This document shows, one piece after another, positions 1 to 64,000 of a stretch of 64,000 nucleotides of DNA. The DNA is taken from NCBI GenBank assembly GCA_963422735.1, contig OY730476.1, positions 192,001 to 256,000 of the forward strand, given 5' to 3'. This DNA is from Candidatus Latescibacterota bacterium. Lineage in GTDB: Bacteria; Latescibacterota; UBA2968; UBA8231. Position 1 is the stretch's first letter, and the number at the start of each line of letters is the position of its first letter. The notes beneath the pieces were generated by a model. The model was not told where the DNA came from. It ran no database searches and saw nothing but the letters and a program-made list of their open reading frames with translations. The position numbers were made by a program, and so were the translations under genes.

Positions 1-832
1 CAAGATCTTTGAAGAAGACGGCCGCACAGCGCCCATCTACAACGACAAGCACCTCTCCTACAGCTTCGACAAGGCTCGAGAAATGGTCGCCGACGGCCAT
101 CGGCTCGGTTTCCCAATCCTAGCGGGTTCCTCGCTGCCAGTCACTTGGCGTCTGCCCGACATCGAGCTACCCTTGGGCTGCCAGATCGAAGAGGCGCTGA
201 TGGTCGGCTGCGGCGGCTCCGACCCGATGGACTACCACGCGCTAGAGGCCATGCAGTGCATGATCGAGCGTCGCTCAGGCGGCGAGACCGGGGTCAAATC
301 CGTGCAATTGATCGAAGGAGACGCCGTGTGGAAAGCGGGTGAAGAAGGGTGCTATTCGCTGGAACTGCTCGAATCCGCCCTCTCGCGCAGCGATACCCCT
401 TGCGGCAAAACCGACGAGGACGGCCGCACCCAAGATCTGCTGGGCAACGGCGAGCTGCCCCAGCTCGTCAAAGAGCCGGCCGCGTACTTCATCGAGCACA
501 ACGACGGCCTCAAAACGACCCTCCTGATGCTCAACGGTGCCATCCGCGACTACTGCTTCGCCTGCAAGCTCGCTGGCGAAGACGGGCCCATCTCGACCCA
601 ATTTTTCTTGCCGCCGACACCCAACGTCACCTACTCGGCCTGTCTAGTGGCCAAGATCTGGGAAATGATCGAGACCGGCCAAGCGCCCTTTCCCGCCGAG
701 CGCACCCTAATCGTCAGTGGTGCGCTCGAAAGCTGCCTGACCTCCAAAGTGGAGGGCCACAAGCGGCTCGAAACGCCGCACCTCAAGGTGGAGTACCAGG
801 CACCAGCCGAGTCGCATCACGGCCGCTTTTAG
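1..832 (+). CDS. Conserved hypothetical protein (possibly Gfo/Idh/MocA-related), 5'-truncated by the window edge
   Basis: Frame is open from base 2 (KIFEEDGRTAPIYNDKHLSY...GFPILAGSSLPVTWR) to TAG at 830-832. Confidence 0.7.
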   Translation, partial: KIFEEDGRTAPIYNDKHLSYSFDKAREMVADGHRLGFPILAGSSLPVTWRLPDIELPLGCQIEEALMVGCGGSDPMDYHALEAMQCMIERRSGGETGVKSVQLIEGDAVWKAGEEGCYSLELLESALSRSDTPCGKTDEDGRTQDLLGNGELPQLVKEPAAYFIEHNDGLKTTLLMLNGAIRDYCFACKLAGEDGPISTQFFLPPTPNVTYSACLVAKIWEMIETGQAPFPAERTLIVSGALESCLTSKVEGHKRLETPHLKVEYQAPAESHHGRF

Positions 833-861
833 TCAGCGAAGCCATATAGCTCGGGTGGCAC

Positions 862-1117
862 ATGTTCATCAGCAGATTGGATTGGGGCGACTATCGCATT
901 GAACATATCGCTCGACGCGATGTGGAACCGTTTGCGAAGACCCCTTTCACTTAGCTCGCCTCAAGGACACAACCGTTATCTTCTTTATGGGCAGACAGCA
1001 GACGGGCGGTACTTGTTTGTCGTATTGGAGCATATCAAAGACACTGTCTATGAGCCTATCACTGCCCGCAGTATGACTGACCGTGAAAAACGAAATTTTA
1101 AGAGGCTGGGAAAATGA
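862..1117 (+). pseudogene. BrnT-family toxin, frameshifted
   Basis: ATG 862 reads MFISRLDWGDYRIEHIARRDVEP; frames shift twice into GHNRYLLYGQTADGRYLFVVLE...PITARSMTDREKRNF, typical BrnT motifs. Confidence 0.7.
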
Positions 1118-1374
1118 AAGAATTACAAGTCCCAGAATTCAAGAACCGTGAAGAGGAAGCTGCATTTTGGGACCTAGATACCGCTGATTTCATGGAAGAC
1201 GATGGGGAATAGTTTCGCTTTGATACGCAGTACAAGCGAACAATTCGCGCTGCGATTCTCCCTGAAATAGCGGAAGAACTCATGCAGAGTGCCCATGCAC
1301 AAGGCGTGTTGGTTGAAACCTTAGTAAATGTCCTTTTAATCGAGCGCATACGAGAGGCCGTTACGACAAGCTAA
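1114..1374 (+). pseudogene. CopG/BrnA-like antitoxin with internal stop
   Basis: MKELQVPEFKNREEEAAFWD motif; overlaps the toxin stop (ATGA); in-frame TAG at 1210-1212. Confidence 0.65.
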
Positions 1375-1381
1375 TCTGGTA

Positions 1382-1715
1382 CGGAATTTCCTAGTGTACG
1401 GTTGGGCATTCAGGTTTCATGTAGGCGGTTTCACTCGGCTGGCCCGTAGATCTCGTCCGGGCCAGCGCGGTCCCCCGCGTCGATGTTCCGAGGCCCGTCG
1501 CCGGGTACCCGTCGCCAAGGGGGCGGATGGGACGGACCACAGACCACAGACCACAGACCACAGACCACAGACCACAGACCACAGACCACAGACCACAGAC
1601 CACAGACCACAGACCACAGACCACAGACCACAGACCACAGACCACAGACCACAGACCACAGACCACAGACCACAGACCACAGACCACAGGTTAAACAGTC
1701 CTCTAGGAAAGTCCG
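1382..1715 (+). mobile_element. MITE copy A1 with terminal inverted repeats, 8-bp target duplication and internal (ACCACAG)22 array
   Basis: Left end CGGAATTTCCTAG, right end CTAGGAAAGTCCG; ATCTGGTA flanks both sides (1374..1381, 1716..1723); the body recurs inverted at 34093..34219. Confidence 0.85.
1536..1689. repeat. Perfect heptamer tandem repeat (ACCACAG)x22
   Basis: Read directly, 154 bp. Confidence 0.97.
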
Positions 1716-1819
1716 ATCTGGTATATCGTCTGGCTAGCCTTTGCAATGCTTTATCCGTCAACTGAAACGCTTCTCCCTCCGACCGCATGGTAGCAACCTG
1801 CAAAAGAAAGGAAAATCCT

Positions 1820-2839
1820 ATGTCCACCATCCCCACGCGCTCTTTGCGCACCGGCGTCGAGCTAAGCACGCTCGGCTTTGGCGGCGCCCCCTTGGGCGAG
1901 CTTTTCGATCCGGTCAGCGAAACCCAAGCCCAAGACACCCTGCAAGCGGCTTGGGACGCTGGCATCCGCTACTACGACACCGCCCCGTTCTACGGCTACG
2001 GCAAAAGCGAGCACCGCCTCGGCCATTTTCTCCGCCAGCAGGAACGCGGCGACTTCGCACTCTCGACCAAGGTCGGCCGGGTGCTCACAGCCACCCGCAA
2101 TCTCGATTCTTTCGAGAAGGGCTTCTGGATTGGCGGCCTGCCCTTCGACTTCCGTTTCGACTACGGGTACGACGGCATTATGCGCTCGTGGGAAGACAGC
2201 TTGCAGCGGCTGAGCCTCAACTCTATTGACCTGCTGTTGATCCACGACCTCGACAGCTTCTTCCACGACAGTGAGCAGCGCTTCTCCGCCCACCTCAACC
2301 GCCTAATCACCAGTGGCTGGCGCGCCCTCGACGAGCTGCGCTCGCAGGGGCTGGTCAAGGCCATTGGCGCGGGCCTCAACCGCATGGGGGCCATGCCGCG
2401 CCTGCTCGATGCAGTTGACCTCGACTGCTGCATCGTTGCCATGCCCTATACGCTTTTGGACCAAGACTCCCTCGACGAGGAATTCCCGCTTTGCGAGGAG
2501 CGCAATGTGCGCATCGTCATCGGCTCGGTTTTCGCCTCCGGCATCCTCGCCTCCGGCCCGGTCGAAGGTGCCCGCTACGCCTATGACACAGCCTCACCCG
2601 AAATCCTCGAAAAGACGCGCCGCATCCAAGCCGTCTGCCAGCGGCACGACGTGCCCTTGCCTGCCGCCGCCATGCAGTTCCCGCTCGGGCACCCGCTCGT
2701 CGCGGCGATTATCCCGGGCGCGCAAACACCGGCCCACATCGAGACTAACGCCCAGTGGTTTCAGCGCGAAATACCAACGGATATGTGGGCCGAGCTAAAG
2801 GCGGAAAGATTGTTGCGGGAAGACACGCCGACGCCGTGA
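1820..2839 (+). CDS. Aldo/keto reductase (D-threo-aldose 1-dehydrogenase-like)
   Basis: LGFGGAPLG, YYDTAPFYGYGKSE, STKVGR, DLLLIHD motifs; ATG 1820 follows AAGGA. Confidence 0.9.
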   Translation: MSTIPTRSLRTGVELSTLGFGGAPLGELFDPVSETQAQDTLQAAWDAGIRYYDTAPFYGYGKSEHRLGHFLRQQERGDFALSTKVGRVLTATRNLDSFEKGFWIGGLPFDFRFDYGYDGIMRSWEDSLQRLSLNSIDLLLIHDLDSFFHDSEQRFSAHLNRLITSGWRALDELRSQGLVKAIGAGLNRMGAMPRLLDAVDLDCCIVAMPYTLLDQDSLDEEFPLCEERNVRIVIGSVFASGILASGPVEGARYAYDTASPEILEKTRRIQAVCQRHDVPLPAAAMQFPLGHPLVAAIIPGAQTPAHIETNAQWFQREIPTDMWAELKAERLLREDTPTP

Positions 2840-2879
2840 GGGCATTGGGAAAACAACCTAGAGAAAGGATATGTAAGTT

Positions 2880-3257
2880 ATGAGCCTGCTTGCGAGAATA
2901 TTGGGCAACGCCGGCGTCGTAGATGTAGAAACGTTGCAAGCGGACTATGGGCAGTTGCTCGTCGACGGCGAGGACATTGAGGTCGGGTTCAAGGTCATTC
3001 GCGATACGTTTGTATTCACAAACAGGCGATTGACTCTCGTCAATATCCAAGGCATGACCGGGAAAAAGGTGGAATACCTATCCATACCGTACGGCAGAAT
3101 CGCGAAGTTTAGCATTGAGACAGCCGGGAGTTTTGATCTCGACGCCGAACTAAAATTGTGGATCGGTAGCGACCCCATGCCGCTGGAGAAAAAATTCAAC
3201 ACAAAGGTAAACATCTACGATCTGCACAAGGTGCTATCGACCCATGTCCTCGGTTAG
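2880..3257 (+). CDS. Bacterial PH-domain protein (bPH_1)
   Basis: RDTFVFTNRRL, QGMTGKKVEYLSIPY, FSIETAGSFDLDAELKLW. Confidence 0.9.
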   Translation: MSLLARILGNAGVVDVETLQADYGQLLVDGEDIEVGFKVIRDTFVFTNRRLTLVNIQGMTGKKVEYLSIPYGRIAKFSIETAGSFDLDAELKLWIGSDPMPLEKKFNTKVNIYDLHKVLSTHVLG

Positions 3258-3272
3258 CGTCCGCTCCGTCGT

Positions 3273-3389
3273 CTAATACACATGCGGGCAAAATAGTTCC
3301 CGAACTTGGGCGTGGTGCCTGCGCGAACGATCTGTGGCCGACAGGAACACGCTGGTGTCGGCGAACAGGATCTCACCTGCCGTCGTCAT
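3273..3389 (-). pseudogene. Truncated VapC/PIN toxin (N-terminal 38 aa only)
   Basis: MTTAGEILFADTSVFLSATDRSRRHHAQVRELF resembles a PIN-domain start (DTxV); lies directly after the antitoxin. Confidence 0.55.
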
Positions 3390-3603
3390 CGTAGATCTCG
3401 TTTCGAGACCATGTTGGTGTGGCTCGTCCGGTCTCTACCGCGATCCATGACATCGCCTCTAGCTGTTCGGGTGGGGCGGTGCGAGCGGCCCGCTCCAGTA
3501 TTGCATGCAGATCTCCTTGGAGCGAGCGACGGTGGCTCTTGACCAGCCGTTTCAGGGCAGCCAGAATGTTGGGATTCACATCTCTGATATGTAGTGATTT
3601 CAT
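3373..3603 (-). CDS. FitA-like ribbon-helix-helix antitoxin
   Basis: MKSLHIRDV...LKRLVKSHRRSLQGDLHAILE, Arc/RHH pattern. Confidence 0.75.
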   Translation of the reverse strand: MKSLHIRDVNPNILAALKRLVKSHRRSLQGDLHAILERAARTAPPEQLEAMSWIAVETGRATPTWSRNEIYDDDGR

Positions 3604-3795
3604 GCTGCTATCAAAAGGATACCATCACTCTCTGTCAAAGGCCGCGTAGGTTGCGAGTTTGAACAGAAAAATCCCGTTTCCTTATGTTTGAATAGCAGGG
3701 CCCCAAACGACCGTTGTTGCCATGTTTGTCCATCCTACTCACGTATCGTCTCCGGGAAGAGCCGTCTCAAAACCCTTTCTAAAGGTGTTTGCCTT

Positions 3796-6700
3796 ATGAA
3801 GTCTTTGATCGGCAGTCTCATCGGATTGATGTTGAGCGTCTGCGTCTGTACCTCGAGCGAAACCGAGCAACACTACTCGCCCCAAGAGCTGGAAGCGGCG
3901 AAAGCGGAACTGCGTGCGCACAATCGGTTGTGGACGTTCGAGGCGGGAGCCGTACTCGGCCAAGAATGGACGAGCCGTGCGCCGGAGGACGCCGAGCTGC
4001 GGGCACTCTACGCGCGTCAGCTACACGGGCAGTTGTACGGGCACCGAGAGATCCAGGAGCAAGCCGACGCGATCTTGGAATGGGAGCCGGACAACCCGTG
4101 GGGACTCTATGTGCAAGCACTCGCGTTTCTGGCAAACAGGGAGTACTCAGAGGCGGCCGAGTCCAGCCTACGCGCCTGGATGCGGCAGCCTCGGCCGGAG
4201 TTTGCCGCGACGTACCTTCAGGCGCTTAGGTTCAACGCGGAAGCGGGGATGGCATTTCTGGACTCAGTAGATGCGGCGACCCGCCAGCATCCTGAGGTTC
4301 TCCATGCCCGCGCGGAACTCGAGTACATGGCACGGTACACGCTGGAGGATCCCGCCTATGCGGATACGAGCCGGGCTACCTTGGCCCTGCTCCGAGCGCG
4401 TTGGCCCGACCACGTCAGCGGCTACTTTCGCGCCGCGGAACAGCTCTACCAAGCCAATAAGCCGAAGGAGGCACTCCCGCTGATCGAAGAGGCCGTTCGC
4501 CTCGCCCCGGGCTCTGCGGATGTGCGCTATTGGCATTGGCAGATTCTCAACGAGACGGATCAGCGCCCCGCCGAGCAGCGACGCACCGCCATTGAGGCCA
4601 GCATCACCGCGTATCGGAAGGCCGTGCCGGAGACCGTACGCGGCCTCGCCCTGCTCACCACGACTTATAGGTACGTACTCGAGGACGAAGAGAAGGCAGA
4701 GGAGTTTGAAGCGAAGCTGCTGGCGCAGGCTCCCGCGAGCCGACATGCGTCGCGGATCCACCAACAGAAGTTCCAACGGGAGTACCAACGATTACAGTCC
4801 AAGTTGGACCACCGCGAGGACGCGCCGGAGTACCAAGATCAGCTTCGCCTCGTCCGCGACGCGGCCTATCGGTTCCTCGAAAAACCCCTCTACGACGATA
4901 GCTTCCGCGAGAGGGCGTACCAAGCACTCTTCAGTGCCCTAAGCGACATGAACCCGGTTCCGGCCGAGGAACTCGCCGAGGCGGTGCGCGGCTTGGTCCG
5001 GTACGAGCGGCTCAACCCGCACCTAACGCACAGTGCCCTTATCTTGATGGCCGACCACACGCCGTACGCCGAGGAGGTCGCAGCAATCGCTCAGGGCGTC
5101 ATACAAGCCATGCTCGATAGGGCCGAAGAGGAAGCATGGGGGGAGGGTCGGCTGGACTACTACTTGGGCCTCGTCCACGATGCCCTCGGGTGGGCTCGCT
5201 ACAAAGCGGGTCGTATCGAGGAAGGCCGCAACGAGCTTGAGCGGGCACTGGAGTTTTCGAAGAGAAACACCCGTGCCCACTATCACTTAGGCCAAGTGTT
5301 CGAGCACATGGCGACCGAGGCCGAGGCTCGGGACGCCGTCGAGGCAGCCCGCACTTGGCTCGACAAGGCGGCGGACGCCTACATCGCCGGCCTCGAGGTC
5401 CGAACTTGGGGGACCAGGTCCAACCCCTGCCAGGCGGCCCTAGCCGCGCTGTACGAGCGCCGGAACGGCTCGCGCGAAGGGCTCGACGAGTATCTCGCCA
5501 CGCTCCACGCCGAGATCCGCTTAACGCCCAAAATCGACCTCCACCTCGAACCAACCCCTATTGAGGGGCTCCCCGATCGCACTCTCAATCTCCCGCCCGG
5601 CTTTAAGGTCAAACTTTTTTCTGACCAAGTAGATAAAGCCCGCTTCATGGCCTGGGACGACCAAGGCGTTCTGCATGTGGCGAACATGAAGACTCGCGGA
5701 AGGAGTCCATGGAGCCCAGCTTCCGGCCGCCAAGGCACGGTACTAGCCTTGCCCGACCAAGACGGCGACGGCCGCGCCGACACTGTGTACAAAGCGGCCG
5801 ACGACCTTAACTGGCCCCACAGCATCGCCTTCTATCAGGGAGCGCTCTTCGTCGCCGACGACGATGCCATCTATCGCCTCGAAGACCGCGACGCGGACGG
5901 CTTCTACGAGGAGCGCACCGTCTTCGCCGAAGTGCCCGGCTTTATGGGTCTTGCCTATGAGCACGTAACCCATACGCTGGTTTTCGACGAGTCCAACGAC
6001 AAGCTCTACTTCCACATTGGCGCGGGTTGCGACATCTGCCGCGAAGACGATCCAGAACGCTCCGCGGTCATACAGATGAACACCGATGGCACGGGTCGGC
6101 GGATCTTTGCTTCTGGACTGCGCAATGCCATCGGCCTCGATTTGCACCCGGTCACAGGCGAGCTGTGGGGTGCTAACACTGGGCACGACCGCGAGGGCCG
6201 GGACTTGCCGCCGGAGTGGATCACCCCCCTCCGCGACGGCGGCTTCTATGGCTGGCCGTTTGCTTACGCGGACAAAGTCTGGACGGATTTCTCCATTCGC
6301 GCCTACCAAAGGTCGATCTTTCCGCTGACTCGCTCCGATTCGCTGTTGGTTGCCAACATGGAGTCTCCAGCCGTCCTCGTACCCGCCCACTTGGCACCTA
6401 TGGCGTTGCATTTCTACAAGCACGACCAGTTTCCCCCTCAGTACAAACACGCTGCATTTGTCGCCTTTCGCGCGGGTGCATTGGGCAACGATCCGGGCTA
6501 TAAGGTCACGGCACTCTTTGCCGAACCGGATGGCTCCAACGCCCGCATCGCCGATTTTCTCACCGGCTTCCGGCTCGATTCCAACGAGGGCTGGGGTGCG
6601 ATCTCCGGTTTTTCCTTTTTTAATACCGGCAACGTGTGGGGTAAGCCGGTCGGGCTGACTACTGACGAGGCCGGACACCTCTATTTGACCAGTGACGAAA

Positions 6701-7047
6701 ACACCCAAGCCATCTTCCGCATTGAGGCTAGCCCCCTCCAGGGCACGTGGGAAAATCCCCCGCCCGACACCCTGCTCGCCGGCGCGGTGCTACCTTTGCG
6801 TTCGACGATTCGCCTCCGGCGGCAGGTAGCAGGCGCAGAGCCAGCTCAGCTAACGGCCAATCTGGCTGCGCTGGACGGCCCAGAGGCATTGCCTTTGCAG
6901 CGAATAGACGACCAGACCTATCGCTTGGAAGCCGACCTCTCGGCCGGCGAGCGCAACGGCCGCAAGAAACTGGTGGTGCATCTCGTCCAAGGCGACGAGG
7001 CGACCAAGTTGGTGCATTCTATCGTCGTGCTGCCCAGACAAGACTAG
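3796..7047 (+). CDS. Secreted TPR-repeat protein fused to a glucose/sorbosone dehydrogenase-like beta-propeller
   Basis: Signal-like N-terminus; TPR helices (DALGWARYKAGRIEEG...ALE); then LPPGFKVKLF, FASGLRNAIGL, GFYGWPF, PAHLAPMALHFY, GKPVGL motifs. Confidence 0.75.
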   Translation: MKSLIGSLIGLMLSVCVCTSSETEQHYSPQELEAAKAELRAHNRLWTFEAGAVLGQEWTSRAPEDAELRALYARQLHGQLYGHREIQEQADAILEWEPDNPWGLYVQALAFLANREYSEAAESSLRAWMRQPRPEFAATYLQALRFNAEAGMAFLDSVDAATRQHPEVLHARAELEYMARYTLEDPAYADTSRATLALLRARWPDHVSGYFRAAEQLYQANKPKEALPLIEEAVRLAPGSADVRYWHWQILNETDQRPAEQRRTAIEASITAYRKAVPETVRGLALLTTTYRYVLEDEEKAEEFEAKLLAQAPASRHASRIHQQKFQREYQRLQSKLDHREDAPEYQDQLRLVRDAAYRFLEKPLYDDSFRERAYQALFSALSDMNPVPAEELAEAVRGLVRYERLNPHLTHSALILMADHTPYAEEVAAIAQGVIQAMLDRAEEEAWGEGRLDYYLGLVHDALGWARYKAGRIEEGRNELERALEFSKRNTRAHYHLGQVFEHMATEAEARDAVEAARTWLDKAADAYIAGLEVRTWGTRSNPCQAALAALYERRNGSREGLDEYLATLHAEIRLTPKIDLHLEPTPIEGLPDRTLNLPPGFKVKLFSDQVDKARFMAWDDQGVLHVANMKTRGRSPWSPASGRQGTVLALPDQDGDGRADTVYKAADDLNWPHSIAFYQGALFVADDDAIYRLEDRDADGFYEERTVFAEVPGFMGLAYEHVTHTLVFDESNDKLYFHIGAGCDICREDDPERSAVIQMNTDGTGRRIFASGLRNAIGLDLHPVTGELWGANTGHDREGRDLPPEWITPLRDGGFYGWPFAYADKVWTDFSIRAYQRSIFPLTRSDSLLVANMESPAVLVPAHLAPMALHFYKHDQFPPQYKHAAFVAFRAGALGNDPGYKVTALFAEPDGSNARIADFLTGFRLDSNEGWGAISGFSFFNTGNVWGKPVGLTTDEAGHLYLTSDENTQAIFRIEASPLQGTWENPPPDTLLAGAVLPLRSTIRLRRQVAGAEPAQLTANLAALDGPEALPLQRIDDQTYRLEADLSAGERNGRKKLVVHLVQGDEATKLVHSIVVLPRQD

Positions 7048-7058
7048 ACCCTGAACCA

Positions 7059-8279
7059 ATGAAACGCCTCCCGCTCATCGTCCTCTGCTGTGTGTCGCTG
7101 TACTCCTGCGTCAAAAGCCTCGTTGACCCGGACATTCAGCCTTTGTCTGCGGCAAGTCCTAAAATAATGGTCCACTATATGCCTTGGTACGCCTCCAAGC
7201 CCGTCAGCGGCGCGTGGGGCTGGCACTGGACGATGAATCACTTTAATCCCGACACTATCGCCGACGATGGCCGCCGCGCAATAGCCTCTCATTACTACCC
7301 ATTGATCGGGCCGTACGATTCAAACGATCCACACGCCTTGGAATGTCATGTATTGCTTATGAAGCTCGCGGGCATCGACGGCGCGATCATCGACTGGTAC
7401 GGCATCAAAGATCACCGCGATTACGCCGCGATCCACCGCAACACAAATCACCTAATTGCGTACATCAAAAAGGCTGGATTGAGCTTCGCAATATGTTACG
7501 AAGATCAATCGGTGAAGCACCTCGTCAACGATGGGGTTCTCCGCGAAAATCAAGCCCTTAGCCACGGCAAGGAGGTCTTGCGCTGGATGCAGGATCACTG
7601 GTTTGTCGCCGACGAATACGCCAAGATCGCTGGCCGGCCTCTGCTCTTCGTATTCGGTCCGCAGTACTTCAAAGGGGCGGCGTGGAAGAAGCTATTTTCG
7701 GGCTTGCCGCAACCTCCGTACTTCTACACCCTGAACTCACCGCAGGAAGGAGCCGAAGGGGTATTCGGGTGGCCTCCAGTACACGAAGGCCGCGTCGTGC
7801 CTCCTGTTGCTTGGCGCGCCTACCTAAGCCAGCTCTACACAGAGAAGGCCGGCATCGGCACGGCGTTTCCCAAGTTCCACGACATCTGCGAGGAAGCCGG
7901 TGTGCGCGAAAGCTACGGCTACCTAGACGACCAAGAAGGCGCGGTTTTTGTAGAGACGCTAGAACGCGCTGGGGAGCGCGCGTCGCTGATCCAGATTGTC
8001 ACTTGGAACGATTATGGCGAGGGCACCATAATCGAGCCGACGGCGGAATTCGGTTATCGCTATCTCGAAGCACTACAGAACTACCGCAAAAAGTACGCCG
8101 GCAAGAAGTTTCCTTACAGCGCAGAAGATCTGCGGCTACCCATCGCGCTATACAAGCTTCGCAAACAAGTAGCGGCGGACGGGCGGGCAACCACACGCCT
8201 CGACAGCGCAGCGGCCCTTCTATTCGCGTCTGAGAGTGAGGCCGCGAGAAAAATACTGCTCCGGGACGCCATTGACTAG
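7059..8279 (+). CDS. Glycoside hydrolase family 99/71-like lipoprotein
   Basis: Lipobox (VSLYSC), HYMPWY, YYPLIGPYDSND, AGIDGAIIDWYG, TWNDYGEGTIIEP. Confidence 0.8.
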   Translation: MKRLPLIVLCCVSLYSCVKSLVDPDIQPLSAASPKIMVHYMPWYASKPVSGAWGWHWTMNHFNPDTIADDGRRAIASHYYPLIGPYDSNDPHALECHVLLMKLAGIDGAIIDWYGIKDHRDYAAIHRNTNHLIAYIKKAGLSFAICYEDQSVKHLVNDGVLRENQALSHGKEVLRWMQDHWFVADEYAKIAGRPLLFVFGPQYFKGAAWKKLFSGLPQPPYFYTLNSPQEGAEGVFGWPPVHEGRVVPPVAWRAYLSQLYTEKAGIGTAFPKFHDICEEAGVRESYGYLDDQEGAVFVETLERAGERASLIQIVTWNDYGEGTIIEPTAEFGYRYLEALQNYRKKYAGKKFPYSAEDLRLPIALYKLRKQVAADGRATTRLDSAAALLFASESEAARKILLRDAID

Positions 8280-8300
8280 AGCGCACAGAGGGGATACCCT

Positions 8301-9302
8301 GTGACGACCTTTCACCCGGAGCGCGTTATGGACCTGACCACTGCCGAATGCCAACACTTCCACGACCTCGGCTACGCAATCAAAGAAGACATCTACTCTC
8401 AAGCCGATCTCCAACCCCTCAAGGACAGCCTCACTGCCGTCATTGACCAGACGTGTGCCGCCTTGCAAAAGGAAGGGCTGCTCGGCGCGGAAACCTTTGC
8501 CGCCGAACCCTTTGAAACCCGGCTCGGTTCCCTCTTCAAAGCCAATGTCGCAGTCGGCGAGCGCGTGACCCAAGCGATCATGGGGCGCGGTGGCGGCGGC
8601 TTCAAGGAACAGGCCATTCTCGACTTTTTGCGCCATCCGCCGCTCGTCTCCTGCATCGAAAGCCTCGTCGGCCCCGACATCATTGGCTCGTCCGTGTACC
8701 GCATCCGCCCCAAGGCCCCCGGCTACTCGCGCGGGGCTGTGCCTTGGCACCAAGACTCGGGTTATTTTATGCCTCACTGCGATCAGAGCCTGATCGTGAC
8801 CTGCTGGATTCCCCTCGTCGATGCCACCATTGAAAATGGCTGCCTACACGTCATCCCCAAATCGCACCACAGCGGCGTCTATCGCCACTACACCGGCGGG
8901 CAAGGCGGGTATCTCGAAATCGCCCGCGAAGACCTGCCGGCCCCCGAGCCTGTGGCCTGCCCAATGTGCGCCGGCTCGGTGCTCTTTATGACCAATCTCA
9001 CTCCGCACGCCTCCTTTGAGAACAACACCGACATCGTCCGCTGGAGCGTCGATCTCCGCTACCAAGACGCCGAAGTCCCAAACAACATTGACGAAGCCCC
9101 CAGAGACTTCAGCCCGGAACGCGACCCAATCACCATGGCCTGTCTGCCTACGGAAGGCGACTTTGTCATCAAAGACGCACAAAAACCAGAGCGCGAAGTC
9201 ACCGACATTGCCGAATTCAAGGAAATCCGCACCCGCTACGAACGGACCCCTGTACACAAGCCCGGCCGCGGCTGGACTCCTTTTGCCGAGCGCCAAGTCT
9301 AA
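8301..9302 (+). CDS. Phytanoyl-CoA dioxygenase (PhyH) family protein
   Basis: PWHQDSGY, WIPLVDATIENGCLHVIPKSH, PHAS..N, RWSVDLRY. Confidence 0.9.
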   Translation: MTTFHPERVMDLTTAECQHFHDLGYAIKEDIYSQADLQPLKDSLTAVIDQTCAALQKEGLLGAETFAAEPFETRLGSLFKANVAVGERVTQAIMGRGGGGFKEQAILDFLRHPPLVSCIESLVGPDIIGSSVYRIRPKAPGYSRGAVPWHQDSGYFMPHCDQSLIVTCWIPLVDATIENGCLHVIPKSHHSGVYRHYTGGQGGYLEIAREDLPAPEPVACPMCAGSVLFMTNLTPHASFENNTDIVRWSVDLRYQDAEVPNNIDEAPRDFSPERDPITMACLPTEGDFVIKDAQKPEREVTDIAEFKEIRTRYERTPVHKPGRGWTPFAERQV

Positions 9303-9311
9303 CTTTTCGCT

Positions 9312-9956
9312 GTGGAAAAAAAGCTGACAGATAGCTGCCTAGAAAAAGAAAATTTGAAGAACGTGCTCGTGAACTTCGCCCACTGGATTTTCGACCTTGA
9401 TAACACACTAGCCGATAGTGCCATTGAATTCGATGCTATACGCCAGAAGTTGAGCCTGCCTTTGGGCAAGGGCATGCTCGAAGAAATTGACGCTCGCCCC
9501 GCTGCCGAAGCGGCTGTGCTCAGACGCCGCCTTGCCGCGCTCGAACGCGAGTACGCGCTCCGCGCCCAACCTCTACCCGGCGTCCACGCGCTGCTGACCT
9601 CGCTAGTCGAACGCGGTACCCAACTCGGCATCCTCACCCGCAACAACCACGCCAATGCGTTGCAGACGCTCGCCGTCTGCGACCTCGCCGAATTCTTCGA
9701 TCCCGCCCACGTCTTAGGCCGCGACGAGGCCGCCCCCAAGCCCGATCCCGATGGCATCCACAAACTGCTCGCCGCCTGGGGTGCCGCGCCGGAAACCGCC
9801 TTGATGGTCGGCGACTTCCGCTATGATCTCGAAGCCGGCCGCCGCGCCGAGGTCACCACCATCTACTACGACGCTGCTGATCAGGACCTATGGACGGCTG
9901 AAGCCGACTTCCGCGTCCAAAGCCACGCCGAGCTGCTCGCGCTGGTGTGCGGGTAG
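9312..9956 (+). CDS. HAD-family hydrolase (start may be GTG near 9369)
   Basis: FDLDNTL, LTRN, PKPDPDG, MVGDFRYD. Confidence 0.88.
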   Translation: MEKKLTDSCLEKENLKNVLVNFAHWIFDLDNTLADSAIEFDAIRQKLSLPLGKGMLEEIDARPAAEAAVLRRRLAALEREYALRAQPLPGVHALLTSLVERGTQLGILTRNNHANALQTLAVCDLAEFFDPAHVLGRDEAAPKPDPDGIHKLLAAWGAAPETALMVGDFRYDLEAGRRAEVTTIYYDAADQDLWTAEADFRVQSHAELLALVCG

Positions 9957-9961
9957 GTTCG

Positions 9962-10333
9962 CTAGGAACCCCGCCGTCCACTCCGCCGCATATTGCCCGC
10001 GTTGCGCTGGCCGCCGCGAGATGAGAAAAAACTACTACGCTGCTGGTCAAAGCTGTTGCCGCCCTTGCCCGACCCACGCCCGGCCTTATCCTTGCGTTCG
10101 TGCGCCTCGCTGAGGTGCAGCTTCTGCCCTTCAAATTCCTTGTCGTTGAGATGGGCAATGGCCTCTTCGCCCTCGTGCCGGGTAGCCATCTCCACGTAGC
10201 CGAAGCCACGCGAGGCACCGCTTTTTTTATCTCGGGCGATGGTGGCGGCTACCACCTTCCCGTACGGTTGGAAGAGCTGGGTCAGCGCCTCCTTCTTGGT
10301 CGTCTTCGCCAAATTGCCCACGTGTATATTCAC
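9962..10333 (-). CDS. RRM RNA-binding protein (probable internal or independent start)
   Basis: AAGGAG lies 6 nt before GTG at 10333 (MNIHVGNL...); Gly/Arg/Ser-rich tail typical of bacterial RRM proteins. Confidence 0.7.
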   Translation of the reverse strand: MNIHVGNLAKTTKKEALTQLFQPYGKVVAATIARDKKSGASRGFGYVEMATRHEGEEAIAHLNDKEFEGQKLHLSEAHERKDKAGRGSGKGGNSFDQQRSSFFSSRGGQRNAGNMRRSGRRGS

Positions 10334-11416
10334 AGTGTACTCCTTTCGCTGGCGCGGATTGTTTTCCTTTGAGCGTCTGTCTTGCATTTTTCCGATTTGG
10401 ATGCCGGTCAGTGCCCGTATATCCTCATCGAGTCTCGCAAGCCGTTTGATTTTCCGCAAATCGGGATAATCCACCCACACCATTGCCAAGTACTCCCGAT
10501 ACCAGTACGCGAAATCTTCGTATTGGCTATAGCGCTTGAGGACCTGCGGCTGCTTGAAATACCAAGGCTTGAATCCAGCGTAGTGGGTGCCGAAAAGTGC
10601 CTTTAGCCCTGGATAGCCCTTGAACCCGATAAAGCGCAAGTCGATGCTCTTCCAGCTTCCGGAATAACGCATCGTCATGTACTGCATGTCCGGGTAGTCG
10701 AATAGGTCCGCGACGTACTCGACTATCGGGGGCTTGGCGATTGTCTCGCAGATGTCGAGAAACTCCCGCATGGAAGGTTCCCACACGTACAGCGAACCGC
10801 TGATGCCGGTGTTGTTGCCGGGGTCGGCTGCAACTCGGTCCGTAATTTCTCGGGGAATGGCCCGGCCGTGGGGGCACGTCGCGTACAGGCGGTGCCATTT
10901 CCACTCGGTGCCGACGTGCAGATTTTGCGGGACGATATACCGGCCCTGTTCGTCTTCCTCAATGCAGTGCTCCTTGCGCTCGTTTAAGACCCCGGAAGGC
11001 GCGTCGAGCGTAAAAAGATGATCGAACCACTTCAGCGGTAGCACATCGGCGTCGAGGACCACGATCTTCTCGTAAGAGAGGCCCAAGTCTCCGTCGGCCC
11101 CGAGGCGGAAGGCGTTCTGCCGGGTGAACCAAAAGGGGCGGTCCCGTCGCTGGTGACTGCGCTTGTGCGGCACATGCACGGTCTCGACCTCAACCACGTG
11201 ATCGTAGAGCACTGCGAGCGCGTCGCGGGCGTCGGCTGTGATTTCGGGCGTGACCAAGCAGACCAGATCCGCCTCGGTCCACTGCCGACGCAGACCATAG
11301 GCCAGCAAGAGCGCACCCGGCACGTAGCTGTCGTTCATCATCACAAAAGTGACGTATGCAAAGCGCGCGCTGCCGTCTGCGCGCTTGACGGTGTCTGGCA
11401 TGTTAATGGAAATCAC
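9962..11416 (-). CDS. Glycosyltransferase family 8 (glycogenin-like) in frame with a C-terminal RRM domain
   Basis: AYVTFVMMNDSYVPGALLL, YEKIVVLDADVL (DxD), HYAGFKPW; then IHVGNL and SRGFGYVEM (RNP2/RNP1). Confidence 0.8.
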   Translation of the reverse strand: MISINMPDTVKRADGSARFAYVTFVMMNDSYVPGALLLAYGLRRQWTEADLVCLVTPEITADARDALAVLYDHVVEVETVHVPHKRSHQRRDRPFWFTRQNAFRLGADGDLGLSYEKIVVLDADVLPLKWFDHLFTLDAPSGVLNERKEHCIEEDEQGRYIVPQNLHVGTEWKWHRLYATCPHGRAIPREITDRVAADPGNNTGISGSLYVWEPSMREFLDICETIAKPPIVEYVADLFDYPDMQYMTMRYSGSWKSIDLRFIGFKGYPGLKALFGTHYAGFKPWYFKQPQVLKRYSQYEDFAYWYREYLAMVWVDYPDLRKIKRLARLDEDIRALTGIQIGKMQDRRSKENNPRQRKEYTVNIHVGNLAKTTKKEALTQLFQPYGKVVAATIARDKKSGASRGFGYVEMATRHEGEEAIAHLNDKEFEGQKLHLSEAHERKDKAGRGSGKGGNSFDQQRSSFFSSRGGQRNAGNMRRSGRRGS

Positions 11417-11439
11417 GAACCTCGCGTCCTTTCTCTAGT

Positions 11440-11850
11440 CGTAGTCGGCGTCGATTTTCTTGGCTAGCGCTGCATCCGCGTCTTGCCGTACCAATCCATC
11501 ATCCACTCCACCATTACTCCCCGCGCTCTTGCATGCGCCTTGTACCGTTCGTCGAGGCCCCTTTCTATTCTAAATGATACAACTCCCCGTAGGGAAAACC
11601 AATTTCCACGCCTTGGTTCGCGCCGTGATGCGCGGGCCATACTCGGAAAACACGGTTGTCGTGCAATACGGCCTCTTTCCCGTGCAACAGCGGCCCCAAA
11701 GAAAACCCCGCCCCGGCCAACGACCCCAATTCCGCCATTTCCAACAGGGTCGGGCCTAGGTTAATCAGCTCTACTAGCGGATCGCGCATCCCCCGGGATC
11801 GGCAAAAACCAGCGGTACCCGTGCCACTGAGGTTAGAGCGCGCTAATCGT
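11440..11850 (-). pseudogene. Degraded sulfatase-like C-terminal fragment
   Basis: DPLVELINLGPTLLEMAE...GFSLGPLLHG resembles a sulfatase C-terminal motif; no intact ORF. Confidence 0.4.
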
Positions 11851-11889
11851 CGATACAAACAATGCGGCCCCAATACTGGGGCCGGACAG

Positions 11890-12620
11890 CTAGCGCTTCG
11901 AGCCAACCGACCGCGAAGTCCACGACGTCTCGTTGCGGCATGAGCTGGCAATCTGCAAGACCAACCCGGCCACGATGGACGACATGGCCCGCGTCTGATC
12001 GCAGGAAGTCCTCGCCGATGCGATCAAAATCTGAGCTGTCGATGTCAACATCTTCAAAAGTAGTCCATCTCCGCGAATCCGAGGTAGAGATCGGTGCGCC
12101 CTGTTGGATGACGCGTTTGGTGGGAAAAGTCGCCCGATATTCCGCCAGATGCCTAGACGTATTGTTTCCATGACTCACACCAAGACGCAGGACAAAACCG
12201 TGCAAATCGTAGATGCTTGGGGTCTAGATGCACAAAATGAGCAGTGCGGATGTGCGCTGCGGAGAACGTCTCCGCGATAACGCCCATAGCACGAGTGGGG
12301 GTAAGCCCCGGGTCGTAGGCCGGCATGTTCTCGCGGATTACCGGCCACCACGGCTCGGGGACGGGCGGACTTTCCCACTTGCTCGGTTCAGTCAAGTCGG
12401 GCGAGTGGGCGGGCTCACAAGCGTTCCAGTGGGCCCCCAAGACTTTCTGCAGGGCGACGATGACCGCCACAGATCCTCCGCACACCCATCCCAGCGCCCT
12501 CAAGGACGAATGCACCAACACGACCCTCTCCGGTTTGACGCCAAACGCACGGAAGTCCGCCTGTAGCGATTCGACCGTGGCGGGAACTTCTGTTTTTTGA
12601 ACGATCTTGTCGTCATTCTG
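11890..12620 (-). pseudogene. AAC(3)/YokD-family N-acetyltransferase, multiply frameshifted
   Basis: VLVHSSLRALGWVCGG, WESPPVPEPWWPVIRENMPAYD, MGVIAETF, VLRLGVSHGNNTSRHLAEY spread over three frames. Confidence 0.75.
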
Positions 12621-12792
12621 CGGATAAGAGCCTGTTTTGCCTATTGGCCATTTTCTCAGTGTCGGCCATTGTAGATAGCCGTCCTGATAGCGTCCTCAAG
12701 CTCGGATTTTATCCCTCCAACTGCTGCCTGTAGCCCATGGTACATCCTTTCGAGTGAAAATCGCGATTCAGCTTTCTCGAGCACCCGTACCC

Positions 12793-14262
12793 TCACTGCC
12801 CCAAAGAGTGCGGATAGCCCCGCTCCCACCCGGCCGCGCCGAATATCTTGTCGGCCCACAGGGAGACATTTTCGGAAGAGTAAACCAAGTTGTAGTCGTG
12901 CGAGGTCTGTACAGAGTGCATGACCTCGCGCCAGAGCGCAGCGTCCAAGTGCCGGTATGCGGCCGCGTGCGACGCGGACTCGGCGAGATTGTGCTGTTCT
13001 TGGGAATCTTCCTGCAAATCGAAAAGCCCGGCCGCGCCGTTGTTGTATTTCACTAGCTTGTGCCGCCCGTCGTAGGCCATCCAGCCGGATTGCAAGCCGC
13101 CGACTAGCATGTCGCGCCGCGCTCCGCCGGTCAAGCCCAAGCCAGGCAGGGGCTGGGCATCCATGTACTCCGGCACGCCGTGACCAGACGCCGCCAGCAG
13201 GGTGGCGGTGACGTCTGTGAGGCAAACCAAGTCGTCGCGCACCGCGCTGGCGGCACCGCCCGGCGGGCGCACCAGCATGGGCACGTGGCAGCTACCTTCG
13301 TAGAAGTTGCCCTTGGCATTCACGCCGTGATCCCCGACCAAATCGCCGTGGTCTGAGGAGAAGATGACGAGCGTATTGTCGAGACGGCCGCTTTCCTCCA
13401 AGGCCGCGAGGATGCGACCGACCTCGTGGTCTATCTGCAATATGAGGGCCGAATAGTGGGCGCGCACCTTGCGCTTTTGCTCCTCGGTGTAGGGGCCTTC
13501 GGTCTCTGGAGTCCATATCGGCACGCCTGGCCGACGCCGGGGATGGATGCCCTCGCGGACATCGCGGTGGATGGGACCGCCGGGTGCGGGAGTGGGAATT
13601 TTATCGACATCGACTTTGGCCAAAAACTCCGGCGTGGGGTCGTAGGGGTCGTGCGGGCCGGGAAAGCCCACCATGCAGGCGAAGGGCCGCTCGTCGTCGT
13701 ACTCGCGGATGAAGCGCACCGCCTCCTCGCCGACGAAGTAATCCCAGTAGCAATCCCAAGGCAGCAGCGACACACAAGCGCCGCGATGCTCGTCGTAGCC
13801 GGGGTGCTCCTTGCCCATGTACTTGCGGTGGCCGCGCCGCTGCAAATAGTGCCAATAGTCGTCTTGGATGTTGACCCACACCTTGTCCTCACAGGCGATG
13901 CGATGTTGGAAGCCAAAAGAGGCGTCCCAAGGATAGAAGTGCATCTTGCCGATAGCCGAGGTGAGGTAGCCATAGTCGGTCAACATCTCCGCCCAAGTGC
14001 GGATGCCGCACGCGGCGTGGTCCGGGCGCAGGTAATTGCCGTTGGTCAGCACGTGGGTGCGCCAAGCGTTGAGGCCGGTGAGCAGCGAACAACGCGCCGG
14101 TACGCAGACCGGGTGCAAGCTGTACGCGCGGTCGTAGCGGATGCCCTCGGCGGCAATGCGGTCGATGTGGGGCGTGGAAATGTGGGGGGCACCATAACAA
14201 CTGAGAAAGTCGTGGCGCATCTGGTCTGGCATGATGAACAACAAGTTGGGTCGGTCGCTCAT
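12793..14262 (-). CDS. Sulfatase (formylglycine-dependent, choline-sulfatase-like)
   Basis: RPNLLFIMPDQMR, CVPARCSLLTG (CxPxR), GKMH, PHDPYDP, SSDHGD. Confidence 0.92.
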   Translation of the reverse strand: MSDRPNLLFIMPDQMRHDFLSCYGAPHISTPHIDRIAAEGIRYDRAYSLHPVCVPARCSLLTGLNAWRTHVLTNGNYLRPDHAACGIRTWAEMLTDYGYLTSAIGKMHFYPWDASFGFQHRIACEDKVWVNIQDDYWHYLQRRGHRKYMGKEHPGYDEHRGACVSLLPWDCYWDYFVGEEAVRFIREYDDERPFACMVGFPGPHDPYDPTPEFLAKVDVDKIPTPAPGGPIHRDVREGIHPRRRPGVPIWTPETEGPYTEEQKRKVRAHYSALILQIDHEVGRILAALEESGRLDNTLVIFSSDHGDLVGDHGVNAKGNFYEGSCHVPMLVRPPGGAASAVRDDLVCLTDVTATLLAASGHGVPEYMDAQPLPGLGLTGGARRDMLVGGLQSGWMAYDGRHKLVKYNNGAAGLFDLQEDSQEQHNLAESASHAAAYRHLDAALWREVMHSVQTSHDYNLVYSSENVSLWADKIFGAAGWERGYPHSLGQ

Positions 14263-14419
14263 AGTTGCATTCCCTTCTCTGCGGCTACCTATTCGTTGGG
14301 GCCTTAGTTGACGACGGCGCAACGCACGGATTCGTCGCTGGTGGGCAGGTGAGTGGATTTTCTGCTGGCAATCTACACAAAGTAAAGGAGATCGGGCCGT
14401 TCATTCAACGAGGGGGCGA

Positions 14420-15814
14420 CTAGGGTCCTAAACGGACGCGGACCAGCCGATTGAACAGGTCGCCCCGCTCGGCGTAACTGGCGAATTGATCAAAGCTGGC
14501 GCAGGCTGGCGAAAGCAGTACCACGTCGCCGCTTTGGCCGAGTCGACCGGCCGCGTCCAAGGCTGTTGCAAGATCGCCGCAATGGTGGATGAGCGCGCCA
14601 GCTCCCGCCCACTGTATGGCAGCGGCAATGCGCGGGGCCTCTTGGCCGATGAGTAGCACGGCGCGGACATGGCCAGCGGCAATAGCGGTGCCCAAGGCAC
14701 TGAAGTCGGCCCCTTTTGAAGCGCCGCCAGCGATCAGCAGCAGGGGTGCGTTGAAAGATCGGATGGCAGCACAGGTAGCATCGACCGTCGTGGCTAGCGA
14801 ATCGTTGTAATAGGCCACGCCGTCGCGCTCGGCCGCGTATTCGAGGCGGTGGGGCAGGCCCGCAAAGGCGCGTAGGGCCTCGGCGAAATGGGTCGCTGGC
14901 GCACCAAAAGCCAAAGCACCGGCTACCGCGGCGGCGGCGTTGCTCCAATTGTGTTGGCCCCGGAGGATCAGGTCGGCCACCGGACAAATGGCGGTCGGCT
15001 GCTCCTCGGGGCAGCAGGCCCACAACTGGCCGTCGGCAATCCACGCGCCCGGAATGCTCGGGGCGGTTGTGCTAAAGGACCAAAGGGCGGCTGGACTCTC
15101 TTCGGCAAAGGGCCGGGCAGTGGGGCAGTCCCGATTGACAATGAGGATATCGCCGGGAGTCTGGTGGCGGCAGATGGATTTTTTGGCGGCGATGTATTCG
15201 GCACGGTCGGCGTGGTAGTCGAGGTGATCCTCAGTGACGGAGAGGACCACGGCTATATGGGGGCTTTGGCCGAGGTCTTGCAATTGGAAGCTGGACAGCT
15301 CTAGGACCACGCGGTCAGTCGCTTGCAACTCGTCAATGAATTCGAGCGGCGGCCGGCCGATGTTGCCGCCGCTGAATACCCTCGCTGCGGGATCGGTCGC
15401 CAAGAGCGCGTGCAGCAGCGCGGTCGTGGTGCCTTTGCCCTTGGTGCCAGTGACGCCGAGTACCGGCGCGGGGCATAGCTGTAAAAAGAGGTGCGTCTGG
15501 CTCGATACTTCGACGCCGCAACGCTGCGCAGCGCACAGGCGCGAATGTAGTGTCGGCAGGCCCGGCGTGCGGAACAGCAGGTCGAAGTCGGTCAGATCGT
15601 CGAGGTAACGTTCGCCAATGCGCCACTGTTGCACACCCTCCACCGGAGTGGCCGGGGCGCGGGCGTCGCACGCGGAGAAGGGAATCTGGCGCGCGTGGAG
15701 AAAGCGGGCCAGCGCGCGGTTTTCCACGCCGAGGCCGAGGAGGGCAATGCGCCGCTGGTGCAGATATTGGATCGCGCTTGACTCTTTGGGGGTGAGGGAT
15801 TTCTTTAGCGCCAT
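14420..15814 (-). CDS. murD: UDP-N-acetylmuramoyl-L-alanine--D-glutamate ligase
   Basis: GVTGTKGKGTT, GGNIG, ELSSFQL, DHLDYH, GLPHRLE, VLLSPACASFDQF. Confidence 0.95.
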   Translation of the reverse strand: MALKKSLTPKESSAIQYLHQRRIALLGLGVENRALARFLHARQIPFSACDARAPATPVEGVQQWRIGERYLDDLTDFDLLFRTPGLPTLHSRLCAAQRCGVEVSSQTHLFLQLCPAPVLGVTGTKGKGTTTALLHALLATDPAARVFSGGNIGRPPLEFIDELQATDRVVLELSSFQLQDLGQSPHIAVVLSVTEDHLDYHADRAEYIAAKKSICRHQTPGDILIVNRDCPTARPFAEESPAALWSFSTTAPSIPGAWIADGQLWACCPEEQPTAICPVADLILRGQHNWSNAAAAVAGALAFGAPATHFAEALRAFAGLPHRLEYAAERDGVAYYNDSLATTVDATCAAIRSFNAPLLLIAGGASKGADFSALGTAIAAGHVRAVLLIGQEAPRIAAAIQWAGAGALIHHCGDLATALDAAGRLGQSGDVVLLSPACASFDQFASYAERGDLFNRLVRVRLGP

Positions 15815-15877
15815 TGAAATAGCAGTACGCGCTCTAACTAAATTGGATAGCGAGAAGATGCTGTGGCTGTAACAATT

Positions 15878-16240
15878 ATGCGTACGGTGCGGCCTAGTCC
15901 GCAATGGCAAGACAGCTTAATCCGGCTAGAGAGCGGCCAGCGGGTCGTGGTGGATGCCGAGGAAACTTGGTCGCCGGACATGCGCAACCAAATCGCTTGG
16001 TGCGGTGCCGACGGCTTGTACAACCTGCCCGCAGACTCGGAGTACTTACTGCCGGGGGCCAATGTCGGTGCGCTCGTGGCGCGCATTGGCGACGACGGGC
16101 CGATCTTTGCCATGGGCAGCCGCTACGACTTTATCGCCGACCGCGCGGGCATTCTGCATTTGGCCATGAACGAAAACCCGAGCTTCAACAACCAAGCTGG
16201 CAAAATCGTCGCCCAAATCATCGTCTTTAGCCAACCATGA
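15878..16240 (+). CDS. Hypothetical protein with LecA/PA-IL-like beta-sandwich pattern
   Basis: WQDS..L..GQRV, GALVARIG..GPIF..G, GILHLAMNE, NNQAG; no signal peptide. Confidence 0.55.
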   Translation: MRTVRPSPQWQDSLIRLESGQRVVVDAEETWSPDMRNQIAWCGADGLYNLPADSEYLLPGANVGALVARIGDDGPIFAMGSRYDFIADRAGILHLAMNENPSFNNQAGKIVAQIIVFSQP

Positions 16241-17277
16241 GCCTCGCTATAAGCGCGGCGACCGCAGCCTATTTGCGCGCTGGGCATCCGCCTGTCCGTG
16301 CGATCACGCCGCTCGCCGAGGGGGTCTGGCGCGTCGAAGACGCAGACGGTCGCAAGGTTGTGGTCAAGCATCAGCTCTTCGGGTGGCTGACGCAGGGTAC
16401 GGCTTACGACCTGTTGGAGGTCGAGCGCGATGTGCTCGGCCTCTTGCACAGAGCGGGTTGTCCGGTGCCGGCCGTGCTGGGTATCGATCAGGAGGCGCAT
16501 TGCATTTTTTTACAATGGGTCGGTGATCGCACCCTTGACGACGCGATCCAAGCCGGGGAGCGGGCGGCGACGCGACAGGCGATTGTAGGGCTATGCGCGA
16601 TTGAAAGGGTGTGCGCCCAGCACTTGGATCAGCTAGCATCGCGGGTCGTGCCAGCGGCCGGCCGCGCCGCGCTGATAGCGGTGTGGGACGAGGTAGGGAC
16701 GCGGGGCCGCGAAGGGCTAGAGCAGTTGTTCGGTCGCCTCGGGCAACCCTCTGACGCGACGGAGGCACTGCGGCTGCTAGAAGAAATGCACCGCTGGCTG
16801 GCCGGGCGTCCGCCTGTGCTGGGAAGCACCGACTACAACGCCCGCAACGCCGTCGTTGACCCAGAGGGGAAGAGAGTGCGCTTCCTCGAATTTGCCAAGA
16901 TCGGCTGGGACTGGACGGAACGGCGCTTGACTCAGTATACTACTAGTATGGGCAGTGGCCGACAGAACGGGCGCATGCGCTCGCTGCTGGACGCGCCCGC
17001 AGCGCGTTTGTATGCCGAGGTGTCCGAGTGCAGCGACGGGGCTCGTGCGCTCGACTATCACCGAATCTTTTTTCTTTTAAACAGCGCGGCCCTGTTGTGC
17101 GCGGCCCTCGACGGCGAGCCGTACGCGCTGGCCCTGCGCCAACGCTGGAAAAGACCCTATGCGCGGCTGCGACAATGCGCGGCTATGCTGGCCGAGGACC
17201 TGAGCGCAGACCTAAGTGCGGCCGAGTTTAGGGGCCGGTTGCAGTTTTGTTTGTCACCACGAGGAGGAACCCTATGA
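16237..17277 (+). CDS. Aminoglycoside phosphotransferase/kinase-like protein
   Basis: VVVK, GCPVPAVL, STDYNARN (catalytic-loop-like), FLEFAKIG; ATGA-coupled to both neighbours. Confidence 0.6.
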   Translation: MSLAISAATAAYLRAGHPPVRAITPLAEGVWRVEDADGRKVVVKHQLFGWLTQGTAYDLLEVERDVLGLLHRAGCPVPAVLGIDQEAHCIFLQWVGDRTLDDAIQAGERAATRQAIVGLCAIERVCAQHLDQLASRVVPAAGRAALIAVWDEVGTRGREGLEQLFGRLGQPSDATEALRLLEEMHRWLAGRPPVLGSTDYNARNAVVDPEGKRVRFLEFAKIGWDWTERRLTQYTTSMGSGRQNGRMRSLLDAPAARLYAEVSECSDGARALDYHRIFFLLNSAALLCAALDGEPYALALRQRWKRPYARLRQCAAMLAEDLSADLSAAEFRGRLQFCLSPRGGTL

Positions 17278-17540
17278 GCGAGTGGAACACTCTCGACTTC
17301 AAGCCCCGGGCCCGGGGTATGATCATCGGCGATATTCCCTGGCTGGCGCGCATAGCCGACAAAGCGCGGGCGCACCAGCAGCAACGCATCGGCGACTACG
17401 TATTTCCCTGACCGGCCGACAAGCACTTCCTGGAGGAAGTGGAGCTAACAGCCGCAGCATTCGAGGAGATGGTGGCCGCGTCCGAAGACGACGATGCACT
17501 GATCGAAAAAATGAAAGCGCACTTGGCCAGAAAGCACTAG
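17274..17540 (+). CDS. DUF5069-family protein, candidate selenoprotein (in-frame TGA at codon 46)
   Basis: GAGGAGG RBS, ATG 17274; WLARIADKARAHQQQRIGDYVFP-TGA(17409..17411)-PADKHFLEEV...; frame continues 42 codons to TAG; downstream hairpin. Confidence 0.75.
17412..17446 (+). promoter_or_regulatory. Putative bacterial SECIS element
   Basis: CACTTCC-TGGA-GGAAGTG hairpin (17424..17441); G-containing loop begins 20 nt after the TGA. Confidence 0.6.
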
Positions 17541-17541
17541 C

Positions 17542-18428
17542 ATGAGCACCTCAGAGCAAACAGTACGCACGCCAAAGCGGAGGGTCCGGGAGTTAGAGGT
17601 GGAGGTCGTCCAAGTGCGCCGCGACACTCCAGACACTACCACGCTCTTTATGTCCGCTGGCGACGAACCGGTCGAATACCAAGCCGGCCACTTCTGCACC
17701 ATTGATCCGCATCAGTTCGGCGAGTTGGAGCACTTCACCGCCTATTTAGAAGATCAAAAGGGGCAGCGCGAAAAGCCGCGGGCCTATTCCATGGCCTCTG
17801 CTCCGCACGAGCAGCACCTCGCCATCACGATCAAAGAGGAGCGCTACGAGAGCGGCCAGACGCCGTACCCGCCGCTGCTATCGCCGCTGCTGACTTATTA
17901 TATCCAAGGGGGCCGGCGGCTGGTCATCAGTGGTTTTACCGGGGCGTACACCTTTCCCGCCAATGTCTGCGAGCGCACCGATCACATTATTCACGTGTGC
18001 GCTGGCAGCGGCATAGTGCCCAACAGGAGCCTGATCAAAGAGAGCCTGCATCGCGGCGACCCGCTCCGGCATACCTTGCTGTTTAGCAACAAGACGCGCC
18101 GCGACATTATTTTCTACGAGGAATTTGAGGTACTGCGGGCGCAGTATCCCGACCAACTCGACGTGATCCACTGCATCACCCGCGAAGACCCGGTCGGCAT
18201 TCGCGGTGCCCGCAACGAGCGCATCTCTGAGAGCTTTTGCGCGAAGTTGCGCCCCATCCCTCCAAGGTGATGGCCTATAGCTGTGGCCCGGGCATCACGC
18301 CCTACGAGCGCCGGGCGGCCCGGGCCAAGGGCGAAGACCCGGAGCCGCGTTTCGTCGAAAACATGGTCGCGCTCTTGCGTGCACACGGGTTGGACAAAAA
18401 TCAGATCCGGCAGGAAAGCTGGGGCTGA
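17542..18428 (+). CDS. FAD/NAD(P)-binding oxidoreductase (FNR-like), single frameshift near 18230
   Basis: RAYSMAS, CAGSGIVP, LLFSNKT; the C-terminus AYSCGP...IRQESWG lies in another frame ending at 18428. Confidence 0.8.
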
Positions 18429-18432
18429 GCGA

Positions 18433-19389
18433 ATGAAGTTAATCGTGCAGATTCCCTGCTTTGACGAAGAGCAGACCCTGCCCGCTGTAATTCGCGACAT
18501 CCCGCGCCAAGTGCCTGGTATCGACCAAGTCGAAATTTTGGTCATCGACGACGGCTCCAGCGACCTCACCAGCGCAGTGGCCCACGAGTGCGGCGCGGAT
18601 CACATAATCCGCTTCCCGCACAACCGAGGGCTGGGCCAAGCCTTTAAGGCCGGTATTGACGCTTGTCTCCGGCTGGGGGCCGACATCATCGTCAATACCG
18701 ACGGCGACAACCAGTACTACGGCGGCGACATTGGCAAGTTAGTCGCGCCCATCCTCTGCGGCCGGGCCGACATGGTCATTGGCGACCGGCAGACGCAGGC
18801 CATTGCCCACTTTTCCGCCCTCAAGCGCTACCTACAGGGCTTGGGCAGCCGGGTGATTAGCCGCCTCGCCGGCTTACAGGTGCCGGACGTGGCCAGCGGC
18901 TTCCGCGCCTTTAGCCGCGAGTGCGCGCTCCAGCTTTCGACCTTTACCAATTTCGACCACACGGCCGAGCACGTGATCGAAGCCGGATACAGAAACTTGG
19001 CCGTGACCTCTGTCGCGGTCCGCACCAACCCCAAGACGCGCGAATCGCGCCTCTTTTCCAACATCGGCACGTTTGTCTTCAAATCCGGGGAGATCAGTTT
19101 GCGCACCTATGCGCGCTACGCCGCGCTTAAGATATTTGCCATCTGCGGCATTTTGACCTTTGTCGCGGGCTTTTGCCTCGGCGTGCGCTTTCTCTACTTC
19201 TTCTTTTTTACTGACGAAGGGGGGCTGCACGTGCAGTCGCTTATTTTGGCAGCGGTTCTGCTGTTGGCCGGGTTTCAGATGGTTCTCACCGGCATCATAG
19301 CCGATTTGATCGCCACCAATAGGGATTTGCTCGAAGATGCGTTGCAGCGGGTCAAAAAGTTGGAATTGCGCGGTACGAACAAAAAATAA
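18433..19389 (+). CDS. Glycosyltransferase family 2 (DPM-synthase-like)
   Basis: QIPCFDEE, VIDDGSSD, NRGLG, TDGDNQY, SGFRAFSR; two C-terminal TM helices. Confidence 0.92.
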   Translation: MKLIVQIPCFDEEQTLPAVIRDIPRQVPGIDQVEILVIDDGSSDLTSAVAHECGADHIIRFPHNRGLGQAFKAGIDACLRLGADIIVNTDGDNQYYGGDIGKLVAPILCGRADMVIGDRQTQAIAHFSALKRYLQGLGSRVISRLAGLQVPDVASGFRAFSRECALQLSTFTNFDHTAEHVIEAGYRNLAVTSVAVRTNPKTRESRLFSNIGTFVFKSGEISLRTYARYAALKIFAICGILTFVAGFCLGVRFLYFFFFTDEGGLHVQSLILAAVLLLAGFQMVLTGIIADLIATNRDLLEDALQRVKKLELRGTNKK

Positions 19390-19396
19390 TTCTCCG

Positions 19397-20344
19397 ATGA
19401 AAAAACCTGCGATCTACATAGACGGCCAAGAGGGAACGACCGGGCTGCGCATTCGCCAAATGCTAGCTGGGCGCGAGGATGTGGAGGTGTTGCTCATTCC
19501 ACCGGAGCATCGCCGAGATCGCCGCGCGCGGGCCGAGTTTCTCAACCGAGCGGATTTGTGCGTGCTCTGCCTGCCCGACGACGCAGCAGCCGAGGCCCTC
19601 ACCTTGCTCGAAAACCCGCAGACCAAGGTCATCGACACGAGCACGACGCGCCGGGTCCACTCCGAGTGGGTCTATGGACTGCCCGAGATTTCCCCTGCGC
19701 ACAAAGAGTGGATTCGCCGCGCGCAGAGAGTCGCCAATTGCGGTTGTTATCCCGTCGGCTTCATCCTCGCCGTGCGGCCTCTCATTTCGCAGGGACTGCT
19801 CCTGCCAACCGCGCCGCTGACGATCAACGCGGTGTCCGGCTATTCCGGAGGGGGACGCAAGATGATCGCCGAATACGAGGGGGAGGGCGGCCACAAGCCT
19901 TTCTGCCTGTACGGCCTCGACGGTGCGCACAAGCACTTGCCCGAGATCTGGAAATTCAGCGGGTGCGAAAAGCAGCCGCTTTTGGTGCCGGCCGTCGATC
20001 ATTCGTTCTGCGGCATGGTCGTCAGTACGCCGCTGCCCACGGAATTTTTCGCCCGTCCCCACGTCCATCGCGAAGCCGTGTACGAGGTCTGGCGCGAGTA
20101 CTACGCGGCCTGTCCCTTTGTGAAATTGGTCGCGCCCCATGCCGCCATACTGCGCGACGACAAGTTCCTCGATCTAACGGGGTTGAGCCACACTAACTTC
20201 GTCGAGCTATCGGTCTGGGGCGACCCAGAGCGGGGATTGGTTTTGGTCGGGCGGCTCGACAACCTCGGCAAAGGGGCGTCGGGCAATGCCGTGCAGTGTC
20301 TCAACTTGATGCTCGGCTGCGACGAGACCGCAGGGCTGGGCTAG
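19397..20344 (+). CDS. argC: N-acetyl-gamma-glutamyl-phosphate reductase
   Basis: IDGQEGTTGLRI, ANCGCYP, SGYSGGG, DNLGKGASGNAVQCLNLM. Confidence 0.93.
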   Translation: MKKPAIYIDGQEGTTGLRIRQMLAGREDVEVLLIPPEHRRDRRARAEFLNRADLCVLCLPDDAAAEALTLLENPQTKVIDTSTTRRVHSEWVYGLPEISPAHKEWIRRAQRVANCGCYPVGFILAVRPLISQGLLLPTAPLTINAVSGYSGGGRKMIAEYEGEGGHKPFCLYGLDGAHKHLPEIWKFSGCEKQPLLVPAVDHSFCGMVVSTPLPTEFFARPHVHREAVYEVWREYYAACPFVKLVAPHAAILRDDKFLDLTGLSHTNFVELSVWGDPERGLVLVGRLDNLGKGASGNAVQCLNLMLGCDETAGLG

Positions 20345-21094
20345 ATGCTCGTCGATAGCCACTGTCATCTCGACCAATTCACCGATGCCGACGCCGTGCT
20401 CGCGGCAGCCACCCAAGCCGGGGTGGGGCAGGTCGTTGCCGTCAGCGAGAGTGCCAGCTCCATGCGCGCCGTGCTCGCGCTCAAGCGGCGGCACCCAGAC
20501 CAGGTGCTGGCTGGGCTTGGTTTGCATCCAGCATGGGTCACCCAAGCCACAGACGCAGAGCGTACGGACGCGCTCGCCTATCTGGTGGCGCACCTGCCCG
20601 AGGCCGATGTCCTCGGCGAAGTCGGCCTCGACTACAAATGGGCGGCCAGCCCAGCGCAGCAGGCCCAGCAGCAGGACATCCTCGCGCAGCAACTCGACCT
20701 AGCGGCACAGTGCGGCAAGCCGATCAACCTGCATTCGCGCCGCGCTCAGCGGCAGACCTTGGAGCGGGCCGTAGAATTTCGCCGCCACACCAAGCTCAAC
20801 GCCCAGCTACACTGGTTCACCCAATCCAAAAAACTCGTGCGGGTCTGCCGTGCGGAGCGGATCTACGTGTCCGTCTCTCCGTCCGTCCTATGCGACCCGC
20901 AGACCCAAGCCGTGGCCGCGGAGATCGACCGCGAGTTGCTGCTGCTGGAGACGGACGCGCCCGTGCCCATCGGCGGGGCCGCGGGCCATCCAGCACGGGT
21001 GGCAGAAGTCGCCGCAAAACTAGCCGAGCTCATCGGGTTCACCGAGGAGGAAGCCGCCGCCAATTGGGCGCGCTATTTGGGCAAGCTGCCATGA
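20345..21094 (+). CDS. TatD-family hydrolase
   Basis: DSHCHL, GLHP, GEVGLDY, NLHSR, LLETDAP. Confidence 0.9.
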   Translation: MLVDSHCHLDQFTDADAVLAAATQAGVGQVVAVSESASSMRAVLALKRRHPDQVLAGLGLHPAWVTQATDAERTDALAYLVAHLPEADVLGEVGLDYKWAASPAQQAQQQDILAQQLDLAAQCGKPINLHSRRAQRQTLERAVEFRRHTKLNAQLHWFTQSKKLVRVCRAERIYVSVSPSVLCDPQTQAVAAEIDRELLLLETDAPVPIGGAAGHPARVAEVAAKLAELIGFTEEEAAANWARYLGKLP

Positions 21095-21165
21095 AAACAC
21101 TGCTGGGCACCGAGGGCTGCGGTTTTATCGGCATTACGAGAAAGATTATCAGCGCAATTAGGTAA
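21091..21165 (+). pseudogene. N-terminal remnant of an NAD-dependent epimerase/dehydratase
   Basis: MKTLLGTEGCGFIG resembles MKTLLVTGGCGFIG; stops after 24 codons. Confidence 0.4.
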
Positions 21166-21177
21166 ACAGGAGGAACT

Positions 21178-22952
21178 ATGCCAACGAGCATTTTTGTCCT
21201 TGCTTTCGCCCTCGTCTTCTGCGGGTTAGCAGGGCCAGCCAGCGCCCAACAAGGCCTAGGAAGCTTGGAAAATCTGATTGATCTGGGCGGAGGAGGTGCC
21301 AAACTACAGGCCTTTTCCGCGGCCGACCTACCGGCCCTAGATCGGGGTTCAATCTCCGGTAAGGCTCGCCTGCCCGGCAGCTTAAACGCGGACAAGACGC
21401 GCATCGGTCAGGATCGCGATATAGACCCAGACGCGTACATCGTCGGTCCCAACGACGTACTGCAACTCTACATCTGGGGCGAATTCGACCAGCCCTACGC
21501 GTTGCAGATCGACCCAGAGGGCAATGTCCTCATCCCCACTGTCGGCTCGTTCCACATTTCGGCCTGTCGCTGACCGCGGCCAAAGAGCGCCTTTTGACCG
21601 CAATCCAAAACAAGTATCCTAACGTGGAAATCAGCATCTCCCTCGTGAGTATGCGCTTCTTTACCGCGTACGTCACCGGCGCGGTGGTGAACGAGGGCAG
21701 CTTCACCATCCATCCGACCACGCGAGTTGCAGATATAATCAATCAGGCCGGCGGCTTTAGGGACCGGTTGCAAAGAATCGCGTTGCAGGGCCAGAGTGCC
21801 GGTGAGCAGATCCTGCGCGCGAATCAAGGCACTAACCGCGATACTGGCCGGCGTTCCATCAAGCTAATCCACCGCGACGGCACCATCGAGCGCGTGGATC
21901 TCGACATGTTCCTTGCCACCGGAGACCTCGCGTACAATCCCTACGTGCGCATGGGCGACGTGGTTCACGTCTCGTTCCGCAACTATTCGGTGTACATTTT
22001 CGGCGCGGTCAACGAAGAGGGCGAATACGAGTTCCTACCCGGGGACACCCTCGGCGACCTAGTGACCTTGGCCAAGGGCTTGCGCCGCTCCAAGCCGCTG
22101 ATCAGCGCCGAACTCTGGCGCTTTCAGGAGGGAGCCGAGCAGGCCAAATTCATTGAACTGAGCGGCGACAAAGAGACGCTGGAGGAGCTGGACTTCGAGA
22201 AAATTCGCCACATTGAGTTGCGCCCCAACGACGCGGTCTTCATCCGTGCGCGGTCGCTGTGGCGGTCCACGCACACGGTCGTCGTCTCTGGTGAGGTCAG
22301 GTTCCAAGGCCGCTACCGCATCGAACCTGGAGTCTCCCGCATCAAGGACGTAGTAGCAGCAGCCGGCGGCCTAACCGACGAGGCGTCTCTGATTGGTGCT
22401 CGAGTGATCCGCACTAGGGTACGGACCGAGAGAGACCCGCAGCTAGAGCAGCTAAAGAGACAGAGTGAGATGGCGGGCCTCACCTATATGAACATCGAGG
22501 ATCGGGCTTATCTCAAGACTAAAACCCGCGAGGAAAAGGGGCGGGTCGCGGTCGATTTCGAGCGGTTGTTTGTGGATGGCGACGAGCAGCAGAATATCTT
22601 ACTCGCCAGCGGTGATGTGATCTTTTTCCCCTTGCAGCGGCACACTATCAGCGTCAGTGGTCAAGTGCAGCGAGCCGGGCTGATCGACTACGGGCCAGGC
22701 CGCAAAGTGCGCTACTACATAACCAAGGCCGGCGGGTACTTGTACGACGCCGACAAACGCAACGCCCGCCTAGTCCGGGCGCGCACTGGCGTCCGCGAGA
22801 AACTCAAAGACAACCTGATAGTCGAAGTCGGCGACGAAATATGGGTACCCCAAAAGGAGCGCATCAACTACTTGGTATTCTTCCAAGAGACTGTGCGCAC
22901 CGCCGCTAGTGTCCTCGCCCTCGTACTCGCGGTGCAGACGGTGTCGCGGTAG
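21178..22952 (+). CDS. Polysaccharide export protein with SLBB repeats (Wza/KpsD-like), one frameshift near 21560
   Basis: Signal peptide, YIVGPNDVLQLYIWG, repeated V.G.V..G.Y SLBB motifs; ORFs 21178..21573 and 21594..22952 join with one added base. Confidence 0.85.
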
Positions 22953-22997
22953 TAATGGACCAAGCCCGACGCATCCTCGCCCTCGTACTCGCGGTGC
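22912..22997. repeat. 24-bp direct repeat TCCTCGCCCTCGTACTCGCGGTGC
   Basis: Copies at 22912..22935 and 22974..22997. Confidence 0.85.
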
Positions 22998-23035
22998 GGT
23001 CTCTTTAGACAAAGAATCCCAAGGAGCACTATTGA

Positions 23036-24238
23036 ATGAATATCCAAAAAAAAGATATCGACATCATCGATCTACTAACGGCACTACACGCGGGCCGATG
23101 GCTGATCATCGGTGGCACCTTGGCCATCTGCGTCTTGGCCGGTGGCCTCAGCTTCCTCTTACCAAAGGAATACGAGGCTACCGTGCAAATTCTGCCCCCC
23201 CGAGAGGAGAAGCAGAGTTTCGGTTTTTCCAGCCTGCTTTCGTCCTTACCCATACCCACTTTGCGACTCGGGGAAAGGGGTACGCCGGCTGACATTTCGC
23301 TCGCGACCATCAGGAGCCTGACAGCGCGGCGGCGGATGGTCGAGAAATTTGACTTGATGCAGCGCTACGAGGCGCGCATCCTGACCGACGCGCTCGAGAC
23401 TCTCGCCGATAAAACCACGGCCGACATGACCGAAGAGGGCATGCTTGCGGTATCAGTACTCGACCAAGATCCGCAGATGGCCGCCGACATGGCCAATTAT
23501 TACATCGTCCTGCTCGACAGCACCAACAAGCAATTCTCGCATAAGACCGCCTCCGAGCGCTTGAATTTTATCCGCGGGCTTTTGCAAGAAGAGGATAAAA
23601 AGCTAGAGGACAAGATGAAGCGGCTGGAGAAGTTCCAGTCCGAGCACAACGCCATCTCGATCGCGGACCAAGCCCGCGCTGCGATTCTGACTGCCACCTC
23701 TATGCAGACCGCCGCGATAGAACTCGCAATTGAACGCCAACGGCTTATTCTATCTGGGCTAGGTCCCGGCCACGACAAAGTCAAAAAGCTCGAGCGCGAA
23801 ATTCTACTGCGGGAGGGGGTTTTGGCTTTCTTGAGCGACGGCCTCAAACCCGCCGACAACGACGTACTGAAAAACAAATCGCTGCAACTAGAGTTGGACG
23901 AAAACCTCTTCCTGCCGCTGAAGCAGATCCCGGGCGTGGCCCAAGAGTACGCGACCCTCGAAAAGGACGTACTCGTGCAGACGTCTCTTTTGCTGGTCCT
24001 GCTGCAACAGGAGGCCCAAGCCCTGATTGAGGCCAAGGACGCCACTTCAACCGTGCAGGTACTCGATCCGGCCACTCCCCCCGAAATCAAGGCGCGGCCC
24101 CAGCGCGTGCTGATCGTATTTATCGCCGGCCTACTCAGCCTTTTTGCCTCGATTTCCTATGTGCTGGGGGCGGTGTACGTGCGAGATCTCAAACAGCGCT
24201 GGGGCGAGCGGCGCGAGACGACGCCTGAAGTTCTATGA
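23036..24238 (+). CDS. Wzz/GumC chain-length determinant
   Basis: N-terminal TM plus LPKEYEAT, coiled coil, VLDPATPPEIKARPQR plus C-terminal TM. Confidence 0.88.
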   Translation: MNIQKKDIDIIDLLTALHAGRWLIIGGTLAICVLAGGLSFLLPKEYEATVQILPPREEKQSFGFSSLLSSLPIPTLRLGERGTPADISLATIRSLTARRRMVEKFDLMQRYEARILTDALETLADKTTADMTEEGMLAVSVLDQDPQMAADMANYYIVLLDSTNKQFSHKTASERLNFIRGLLQEEDKKLEDKMKRLEKFQSEHNAISIADQARAAILTATSMQTAAIELAIERQRLILSGLGPGHDKVKKLEREILLREGVLAFLSDGLKPADNDVLKNKSLQLELDENLFLPLKQIPGVAQEYATLEKDVLVQTSLLLVLLQQEAQALIEAKDATSTVQVLDPATPPEIKARPQRVLIVFIAGLLSLFASISYVLGAVYVRDLKQRWGERRETTPEVL

Positions 24239-24672
24239 CTATTCAAGTGAAGGTGATCAACAAGGGAGGTCAACCGCTGCCCACCTATGAGACGGCGCAC
24301 AGCGCGGGTCTCGACTTGCGCGCCGCGTTGTCAGCAGCAGTAGTCTTAGCACCCGGCGAGCGCGGCCTCATTCCCACGGGTCTGTTCCTCGAAATCCCCT
24401 CGGGCTACGAGGCACAGGTTAGGCCGCGCAGTGGCTTGGCCCTCAAGCGTGGCCTGACGCTGCTCAACGCCCCGGGCACGATTGATGCCGATTACCGAGG
24501 CGAAGTCGGCATCATCATGGTCAACCTTTCGGCCGAGGAGCAGCGCATCGGCCCAGGCGACCGCATCGCCCAGCTCATTTTCGCGCCGGTGACGCACGGC
24601 GAGTGGATCGAGGTGGATACGCTCGCTGAAACGGAGCGCGGCAGCGGTGGCTTTGGCTCGACGGGGGCGTAG
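24235..24672 (+). CDS. dut: dUTP diphosphatase
   Basis: SAGLDL, RPRSGLA, GTIDADYRGE, DRIAQL, RGSGGFGSTG. Confidence 0.97.
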   Translation: MTIQVKVINKGGQPLPTYETAHSAGLDLRAALSAAVVLAPGERGLIPTGLFLEIPSGYEAQVRPRSGLALKRGLTLLNAPGTIDADYRGEVGIIMVNLSAEEQRIGPGDRIAQLIFAPVTHGEWIEVDTLAETERGSGGFGSTGA

Positions 24673-24702
24673 CTTGCCGGAAAGCATCTGTACCAACGAA
24701 TT

Positions 24703-24735
24703 GGCCGCTGGGTTCCACAGCCCGGCGGCCTTTTT
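24703..24735 (+). terminator. Intrinsic terminator after dut
   Basis: GGCCGCTGGG-loop-CCCGGCGGCC followed by TTTTT. Confidence 0.7.
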
Positions 24736-24798
24736 CGGTCCTTTTACCACGAACATTCGGGTTTTCATTCCGAATGTTCATGGTTATATTATCGCATT

Positions 24799-25956
24799 AT
24801 GCTTTCAAGGCCCAATTATCTTCAGCGTATAAACACGGCCCTCAGGCGCTCGCCCATCACCGCGCTCCTTGGGCCTCGACAGTGTGGCAAGACGACTTTG
24901 GCCCGGATGGTCGCCCGAGATAGCGATGCCACGTACTTCGATCTCGAGTCTCCCCAAGATACGGCGCGGCTCCAAAATCCGGAACTGGCGCTCTCGGCCG
25001 CATCGAACCTGACGATCATCGACGAAATCCAACGGATGCCCCCCTTGTTCAATGTGCTCCGCGTCTTGGTCGATCGGATGCCCGACCACAGACGCTTCCT
25101 AATTTTGGGCAGTGCCTCGCCGGATGTGGTGAAAAACGTGTCCGAATCGCTGGCTGGTCGCGTCGAATTCATCGATCTGGCCGGCTTCAACCTCCTTGAG
25201 GTCAGCGCAAAATCTGCCCTCCGGCTATGGGTGCGCGGCGGTTTTCCGCGATCCTTTCTGGCCGCCACAGACGAGGATAGCTCGGCGTGGAGGGAGGGCT
25301 TTGTGCGGACATTCCTCGAAAGAGATATACCCCAGCTCGGGCTCTCGATTCCGGCACCGGCCATAAGACGCTTCTGGACGATGCTCGCACACTATCACGG
25401 CCACATCTGGAATGCGTCCGAACTGGCCCGGTCCATGGGACTGAGCGACAAAACCGTCCGCAGGTACTTGGATCTGCTCACGGATACGTATATGGTTCGC
25501 CAACTGCAACCGTGGCACGAGAATATCGGCAAACGCCAAGTGAAAGCGCCGAAAATCTACCTGCGCGACAGCGGACTTGTACACAGCCTCCTAGCCCTTC
25601 CGAACCACCGCGCCTTGAGCGCCCACCCCGTGGTCGGTGTCTCTTGGGAGGGCTTTGTGCTCGAGCAGCTAATGCTGACCATGCGCCCGGAAGCCGCTTA
25701 CTTTTGGGCAACCTATCAGGGTGCTGAGATCGCTCTCTTTTTCTTTTACAAGGGGAAACGGTTCGGCATTGAGATCAAACACAGCGAGCGTCCCAAAATC
25801 ACTCGCTCCGCTCGAACAGCCCTCGCCGACTTAGGCCTTCAACACTTGTGGATCGTCTATCCGGGAGACCATAGCTATCCGGTTGACGACCGCATCAACG
25901 TCGTACCTCTGACCGCCATCGAACAACTCAGCGTACAGATTGATCAATTCGCGTGA
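24799..25956 (+). CDS. AAA_14 + DUF4143 ATP-binding protein
   Basis: GPRQCGKTT, IIDEIQ, ILGSAS, RGGFP, KAPKIYLRDSG, IEIK. Confidence 0.9.
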   Translation: MLSRPNYLQRINTALRRSPITALLGPRQCGKTTLARMVARDSDATYFDLESPQDTARLQNPELALSAASNLTIIDEIQRMPPLFNVLRVLVDRMPDHRRFLILGSASPDVVKNVSESLAGRVEFIDLAGFNLLEVSAKSALRLWVRGGFPRSFLAATDEDSSAWREGFVRTFLERDIPQLGLSIPAPAIRRFWTMLAHYHGHIWNASELARSMGLSDKTVRRYLDLLTDTYMVRQLQPWHENIGKRQVKAPKIYLRDSGLVHSLLALPNHRALSAHPVVGVSWEGFVLEQLMLTMRPEAAYFWATYQGAEIALFFFYKGKRFGIEIKHSERPKITRSARTALADLGLQHLWIVYPGDHSYPVDDRINVVPLTAIEQLSVQIDQFA

Positions 25957-26012
25957 GCAGTAGCTTGGGGGTCATAGCACCGCGTCGTCCAACTACAGAG
26001 GAGAAAACAAAC

Positions 26013-26526
26013 ATGGAACACGTTTATTTTATGCCTTGGATCGGCGATAACTACCGGAGTGGGCGTCCTTGGCGAATCTCATTATCAATGGGACGAAGAG
26101 ATCCCTGTACTACCCGGATTGACGATTGAGTGTATCGAGGCGCAGATATCCGGTAAAGAAACTCGGGCGTTCTGGACGAACATTGCGATTGCGTTCCTGA
26201 ACAAGCGTCCTTCTGCCGAGGACAAGAGAGAGTTTTGGCATTCCGTTGCTTTTTACAACTACATTTAGGAGTGCGTTGGGTTTGGACCAGGCGTTCCTAC
26301 CAAGGAGATGTGGGAAAAAGCCCGTGAACCGTTCAAAGAAGTGCTTTTTGAACTTCGTCCTCAATTTATCGCCGTGCTTGGCTATGGGTTGTGGCACAAC
26401 CTTCCAGACAATGGCTCACAAGGATCGACAGAAAGCGATTGGTGCTATCCACACGCGTGGGCGTTTCGGATGAAGGCTCCAGTAAAGGGTTTGATACGGG
26501 CACTCGGTCGTACGCCGAGTATCTGA
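26013..26526 (+). pseudogene. Uracil-DNA-glycosylase-like protein remnant
   Basis: FMPWIGDNY, VLGESHY, FWHSVAFYNYI*, ELRPQFIAVLG; frameshift plus TAG at 26266. Confidence 0.5.
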
Positions 26527-26580
26527 GGGTGCTTGTCCTAGGCTGCACAGGAATGCGCTAAGCCGCAGGCTCTTGACGAC

Positions 26581-26620
26581 AAAAGAGGCCGGCACTCCAA
26601 AAAGGAGTACCGGCCTCTTT
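26581..26620. terminator. Bidirectional intrinsic terminator (end of the xdh operon)
   Basis: AAAGAGGCCGG..CTCC-AAAAA-GGAG..CCGGCCTCTTT inverted repeat. Confidence 0.75.
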
Positions 26621-26642
26621 GCGTTGTATCCATTACGGCTGG

Positions 26643-26912
26643 CTAACTCGCGCCTCCAGACAGTGCCGGCAGGAAATGCACCTCGCTGTGCGGCCCCACC
26701 TTAGCCCGCAGCCCAGCCGCGACCACTTCGCCATCAACGGCAACGGCAATCTCGGTCTTGATGCGGTCGCCATCGAGAATCCGCTCTTTGAACTTAGGGT
26801 AGCGGGCGTCGAGCGCGGCAACGACCTCGCGCACGGTCGCGCCCTCTACCTCTACTTGCTGCTGGCCGGCGGTCAGCTTCTGCATCAGCGAGGGAATCCA
26901 AACGACGGGCAT
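26643..26912 (-). CDS. MoaD/ThiS-family sulfur carrier
   Basis: VEGATVREVV..LD..YP, VHFLPALSGG. Confidence 0.85.
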   Translation of the reverse strand: MPVVWIPSLMQKLTAGQQQVEVEGATVREVVAALDARYPKFKERILDGDRIKTEIAVAVDGEVVAAGLRAKVGPHSEVHFLPALSGGAS

Positions 26913-26917
26913 AGCTT

Positions 26918-29173
26918 TTAGCTACTCCCGGCCAGCGCGGCGACAATGCGGTCGGGCTTCATGGGCAATTCCTGCGGACGCACACCGAGCGCGTCCCCAA
27001 TGGCCGCCGCAATGGCCGCTGGCGGTGGGGCGATGTTGGCCTCGCCGACCCCGCGCACGCCATAGGGGTGGCCAGGGTTGGGGACCTCGACGATGATGGT
27101 CTCAATCATCGGCAGATCGAGGCTGGTTGGGATCCGGTAGTCGAGATAGCTGGAATTGTCGAGGTGGCCGTCGCGGCTGTAGAAGTACTCCTCGTTGAGT
27201 GCCCAACCAATGCCTTGGGCCGATCCGCCCTGCATCTGGCCCTCTACGTACGCCGGGTGAATTGCCCGGCCGGCGTCTTGGACGACCGTAAAGCGCAAAA
27301 TCTCGACCTTGCCGGTCTCGGGATCCACCTCGACATCGGCGATATTGGCCGCAAAGGAACCGCCGACGCCCGAGTCTGGATTCACGGTGGCGCGACCAAT
27401 GACCGGGCCGCCGGTCTCTTCGAGTCGGCCAGCCAGTTCCTTAAAGGTCAGCGCGTTATCGCCGAAACGGAAGACGCCGTCGGCAAACTCGACTTGGCTT
27501 ACTTCGACCTCCCAGAGCTGGGCCGCACGCTCGCAGAGCTGGTCCCGCACGTCGAGGGCGGCCTTGTACGCGGCCCAGCCGGTGGCGTATGTCACGCGGC
27601 TGCCACCGGTTACGTCCGTGTGGCCGATTGAGTCCGTGTCGGCCACCTGCGGTTTGACGTCTTCGGCCCGCAGGCCCAAGGTCTCGGCAAACTGCATGGC
27701 GACCGACGTGCGCGTACCGCCGATGTCGGTCGAACCCTCGACTAAGCAGACCGTGCCGTCTGCGTTGACGCTTGCCGTGCAGGAGGACTTGAGCCCGACG
27801 TTGAACCAATAGCCGACCGAGATGCCGCGCCCTCCGTTGGGGCCAGCGGGTGCTGGACTCTGGTAGTGCTCCGAGTTGGCGATGGCCTCCAACACCTCCT
27901 TGCAGCCCATCTTAGGATACACCACGCCGTCAATGCGGCGGGTGCCGGTGGTCGCGCTGTTTTTGAGCCGGATCGCTAGCGGATCCATCCCCAATTCGGC
28001 GGCCAGCAGATCGACCACGTGCTCGGTGGCGAAGGCCACCTGAGTCGAACCCGGGGCGCGATACGCGAAACTCCGCGGCTTGTTGACCACTACGTCATAG
28101 CAGTCAATCCGGCCATCGGGTATGTCGTAGCACGAAAACACGCACATAGCGGCTGCGCCGACCAAGCCGCCGGGATAAGCCCCGGATTCAAAGGCGATAT
28201 AGGCGTCGGCGGCTACGATCTTGCCGCTTTTGTCAGCACCCATCTTGATCTTGATGTACGACCCAGGGGTCGGGCCGGTACTCTCGAAGACGGCTGGCCG
28301 GGTCATAACCATCTTGACGGGTTGGCCGCTCGCCTTGGAGAGCAGGGCGGCGACCGGCTCCAAGTAAATCGGGATTTTGCCGCCAAAGCCGCCGCCGATC
28401 TCTTGGGGCACGACCTTGATCTTGGAAATGGGTATGTCCAAGACCGCGCCGACTTGGGCGCGCGCGGTGAATGAACCTTGAGTGCTGGTCCAGATCGTCA
28501 ACTGGCCATCGGCGTTCCAGCTCGCCGTGGCGTTGTGTGGCTCAATGTACCCTTGATGTACGGTAGCAGTCTGAAACTCGCGCTCCACGACTACGTCGGC
28601 CTCGGCAAAGGCCCTGTCTGGATCGCCGAGCTTGTGCTCAAAGTGGGTGGCGAGGTTGCTCTTGTGGCCGGTGTCTTCCCCAAACTCTTGGGTGGTCATG
28701 TCGTCGTGGAGTTGGGGCGCACCCTCCTGCATGGCCTCGCGCACATCGAGCACGGGATCTAGGACCTCGTACTCGACTTCGATCAGGTCGAGGGCCTCTT
28801 CGGCAATGTGGACGTTGGTAGCGGCGATGGCGGTGACTGGATGCCCGCTGTACAGGACCTTATCCGTAGCCAGCACGTTGTCGCGCAGGTATTTGAGCCG
28901 AGCCGGGCCTTCGCCGAGATCGACCATTTGGTCTCCGGCATTGGGCAGATCGAAGCCTGTGAGAATAGCCTTGACCCCAGGCAGGGCAGCGGCTTTAGCA
29001 GTGTCTATGGACTTAATGCGCGCATGGGCGTGGGGCGAGCGCAGGACCTGTCCGTAGAGCAAGCCGGCCAACCGGGTGTCGCCGCCGTAAATGGCGCGCC
29101 CAGTGACTTTATCAACGCCATCGTGGCGGATGGGACGGGTGCCGATGACTTTGTAGCCGTTTGTGGCAGACAT
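26918..29173 (-). CDS. Xanthine dehydrogenase family molybdopterin-binding subunit
   Basis: ATG 29173 after GAGGAGG; KVTGRAIY, RSPHAHARI, GGGFGGK, AYRAPG, QGIGWALNE, GVRGVGE. Confidence 0.93.
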   Translation of the reverse strand: MSATNGYKVIGTRPIRHDGVDKVTGRAIYGGDTRLAGLLYGQVLRSPHAHARIKSIDTAKAAALPGVKAILTGFDLPNAGDQMVDLGEGPARLKYLRDNVLATDKVLYSGHPVTAIAATNVHIAEEALDLIEVEYEVLDPVLDVREAMQEGAPQLHDDMTTQEFGEDTGHKSNLATHFEHKLGDPDRAFAEADVVVEREFQTATVHQGYIEPHNATASWNADGQLTIWTSTQGSFTARAQVGAVLDIPISKIKVVPQEIGGGFGGKIPIYLEPVAALLSKASGQPVKMVMTRPAVFESTGPTPGSYIKIKMGADKSGKIVAADAYIAFESGAYPGGLVGAAAMCVFSCYDIPDGRIDCYDVVVNKPRSFAYRAPGSTQVAFATEHVVDLLAAELGMDPLAIRLKNSATTGTRRIDGVVYPKMGCKEVLEAIANSEHYQSPAPAGPNGGRGISVGYWFNVGLKSSCTASVNADGTVCLVEGSTDIGGTRTSVAMQFAETLGLRAEDVKPQVADTDSIGHTDVTGGSRVTYATGWAAYKAALDVRDQLCERAAQLWEVEVSQVEFADGVFRFGDNALTFKELAGRLEETGGPVIGRATVNPDSGVGGSFAANIADVEVDPETGKVEILRFTVVQDAGRAIHPAYVEGQMQGGSAQGIGWALNEEYFYSRDGHLDNSSYLDYRIPTSLDLPMIETIIVEVPNPGHPYGVRGVGEANIAPPPAAIAAAIGDALGVRPQELPMKPDRIVAALAGSS

Positions 29174-29193
29174 GGCGTTCCTCCTCGTTGGGG

Positions 29194-29388
29194 TTACACC
29201 TGTTTGAGGTTGGTGGGGGGCTCCCGCTTGATAGCCCACGCCAGCGCAACAACCCATCCTACGAGCGTCCAGCCGAGGAATAGGTTGACTACAAAGATTA
29301 AGGCGCGGCTTTTTTCTTTGTCCCTTATCACGAGCAGGGTTGGCAGGAAATACACAAGAGAGCCGACTATAGATAGCATCCACTCCAT
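29194..29388 (-). CDS. Superinfection immunity protein (T4 Imm-like)
   Basis: YFLPTL...IFVVNLFLGWTLVGWVVALAWA signature; GGAGGAG RBS. Confidence 0.85.
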   Translation of the reverse strand: MEWMLSIVGSLVYFLPTLLVIRDKEKSRALIFVVNLFLGWTLVGWVVALAWAIKREPPTNLKQV

Positions 29389-29402
29389 AGTGCTCCTCCA
29401 GC

Positions 29403-29882
29403 TCAGGCGCTTTGGCGGACTTCCTCAGCAGCGTCGAGGACTGCGCGGACGATCTTGTCGTAGCCCGTGCAACGGCACAAGTTGCCGGCCAGCCAGTGCC
29501 GCACTTCGTGCTCGGAAGGGTGGGGGTTGTGGTCGAGCAGGGCCTTGGAGGCCACCAAAAAGCCCGGAGTGCAGATACCGCATTGAAGCGCGGCGTGTTC
29601 GAGAAACTTCTGCTGCACCGGGTGCAAGCTATCCGGGCTGGCAAGGCCCTCGACCGTTTCGATTTCCTTGCCCTCGGCCTCGACGGCCAGCATTAGACAA
29701 GAATCGACGAGGATGCCGTCAACGGCGATGGAGCACGCACCGCAGTTGCCGTCGTTGCAGCCCTCTTTGGTGCCGGTGAAGCCGAGCGTCTCGCGCAATA
29801 CCTCGAGCAGGCTGTGGCGCGGCTCGCAGAGAAATTCGGTCGGCTCTCCGTTGATCGTGGTTTGGACGTGTGTTTTGCTCAT
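29403..29882 (-). CDS. (2Fe-2S)-binding subunit, CoxS/XdhC type
   Basis: GTKEGCNDGNCGAC, QCGICTPG, GNLCRCTGY. Confidence 0.95.
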   Translation of the reverse strand: MSKTHVQTTINGEPTEFLCEPRHSLLEVLRETLGFTGTKEGCNDGNCGACSIAVDGILVDSCLMLAVEAEGKEIETVEGLASPDSLHPVQQKFLEHAALQCGICTPGFLVASKALLDHNPHPSEHEVRHWLAGNLCRCTGYDKIVRAVLDAAEEVRQSA

Positions 29883-29970
29883 GTACCTTAACTCCGAATT
29901 TGGGCCGCTTGCTGCGGCTAGTGAAGAGTGTTTCCCGCCGACCGGATGGTCGGTGCAAGTATCTAACCCT

Positions 29971-30879
29971 CTAGCCAGCCGCTTCCTGCACGGCGTTGGC
30001 GACGAACTGGCCGCGAGCCCGCGCGACAGCCCCCGCGAGGGTGCGCTTGACCAGTACCCCGACGAGGTGGGTGCGGAACTCAGCCGGGCCGCGCATATCG
30101 GAAATCGGGCGAGCCACGCTCTGGGTCATTGCAGCAGCCGTTGCGATGGCCTCGTCTGAGACGGCTTGGCCCGCTAGGCTGTCGCCGGCCTCGCTGGCGA
30201 AAATCGGCGTGGGGCCGACCGCGGCGAGCGCGATGCGTGCGGACTTAAACTCCTTGCCGCGCTTGGCCAAGACGACGTGGGAGGACACTCCGACGACGGC
30301 GATGTCCATCTCGTTGCGCGGAATGAAGCGCTGGTAGTGAGAGCCTGTGTTCTTCTTGGCAACCGGGATCTGGAGAGAAACCAAGATCTCGCCGGGCGCG
30401 AGCACGTTGCGGCCCGGGGCGGTGCAAAAATCCTCTACGGCGACTTGGCGCTTGTCGTCCGGCCCGGCGATGTGGCACACGGCCGAGTGGGTAATCAGGC
30501 TGGGGATCGCGTCCGCGCTGGGAGAGGCGTTACACAAATTGCCGCCAAAGGTGGCGCGGCCCTGTATTTGGATGCCGCCAATAATGGCGGCCGAATCGAC
30601 GAGCCCAGGGTATCGCTCGACGATTCCGGGGTCATTGTAGATGCGCCAGCAGGGCACAGCCGCGCCGATGATCAAACCCCGGCGGGGGCCGTAGGAAAGC
30701 TCGTTGGCCTCGGGGACGTTTTTGACGTCGAGGATGCAGTCGGGCGCAAAACGCTTCCCGCGCAACTGGACGATCAAGTCGGTGCCACCAGCGAGGATGC
30801 GGGCGGCCTCGCCCTTTTCGGCCTTGAGGGCCACGGCCTCGCGCAACGTGCTAGGGGCGCAGTATGCAAAATTTTTCAA
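29971..30879 (-). CDS. FAD-binding subunit, CoxM/XdhB type
   Basis: LAGGTDL, ATFGGNLCNASPSAD, PISDMRG. Confidence 0.93.
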   Translation of the reverse strand: MKNFAYCAPSTLREAVALKAEKGEAARILAGGTDLIVQLRGKRFAPDCILDVKNVPEANELSYGPRRGLIIGAAVPCWRIYNDPGIVERYPGLVDSAAIIGGIQIQGRATFGGNLCNASPSADAIPSLITHSAVCHIAGPDDKRQVAVEDFCTAPGRNVLAPGEILVSLQIPVAKKNTGSHYQRFIPRNEMDIAVVGVSSHVVLAKRGKEFKSARIALAAVGPTPIFASEAGDSLAGQAVSDEAIATAAAMTQSVARPISDMRGPAEFRTHLVGVLVKRTLAGAVARARGQFVANAVQEAAG

Positions 30880-31261
30880 GGAAAAGCCTCCTCATTTCTA
30901 AGTAATGGTCGCTACGTTCGCGCCTAATTATGGACTGAGCCATTCCCGCTGTCAAGAGCGGAGAAAGGCCCCTCATCGCAGTTGGAATGAGCACCTGAGC
31001 GAGCCTGCTCGGGGCAGGTGCAACCCCGAAAAAAACGTCCTCGCGCCGCCATTGAGGGCCATGGCCCAGCCCCAAGGATGCCTCTAACCGGAGGGGGCTC
31101 ACCCTCATAAGGGGCAAACCGAGGAGAGAAAAGGTCTAGGTCGCCATCGCCATCTAAGTCGGTCAAGACGCCGCTCCCCTACATGCCCTAACCCCGGTGT
31201 AATCGGATAAAAGACCGGATACTATATATGGCCAACGACAGGCCGCATCAACAATTTCTCG

Positions 31262-32137
31262 TCAATCGCTTTCTATCTCCGCCTCCAAACTCCAATAGAC
31301 CGTTTCGATCCAGCGCTGCGTTGGCACGAAAGACCACTCCCACGACGCCCATTGAGAGCCGAGTCCTTCTGCGCGGATCTGGTCGAGGGACCTGCCCGCG
31401 CTCCGGCGCGTGCGTACGCTGGCCGTAGTTTCCACCAACATGCGATGATAGGTCTTCAGGTCGTCGAGGGTAGCGACCGGGCCGTGGCCGGGGATGATTT
31501 TCGCGTCCGCAGAAAGCTGATCGATGAGCGTGGCGATGTGTTGCGTCAGGGTCTCGACGTCGCCGCCGTACTCTAGATCGACAAAGGGGAAGAGGCCGTT
31601 GAAGAAGAGGTCGCCGAGATGGGCGATTTGAGCGTTGACAAAGAATACGGCGATGTCTCCGTCTGTGTGGCCGTGGGGAAAGTGAACGGCCCGGATTTCC
31701 TCGCCGTTGAAGAACAGGGACGCCGACTGCTCAAACACAACCACTGGCAAGGCAACCGCCGGCGCAGGCTCAACGAACCGCTTGCCAAATTCACCGCCCG
31801 TCGCCAAGCGTTTGCGGGTGTTGACGTGGGCCAAAATCGTCACGTGCTGGCCAAAAGCGCGGTTGCCGCCGGTGTGGTCGGCGTGGAAATGCGTATTGAA
31901 GATGTACTGAGGCTGACCGGCAAAACGAACTAACACAGTGCGCACTGCATCGGCCTGCGACGCCAACTTGTCATCCACCAAAAGAATGCCATCGTCTCCG
32001 ACGCAAATCCCAACATTGCCGCCACCGCCTTGCAACACATACACCGCGTCGCTGAGCTGGTCCAGCGACAGCTCGGCAGCCGCTGGACCAGCCGCTAACA
32101 GTGCCACAATTAATGTTCGAGCATTTAATAAGCGCAT
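31262..32137 (-). CDS. Secreted MBL-fold metallo-hydrolase (cyclase-like)
   Basis: Signal peptide, THFHADHTGGN, GHTDGD, GDL, PGHG. Confidence 0.9.
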   Translation of the reverse strand: MRLLNARTLIVALLAAGPAAAELSLDQLSDAVYVLQGGGGNVGICVGDDGILLVDDKLASQADAVRTVLVRFAGQPQYIFNTHFHADHTGGNRAFGQHVTILAHVNTRKRLATGGEFGKRFVEPAPAVALPVVVFEQSASLFFNGEEIRAVHFPHGHTDGDIAVFFVNAQIAHLGDLFFNGLFPFVDLEYGGDVETLTQHIATLIDQLSADAKIIPGHGPVATLDDLKTYHRMLVETTASVRTRRSAGRSLDQIRAEGLGSQWASWEWSFVPTQRWIETVYWSLEAEIESD

Positions 32138-32259
32138 AGTTTTTCTCCGCGATTGCTGAGGAAGCATACCATATCTCTCCGGTCTCTTCGGTAGGAAACT
32201 CTTCGCTTCTCCGCACCTTTAGGCGTGCTCCTTACCTACTTACAAATGACGTAAACGGC

Positions 32260-33897
32260 TCACCGCTCGCTATTTCTCTCTTCTATCGTTACATACCGAT
32301 TGACCTGCAGGTCGGTAAAAATCTCGCAGTGCTGGTCGGGCCAGCGCACTTCGAGCGTATCGACCCGCTTGACGCGCCCTAGCCCGAAGTGGAGGCGGCG
32401 GTCCTCGCTGGAGAGAAAACTGCTGCCGCAGACGAGGTCGCGGATCTGCGTCCGCTTGCCAGAGACGAGTCGCACGCGGGCACCAATGCCATCGCGGTTG
32501 CCGCGCGTACCAACCAAGCGCAAGCCCAGCCAATTCTGCTGGCTGCCCACATCGTTCCGCAACAGCGAGGGCCGATCGTCGAGATTGGCAACAAATACAT
32601 CCAAGTCGCCGTCATCGTCAAAGTCGAACATGTTGGTTCCTCGGCTGACGCGGGCCTCCTCACGGCCGAGCGCGACCTTGGTAAAAATGCCGTCGCCAAC
32701 ATTGGCAAAAAGATGATTGGGTTGGGCATACGCACTGCCGCTACCGGCGCGGTCGATCTGCGGATACACGTGGCCATTGGCCACCAACAAATCGAGGTCG
32801 CCATCGTGGTCAAAGTCGAAAAACCCAGCGCCAAAACCCACGTGCGTCCCCCCCGTGTGTCCCAAGACAGCTTCCGCGCTGACATCCGCAAAGGTGCCGT
32901 CGCCCTCGTTGCGATAGAGAGTATTGTACTCGTCTTCAAAATGCGTGGCGAGCAAATCGGGGCGGCCGTCATTGTCGTAGTCGCCCCAAGCCACCCCCAT
33001 GCTCGCTTGGATTTGTCCGCTACGGCCATAGGCCAAGCGGGCCGGAAGGGAGCGGTCGATAAAGCGGCCATCGCCGCGATTGCGATAAAAAAAGTTCGGG
33101 CTGGAGTCATTGGCCACGAACAGGTCGGGCCAGCCGTCGGCATCCATGTCCACAAACAGTACGCCCAAGCCGTAGCCTGGAGAAGGGTGGTTGAGACGCG
33201 CCCAAGCGGTGATGTCGGCAAACTCGTCGCCGTCGTTGCGATAAAACACATCCGCGGCCCCCATTAATCCCCCTGGGCCGACAAAGACCTTCACCCCCTT
33301 CCATTGCGCCCCCAAGCGCTCGACCGCAGCGGAATCGAATACCGCATAGCTCGCCACGTACAGGTCGAGGTCGCCATCGCGGTCGTAGTCGGCCCAAGCC
33401 GCGCCCGTACTCCAATGGGGCATAGCCACGCCAGCTGCTGCGGCCACATCGACAAACTCGTCGCCGTCGTTGCGAAAGAGCAAATTCTCCCGCAATTGAG
33501 TCGCGTACAAGTCTTGGTCCCCATCGTTGTCAAAGTCCGCGCTGGTTGCGCCCATGCCCCAACCGCGGCCCGCGGTCCCAAACACCTCGCCCACATCAGC
33601 AAAGCCGGCTAGCCCATCGTTGCGGAAAAGCGCGTGGCCGCCGCCTTTGCCATTGACCCAGTAGAGGTCTTGGTCGCCGTCGCGATCAAAGTCGAGCGCG
33701 GCCGTGCCGCCGCCTTTGGCCTCGGGGATATAGCCCTTTTCCAAGCTGCCGCTCGTATGGACGCGGGTCAGGCCGAGTTCAGCGGCCACATCGACGAAGG
33801 GTGGAGGCTCGGCGGTAGCGCAGCACGTCCACAGGATGATTGCGCAGAGGCCGCTGGCTATGTTTGGGGAAAACGCGGGCACTAGAATCATTCCCAT
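32260..33897 (-). CDS. CRTAC1-family protein (FG-GAP/VCBS repeats + ASPIC/UnbV); start uncertain
   Basis: Repeated DxDxDGDxDL motifs; NRDGIGARV, LHFGLG, EVRWP. Confidence 0.9.
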   Translation of the reverse strand: MGMILVPAFSPNIASGLCAIILWTCCATAEPPPFVDVAAELGLTRVHTSGSLEKGYIPEAKGGGTAALDFDRDGDQDLYWVNGKGGGHALFRNDGLAGFADVGEVFGTAGRGWGMGATSADFDNDGDQDLYATQLRENLLFRNDGDEFVDVAAAAGVAMPHWSTGAAWADYDRDGDLDLYVASYAVFDSAAVERLGAQWKGVKVFVGPGGLMGAADVFYRNDGDEFADITAWARLNHPSPGYGLGVLFVDMDADGWPDLFVANDSSPNFFYRNRGDGRFIDRSLPARLAYGRSGQIQASMGVAWGDYDNDGRPDLLATHFEDEYNTLYRNEGDGTFADVSAEAVLGHTGGTHVGFGAGFFDFDHDGDLDLLVANGHVYPQIDRAGSGSAYAQPNHLFANVGDGIFTKVALGREEARVSRGTNMFDFDDDGDLDVFVANLDDRPSLLRNDVGSQQNWLGLRLVGTRGNRDGIGARVRLVSGKRTQIRDLVCGSSFLSSEDRRLHFGLGRVKRVDTLEVRWPDQHCEIFTDLQVNRYVTIEERNSER

Positions 33898-33931
33898 AGG
33901 GGCAGCCCTTGTGGGTGCCCTTTTTTAATTA

Positions 33932-34219
33932 CGGACTTTCTTTAATTAGTGGTTAGTGGTTAGTGGTTAGTGGTTAGGGGTTAGTGGTTAGGGGTTAGGG
34001 GTTAGTGGTTAGGGGTTAGGGGTTAGTGGTTAGGGGTTAGTGGTTAGTGGTTAGGGGTTAGTGGTTAGGGGTTAGGGGTTAGGGGTTAGGGGTCCGTCTC
34101 ATCCGCCCTCTTGGCGACTGGTCCCGGAACATTGACGCGGGGGACCGCGCTGGCCCGGACGAGGGCTACGGGCCAGCCGAGTGAAACCGGAATTCCCAAC
34201 CGTACACTAGGAAATTCCG
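33932..34219 (-). mobile_element. MITE copy A2 with internal (TTAGKGG)21 array
   Basis: Reverse complement begins CGGAATTTCCTAGTGTACGGTTGGG, as at 1382, and ends GAAAGTCCG; 127-bp body closely matches A1; no matching target duplication. Confidence 0.8.
33946..34092. repeat. Telomere-like heptamer array, 21 mixed TTAGTGG/TTAGGGG units
   Basis: Read directly, 147 bp (10 T-type and 11 G-type units). Confidence 0.95.
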
Positions 34220-34272
34220 ATAGAATATATAGGACGGCCACAAAGGCCGAGGATGGGCGTATGAGACAGCTA

Positions 34273-36765
34273 TTAGTACACGCTAGCGACGAGTTTGGTG
34301 CTTGTCGTTTGCTCGCCTTCGGCGTCAACTTCCACACCGACGCGACACAAATACAGTCCTGGCGGCAGCAGCCGGCCCTGTCGGTCCCGCCCATCCCAAG
34401 TCAGCCGCTGGACCCCCGCAGCGGTCGCGGCCGCCTGCTCTACGCGCTGCACCGATTGGCCGCCTAGGCCATAGACTTCGAGAATCAACGCCTTGGCTCC
34501 CTGCACTTGGAACACCGGAAAGACCAATTCCACCACGTCGTTGATCCCGTCCCCATTGGGCGTAAACGGATTGGACGACGCGGCCACCTCACCCAAAACT
34601 GCCTTGGTAAAGGGCGCGAACACGGTCAGGCCGCGGCCCGCGTTGACTCGGCTATCTACGCGCTGCCACACTTGGTCGGTCCCTTGGCCGTGCCCGACCT
34701 GCACCTCAAAGGCGTTGCTCACCAAATAGAGCGCGCCGGAAAAGCGCAGCGACACGAGATCCTGCCCCTGCACGACCGGCGCGGGCAGCCGCACCCACAG
34801 CGAATCCGGGCCGGTCGGTAGCCTCTCTAGCTGATCGCGTCCATACTGCTCCTCACCCACGGCTCCGTCGATCAGGTCCATTTCCGCACCCGGCGGTAGC
34901 TCCACCAGCACTTGGTCGAACCCGCTGTTGCCTTCTTGGAACGCGGGCCGCAAGAGCAAGGTCAAGGTCTGCGGCTGCCCGCGCTGGGGCGTTCTGCTGG
35001 GGGTAATCTCGCCGCGGATCTGGCTGGCGAGGGGCGCATCCAGCGCGAGGCGCAGGGAGCGCAGCAACACGGCCGCGTCTGGATCGTCCGAGCGCAGGGT
35101 AGCCTCGATCATCACGTAGCGGCGCGGATTCGGCGAAGTGATGGGCGCGCCCGGGGTCGCATAAGGAAAACTCCAAGGGCTCCAATCCGGGCCGGGGATG
35201 ACGGTAGTGGTTGAATCGCCGCGCTGAAAGCTGAGCAATTTGCGGTACTTGGCCTCGTTCACTTCTTGGCCCGTGCTCGAGAAGTAGCGGATTTGCTGGT
35301 CGAGTTGGTTCCCACTGCGGGTGCGGACGCGCACTTGAGTGACAGGCGGCGCGTTGGCCGTCCAGTGCATGGCCGACAGAATGCGGGCCGTGCGCCCCAA
35401 TTCGATCGGCTCAGATGTGAGCGATACCTCGGGGAGAAAGCCGCGTCCGTATAGCTGGAGCTCGCGGATGGCCGGGCGGGCCGATCCCTTGACCAAGGTG
35501 TAATCCATCCTGAAGTAACGCGCCTTGGTCAGCGGAAACACATTGTCCTGAAAGAGAATGCTGCGATGCGTGGTCGCCTCGCCACCTTCTTGGCCGCGCG
35601 CCGTCAATGCGACGTAACTCAAGCTGCCGTCCGGTGCGCGGCTGCCGTCGGAAAGCCCGATCACGTAATTGGGAAACGCTTGGCTATACCTATCGCCAAA
35701 GACGATGGCGGCGCGATTCACCCAGTACCAGGTTCCCAAGTCGAAATAGATATTGCGATGCGGATCCTGAAATACAACCGCCGGGTCGGTGGTGTTAAAG
35801 CCCACTTCCACGCTCCAGAAAGATCCCCACTGGCCATCGACAGTTAGCTTTTCCGCGCCCAAGTTGCCGTAGCCGATAATCTCCCCGCCGCGGGCTATAG
35901 CGCCAAGGCTAATGTTGTCGCCCGCGGTCCATACCTCAATTTCGGTCAGCCGCGGCCTTTCCCGGCGGTAGTATTCGACCGGACCTTGCCATTCCGTCTC
36001 GATGGCCTCGTATGTAGCTTGATCTACCTGCCGCAAAACGCCGGAAGACTCGCGGCGGAAGTAGAGCACATCGCCGCGCTCTTCCTCCGGTAGGCTGTTC
36101 CAGCGTGCGGCACTGATTTGCTCGGCTTGGCCCAAGTCGCTGGCCGTCGCCACCACCTGGAGAAACTGAATCAGACGACCGGTAAGCCCCGGGTCCACTT
36201 TTCGCGTAGGCTGCAACTCGAACTCATAGACGCGCTGCGATTTGTTTAATCCCTTGCTGTGGCCGGCTGGCAAGTAGTTGAAGGACCCGCTTTGCAGGAA
36301 GGCGGGATCGCCGTTGGCGGTGAGCACCTTGAACTGGAGGAATGGATCGCCTTGGCCTTCAACGGCGAATTTCACCACCACCTTTTGCGCCCATACCAGC
36401 CGCCCTAAGTCGATTTCGATCCACCACTTGTCGAGTGCATCCGCTAAGTCTGGTTCCCAGAAGGTATCCTCCCGGCCATCTAGGATGTTCGCGGCCCCTG
36501 CTGGGTTGGTTCCAGCATGGCGGATGCCGCCCTGTACTCCATCCCCATAGGTGAACCCGCTAGCGTCCAAGGCGGCGTTGATCTGCTCGCGGACCAATGC
36601 AGGCTGGACGCCCTCGGCACTGAAGTCCAAACTGCCCGGCGGGAAGTTCCACGCCGGCCAATGCTCTGGGGCGACGTTCAACTCGTTCTCGTCGAGTTGG
36701 TACGCTTGGCACCACGCCGAAGACGCCATCAGCAGGGCTATGCCCACAATCGCAACGCTTTTCAC
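34273..36765 (-). CDS. Large secreted protein, discoidin-like domains + C-terminal FlgD-Ig/T9SS-type sorting domain (paralog 1)
   Basis: Signal peptide; LDGREDTFWEP, WWIEIDLG; NPFTPNGDGIND, WDGRDRQGRLLPPGLYLCRV. Confidence 0.8.
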   Translation of the reverse strand: MKSVAIVGIALLMASSAWCQAYQLDENELNVAPEHWPAWNFPPGSLDFSAEGVQPALVREQINAALDASGFTYGDGVQGGIRHAGTNPAGAANILDGREDTFWEPDLADALDKWWIEIDLGRLVWAQKVVVKFAVEGQGDPFLQFKVLTANGDPAFLQSGSFNYLPAGHSKGLNKSQRVYEFELQPTRKVDPGLTGRLIQFLQVVATASDLGQAEQISAARWNSLPEEERGDVLYFRRESSGVLRQVDQATYEAIETEWQGPVEYYRRERPRLTEIEVWTAGDNISLGAIARGGEIIGYGNLGAEKLTVDGQWGSFWSVEVGFNTTDPAVVFQDPHRNIYFDLGTWYWVNRAAIVFGDRYSQAFPNYVIGLSDGSRAPDGSLSYVALTARGQEGGEATTHRSILFQDNVFPLTKARYFRMDYTLVKGSARPAIRELQLYGRGFLPEVSLTSEPIELGRTARILSAMHWTANAPPVTQVRVRTRSGNQLDQQIRYFSSTGQEVNEAKYRKLLSFQRGDSTTTVIPGPDWSPWSFPYATPGAPITSPNPRRYVMIEATLRSDDPDAAVLLRSLRLALDAPLASQIRGEITPSRTPQRGQPQTLTLLLRPAFQEGNSGFDQVLVELPPGAEMDLIDGAVGEEQYGRDQLERLPTGPDSLWVRLPAPVVQGQDLVSLRFSGALYLVSNAFEVQVGHGQGTDQVWQRVDSRVNAGRGLTVFAPFTKAVLGEVAASSNPFTPNGDGINDVVELVFPVFQVQGAKALILEVYGLGGQSVQRVEQAAATAAGVQRLTWDGRDRQGRLLPPGLYLCRVGVEVDAEGEQTTSTKLVASVY

Positions 36766-36833
36766 AGTAGTACCTCAATCCCAAAATGAGCCGCTCCAAT
36801 ACGGATTCTCCACTCACAATTCGCAATTCGCAA

Positions 36834-36943
36834 CTGCCGTTACGCACGGATGGTTTAGGAATGAGATGCTGGGGACGCTAGGGTCGTGTCATGCTGAGCG
36901 CAGCCGAAGGAAACACCAACGTCTCAACGCTGCGTAACATCAC
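36834..36943. mobile_element. Degenerate MITE copy B2
   Basis: Ends CTGCCGTTACGCA and TGCGTAACATCAC resemble the TIRs of 51582..51801; flanks TTCGCAA/TTCGTAA; internal GTCATGCTGAGCGCAGCCGAAG. Confidence 0.55.
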
Positions 36944-36951
36944 TTCGTAAT

Positions 36952-38073
36952 TCAATACGAATCCCCCACTTGCCAGCGGTGCCTTTCCACTCCATCCATA
37001 TCCAGTTCAATCCCAAAACCCGGCCCTTCTGGCAACACAATGCAACTGCCCACCACCTGCAGCGGCTCGGTGATGATCTCGTCCCGCCACGCAATGCCGG
37101 TGACAAACTCCATGGGGGCTACATTCGGTATGGAGGCCATCAAATGCGCGGCCGCTATGATGCCGATCGGGCCTTTGGTGTTGTGCGGCGATATGGGGAC
37201 GTGAAAAGTGTCGGCAATGGCCGCGATTTTGCGGACCTCAGTGATCCCACCGGCGTACATCAGGTCGGGCTGCGCCACGTCAATGCCGTCTAGGTCCAAC
37301 AATTGACGGTAGTGACTCTTGGTGTTGAGCCGCTCGCTGCCCATGACCGGAATGGAGATTTCCCGCCGCACCTTGGGGTAGGCGTGTAGGTCTTCCGGCG
37401 GCACGGGATCTTCAAACACGTAGAGGTCGTACGGTTCTATCGCACGGGCCAAGCGGATACACTGGGCCACCGTGAAGCGGCCGTGGCAATCGATCAATAG
37501 CTTGACATCCGGCCCCACCGCATCCCGCACCGCAGCGAAGTGGGCGGCCGTCTCGGCCGGATGGCCGTCGTCCGCGTACTGACCAAAGCTGCACCGGTTC
37601 CGCGTACGCGCTCCGCCCTTGAGCGCGGTGTACCCTTCATCCACCTTTTCCCGCGCCATTTTCGCCGAATCCTCGGGCGTGGCACCGCCAAAGTGCGTAT
37701 AGAGCTCGACCCGGTCTCGGAATTTGCCGCCCAACAGCTCGACTACCGGCAGGTTCGCCACCTTGCCCTTGATGTCCCACAGGGCTTGGTCAATGCCGCT
37801 CATGGCGCTCATCCACACAGGCCCTGCCATGCGCCAGATGCCGCTCAGCGAGGAGCGCAGATAGAGCTTGTGCCACAAGTACTCGATGCGCGCCGGGTCT
37901 TCGCCGATCAACTCCTGCTTGAGGTGCTCAACCGCAGAGACTACCACCGGCTCCTTGTTGGAATACGTGGCCTCGCCCAAGCCCACTAGGCCCTCGTCTG
38001 TAAAGACCCGCACAATAGTCCATTTGCGGCCCGGCGAGTCAATCAGAATGGTATCAATATCATGTATTTTCAT
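36952..38073 (-). CDS. Mandelate racemase/muconate lactonizing enzyme family (galactonate dehydratase-like)
   Basis: GLGEA, SGIDQALWDIKGK, LIDCHG, FEDP, GSER, QPDL..AGGITE, PHN. Confidence 0.9.
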   Translation of the reverse strand: MKIHDIDTILIDSPGRKWTIVRVFTDEGLVGLGEATYSNKEPVVVSAVEHLKQELIGEDPARIEYLWHKLYLRSSLSGIWRMAGPVWMSAMSGIDQALWDIKGKVANLPVVELLGGKFRDRVELYTHFGGATPEDSAKMAREKVDEGYTALKGGARTRNRCSFGQYADDGHPAETAAHFAAVRDAVGPDVKLLIDCHGRFTVAQCIRLARAIEPYDLYVFEDPVPPEDLHAYPKVRREISIPVMGSERLNTKSHYRQLLDLDGIDVAQPDLMYAGGITEVRKIAAIADTFHVPISPHNTKGPIGIIAAAHLMASIPNVAPMEFVTGIAWRDEIITEPLQVVGSCIVLPEGPGFGIELDMDGVERHRWQVGDSY

Positions 38074-38782
38074 CGGTTCCCTATTTTTCCTTTGGAGGAT
38101 AGGCCGGCATGAAAGGCCATATCAGTCATCGCTCATCGTCCACTTTGCAAACTCCCTTATGTAGAAGGGCCGAGAGGAATAGGCCGGCAGCCAATCTCTT
38201 GGTTTCTGTCATGGACCGATGCATATCAATCTCCTTTCGCACTCAGCGACGCAGGCGGGCGTTTTCAATCAAACAGCGGCGACACTTCTTGCGCCACAAT
38301 GCGAGTTGCTTCTTGGTAAAACTCATCGAGAATGGACTCGTCGTCCGACCTGAAGTCCTTCACGAAGTCCTTATTGATGATGAGTGTCTGCTCCAGTATT
38401 GCTTCGTCCTTGAGTGCATCCTGCACTACCAACTGCACTTGGGAGCTTAATCTCTGTAGTTCGGTATTAAAGCTATAGAAACCAACCATGTACCAGTTTA
38501 CAATGTAATCCAAGGTGTAGCGAATGTCCTTGGCCGAGGGATCCGTGATCTAGCGGACGCGGCTGAGCCATCTGAGCTCGTCCAAGAGGGCTGGTCGAAC
38601 CGACTCATGCAGTGCTAGTATTTTTTTCTTAGCCTTCATTTTTCTCTGCGTAGAGACCTTAAATATCCTGAAAAAGGTGTCACTGCTTCCTTGACCGTGA
38701 AACTGAACCAGATGTAGGATTGCTATACCTAGATGCCCATGCGTAACGTCCATTGGACTTCTGTCGCGTAGTAAGCTCCTTG

Positions 38783-40771
38783 TCAAATCTGAGTCAGAAA
38801 GCTGCCTACATGCCCGGTGATGTAATCGGCCATTAGCCAGACGCCGGCCGCGACCACTTCTCCGAGGATCAGCCCTAGAAAGAACGGACGCAAGCTTCGG
38901 TACAGTCGCGGCCCCCCATACTTGAGAATCACCAGCTTGAGCAGCCAAGCTATGAACGCACTGACAAAAATGTGGCCGGTCTTCCAGTTCGCACTAATGG
39001 CGTAGCCGAGCGGATTGAGAGGCCACCACAGCAGGTGGTGCCGCATCCACATCAGCACGGCCATCACCCCGCCTCCGACCGCCATGAACAGCCACGCGTC
39101 GAGGCGCGGGCCGGTCAATTCCGCCGCAATGCGCGGGGCCATGTCCTTGGGGCCGTACGTAGCGGCCCCCCAGCCAAAGAACAGGCCGTTGAGGTTGATT
39201 CCGCCATATTTGTACGCCAACGCCATGGTAACGTACGAAGAGCCGACCAAGCTGACGACAATGGCGATAATCACCGCCCAGAACAGCCGCCGCTTCCCGC
39301 CCTTGATCACCTCGCTCATCTTCAGGCCATTGGCTACCGACGACATGACAAACGAGCGGATCTCCGAGTGCCAGCCATAAGAAAACCCCAAGGCCACCAA
39401 GCCAGAGGCCCCCAAGCTGGAAGCACCGGCACCGGAAATCACAAAGGTCGAGGTCATAATGGGGGGGCGCATCGCCGGAATGCCTCCTTCGGCGACCACC
39501 CGCGTTAGGCCCAAAAACAGCACCATCGCCCCAAAGATGAACATCGCCACGCCCAACGGCGGCAGTCCGGCCATCCACAGGCCCAACCCCACCAAGCCGA
39601 GCGACGCCAGCAGTCCGCAGGTGGCCTGCCGGTAAGACAGGATTTCGTCGGTATCTTCTACATCCAGATCGTCGTGCCACGCTTTCCGCCACACAGCCCG
39701 CAAGTGCCCGCGCGACACCCACAGCCCGATCAGCACGAAGACGATCATCGCCCCCATGCCCTGATGGGCTAGGTACGGCTCCCGCGAGTACAGATCCATC
39801 CGCTCCGTGCTTTGCATCCCGAGGACGTTGAAAACGCCTCGCTGCACCGTGGTCAGGATGTAGAACACCCAGATGGACGCGGAAATATCCAAGTTGACAA
39901 AGTAAAAAAAGCCGATCCAAGGCGGACTAAACCACAGGTCCAGGCGCACACTATCGCGGAATAGGGGGAGCGACGCATTCCGCACAATCCCGGGCACCTC
40001 CGGGAAATAGGCGTGTAGTCCATTGACGCTGAGCGAGACAAATGCGAACGCAAATCCCAGCCACATCGTCTTATTAGTAAAAAACGCCCGCCCAATAGCC
40101 CGCCCCTGCTCGCGCTGAATCATCTCCATCGGCACCTGTACCAACGGATACGCTAGCTTTTCTCGATCTACCCATTGCTTGCGCAGGATGACCATCGTGC
40201 AAATCATCGCTGCACTAAGTGCCAAGAAAAAGCTGTACCAATAGGTCAGCGGTAGCACCCACGCGCTCCAAGGGATGGCGGCCCCTTCCGGCAGCCCTTC
40301 AAAGAAGTAGCGCGCCACGTTTTCGCCGCGCGGGATCATCCACGTGGGGATGTACTGATTGTATAAAAAGTCCCAGTTGTTCTCCGGCGTCGCATAGTAC
40401 GTAGAGCCGACCAGACAGGGGATGATAAACTGGGTAAACCCCATCCCGGGAATGCAGCAAGCGACCACCAACATGACGTAGATGGTAATCAGCTCGGATT
40501 GGGTCAGGGCTAAGGAGCGGCGCAGGCAGTACACGAGGCCGCTGGCGGGTACTAAAAAGAAGAAAAAGAAGAGCGCAGCCGGCGTACTAAAATTTAAGGT
40601 CAGGTACGAGCCGCGAATGATGGTCGTCGCGTACGCGTCTAAACCATTGAGCAGAAAGGCGAGCACTGCGCCGATCAGGATGCCCCGCGCGGGGATGCTG
40701 GCGAGACTCTGCTGCCCTTCCTCCGCCGAGTTCACCCATTCGAGGTATGCTGGAGGAATCTGCTTTTTCAA
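38783..40771 (-). CDS. DUF6785/DUF6784 polytopic membrane protein (putative transporter)
   Basis: Many TM segments; RKQWVDREKLAYPL, WWPLNPLGY, KYGG..LYR..RPFFLGLILG. Confidence 0.8.
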   Translation of the reverse strand: MKKQIPPAYLEWVNSAEEGQQSLASIPARGILIGAVLAFLLNGLDAYATTIIRGSYLTLNFSTPAALFFFFFLVPASGLVYCLRRSLALTQSELITIYVMLVVACCIPGMGFTQFIIPCLVGSTYYATPENNWDFLYNQYIPTWMIPRGENVARYFFEGLPEGAAIPWSAWVLPLTYWYSFFLALSAAMICTMVILRKQWVDREKLAYPLVQVPMEMIQREQGRAIGRAFFTNKTMWLGFAFAFVSLSVNGLHAYFPEVPGIVRNASLPLFRDSVRLDLWFSPPWIGFFYFVNLDISASIWVFYILTTVQRGVFNVLGMQSTERMDLYSREPYLAHQGMGAMIVFVLIGLWVSRGHLRAVWRKAWHDDLDVEDTDEILSYRQATCGLLASLGLVGLGLWMAGLPPLGVAMFIFGAMVLFLGLTRVVAEGGIPAMRPPIMTSTFVISGAGASSLGASGLVALGFSYGWHSEIRSFVMSSVANGLKMSEVIKGGKRRLFWAVIIAIVVSLVGSSYVTMALAYKYGGINLNGLFFGWGAATYGPKDMAPRIAAELTGPRLDAWLFMAVGGGVMAVLMWMRHHLLWWPLNPLGYAISANWKTGHIFVSAFIAWLLKLVILKYGGPRLYRSLRPFFLGLILGEVVAAGVWLMADYITGHVGSFLTQI

Positions 40772-40816
40772 TTCCGTTTACCTCGGCCATAGTTCAAATT
40801 CAGTACCAGGATCTTG

Positions 40817-41110
40817 CTACTCGGCTACAACCGCCTTTTCCAAGACTTCTTGAATGTAGCCATTCAAGTTGAGGTGACGACGAGCGGCGTTCAAAGCCAT
40901 GCGACGATGCAGTTTAGGGCTTGCCTGAATCACGATGTTGCCCGAGAAAGGTTCTTCCTGATCCTTTCCTTGTTCTTGGCAAAATGCAAGGTACTCCTCT
41001 CTTTTCTAAGTTCCTTTACCGATGATCCGCAAGTTGATCACCGTTCCGTGAAATGCGTCAATTTCCGGATCAAACGAAACAACTCCCAGATATCCTTTGT
41101 ATTCGATCAT
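40817..41110 (-). pseudogene. hicB: HicB antitoxin, deleted and frameshifted
   Basis: MIEYKGYLGVVSFDPEIDAFHGTVINL..., EEYLAFCQEQGK, PKLHRRMALNAARRHLNLNGYI in broken frames. Confidence 0.75.
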
Positions 41111-41293
41111 GGCATAACCCTTACTGCGCTCTTGTCCATATTTGGACTCGAATGTGGACGATGAAACTCCTGCCCGTTCACTCAAGACAGCTCCCAAGGC
41201 TTGCAACAATGCTTCGACATCACGCCACTTGATATTGCCCGATATAGGCTATGCAAATACGTCATTGAATGTTTTCCTATGGCGTTTATTCAT
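41107..41293 (-). pseudogene. hicA: HicA toxin, internal stop and deletion
   Basis: MNKRHRKT..VFA*PISGNIKWRDVEALLQALGA, FHRPH. Confidence 0.7.
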
Positions 41294-41407
41294 TGTTCCA
41301 TGGCCAACACTTATGAGAGTACTTCAGCTATATCACGAGCATCAAGCAACGCAATATGCCACCGCTGTGCCCGACGCGTAATGGTGCTTTCGCAGAGGCC
41401 GCACGAA

Positions 41408-43912
41408 TCAGTACGCGCTAGCGACGAGTTTGGCAATCGTCGTTTGCCCGCCTTCGGCATCGACCTCCACACCGACCCGACACAGATACAGGCCCGGCGG
41501 CGTCAAGCGGCCCTGATCGTCCCGCCCGTCCCAAGTCAAGCGCTGCACTCCGGCGGCGTGTGCCACCACCGGGGCCGTCTGCCGCACGCGCTGGCCGTCT
41601 AAGCCATACACCTCTAGCACCAACGCCTTGGCACCCTGCACCGCGAACACTGGAAACACCAATTCCACCACGTCGTTGATCCCGTCCCCATTGGGTGTAA
41701 ACGGGTTTGACGACGTGGCCACCTCGCCCAACAGCCCGCCGCTAAATGGGGTCAACACCTGCAAGCTGCGGCCGACGTCGGCATCTACCCGCTGCCACAC
41801 CCGCTCGTCGCCTTCGCCCAGCCCTACCTGCACGGTAAAAGCATTGCTCGCGAGGTAGAGCACACCCGAAAACTGCACCGCGACGAACTCTTCCCCCTCC
41901 GTCACGGGCGCGGATAGCCGCACCCACAGCGAATCGGTCCCGGTCTTTACCCTCGTCACTTGTACGCGCTCCGTGCCCACAACCACTTCCTCCAGATCGA
42001 CCGCTGCCCCAGGCGGCAATATCACTAGTACTTGGTCGAAGCCGCGATTGCCAGCTTGGAACTGCGGCTGCAAAGACAGCGCGAAGACCGTGCGCTCCCC
42101 CCGCTTTTGTGTCTGCCGCGGCTGCACCTCGCCTAGGATCTGGCTGGCCAAGGGCCAATCCAACGCGATGTGTAGCCGGCGCAACAACACCGCTCGGCCG
42201 GGGTCGTCCGAGCGCAGCGTGGCCTCCACTATGGCGTAGCGGCGCGGGCTTGGCGAGGCAATCGGTGCGTCCGTGGCCGAGTAGAACGGACTCCAAGAGC
42301 TCCAGTCGGTGCCGGGAACCACCGAGATGGTCGAATCGCCGCGCTGAAAGCTGAGTAGCTTGCGATATTTGGCCTCGGACACCTCTTTCCCGGCCGTGGT
42401 GAAGTAGTGGATTTCCTCGTTGAGTTGGTTGCCGGTGCGCGTGCGAAATTGCACTTGAGTGCCCGGCGGGGCGTCGGCGGCCCAGTGAATGGAAGACAGG
42501 ATGCGCGGGTCGCTGCCCAACTCCATAGGTGCTGATTGGAGCGTCACTTGCGGGAGAAAGCCGCGACCGTAGATCTGGAGTTCGCGGATGCCGGAATTGG
42601 CCCAATTTGGGACGATGAGTACGCGGTAATCCATCTTGAAGTAGCGCGCCTTGGTGAGCGGAAAGGCATTGTTCTGATAAAAAATGTGGGGAAACAACCC
42701 GCTGAAGCGGCCCGGCTCTTGGTCGGCGGTTTCCCGTGCGGCTAGCCCAACATAGGCCAAGCTGCCGTCCGGGTTGCGCTGCCCATTCGAGAGGTTGATG
42801 GCGTAGTTGGGAAATGCGCCGGTAAAGCCGTGGGCGATGTTTTCGCGGTCAAAGCCGATGACCACTCGGCTGATCCAGAACCAAGTCCCCAAGTCGAAGA
42901 GAAGTTCGCGGTTGAACTCCACGTCAATGTGCTCGCCGCCGCTGACGCCCACTTGCTCGGTCCACACGGTCTTGTAGTCGCCGTCCACGGCCAAGCGCTC
43001 CGTCCCGGTATTGCTCGTACCCCCGATCAACCCACCCCGGTTCAGCGCGCCCAAGCTGATGTTGTCGCCCTCGGTCCACACCTCCACCTCGGCCAGCCTG
43101 GGCCGCTCCCGTCGATGGTACTGAACCGGGCCGGCGCGCGATTCGCTCAGCTCTGCGTGTTGGGCTTGGTCGATCTGCCGCAAAATGCCCGAGGACTCGC
43201 GCAAGAAGTAGAGCACATCGCCGCGCTCTTCCTCCAGCAAGCTGTTCCAGCGGGTCTCGCTAACTTCGTGCCCTTGGCCTCGCCCACTGGCCGTGGCCAC
43301 GATCTGGACGAACTGGAACATGTCGCCGACAAAGCCTGTGTCCGCTTCCTGAGAGGGCTTCAGGTCAAACTCGAAGACGCGCTGGGTTTTGTTCAACCCT
43401 TCGCTGCGGCCGGCCTGCGCGAAGCGGAGTGCCTTGCTTTGGGAGAAAGCCGGGAGGCCGTTGGACGTGAGTACCTTGAACTGTAGGAAAGGGTCACCTA
43501 GGCCTTCTGGGGCGAATTTCACCACGATTTTGCGCGCCCAGACCAAGCGGCCCAGGTCGATCTCGACCCACCAATCGCGGAGGGACGCGCCCAAGTCTGG
43601 CTCCCAGAAAGTATCCTCTTGGCCGTCTATGACATTCGCAGCCTCGGCCAAGTTTGCGCCCGCCGCCCTGACCCCGCCCTGCCCATCTTCGCCGTACACA
43701 AAGTTTGGGGCGTCTAGCGCGGCGTTGATTTGCTCGCGGATGAAGTTCGGCCGCACCCCTTCCGGGCCGAATTGCACCGTGCCTGCGGCTACCTCCCATT
43801 CCGCCCAGTCGCTCTCGTCAACGGCGACCCGGTCCGATTCGATGCGGTATCCTTGGGGCCACGCCGCAGGGGCGATCAGCAGGGCGCAGACAACGAGCCG
43901 CAACCAAGTCAC
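41408..43912 (-). CDS. Large secreted protein with FlgD-Ig/T9SS-type C-terminus (paralog 2)
   Basis: GTG start overlaps the upstream stop; collinear with 34273..36765 (FWEPDL, GDPFLQFKVLT, YRKLLSFQRGDST, NPFTPNGDGINDVVELVFPVF). Confidence 0.8.
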   Translation of the reverse strand: MTWLRLVVCALLIAPAAWPQGYRIESDRVAVDESDWAEWEVAAGTVQFGPEGVRPNFIREQINAALDAPNFVYGEDGQGGVRAAGANLAEAANVIDGQEDTFWEPDLGASLRDWWVEIDLGRLVWARKIVVKFAPEGLGDPFLQFKVLTSNGLPAFSQSKALRFAQAGRSEGLNKTQRVFEFDLKPSQEADTGFVGDMFQFVQIVATASGRGQGHEVSETRWNSLLEEERGDVLYFLRESSGILRQIDQAQHAELSESRAGPVQYHRRERPRLAEVEVWTEGDNISLGALNRGGLIGGTSNTGTERLAVDGDYKTVWTEQVGVSGGEHIDVEFNRELLFDLGTWFWISRVVIGFDRENIAHGFTGAFPNYAINLSNGQRNPDGSLAYVGLAARETADQEPGRFSGLFPHIFYQNNAFPLTKARYFKMDYRVLIVPNWANSGIRELQIYGRGFLPQVTLQSAPMELGSDPRILSSIHWAADAPPGTQVQFRTRTGNQLNEEIHYFTTAGKEVSEAKYRKLLSFQRGDSTISVVPGTDWSSWSPFYSATDAPIASPSPRRYAIVEATLRSDDPGRAVLLRRLHIALDWPLASQILGEVQPRQTQKRGERTVFALSLQPQFQAGNRGFDQVLVILPPGAAVDLEEVVVGTERVQVTRVKTGTDSLWVRLSAPVTEGEEFVAVQFSGVLYLASNAFTVQVGLGEGDERVWQRVDADVGRSLQVLTPFSGGLLGEVATSSNPFTPNGDGINDVVELVFPVFAVQGAKALVLEVYGLDGQRVRQTAPVVAHAAGVQRLTWDGRDDQGRLTPPGLYLCRVGVEVDAEGGQTTIAKLVASAY

Positions 43913-44613
43913 GCGAGCCTTTCCTCCCCTACCTGCTGGCACGCAGCGATGAATTCCTCGGCCGTGGTAGTATAACCGATCAGATGTTCAAAGTTGCGCA
44001 GCGTGATCCGGTTGATCCAACCGCCCTCCGGCAAGCTATCGTCTAGCGTATCTGGCATCTCGATCTCACCGGGGGCGTTTGAACAATCGCGCAAGAGAAT
44101 GACGCGGTAATTCCTCCCTACAGCTTCGGCGCAGGTGTAGTGCAAGCAGGCCCGCCGGCTGTAGCCAACCACGAACAGCGTCTTAATGCCATAGCTGCGC
44201 AAGTGCTGGTCCAAGAAGGTGTCGTGGAAGCCGCTCCAGATCCACTTGGGGAAATTGCGCTCGCCCTCGCGAGGGGCCACGCAGTCGAGGTATTCGGGTT
44301 TGTATTCTTGCCGCGACCAGCTTGCAATACCATTGCCTCCCTTGGTCTTGCCCCAGATCTCGCCCACGATGTTGCCCGGGTCGGCCACTAGGCGCAGATC
44401 GTTGTGGACGTAGTTGACCAGCATCCCGCTGTTGCGGGCGGCTTGCAAAGCCGGGGCGATGAAGTTCTTGGTCGTTGGATTGGGCGAGTGCCCATCAACA
44501 TCTACCAAGAGAAAGGCGCACTCGGCGAACTTCAAGGTCAGGGGTTCGTACCCGTAGTCGTACCCGCCGGGATAATCCTTGTAATAGCGAATGGGGATTT
44601 GGATGTTGGCCAT
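43909..44613 (-). CDS. Isochorismatase-family cysteine hydrolase
   Basis: AFLLVDV, PKWIWSGFHDTFLDQHLRSYGIKTL, ACLHYT, VILLRDC. Confidence 0.85.
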   Translation of the reverse strand: MANIQIPIRYYKDYPGGYDYGYEPLTLKFAECAFLLVDVDGHSPNPTTKNFIAPALQAARNSGMLVNYVHNDLRLVADPGNIVGEIWGKTKGGNGIASWSRQEYKPEYLDCVAPREGERNFPKWIWSGFHDTFLDQHLRSYGIKTLFVVGYSRRACLHYTCAEAVGRNYRVILLRDCSNAPGEIEMPDTLDDSLPEGGWINRITLRNFEHLIGYTTTAEEFIAACQQVGEERLA

Positions 44614-44627
44614 AGGGGCCTCCTTTT

Positions 44628-44768
44628 GTTAGTGGTTAGTGGTTAGTGGTTAGTGGTTAGTGGTTAGTGGTTAGTGGTTAGTCCCCGCGCCGCCCCTAGG
44701 GATCCCTAAATAAGTCACTGATCACTGATCACTGATCACTGATCACTGATCACTGATCACTGATCACT
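44628..44768. repeat. Two inverted heptamer arrays, (GTTAGTG)~8 and (TCACTGA)~8, with a 32-bp spacer
   Basis: Arrays at 44628..44682 and 44715..44768; spacer contains the palindrome TAGGGATCCCTA. Confidence 0.95.
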
Positions 44769-44773
44769 CGCCA

Positions 44774-46675
44774 CTAATAAACCACCGCGACGGTTCCCGC
44801 TAGCTGATCGCCGCCTTTTTCCGACTCTACCGATATGCGATAAACGTACAGGCCCGGGGGCACCCGCTCGCCGCTTTCGTCCCGGCCATCCCAAGCAAAG
44901 CGCAAGTCGCCGCTGTGCTGCTGCCCGTCGTGGATTACCCGCAGCGAGCGGCCGGACAGGTCGAAGACCGCAAGGCGCAAAGGCACCTCTTGAGTTACCT
45001 GCAACAGCTTGAAAGAGAAGTGGATCTGCTCGTTTACCCCGTCGCCATTGGGGGTGGCAATTTTCGGCTGCACCGCTAGATCGTCCAGTAGGCGACGAGA
45101 AATCGAGGTGCGGACCGTGAGCACCTCGCTTGCTATCTCACTGGCCGCATTGCCGCGATTGATGGGTTGCGCCAGCTCTAAAGGGCGCTGTGAGTCTCGC
45201 ACCCAACCGCGAAAGGTCGTGCCGTAGCGCAGCACCGGAGCGCGGAAGAACACTTCGATCACTCCGCCGGAATCCTCGGATGTGCGAGGGGGAAACAAGG
45301 CGACCGAGAAGCGCAGCGAATCCGGCTCGACGTGCACGGCGAAGCTGTCTAAGCCGGTGGCTTGGACCGAATCCACGCCAGTCACGCCAAAGGGCGCGGC
45401 GATTTCCACCCCGTCAAAACCAGAGTGCTGTGCGCGGATGATGGGCTGAATGGCATACCTGAACGACGCGATCTCGCCCAAGGTGACTTCAGGGGGGTAT
45501 ATTTCGCCCAGCACCTCCTCGGCGAGAGGCGGCTTGGTCGCCGAGAATTCGATGAACTCTAGCTCGCCGCCTTCGCTGCCTACGGGCAAAAAATCGACCC
45601 GCAGTTGAAAGACTGAATTGGGACCGGGCGAGGCTATGGAAGTTCCGCTGCTGTCGGCGAAAGTGTATGGCGACGACCAGAAGCTCCAGTTGTCAATGTC
45701 GTAGGTGATTTCGCCGGCCTCGCCCGGTTTGAGGAAGAGATAGTCCGCCGCGTCGAGGGGTTGGCCCGCTTCGTCGAGCGATGTCACTTCATCGCCCCGG
45801 CCAGTGAAGCGCCAATACACGTTTGGATCGAGATCCTTCCCGGCCCGCGATTGGATCCAGACGCGGGCGCGGGGATCCTTGCGGCCTCGCCAGCGAATGT
45901 CGCCCCACACGGCCGGCTCGCCGAGGTCGATAAACGGGCCGACGTACGAGGCTTGGTGCGCGTAACCTACGCCATAGACCTCTACTTCGCCGATGTGCAG
46001 GGCCTTGGGCGACGCTCGGTAGAGCAACAGGCCCACGCTGCGGGCGAGGGCTGGGGGAAAGCGCACGTCTATGGTGTCCTGCACGTTTTCAGGTAGCTCA
46101 AAGACGATATGGCCGCCGACGCGGGCGGCACCATACCCCGATACGTTGTCTTTCTTCTGTACGCCGAGGTCGGCGGTCACGTCCAACTTGTCGGGATACA
46201 GGCCGCTCTCGGCGGCGACGATCCGCACCCGGTTCACAAAGAACAGGCCGCCGAGGTCCATGGTGATGCGCCGCGTCTCCAAGTAGCGCTGGCCCGTGAA
46301 CCGGCTCTGAATGCCCTCCACCCATTCCCAGAACGTCGCGGGATCGGCGTCGATCATGTTCTTGGAGCGATCGGTGATGGAATAGCTCGCTACCCCGCTC
46401 ACCCGCACGTAAGGCCCCGCGTTCCGCTCGGCACTGGTGAGAGCGATATTGGTCGCCGGCGTCAAAAAGATCGGCCGCAGCGTTCCGGCGGTGAGGGCCT
46501 CGGTGTCGAGACTTTGCTCCTCCTCGAAGTCGCTCCAAGACAATTGATGGAAGTTCACCTCGGCCTCGCTCGGGCGGGGCAGGTCCTCGCCGCCGATGCG
46601 GTAAATTTCCACGGCTCCGCCTCTTCCCAGCGAGAGCCCCGCGAGCACGAGGGCCAGTAGCGTCCTTTTTCTCAT
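44774..46675 (-). CDS. Secreted protein with FlgD-Ig/T9SS-type C-terminus (paralog 3)
   Basis: MRKRTLLALVLAGL signal; IDADPATFW, MDLGG, TPNGDGVNE, WDGRDESGERVPPGLY. Confidence 0.8.
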   Translation of the reverse strand: MRKRTLLALVLAGLSLGRGGAVEIYRIGGEDLPRPSEAEVNFHQLSWSDFEEEQSLDTEALTAGTLRPIFLTPATNIALTSAERNAGPYVRVSGVASYSITDRSKNMIDADPATFWEWVEGIQSRFTGQRYLETRRITMDLGGLFFVNRVRIVAAESGLYPDKLDVTADLGVQKKDNVSGYGAARVGGHIVFELPENVQDTIDVRFPPALARSVGLLLYRASPKALHIGEVEVYGVGYAHQASYVGPFIDLGEPAVWGDIRWRGRKDPRARVWIQSRAGKDLDPNVYWRFTGRGDEVTSLDEAGQPLDAADYLFLKPGEAGEITYDIDNWSFWSSPYTFADSSGTSIASPGPNSVFQLRVDFLPVGSEGGELEFIEFSATKPPLAEEVLGEIYPPEVTLGEIASFRYAIQPIIRAQHSGFDGVEIAAPFGVTGVDSVQATGLDSFAVHVEPDSLRFSVALFPPRTSEDSGGVIEVFFRAPVLRYGTTFRGWVRDSQRPLELAQPINRGNAASEIASEVLTVRTSISRRLLDDLAVQPKIATPNGDGVNEQIHFSFKLLQVTQEVPLRLAVFDLSGRSLRVIHDGQQHSGDLRFAWDGRDESGERVPPGLYVYRISVESEKGGDQLAGTVAVVY

Positions 46676-46719
46676 GGCGTCTGCCTTAAAAATGATAGCT
46701 AATTGTTTTGAAAGCCCCC

Positions 46720-49416
46720 TTAGTCGAGCCCGGCATAGACCGTCACAAACTGGGATGCGCCGGTGAAAGCGTCCTCTCCCTTGCGGTCGATGCGGCTGAC
46801 GCGCAGGCCCATCTGAGTGGTCAAACTGTATCCTAAATACGCGCCGGTGTTGGAGTACTGGATGGCGAGAACCGTCTCTCGGTAGTCTGGTTGCAAGCCC
46901 AAGGCCCGCACTTTTTCCGCGTCTTCGAGCTGGCTGAATATGGTGTATTCCAACCCGGCCCTCAGTTCGGAACTGGTCAGGATGGCGACCTCGCCGATCA
47001 AGAACAAGAGCAGGGCGTTTTCCTTGCGCACGGGATCGTTGCTCAGCAGCGGTGCTTCGCGGCGGTGTTCGTTCTTGACCTTGGGTGCCAACACCACGCG
47101 GCCGATCGCACGCCGGTACTCGGCCTTGTTGATCAGGCCGAAGAACTGGAAGTTTTCGCGCACGTCCGGCTGCTCGTCGTTTTGGTGCCAGATGTCGTAT
47201 TTCAGCTTGTTGGTGAAAGTCAGGCCGGGTATAGCGGTGTAATCGAAACTGACAAATGCGGAATTGATATAGGTGTTGAGCGCGGCCAAGGGGTCTTCTA
47301 TGCGCTGCAACGCGCCCGGGGCACCGGTCGGCTGCACCCACTGGACGACATTGTCGGCAATCTCGTCCTCGACTCGCTTGAACATGTCGAAGATGCGGAG
47401 CCGACCCACGCCGGCCATGTCTTTGTCCCAGGTAACAACTCCGTACGCGGTTTGTTCGCGCTTCTTGGCCGAGAGCATGCGCTCCTGTTTGTAGCCTGCG
47501 GTCAGCCGCATCTCGGGCGTGAGATGTATCCCGACATACACATTGTAGCCTCGGCGGTTGCGGTCGTATGGATAATCCGGGTCTTCGTCGTTTTCAAAGC
47601 GGTCAATCCAGAAGTTGTTGTTCATGTCCATGCCAAACAGAAACTCCGGGCGATCTACGTGGTATCGCAGGAAAGGCTCCTCGTAGTCGGGGACGAAGTT
47701 CGGCCGGAACTCGTTGTCGTTTTGGTTGAAATCAGAGATGAAGTCGAGGTTTTCGTCCCACCCGGGGAAAATCCGCAAATCCGGCCCGAACTGGTTGAGA
47801 CGCAGCCAGTCGGGGATGCGGTCTTGGTCGTCGTTGTCATCGACCCACTCATAAAAATTGGTCGTTGGATCTGTGTAGTCGATGTCGCCCGAGGGCGAGG
47901 CAATCAGGCTGGTGGTGCCGTAGTTGTAATCCATGCTATAGGTCTCGGCAAAGAGAAAATAGGGATAGCTCTTCTTCGACAGATTGACCATATAGGCATT
48001 GGCTTGATCTGCAGCCGTGTGGTGGGTCGCAAAAGCGCGGTTCGGGTATTTGCGATAGTGCCGACTGCGGTCGAATTCCGCGTACAGATCAAAACCCAGC
48101 ACGCCCCGTGCCTCCAAGGTAAACCCGTAGATGTCGTTCCCGGTAGGCAGGCCGTAGTCGAGGCGCATAAGCCCCAAGTTGGAGCCGTCCTGTACATTGC
48201 CAGCCGCCCGCTTGGCCGTCAGAAAAACGGGCTGGCCTTCGGGTATGTTGAGCTGGCGATCCGAGCTCATTTCGATGTGGTAGTCGTTGGCCACTACCAA
48301 CTCGATCTGCGCGCGGCGAATGGTCGAAAGCTCCGGGCCGGTGTACGACGGGGAGCGGAAGTCGTAGGTCATTTCGATTCGTTCGTCGCCATCGGCCGCG
48401 AGGAATCCGAGGCGTTGTAAGCCGCCATCGATGATCGGCTCAAAGCCGATTTGACTGCCCCGCACCGTCTCTTTCTCGACCTCGACGACGCGCTCGCCTT
48501 GTTCTGTCTCGCGCGCTACCTCGGTCTCGGATTCAATGATGATGTCCCACGAAAAAAGAGCCGCCCCACCCTCGCGATCTTCGGGCGAATCATCGCTCAG
48601 GCGGATGAAAATTTGCCCGATGTGCTCTAGATTTTGCCCAACCGTCAGCGAACCGGTCCACGGGTTGCCCTCGAAGCTCTCCAACAGGGTTTGCGAGTTG
48701 TGGGCGTTGATATAGAGGCCGCCTACCTCGACAAAGTCGCCGATCTGCGTCGTGCCGTAGAAGCCCAACAGGTTGGTGCTATTGGTGGTTTCAACCGACA
48801 CGCTCCGCGCCAGCCCCGGAGAGCTAATCCGCGACATCAAGAAGGTCAGGCTGTACTTGTCGGACTGAAAGTCGGCTTGGATGCCGTCGAAGGCCGGCTT
48901 GGAGAACGTCATCGGCGTTAGCGTGGTGCGGATCTTACTGCCGATGGTCAGGGCCAAGTTGTTTTGTCCCTTCTGGTCGGAAGCAATGACGAGCTCGTTG
49001 AACCACCCGCTGAACCTAGAGGTCTTGAAGACCGTGCTACCAAACTGCTGGGGCTGATTCTGGCTCCAGTCGTAGATGAGCCAGCCGCGGTTGATAAAAG
49101 ATCCATAGAGGTCGTAAAAATAATCGCCCTCTATGTCGCTGGAGACGTAGCGCTGGTACAGGTCGCGGGCGTAGTTGGTGTATTCCCATTGTTTCCAGCC
49201 GTAGAGCTGGTATAGCTCCTGGGGCGCGTACCAACGCCGCACGGCCGGGTCTAAGGCGTCGAAAAGCACCCCCGGCCCCACGGGTTCATACGAGACCTCG
49301 CCGCCTTGCTGCACCCCCAACCTACTGCCGTAATCTTCCCTTCCCTGAGCCTCAATATCGCCGCCCGTCGCCGCGGCAATCAGGGCTGTCAGTAAAAGCA
49401 AGTTTCGTCTGGCCAC
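46720..49416 (-). CDS. Large exported protein, probable outer-membrane beta-barrel with Asp-rich loops
   Basis: Signal peptide; alternating aromatic strands; DDNDDQDRIPD and DMNNN motifs; C-terminal FVTVYAGLD strand. Confidence 0.65.
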   Translation of the reverse strand: MARRNLLLLTALIAAATGGDIEAQGREDYGSRLGVQQGGEVSYEPVGPGVLFDALDPAVRRWYAPQELYQLYGWKQWEYTNYARDLYQRYVSSDIEGDYFYDLYGSFINRGWLIYDWSQNQPQQFGSTVFKTSRFSGWFNELVIASDQKGQNNLALTIGSKIRTTLTPMTFSKPAFDGIQADFQSDKYSLTFLMSRISSPGLARSVSVETTNSTNLLGFYGTTQIGDFVEVGGLYINAHNSQTLLESFEGNPWTGSLTVGQNLEHIGQIFIRLSDDSPEDREGGAALFSWDIIIESETEVARETEQGERVVEVEKETVRGSQIGFEPIIDGGLQRLGFLAADGDERIEMTYDFRSPSYTGPELSTIRRAQIELVVANDYHIEMSSDRQLNIPEGQPVFLTAKRAAGNVQDGSNLGLMRLDYGLPTGNDIYGFTLEARGVLGFDLYAEFDRSRHYRKYPNRAFATHHTAADQANAYMVNLSKKSYPYFLFAETYSMDYNYGTTSLIASPSGDIDYTDPTTNFYEWVDDNDDQDRIPDWLRLNQFGPDLRIFPGWDENLDFISDFNQNDNEFRPNFVPDYEEPFLRYHVDRPEFLFGMDMNNNFWIDRFENDEDPDYPYDRNRRGYNVYVGIHLTPEMRLTAGYKQERMLSAKKREQTAYGVVTWDKDMAGVGRLRIFDMFKRVEDEIADNVVQWVQPTGAPGALQRIEDPLAALNTYINSAFVSFDYTAIPGLTFTNKLKYDIWHQNDEQPDVRENFQFFGLINKAEYRRAIGRVVLAPKVKNEHRREAPLLSNDPVRKENALLLFLIGEVAILTSSELRAGLEYTIFSQLEDAEKVRALGLQPDYRETVLAIQYSNTGAYLGYSLTTQMGLRVSRIDRKGEDAFTGASQFVTVYAGLD

Positions 49417-49429
49417 AAAACACTCCTTG

Positions 49430-51154
49430 TCAATAGGCGATGGCCACCGCGCTACTGCTGCGCTCGGTGCCGCTGTCGGTCTCCACTTCGACTTGCAGGA
49501 TGTAAAGCCCTAAAGGCAGTAGTTCGCCCTGTGCATCTCGGCCATCCCAAGGGAGTTGGAATCGCCCGCTCTTGCTGCCAGCCGCTGGCAGCTCTGCGAC
49601 CTGATTGTGTGCTAAGTCGTAGATCCGCAGTGCAACCGGCGCTCGGCCCGTCAGATAGAGCAGATCGTAGCTGATCGTCGTGTAATCGTTGATTCCGTCG
49701 CCGTTGGGCGTAAACATGGCCGGCGTTGCGGACACCCGATGCACCAAGCGCTGGCCCTTCAAGGGCACTCGCACGCTCAGATCGTCTCCCGCAAAGAGGA
49801 GAGCGGCGTTGCCGCTTTCGATCGCTTGCGGCAGCGCGCCCTCTCGCGTGGTGTCGAGCAGGCGTCCGGTAAACACGGTCTCATAGCGCAGCACGGCCGT
49901 GTCGAAAACCACTTGCAGGGCGCGATTGCCGATCTGGCGCACAAAGCTGGCCCGCAGACCGTTGGCCCCTAGTTCCTCGCTGAACTCGATCTCTTGGCCA
50001 TCTACGCGCAACTCGCGCAGGGCGCGGACCGGGGCCGTAGTGTCGATTTCCAAGCGGTCGAATCCCCGGGCGTCCGTCACCTCGATGGTATAGACGAAAC
50101 TCGTATCCACGCCTACGGGGACCTCCTGTGGCCATATCTCGCCGATTATCGACTGCGCCAAGGCCGGGCGAAAGACCTCGAAAGCGAGTGAATCCACGGC
50201 CATGCCATCTTCGAGTCCATCGCTTGCAAACGCCATGCTGAATTGGAAATAGCGGCGCGGTGCCGGCGAGAGGATCGGATCGCCGCTGCTCCGATAGGGA
50301 GTGGACCAAGGGCTCCAGCTAGCAGGCTCGTCGTCCGGCGAGGGGCGGCTGCCGCTGCGGGTGCGAATGACGAGCCGCGACCGCTGCGGCAAGCCCATTT
50401 GCTCGGTGGCCCATTGCAGCCGGCCCCACAGCGCATCCTGCTCCATGTCGAAGACCTCGGACAGGTAATCCGCCTCGGGCACGAACCCGCTGCCAAAAAT
50501 TTCCAGTTCGTCGATTTCCCAATTGAACCGCTGCGTGGATTCCAAGCGGATATAGCGCACGTATTGCAAGGGAAATCGCACATCGATGGTGTCGCGGCTA
50601 TTACTGCCGTCTTGGGCCGTGACCGTGAGCAAGGTCTTGTCCGGCAGCTTCTCGACTGAGGCGGCCACGATATCTGCGCCGAATGCGCCGTCGTTGATGG
50701 AAAGCACGTAGCCTTTCATAAAGTCGCTCTTGAAGGCTCGGCGCGGAAAGAAGCGAATGTGATTGACGCCAAATCGAGCGCCTAAATCGAAGACTAGGAG
50801 GATTCCGGTGGCCACCACGTTCTTGGCCTCAAAAGCCGTGTCTATATCGCCGTCCACCATGCTGTGTAAACGCTCTTCGAGCACGGCTGAGGTCAGGCGC
50901 AAAACGGCCTGGGCGTTGGGCGAAGTCACCCGGCCGCCGCGCTCGAGGATCCCGGCGGCGATATTGGTGTTTTCCGCCACGCTGCGGGGCTGGATCCAAC
51001 CGGCGCGGGAGCCAAAGTCGATGACCGGTGCGGATGCGGCCGCCTCCTGCCAAGTCGCGCCGCTTCCGCTGCCCCCGATCACGATATTTTCCGTCGCTAG
51101 GGCCGCCGCAGCGAGCAACCCCACTAGGGCCAAGGCATTGCGCTGTCTGCTCAT
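49430..51154 (-). CDS. Secreted protein with FlgD-Ig/T9SS-type C-terminus (paralog 4)
   Basis: ATG 51154 after AAAGG; signal peptide; VDGDIDTAF, FDLG, FTPNGDGIND, WDGRDAQG. Confidence 0.8.
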   Translation of the reverse strand: MSRQRNALALVGLLAAAALATENIVIGGSGSGATWQEAAASAPVIDFGSRAGWIQPRSVAENTNIAAGILERGGRVTSPNAQAVLRLTSAVLEERLHSMVDGDIDTAFEAKNVVATGILLVFDLGARFGVNHIRFFPRRAFKSDFMKGYVLSINDGAFGADIVAASVEKLPDKTLLTVTAQDGSNSRDTIDVRFPLQYVRYIRLESTQRFNWEIDELEIFGSGFVPEADYLSEVFDMEQDALWGRLQWATEQMGLPQRSRLVIRTRSGSRPSPDDEPASWSPWSTPYRSSGDPILSPAPRRYFQFSMAFASDGLEDGMAVDSLAFEVFRPALAQSIIGEIWPQEVPVGVDTSFVYTIEVTDARGFDRLEIDTTAPVRALRELRVDGQEIEFSEELGANGLRASFVRQIGNRALQVVFDTAVLRYETVFTGRLLDTTREGALPQAIESGNAALLFAGDDLSVRVPLKGQRLVHRVSATPAMFTPNGDGINDYTTISYDLLYLTGRAPVALRIYDLAHNQVAELPAAGSKSGRFQLPWDGRDAQGELLPLGLYILQVEVETDSGTERSSSAVAIAY

Positions 51155-51199
51155 ATCGCCTTTTGGGAGAGTTGCGCCCCGGCCGGTCTTGCCCAGCCA

Positions 51200-61059: not shown

Positions 61060-62565
61060 TCAACTGCGTTGGTTGTAGTAGTATTTGACGAGCGCGTTGA
61101 GTGCCTCTTGGGGAGCGGCGACCACATCCGCGTCAATGCAGAACTGGCTCAACCCGGCTAGCTTGAGGCCGTGTCCGTAGTCGCTGAACATTTCTTCGCA
61201 CAATTCGCCGGGAGCCATATTCCGCGTGCTGGCTAGGGACTCGATTTGCGTGGAGGCTTCCGGCGTGATCTCCAAGGCGATGCCGTGTTCGCGTTGAAAG
61301 TTGTCGAGAAAGCGGCACAGCGAGGTGTCTTGGAGCAAGCGTTCTAGACCGGCCGCAGGGTTGAGTACGGTATCGGCCTCGACCGTAAAGTGCTCGATGC
61401 CGACGGAGGGGAGCTTTTTTTCGTAGTTAATCAATACTTTTTCAATGGCGCTGACCAAGCCGCGAGCGCCGATGTGCTCGGCGTGTGCGCGCTCGGCTAA
61501 AAGGGCTAGGGCCTCGTCGGCAAATTCGATCTCAATGCCATAGGCGCGGAAGTCGCGCTTCTTCGACAGGATGACGCTGCTTTTGGGGTTGCGGAGGATT
61601 TTGAGGAGATCTTCGGGGCCGAGGCCGTGCAGTACGGCGATGACGGGCAAGCGGCCAATGAACTCGGACTCGAACCCGTATTTGATCAAATCCTCGGCCC
61701 GCACGTGGGACAGGAGCTGATCGGCGTTGAGGTGGGCCGGGTCGGCTTGGGAGCGGAACCCCATGGCGCCTTTGTTGAGTCGACGGCCGATGATTTCGTC
61801 CAGCCCGGAAAAGGCCCCGCTAACAATAAAGAGGATATTGCGGGTATTGACCTTCTGGCGTTCGATCTTGCCCGTCTGCTGCATCTGGATGACGGATTCC
61901 ATCTGCGAGGCAATGTCGTGCGGAGCTTTGAGGTCGACGTCGGTTTCCTCCATCAGCTTGAGCAGGTTGCGCTGGACGCCCGAGCGCGAGACATCTGGGC
62001 CGTGTACTCCCTGTGCAGAGGCGATTTTGTCGATTTCGTCGATGTATATGATGCCACACTGGGCGCGTTCGATATCGCCGTCGGCCTCGCGGACTAGATC
62101 GCGCACCAAGTCTTCGACATCGCCGCCGACATAGCCGGTCTCGCTGAATTTGGTGGCATCGCCCTTGACGAAAGGGACGCCGATTTTGCGGGCGATAAGG
62201 CGGACTAGATAGGTTTTTCCCACGCCGGTAGGGCCGACCATCAACACGTTGTTCTTGATGTTGCCGACGAGCCCTTCTTCTTCCTCTGGGGGCAGTTTTA
62301 AGCGGTTGAAGTGCGTGCAGATCTTGGTGGCGAGAATGGCCTTGGCTTCTTGCTGCTTGATTACGTATTGATCGAGATAGGCCTCTAATTCTTCCGGTTT
62401 GAGATCGAAATGGAGGGCCTCGGACTCGACCGTCTGCACACCTTCGCCCTCGGTGGCGGAAGCTTCGGGCTGGGCTGGCGCTTGCTCTTGTTCTTCGATT
62501 TGTCTAGCTAGGAGACGGCGCAGTTTTTCTGGGTCGATCTCCACTTTTTCAGCACGCGGTTGCAT
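61060..62565 (-). CDS. ClpX-like AAA+ ATPase lacking the N-terminal zinc-binding domain
   Basis: GPTGVGKT, DATKFSETGYVGGDVE, YIDEIDKI, MGF loop, EFIGRLP, GARGL. Confidence 0.85.
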   Translation of the reverse strand: MQPRAEKVEIDPEKLRRLLARQIEEQEQAPAQPEASATEGEGVQTVESEALHFDLKPEELEAYLDQYVIKQQEAKAILATKICTHFNRLKLPPEEEEGLVGNIKNNVLMVGPTGVGKTYLVRLIARKIGVPFVKGDATKFSETGYVGGDVEDLVRDLVREADGDIERAQCGIIYIDEIDKIASAQGVHGPDVSRSGVQRNLLKLMEETDVDLKAPHDIASQMESVIQMQQTGKIERQKVNTRNILFIVSGAFSGLDEIIGRRLNKGAMGFRSQADPAHLNADQLLSHVRAEDLIKYGFESEFIGRLPVIAVLHGLGPEDLLKILRNPKSSVILSKKRDFRAYGIEIEFADEALALLAERAHAEHIGARGLVSAIEKVLINYEKKLPSVGIEHFTVEADTVLNPAAGLERLLQDTSLCRFLDNFQREHGIALEITPEASTQIESLASTRNMAPGELCEEMFSDYGHGLKLAGLSQFCIDADVVAAPQEALNALVKYYYNQRS

Positions 62566-62667
62566 ATATTACCTAAGGAAAGGTTGGAAATGCAGTGGCG
62601 TAAAAAATATACTCGTCCTCTCAGATGTGGACAACCTGGGCCCCGTGCCTTTTTCCCGCCTGCTTCT

Positions 62668-64000
62668 ATGCAGCGCATTGCTCGCTACGTATGCGTGGTC
62701 CTCGCGGCGGTGCTGGCACCGAACTTCGCAGAAGGGCAGGTGCGCCCGTGGACGTACTCGGCCGACGCCGAAAAGACCTTTGGCAGCGGGCTTGAGGCAT
62801 ATCAGCAGGGGCGTTTCGACGAGGCACTCAACCACCTGCGGCAGCTAGCGGAGTTCCCGCTCAATCAGCGGTCCAGCGCAGGCCAGTTCCTCTTGGGAAA
62901 AACTCTGTACCGCCTAGGTCGCTTCGCCGAAGCCATCGACGCAGCCTTGGTCTTGCAGCGCAGATTTCCCAAGAGCCGCTACCTGCCCAATGCCCGGCTG
63001 TTGATCGGCGACTCGTTTTTCAACAGCAAGCACCACCGCGAAGCCGCATCCCAGTACGGCCGTTTGTTGGCCGCTCAGGCTCCTCTTGGCATCCAGGCCC
63101 AAGCAGCCGAGCGGTTGGCGGCCATGGATTGGAACGTACAGATAAAAGAACAAGAGCTGACTCGCCTGCGTCAGGCCGTAGGGGCCGGGCGGCTGCGCGA
63201 GGCCCTGTTTTTTGGCCGGGCGCGCTGGCATCAGCGTCTCGGCTGGGAAGAGGAAGCCGCCCAGGCGATGCAGACCTATCGCGATAGCGTTGTCAACGGC
63301 ATATTCGCTCCGTTGGCCGACGTCTGGGGGGGCGGGCAGCACGCACAGCGCCCGGGCGTTGGTTCGGGATCGCCCCGGTTGGGCTTGTTGCTGCCGGTGA
63401 CCGGGCCGTATCGCCGAATCGGCGAGGAGCTCCGCGAGGGGGTGCAATTGGCCAATCGGGAAGCCGGCAGTCCCTTTGAACTTGTAGTCGCCGACACCGG
63501 GGTTGACTATGGTAATTTGCCCATCGGCACCGATCGCGGCGGCGACGTTAGCGAAAGCTCGGCCAGCGGTTTGTTGCGCGTAGCGTACGGTGCCCAGCAG
63601 TTGCTGGACCAAGGGGTCGTGGCCATCGTCGGTCCTCTCTTTAGCAGCTCTAGCGTAGTGGCGGCCACGGTCGCCGCGCGCGCTGGCGTTCCCCTGTTGG
63701 TGCCGCTGGCCCAACAGAGCGGCTTGGATTCGCTCGGCCACAGCGTTTTCCAGTTGAGCACGGTCCCGAAGACGCAGGCGCGTCTGTTGGGCGAGTATGC
63801 GACCCTCGTCCTTGGTTTGGAGCATTTAGTGATTGTTTCTCCTCTTAGCGACTACGGCTGGGACTTCGCGCGCGAGTTCACCCGCATTGCCGAGCGCAAC
63901 GGCGGCCAGATCGCGCACAGCGATTGGTATGTCCCCAACGAGACGAAAGATTTTCGCCGCGTCTTCGAGGAGATCCGCGCGGCCGGTTTTGCGCTGAGGC
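62668..64000 (+). CDS. TPR + periplasmic-binding-protein domain (LpoA-like), 3'-truncated; absent from the ORF track
   Basis: MQRIARYVCVVLAAVLA signal; TPR helices; GLLLPVTG...GEELREGVQLA, AIVGPLFS; frame open to the window end. Confidence 0.75.
   Translation, partial: MQRIARYVCVVLAAVLAPNFAEGQVRPWTYSADAEKTFGSGLEAYQQGRFDEALNHLRQLAEFPLNQRSSAGQFLLGKTLYRLGRFAEAIDAALVLQRRFPKSRYLPNARLLIGDSFFNSKHHREAASQYGRLLAAQAPLGIQAQAAERLAAMDWNVQIKEQELTRLRQAVGAGRLREALFFGRARWHQRLGWEEEAAQAMQTYRDSVVNGIFAPLADVWGGGQHAQRPGVGSGSPRLGLLLPVTGPYRRIGEELREGVQLANREAGSPFELVVADTGVDYGNLPIGTDRGGDVSESSASGLLRVAYGAQQLLDQGVVAIVGPLFSSSSVVAATVAARAGVPLLVPLAQQSGLDSLGHSVFQLSTVPKTQARLLGEYATLVLGLEHLVIVSPLSDYGWDFAREFTRIAERNGGQIAHSDWYVPNETKDFRRVFEEIRAAGFALR

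Follow-up and report, generated by a model that had tools for sequence, protein, structure and literature searches.

Two short elements of one family lie in the window, i.e. the whole analysed stretch of 64,000 nucleotides. Each carries a heptamer array at the same internal site, and the arrays are nearly equal in length and consist of different units. The question is how one site came to hold different repeats. A sequence-only reading of this DNA proposed a non-autonomous element of the IS1595 type with a replaceable repeat cassette, constrained in length and rewritten in its unit.

The elements of the window

The features considered are as follows.

1374..1381, + strand: left 8-bp target-site duplication of MITE copy 1, identical to 1716-1723
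1382..1715, + strand: MITE copy 1, 334 bp (left TIR at 1382-1394, 152-bp body, array, 25-bp tail)
1394-1765: repeat-derived predicted ORF
1506..1536, + strand: G-rich core and junction (GGGAC-GGA) of copy 1, at the 3' end of the body
1537..1690, + strand: heptamer array of copy 1, 22 units (21 CCACAGA and one CCACAGG)
1703-1715, + strand: right TIR of copy 1, within the 25-bp tail
1716..1723, + strand: right 8-bp target-site duplication of copy 1, identical to 1374-1381
33932..34219, - strand: MITE copy 2, 288 bp (left TIR at 34207-34219, 124-bp body, shortened 14-bp tail)
33946..34092, - strand: heptamer array of copy 2, 21 units (11 CCCCTAA and 10 CCACTAA in aperiodic order)
44628..44768, no strand assigned: solo two-armed heptamer hairpin of the CCACTRA family, outside any MITE

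Both elements were located where the sequence-only reading had placed them and have the termini it described, and its counts of 22 and 21 units were reproduced. The duplication flanking copy 1, ATCTGGTA, is exact over 8 bp, as it had claimed. Copy 2 is missing 15 nt from its right tail and has no recognisable target duplication (4/8 mismatches). Its body carries both 14-nt deletions relative to copy 1. These indels, each flanked by short direct repeats 14 nt apart, had been noted as a difference between the two bodies; they are not private, and recur in 5 and 13 of the 52 copies of the family. The suggestion of a hairpin-rich body did not hold: the body of copy 1 folds no better than shuffled sequences (z=-0.49), and the body was dropped as a candidate structured RNA. 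An Rfam search of positions 1300-1800 gave nothing at E up to 5. The solo hairpin consists of a left arm of about 8 units, a 32-bp core and a right arm of about 8 TCACTGA units, and its folding compared with shuffles has z=-10.9. The units of the two copies, earlier described as different, are both variants of CCACTRA, one or two bases away from it.

An IS1595-type MITE in the source genome

The source genome (G000, 95% complete) contains 52 copies of the IS1595-type MITE, 33 of them complete; 55 left-end matches were reduced to this set by removal of a right end misread as a left one, an unrelated match and a 39-bp stub. Complete copies are about 190-340 bp long, with 13-bp TIRs that have one mismatch, and the 8-bp duplication is exact in 19 and has at most one mismatch in 26 of the 33. 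The target sites are AT-rich, and all 52 copies are intergenic by the gene calls made in this analysis. The copies have the features of MITEs, being short, apparently non-coding, bounded by TIRs and dispersed with duplications.

At site 1760820 of the source genome, the downstream gene adjoins different DNA in runs X8 and X10, from relatives about 90% identical, and the loose ends of these runs show that the site is empty in related strains. A decayed copy at 2133.7 kb corresponds to an orthologous gap without insert in 24 aligned relatives; this locus was rejected as a donor hairpin, being a decayed insertion specific to the source genome. The MITE body is absent from all 40 related genomes except for one 29-bp match, and by this sequence comparison the family is species-specific among the genomes searched. 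The 20-bp left end has a single match in the GTDB genomes, in a Binatia MAG, without a partner end or an intact transposase; it was rejected as a relative, as the likeness is confined to the TIR. The read check covered positions 1759501-1771500 of the source genome, with four short-array copies, and used Logan contigs only: contigs of run X2 agree in every letter over the flanks of these copies and over both truncation junctions. In RNA runs at most 8% of a neighbouring stretch is present, and 28% in one run that is only guessed to be RNA.

Members of the IS1595 family are described as having 8-bp target duplications (PMC8101967). Autonomous elements of this family were found in two congeners, with lengths of 3,595 bp (three copies in G043) and 3,934 bp (G020). 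Twelve of 13 terminal bases are identical to those of the MITE, and the elements encode a transposase with Zn-ribbon and DDE_Tnp_IS1595 domains (PF12762, E 1e-36; PF12760, E 1e-9). Their own duplications are poorly preserved, with at most one mismatch in 1 of 4. The ends of the MITE also fit the motif CGGnnTT, the end motif of ISNha5. The MITE shares 8-bp duplications with IS1595 insertion sequences that have ISNha5-like ends, and its TIRs are near-identical to those of the G020 and G043 elements; unlike them, it is short and has no transposase. Its interior has no BLAST similarity to the congener elements, and these contain no heptamer runs. The TIRs, the duplications and the congener transposons together bear out the earlier assignment to a non-autonomous element of the IS1595 type. 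A transposase gene flanked by such TIRs, which the sequence-only reading had suggested looking for, is present in the congeners; in the source genome no intact IS1595 transposase was found, and the one remnant is an N-terminal relic without the TIRs of the MITE. For this reason we infer the mobiliser from the congeners, whose IS1595 transposase is the candidate trans-acting partner.

Heptamer hairpins outside the MITE

The CCACTRA family accounts for 108 of the 110 period-7 arrays in the source genome, which fits capture of the genome's heptamer repeats, one of the causes that the sequence-only reading had listed. There are 81 solo arrays of at least three units, most of them arms of small hairpins; 34 hairpins are two-armed, with none in the opposite polarity. 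No MITE copy is among these 34, the MITE being one-armed. The junction word of the MITE occurs in phase in 42 of the 81 solo arrays versus 0.6% of random sites. Of 131 other genomes in the class, 23 contain the junction-plus-units word, and such words recur in species of another family. One two-armed hairpin site, upstream of the same gene, is common to the source genome and G003.

A core profile built from the solo cores only gives a median of 4.1 bits for the MITE and a leave-one-out median of 3.3 for the solo arrays, the median at random junction-word sites being -3.4 (95th percentile 2.2, 99th percentile 4.5). The MITE score is therefore above the 95th but not above the 99th percentile of controls, with a weak profile that reflects mostly G-richness. 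The 3' end of the MITE has the appearance of a single core and arm acquired by capture; no donor hairpin was found.

Genes encoding the four-helix-bundle IVP are bracketed by same-polarity arms of the CCACTRA family in G000, G019, G026 and G029. No published description of such heptamer-armed IVP (23S rRNA IVP, PF05635) cassettes was found. The MITE resembles them in arm family and polarity and differs in having one arm and no IVP gene. This gene was rejected as a requirement, since six array-bearing genomes lack it (G002, G003, G004, G012, G018, G082). A Y1/RAYT transposase was rejected as the hairpin mobiliser: the source genome has three fragments, and matches exist in 2 of 5 hairpin-rich relatives. 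Ends within 25 bp of genes are found for 53 of 81 solo arrays versus 25 of 66 MITE ends (P=0.001), and an insertion preference may be the cause. RNA wobble selection on the arms was also rejected: the 3' and 5' arms do not differ (8/18 versus 7/12, and 4/18 versus 5/12), nor do the arm variants of two-armed and one-armed arrays.

Length and variation of the MITE arrays

Over the 52 copies the arrays have 1-27 units with a median of 4; at least 20 units are found in five copies and at most six in 32. The near-equal lengths claimed for the family are thus a property of the window, the chance of some 64-kb window holding two copies with at least 20 units being P=0.14. As the repeat of each copy grows, shrinks and mutates, the equal lengths of the window copies are due to chance and do not indicate a swappable cassette. 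The array does occupy a fixed site within the element; its length is not constant. No correlation of length with age, judged from decay of the duplication, was observed (rho -0.12, P=0.52).

The arrays contain higher-order periods of 14 bp and 21 bp, which are typical of local duplication. The unit CCACGGA occurs in 5 of 27 copies with the GGA junction, in none of the other 25 (P=0.05) and in no solo array; it would be the product expected of a 7-bp duplication across this junction. The final unit is CCACTGA in 26 of the 33 complete copies. Of 231 site pairs in the bodies, 165 do not pass the four-gamete test, and r2, as a measure of linkage, declines from 0.13 for sites up to 10 bp apart to 0.03 for those more than 30 bp apart (permutation P=0.01); recurrent hot-spot mutation could mimic part of this mosaicism. 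The periods, the junction-made unit and the mosaic bodies, read as sequence patterns, point to slippage and conversion between copies, and homogenisation, another of the causes listed earlier, fits in this local form. Units of the CCCC type do not cluster on similar bodies (P=0.75), and those of the TCAC type cluster weakly (P=0.016).

At unit position 1 the change C>T is seen in 26 arrays, versus 2 for positions 2 and 4 together, and at position 3 A>C occurs in 14 of 106 arrays and A>G in none. Among 19 truncated copies, 15 break inside the array or at its end. Leftward losses number only 1-2 (P 0.0005-0.002 if both directions are equally likely), an asymmetry that is inflated because copies stripped of body and tail alike would go undetected. 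For MITE copies, a halting of deletions at gene boundaries found no support: 8 of 19 truncated and 14 of 33 complete copies lie within 25 bp of a gene (P=1). The narrow unit vocabulary and the mostly outward deletions from the array stay odd.

Origin of the arrays

Probably, an IS1595 MITE acquired, on a single occasion, a core with one arm from the genome's older family of heptamer-armed hairpins, and was then dispersed in trans by an IS1595 transposase to more than 50 intergenic sites. We infer a short founder array, with the junction GGA followed by about three units, the last being CCACTGA. After insertion each array would behave as a VNTR: slippage by one or more 7-bp steps would change its length and sweep variants through it. 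New variants would arise by a few favoured changes, mostly by copying of the array's own opposite strand, which is plausible because the unit is a near-palindrome; the A>C change at position 3 is not explained by such copying. Judging by the mosaic bodies, further variants may come from conversion between copies. The array would also be a deletion hot spot, and the frequent removal of the right end would immobilise the copy. This explanation accounts neither for the excess of 20-23 units described below nor for the outward bias of deletions.

The cassette of the sequence-only reading would mean that a block of about 150 bp is replaced, either through templated, telomerase-like synthesis as by DRT10 or through exchange of whole arrays. 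Such a cassette is very unlikely, even though a length of 20-23 units is found for 9 of the 36 arrays with at least 8 units (scan-corrected P=0.02), the bodies of copies 952920 and 979904 are four differences apart and their arrays hold 22 versus 23 units of different make-up, and the units of copy 1 match solo arrays elsewhere. The excess loses its significance without the two window copies (7/34, P=0.15), most arrays are short and of one unit family, and longer arrays exist (26-45 units in the source genome, 27-38 in G029). DRT10 is a telomerase-like reverse transcriptase that makes short tandem-repeat DNA; it requires the RT and an ncRNA and produces free protein-primed cDNA, and the available description makes no mention of integration (bioRxiv 10.1101/2025.10.16.682844). 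No RT was detected in the 95% complete source genome (no PF00078 match; four motif-scan hits, none convincing), and mixed arrays with higher-order periods are unlike the output of a single template. Templated synthesis is not supported, though a divergent RT, or one in the missing 5% of the genome, may have escaped these searches. It is improbable, too, that assembly or polishing created the lengths near 150 bp: 21-22 units do correspond to a common read length, but several arrays of 20-23 units are aperiodic mixtures, not expected from collapse, longer arrays exist, and the run X2 contigs fully match the flanks and truncation junctions of the four short-array copies. Least credible is the MITE as the source, with solo arrays as its decayed copies. 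The doubly truncated copy at 2133.7 kb, with both TIRs gone, does resemble a solo core plus array; however, MITE-free genomes have two-armed hairpins of the same words in abundance, an orthologous hairpin site is shared with G003, and the MITE is one-armed only. The MITE-free relatives refute this origin for most solo arrays, and a few one-armed ones can have arisen so.

Another possibility, which we consider unlikely, is that a trans-acting process, e.g. involving the IVP protein or else some nuclease or polymerase, recognises the G-rich core and rewrites, extends and erodes arrays outward, both in the MITE copies and in the solo hairpins. It would agree with the narrow vocabulary at positions 1 and 3, the same words in another family, the fixed hairpin polarity, the concentration of truncations in the array or at its end and the IVP genes between same-polarity arms. 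However, the six hairpin-rich genomes listed above have no IVP match, Y1 transposases were found in only two of five hairpin-rich genomes, truncated arrays are no nearer to genes, doubly shortened copies escape the deletion count, and transitions from opposite-strand copying cover most variants without a dedicated factor. That bacterial heptamer arrays, instead of arising passively by slippage, are written and eroded outward from the G-rich core by a dedicated process, possibly tied to IVP cassettes, is unlikely. If it were true, the MITE, with a core and arm brought to 52 sites, would be a natural replicate experiment recording the process in a shared narrow vocabulary, in deletions that run one way and perhaps in a preference for a length of about 150 bp, and the origin of heptamer arrays would be opened to direct test.

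Under the preferred reading, uptake of a core and one arm by the MITE, the family illustrates how the unexplained intergenic heptamer repeats of bacteria can be acquired and spread by a transposon, and how the passenger repeat may then destroy the right end of its carrier. The 52 arrays, with one putative founder, form a data set for the mutation and deletion spectrum of heptamer arrays.

Comparison with known systems

The paired heptamer repeats of Xanthomonas (GGGAATC) and Nostoc, described as little studied in origin, are similar in being intergenic 7-bp arrays of variable length, with one family per genome, often in inverted pairs and with an unexplained origin (PMC4692102). The heptamers of the source genome differ in the unit, in the recurring G-rich core and junction word, and in having one arm inside a transposon.

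A close likeness is seen to BrickBuilt, a MITE of Porphyromonas gingivalis that consists of a leader, an internal tandem array of 1-22.8 units and a tail, with both ends present in 11 of 19 elements (PMC4596501). Like the MITE described here, it is reported as species-restricted and intergenic, with many copies lacking one end and with imperfect units that differ between elements. The unit of BrickBuilt is 23 nt, compared with 7 nt here; unlike BrickBuilt, the present MITE has a unit family that is genome-wide and occurs also outside the element, and its ends match IS1595. Thus it is a new, BrickBuilt-like MITE family of an already described type, that with an array inside the MITE.

The MITE family and its IS1595 ends

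Two MITEs, IS1595-type non-coding elements made of a body, a heptamer array and a tail, occupy the positions and strands first noted for them, and the window holds a further array pair in no MITE.

1382-1715, plus strand: MITE copy 1, with a 152-bp body, junction GGA, 22 units, a 25-bp tail and an exact 8-bp duplication
33932-34219, minus strand: MITE copy 2, with a 124-bp body, 21 units, a tail 15 bp shorter and no intact duplication
44628-44768: two-armed heptamer hairpin of the CCACTRA unit family, the third array pair in the window

The genome (G000; 4.95 Mb, one contig, 95% complete) contains 52 MITE copies with body and array (55 left-end matches minus three dropped), 33 of them complete and 19 lacking the right end. 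By the rough gene calls of this analysis every copy lies between genes, without orientation bias, and the targets are AT-rich. The target duplication is exact in 19 of the 33 complete copies and has at most one mismatch in 26. In contigs of sequencing run X2, the flanks and both truncation junctions of a 12-kb stretch with four copies are letter-identical to those of the genome. The body was sought in 40 relatives and was absent save for one 29-bp match. At G000:C1:4872994-4873380 one copy has its core, array and downstream flank in triplicate, at a spacing of 100 bp.

The two 14-nt body indels seen between the window copies are real. However, they are not peculiar to this pair, recurring in 5 and 13 of the 52 copies, and each is flanked by short direct repeats spaced 14 nt. 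The body had been described as hairpin-rich, but that of copy 1 folds no better than shuffles (z=-0.49); no Rfam family matched it. The hairpin at 44628-44768 has a folding z of -10.9. It lies between the start of an isochorismatase-domain gene and the end of a FlgD-domain gene, and its units differ between arms. Just upstream of copy 1, at 899-1374, is a broken BrnT/CopG-type toxin-antitoxin pair, with a BrnT fragment (PF04365, E 5e-5) and a fragmented antitoxin (PF12441, E 2e-4); neither match reaches its curated cut-off.

No intact IS1595 transposase was found in this 95% complete genome; the sole trace is an N-terminal relic (39% over 137 aa). Two congeners carry IS1595 elements, of 3,934 bp in G020 and of 3,595 bp, in three copies, in G043. 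These have 12 of 13 starting bases as in the MITE and encode a Zn-ribbon and DDE_Tnp_IS1595 transposase. These elements lack heptamer runs and nowhere resemble the MITE body; just one of the four keeps a near-exact duplication. The usual target duplication of the family is 8 bp (PMC8101967). The element shows the features of a MITE and of IS1595 ends for which it was tested. The proposed IS1595 type is supported by the ends, the 8-bp duplications and the congeners' transposase elements with matching ends. The ISNha5 label is putative and goes by the end motif CGGnnTT.

Another short element (L190-L192, three copies in the relative G042) has an IS1595-type left end as in the MITE, without a heptamer array and with no right end within about 800 bp. 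In a Binatia MAG, an IS1595-like end (L183) shares 20 of 21 bases with the MITE left end; no partner was found within 8 kb, and the adjacent ORF resembles a restriction endonuclease.

Origin of the heptamer arrays

The heptamer array is not the MITE's own. The window copies do carry different units, as first read, but these are variants of one word, CCACTRA, which accounts for 108 of the 110 period-7 arrays detected in G000 by TRF. Outside the MITE there are 81 solo arrays of at least three units. In 34 two-armed elements the arms point away from a core 11-66 bp long; the reverse polarity does not occur. The MITE's in-phase junction word opens 42 of the 81 solo arrays, compared with 0.6% at random. 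The final 13 bases before the MITE junction score like solo cores with a profile built without the MITE, though this profile consists mostly of G-richness.

Elsewhere in the class, 23 of 131 genomes contain the junction-plus-units word, 1 to 41 times each. One two-armed site is common to G000 and its relative G003, upstream of the same gene. A four-helix-bundle (IVP) gene is flanked by CCACTRA-family arms of the same polarity in G000, G019, G026 and G029, and relatives' IVP genes at L075, L078, L080, L082 and L084 have runs of other heptamers, mostly inverted pairs. Most simply read, the MITE took up one core together with one arm. No hairpin was found to be the donor; a candidate at 2133.7 kb proved to be a decayed MITE copy, missing at the orthologous gap of the 24 aligned relatives. 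At L051 (G026:C84) a palindrome of the GTAGGGGCG type, which we take to be REP-like, has a CCACTGA array at its end; this suggests that other hairpins can seed arrays too.

Array length and change

The sequence-only reading proposed a replaceable cassette of near-equal length. The 52 arrays span 1-27 units (median 4), five have at least 20, and some window would hold two such copies with P=0.14 (shuffle); therefore equal length is no property of the MITE, and with this range and one unit family the cassette finds no support. Among all arrays of at least eight units, a residual excess at 20-23 units (9/36, scan-corrected P=0.02; 7/34, P=0.15 minus the two window copies) is not established.

Templated synthesis, one of the causes suggested, fares no better. 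Neither a Pfam search nor a motif scan found an RT in G000, although a divergent one could be present. The arrays here, mixed and in several long cases with higher-order periods of 14 and 21 bp, are at odds with DRT10, which is described as making free, protein-primed repeat cDNA from a single template (bioRxiv 10.1101/2025.10.16.682844). Such higher-order periods indicate local slippage, as does the unit CCACGGA, which would arise if 7 bp were duplicated over the GGA junction. Of the 27 GGA-junction copies, 5 have it; it is absent from the 25 other copies (P=0.05) and from all solo arrays. The final unit is CCACTGA in 26 of the 33 complete copies, which agrees with a founder whose array was short. 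The bodies are mosaic, with 165 of 231 site pairs failing the four-gamete test and linkage dropping with distance (P=0.01); this points to exchange between copies. Recurrent mutation could contribute. A process directed by the core, building arrays and wearing them down, seems improbable to us.

The unit vocabulary is narrow. Among 106 arrays, 26 have C>T at position 1, compared with two at positions 2 and 4, 18 have A>G at position 7, and 14 have A>C at position 3, where A>G is never seen. Changes at positions 1, 6 and 7 bring the unit to match its own opposite strand, which suggests quasi-palindrome template switching; A>C at position 3 is not accounted for in this way. Variants at positions 1 and 7 are found in 8 and 1 of the 52 MITE arrays, compared with 35 and 31 of the 81 solo arrays, consistent with the youth of the former. 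A test for RNA wobble selection gave it no support. Across the genome, CCACTAA, CCCCTAA, TCACTAA and TCACTGA arrays have stops in all six frames. The words CCACTGG, CCACAGA, CCACAGG and CCACGGA are stop-free and prevail in the in-frame arms within the mod gene near G000:59550.

Deletions

Of the 19 truncated copies, 15 are broken inside the array or where it ends (one in the locally triplicated locus) and four in the tail, against one or two leftward losses, an asymmetry that may be inflated because copies without both body and tail escape detection. At copy 1760820 the downstream duplication copy is still present and adjoins the array, as left by a deletion between the AT-rich tail start and the target; runs X8 and X10 (~90% identical) join the downstream gene to other DNA. 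At 1764204 an X10 relative has at least 170 other bases at the array end. Truncated ends are no closer to genes than intact ones.

Comparison with known systems

Neither an IS1595 MITE that has captured a heptamer arm nor IVP genes with such arms turned up in a literature search covering few subscription journals. In its workings the MITE resembles BrickBuilt of P. gingivalis (PMC4596501), which holds 1-22.8 internal units and has often lost an end. Its passenger array is akin to the paired heptamer repeats of Xanthomonas and Nostoc, described in PMC4692102, a paper that also cites polymerase slippage for heptamers. What this analysis adds is the IS1595 partner, a connection between the MITE and the heptamer-hairpin family, and the variant and deletion spectra.

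Follow-up and report, generated by a model that had tools for sequence, protein, structure and literature searches.

Within the window, i.e., the whole stretch of 64,000 nt of a Candidatus Latescibacterota contig that was analyzed, a short reading frame on the forward strand is interrupted by a single TGA codon. The question is whether this TGA terminates a 45-residue peptide or is decoded as selenocysteine (Sec, U). The original prediction proposed an 88-aa Sec protein that had been missed by ORF calling. From our comparison of sequences, positions 17274–17540 very likely represent a genuine Sec-encoding gene, specifying an 88-residue short-form DUF5069 selenoprotein. The conservation of the TGA, its alternation with Cys, a downstream hairpin and the selenium machinery of the genome all speak in favor of the prediction.

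The DUF5069 gene and its TGA codon

The gene (17274–17540, plus strand) starts with an ATG at 17274, ends with a TAG at 17538–17540 and contains 88 codons (MSEW...GDYVFP-U-PADKHF...ARKH). Codon 46 is the in-frame TGA (17409–17411), which aligns with an invariant Cys of the homologs and is read here as Sec. We found the signals described in the original prediction at the expected places. The strong ribosome-binding site corresponds to a Shine-Dalgarno-like GAGGAGG (17261–17267, plus strand) with the ATG 6 nt further on, and the translational coupling on both sides consists of an ATGA in which the gene overlaps the end of the preceding ORF (16237–17277) and of a following ORF that begins at 17542, 1 nt past the stop of the Sec gene. 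The GDYVFP-TGA-PADKHF context is likewise present, with 42 sense codons between the TGA and the TAG. An alternative TTG start at 17247 was rejected, because the N-termini of the homologs are of the MSEW type and the ribosome-binding site precedes 17274.

The predicted DUF5069 membership agrees with a match to PF16798 that spans the TGA (E 9.3e-13; 48.9 bits vs. a cut-off of 27). Residues 11–86 of the Sec protein align to profile positions 4–79 of 133, and since only this part of the profile is covered, the protein represents a short form of DUF5069. The family motif given in the prediction, GEYxYxCPxD, reads GEYTYNCPLDQ in the solved relative (PDB 3omd), and the motif around the Sec/Cys position is Y-x-[FY]-P-U/C-[PGA]-A-D. 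The records of the short-form family belong, by title, mainly to Latescibacterota or Gemmatimonadota. In a PF16798 survey, DUF5069 was found in 133 of 168 genomes of the phylum, the matches listed being mostly long paralogs, and a second Sec-type member (L137) is a long form.

The TGA occupies the position where Cys was expected: all 48 full-length Cys homologs, which are 58–72% identical to the Sec protein, have Cys at this column, as do at least 90% of the rows of a 52-row alignment. Of 61 genomes from the same class (four families, 15 genera), 54 encode an ortholog (E <= 1.3e-18), with exactly one TGA in 51 and none in three. Among 48 fetched loci, 45 have a stop aligned to codon 46 and three have Cys; the relatives thus alternate between TGA and Cys rather than all carrying TGC or TGT. 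The interruption is also visible in public databases, where 28 of 31 short-protein matches terminate exactly at ...Y[VL][FY]P (45 aa; P0053–P0080), two are a 33-aa tail ORF (P0081–P0082) and one is an 81-aa product with W at the Sec site. In a collection of 5.8 billion proteins, close relatives appear solely as 45-residue stubs, one of them named ‘hypothetical protein’ by NCBI.

Three other readings of the TGA have to be weighed. It is highly improbable that the UGA is read through with a residue other than Sec, by a near-cognate tRNA (Trp or Cys) or after local reassignment of the code, and that the downstream hairpin is merely stimulatory. UGA-C is a leaky stop context, the inserted residue is predicted from sequence comparison, and W appears here in the 81-aa product, reflecting the code-4 translation of the gene caller. 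However, TGA terminates ordinary genes in this genome, as in the upstream ORF 16237–17277, and the site alternates solely with Cys, which is the usual signature of Sec. The Sec machinery that the original prediction presupposes is complete, with matches to selA (564 bits), selB (354 bits) and selD (374 bits), all above curated cut-offs, and a tRNA-SeC(tca) found by aragorn. The genome moreover carries TGA at canonical Sec sites of other genes: selD is itself of the Sec type with an in-frame TGA at GG-U-ASK, and two further likely selenoprotein genes encode an FdhA-like (CSRA-U-HAPT, with U-HxP) and a SelW-like (CxxU) protein. A search for selA gave no match in the sole Cys-type genome of the family that was tested (G036; 93% complete).

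Lower still is the probability of a split gene, in which a 45-residue peptide ends at the TGA and a separate 33-residue peptide starts from a GTG at 17439. Gene callers do give exactly these 45-aa and 33-aa pieces, and a GTG-initiated ORF is present at 17439–17540. Yet the nine codons that separate the GTG from the TGA (PADKHFLEE) match the (nearly) invariant residues A48, D49, F52, and L53 of the Cys homologs and show synonymous-site variation, in keeping with a translated sequence. Each Cys form is one continuous chain, and the few bases preceding 17439 contain no apparent Shine-Dalgarno-like motif. The protein conservation past the TGA, another point on which the prediction could be examined, is kept in frame (PADxxFLEE...F..[MI]V...D..[LV]I..MK.H), and codons 48–49 of the Sec-type sequences are constant as GCN GAY with variable third bases. 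Among 59 distinct Sec-type sequences, pN/pS is 0.45 downstream of the TGA (35 codons) and 0.26 upstream, to be read with the caveats that pS is near saturation and that the downstream value exceeds the upstream one.

That the TGA is a true stop in a pseudogene, where a Cys codon was lost through nonsense mutation or a base-calling error, has a negligible probability. TGC or TGT becomes TGA by one base change and the next gene of the same assembly contains an indel, but the identical TGA recurs in those 51 of 54 orthologs, which cover four families of the class, as well as in 50 distinct Sec-type sequences. The frame beyond it is open and conserved, and positions 17409–17411 are the same in contigs from two other runs (X2 and X6), which answers the possibility of a base error.

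A SECIS-type hairpin downstream of the TGA

The Sec reading predicts a recoding signal close to the TGA. A SECIS-type hairpin, recognized from its pairing across genomes, is located within the coding sequence at 17425–17440 (plus strand), with the arms ACUUCC (17425–17430) and GGAAGU (17435–17440) enclosing the loop UGGA (17431–17434). The 6-bp hairpin begins 13 nt past the TGA, its loop opens with the 20th nt past the TGA, and its core is UUCC-UGGA-GGAA. In this genome, a seventh pair (C17424–G17441) extends the stem to CACUUCC (17424–17430) and GGAAGUG (17435–17441), in line with the predicted 7-bp hairpin with a G-containing loop 20 nt after the TGA.

RNAalifold gives a 6-bp consensus stem for 37 distinct Sec-type sequences, and the stem is kept in all 37. 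The share of paired cells is 95% vs. 85.4% in shuffles, with none of 500 shuffles reaching the observed value, although this control overstates and related sequences are not independent. One pair of the stem is compensatory (CG in 25 sequences, GC in 12), a change that probably goes back to one event between two clades. The complete set of six pairs is possible in 49 of 50 distinct Sec-type sequences vs. two of 31 Cys-type sequences, and 47/50 and 1/31, respectively, share an identical core 12-mer. As five of the six pairs are still possible in 12 of the 31 Cys-type sequences, part of the pairing is due to the encoded residues. The Sec-type genes keep F-L-E-E by means of a near-invariant UUCCUGGAGGAA, whereas the Cys-type homologs are variable at those codons, which indicates that the hairpin constrains the protein. 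The 4.95-Mb genome contains a single copy of the core 12-mer vs. 0.48 expected.

The folding energy by itself is not exceptional and stays at chance level (62-nt stretch, z = -0.25; 78 of 200 shuffles as stable or better); the significance of the hairpin derives solely from the comparison across genomes. An Rfam scan of 17200–17600 (E <= 10) returned no SECIS family, just a chance snoRNA row. We found a hairpin of similar geometry after the Sec codon of the genome's FdhA-like gene. Counted from the U of the UGA, its 7-bp stem begins at nt 15 and its loop GGUCU at nt 22, and the DUF5069 hairpin has its stem from nt 16–17 and its loop UGGA from nt 23.

The SECIS element of Escherichia coli fdhF is a SelB-binding hairpin within the coding region, about 11–13 nt after the UGA, with a G in the apical loop. 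The DUF5069 hairpin is also intragenic, with similar spacing, a G in the apical loop and constrained downstream codons. It differs by its perfect stem of 6–7 bp, its 4-nt loop UGGA and the lack of an evident bulged U, and is considered here as a candidate SelB site. Judging from the comparative evidence, the ribosome would arrive at the UGA in codon 46, SelB with Sec-tRNA(Sec) would bind the intragenic hairpin (17425–17430 paired with 17435–17440, loop UGGA), Sec would be inserted instead of termination, and the 42 further codons would be translated.

Fold, gene neighborhood and possible function

DUF5069 has a crystal structure, 3omd, and the full-text literature search and the annotations examined gave no function for the family. 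This DUF5069 protein of Leptospirillum rubarum (145 aa) belongs to the same family as the Sec protein (E 3.6e-11). We compared folds using a model of the Cys homolog P0002 (pLDDT 76), standing in for the Sec protein of the window. The model contains four helices and a short hairpin, and its single Sec/Cys position is at the N-terminus of helix 2. Foldseek against the PDB retrieved 3omd (TMq 0.75) and no other match for this model. With VIA-align against 48,161 chains, 3omd was again the sole match (Z 10.8; rmsd 3.0; 82 residues), the next chain having a Z of 3.9. The short-form protein is therefore predicted to share the helical fold of 3omd, which differs in being a long form with about 55 additional C-terminal residues and in having Cys instead of Sec. 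These fold searches (Foldseek against the PDB; VIA-align, 48,161 chains) yielded no functional relative. There is no thioredoxin-fold chain among the fold matches listed, a missing match that does not exclude such a fold. A test for UxxC/CxxU found no Cys within three residues of Sec in F-P-U-P-A-D-K, and the homolog alignments contain no further conserved Cys columns. Residue 46, whether Sec or Cys, presumably acts as the reactive center and may be redox-active or bind a ligand or metal.

The Sec gene is preceded by two genes on the same strand. The first gene of the module (15863–16240) encodes a 125-aa protein with weak PA-IL-like similarity (PF07828, E 0.002; 18.6 bits, under the cut-off of 22.5) and conserved synteny. 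The second, which overlaps the Sec gene (16237–17277), encodes a 346-aa protein with the predicted fold of an APH/choline kinase-type phosphotransferase. The latter matches no Pfam family and, by sequence, no PDB entry; it is named from the predicted fold alone (AlphaFold model, pLDDT 92.7). Its best Foldseek matches are small-molecule phosphotransferases (8ahd_A, E 2.6e-7), and residues K44, E63, D199, and N204 show no variation among 34 sequences. Downstream, an FNR-like flavoprotein reductase gene (17542–18428, plus strand) is recognized by an NAD_binding_1 match, and its product weakly resembles PaaE/FNR-type reductases in NCBIfam, below the cut-off. This gene is split in the present assembly (17542–18270 and 18237–18428) by one missing base near 18231; the X2 and X6 contigs have an extra A behind 18231, and the gene forms an intact ORF of 295–296 aa in relatives. 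A contig from an RNA-library run (X15), about 90% alike, spans 16881–18600; it indicates neither transcription nor a single transcript.

The genes for the 125-aa protein, the APH-like kinase and DUF5069 are kept together across the f1-type clade, and the APH-like gene is located directly upstream of DUF5069 for Sec and Cys forms alike. The FNR-like gene follows the module in many lineages and is absent beside about half of the f1-type lineages. Families f2 and f4 have a different neighborhood with an rsmD-like neighbor, and the DUF5069 neighborhoods of Chloroflexota and Poribacteria have no gene in common with this locus.

We suppose that the DUF5069 Sec protein works together with the APH-like small-molecule kinase, whose gene upstream is translationally coupled to its own. 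The FNR-like NAD(P)H flavoreductase could recycle the selenol in lineages that have its gene downstream; we regard a redox cycle for the Sec protein as possible but doubtful. More speculative, and rather unlikely as a whole, is a reading of all four genes (PA-IL-like protein, APH-fold kinase, Sec protein and FNR-like reductase) as one undescribed functional module, in which the Sec protein would be the reactive component. Its selenol, placed at a helix N-terminus without a partner thiol and in a non-thioredoxin fold, would act on a phosphorylated small molecule or carry a chalcogen or metal, and would be recycled with NAD(P)H via the flavoprotein. If true, this would amount to a new kind of selenoenzyme chemistry and to the first function for DUF5069.

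Place among the known selenoprotein families

The original prediction placed the protein outside the classic selenoprotein families, and the catalogues compared here agree with this. PF16798/DUF5069 appears in no row of Table 1 of the 2026 catalogue of 119 prokaryotic selenoprotein families (PMC13188914), a comparison made by domain identifier and, for the cd, PTHR and COG rows, by name only. The Sec protein has no match among the NCBIfam models at E <= 0.01, a search that takes in the NF and TIGR rows of that table. A full-text literature search for ‘DUF5069’ retrieved no paper; the supplementary tables of BSepDB (PMC13326102), deep-Sep and PMC2398784 might list the family. On this sequence-based comparison, the DUF5069 short form is most likely a selenoprotein family that the current catalogues do not contain.

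Table 1 of PMC13188914 contains DUF1858, DUF523 and the hypothetical protein GOS_B among the predicted families without assigned function that were defined by Sec/Cys pairs. The DUF5069 short form resembles these in having UGA opposite a conserved Cys, TGA orthologs in several organisms, a stem-loop shortly downstream and stubs in the databases. It differs from them as a PF16798 member with a single Sec (P-U-P-A-D), no partner Cys and a helical fold. The 2008 GOS selenoproteome paper (PMC2398784) describes GOS_A as a small family with no detected domain and with two Sec vs. 155 Cys forms, and a 2022 review still lists it without a domain. GOS_A is similar to the DUF5069 short form as a small family with few Sec forms and many Cys forms, but the Sec protein clearly matches PF16798. 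The two are probably different families.

For the Latescibacterota-type genomes, the finding would correct the annotation in dozens of cases in which gene callers now cut the gene at the TGA, and it would add one family to the selenoprotein catalogue (119 families in 2026). The compact, almost invariant hairpin may serve as a test case for models of bacterial SECIS elements, which miss atypical ones. Few signals in sequence alone point to a reactive residue; Sec/Cys alternation is among them, and it singles out Cys/Sec 46 in the Y-x-Y-x-C-P-x-D motif as the likely functional center of DUF5069.

Gene layout and conservation of the in-frame TGA

The short-form DUF5069 gene (17274-17540, forward strand) starts with an ATG at 17274, downstream of a Shine-Dalgarno-like GAGGAGG (17261-17267), and overlaps as ATGA with the stop codon (TGA) of the ORF upstream (16237-17277, forward strand). 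Its in-frame TGA (codon 46, 17409-17411) is preceded by ...RIGDYVFP and followed by PADKHFLEE..., with 42 sense codons separating it from the stop TAG at 17538-17540; the next ORF, likewise on the forward strand, starts at 17542. The original description of a ribosome binding site, coupling on both sides and GDYVFP-TGA-PADKHF with 42 further sense codons matches the sequence throughout. TGA is an ordinary stop elsewhere in this genome, for example in the upstream ORF. Judged from sequence comparison, 17274-17540 is very probably a genuine, previously uncatalogued selenoprotein gene.

An ortholog (E ≤ 1.3e-18) is present in 54 out of 61 genomes of the same class (four families, 15 genera), the remaining seven containing weak paralog matches only. 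Exactly one TGA is found in 51 of these orthologs and none in three, so the relatives are not all TGC or TGT. Of 48 fetched loci, 45 have a stop aligned with codon 46 and three have Cys there; the alternation of Cys and TGA that was to be looked for is thus present, with conserved residues downstream. Contigs from two other sequencing runs show the same TGA, so neither a base error nor a private nonsense mutation can explain it. The X2 contig covers the full stretch and differs by a single substitution and a single indel, neither at 17409-17411, and the X6 contig has seven substitutions, all outside these positions.

Of the 31 matches shorter than the query, 28 terminate at ...Y[VL][FY]P, precisely the point at which a gene caller would stop for this TGA (two more are the 33-residue tail ORF). 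One public 81-residue product has W at the TGA site, and another of 49 residues breaks off there. The nearest relatives (93-98% identity) exist in the protein collection as 45-residue stubs only, so the full Sec form is annotated by no source. A 76-residue product in the protein collection (P0051) resembles the Sec protein over its first ~31 residues and from there on corresponds to this DNA read in the +1 frame, which may reflect a frameshift in a relative or an error of the gene caller.

Alternatively, the gene could be split, with translation stopping at the TGA and the tail being made separately from an internal GTG at 17439. The nine codons from the TGA to this GTG are conserved at the protein level, which argues against a split gene. 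Codons 48-49 keep Ala-Asp with varying third bases in the Sec-type sequences (homologs with TGA at codon 46). The pN/pS is 0.45 over 35 codons past the TGA and 0.26 over 38 codons before it (59 distinct Sec-type sequences), both values being overestimates because pS (~0.55-0.6) is near saturation.

DUF5069 family and its Cys and Sec forms

The 88-residue read-through product is a DUF5069 protein, as proposed originally (PF16798, E 9.3e-13, 48.9 bits versus a Pfam cut-off of 27), with a match that crosses the TGA; no NCBIfam model matched it. Since residues 11-86 align with profile positions 4-79 of 133, it represents a short form of the family. In a large protein collection, 48 full-length homologs (~89 residues, 58-72% identity) carry an invariant Cys at the TGA position, exactly where the original prediction had expected one, and residues past this position are conserved among them (including A48, D49, F52, L53, and F63). 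The motif GEYxYxCPxD, given originally for DUF5069 proteins, reads GEYTYNCPLDQ in 3omd (uncharacterised, 145 residues), the one solved structure found by the family profile. Modelling of a Cys homolog (pLDDT 76) gave four helices and a short hairpin, with Cys46 directly before helix 47-55; 3omd is the model's only structural match (Foldseek TMq 0.75; VIA Z 10.8, with the runner-up at Z 3.9). Since no other Cys is conserved in the family alignment, the protein is not of the UxxC/CxxU type.

On a quickly built tree with poor resolution (104 rows: 71 Sec and 33 Cys, duplicate genomes included), four Sec/Cys changes are needed, of which well-supported branches force at least two; the Cys forms of genus g8 fall among Sec forms. 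Three genomes of the class are Cys-type: G037 and G053 retain selA, while no selA match was found in G036 (93% complete). According to record titles, Sec forms occur in MAGs labelled Latescibacterota and Gemmatimonadota, with single ones labelled Planctomycetota and Alphaproteobacteria, and Cys forms also in Poribacteria, Chloroflexota, Handelsmanbacteria, and Opitutales.

This genome also has, outside the window, a gene for a 462-residue protein of three DUF5069 repeats (G000:C1:4079889-4081274) with the motif GE[FY]xxG[EA]DS, in which Gly replaces the Sec/Cys of the short form; repeat-type proteins of 430-480 residues are present in most genomes of the class. A long-form gene of ~139 codons in another genus (locus L137, G133:C322, 400-840) has a TGA at the corresponding place in the motif (DYVYN-U-SLDKRLF), a frame open for 92 codons past it and a longer stem-loop predicted downstream. 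This single example may represent a second Sec-type branch of the family.

Candidate SECIS and selenoprotein machinery

RNAfold gives the 7-bp hairpin with a G-containing loop that had been noticed after the TGA: a perfect stem of CACUUCC (17424-17430) and GGAAGUG (17435-17441), forward strand, with loop UGGA. Its folding energy is unremarkable (z -0.25; 78 of 200 shuffles fold equally well or better), and its meaning was therefore sought through comparison with other genomes. Run on 37 distinct sequences of the Sec type, RNAalifold predicts a single 6-bp stem (17425-17430/17435-17440, loop UGGA), all six pairs being kept in every sequence; the shuffle control (0/500) overstates significance for related sequences. 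One pair occurs as CG (25 sequences) or GC (12), another as AU (22) or GU (15). CG and GC split along two clades, so this compensatory change is probably a single event.

The contrast with Cys-type homologs (Cys codon at position 46) is a stronger argument for the hairpin than the compensatory change. The set comprised 122 loci (48 from genomes with G handles, 74 from named records; L123 was dropped, being cut by a contig end), many being the same genome under two handles, which leaves 81 distinct 66-nt stretches. All six pairs are present in 49 of 50 Sec-type sequences and in two of 31 Cys-type sequences, and the core UUCCUGGAGGAA in 47 and one, respectively. Two of the three Sec-type exceptions have UUUCUGGAGGAA, which keeps pairing via a U-G wobble, and one has UUCCUGGAUGGA. 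Counting against a recoding signal, 12 of the 31 Cys-type sequences lack just one of the six pairs. The split recurs in the encoded residues, Sec forms having F-L-E-E and Cys forms FLQE, FLQK, FLRE, LLEA, and others. The 4.95-Mb genome contains the core 12-mer once (0.48 expected), and no Rfam family matches the hairpin region. On these comparisons, the hairpin is an unusually compact, invariant predicted SECIS. Some Cys-type homologs (loci L129, L133, other Chloroflexota) have a different palindrome, TGCCTCGAGGCA, at the hairpin position ~18 nt past the Cys codon, which might be the remnant of an earlier SECIS or simply follow from the encoded xLEx residues.

The host is able to make selenoproteins, since the machinery that was to be confirmed is all found in its genome: selA (564 bits), selB (354 bits), selD (374 bits; itself with a TGA at GG-U-ASK), and tRNA-SeC. 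Two further likely selenoprotein genes on the reverse strand, FdhA-like (CSRA-U-HAPT; G000:C1:452137-452871) and SelW-like (CSA-U-G; G000:C1:3591461-3591676), have a TGA at the canonical Sec position followed by a hairpin. The FdhA-like hairpin (7-bp stem from nt 15 past the UGA, loop GGUCU from nt 22) and the DUF5069 hairpin (stem from nt 16-17, loop UGGA at nt 23) are near-identical in geometry, with G in both loops.

Neighbourhood, possible role and novelty

Throughout the f1-type clade, Sec and Cys forms alike are preceded by genes for a 125-residue protein (weakly similar to PA-IL, at a score under the Pfam cut-off) and a 346-residue protein (16237-17277) that matches no Pfam family. The high-confidence model of the latter (pLDDT 92.7) has an aminoglycoside/macrolide/choline-kinase fold, with corramycin phosphotransferase as best Foldseek match (E 2.6e-7; 329 chains at E ≤ 0.001). 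The catalytic Lys, Glu, Asp, and Asn are intact, K44, E63, D199, and N204 being invariant. The protein is confidently predicted to be an APH/choline-kinase-fold phosphotransferase and represents an unnamed kinase family tied to short DUF5069. An FNR-like reductase gene lies downstream in many lineages, not all; families f2 and f4 have an rsmD-like neighbour instead, and the context differs again in Chloroflexota and Poribacteria. As a tentative working model, a reactive selenol might serve a small-molecule pathway together with the APH-like kinase and be recycled by the FNR-like flavoprotein.

In this assembly the FNR-like gene is split (17542-18270 and 18237-18428, break near 18231). Relatives have one ORF (295-296 aa), and in the X2 and X6 contigs an additional A follows 18231; most likely the frameshift stems from an assembly indel and the gene is no pseudogene. 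In a metatranscriptome library (run X15), a contig of 2147 nt (~90% alike, over 16881-18600) spans a relative's kinase, Sec gene, FNR-like gene and glycosyltransferase start, and is compatible with co-transcription without demonstrating it.

The novelty lies in the protein family, the recoding mechanism being standard bacterial. The searched literature contains no mention of 'DUF5069', and PF16798 is absent from the 119 families in Table 1 of a 2026 review (PMC13188914), which agrees with the original view that this is no classic selenoprotein family, though supplementary tables elsewhere might include it. In the portions available, BSepDB (PMC13326102) compiles previously reported families only and the nine new deep-Sep families all differ from DUF5069. 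GOS_A (PMC2398784) is probably a different family, since a 2022 review assigns it no domain. The finding corrects annotation across a candidate phylum and marks the likely reactive residue in a family of unknown function with a solved structure.
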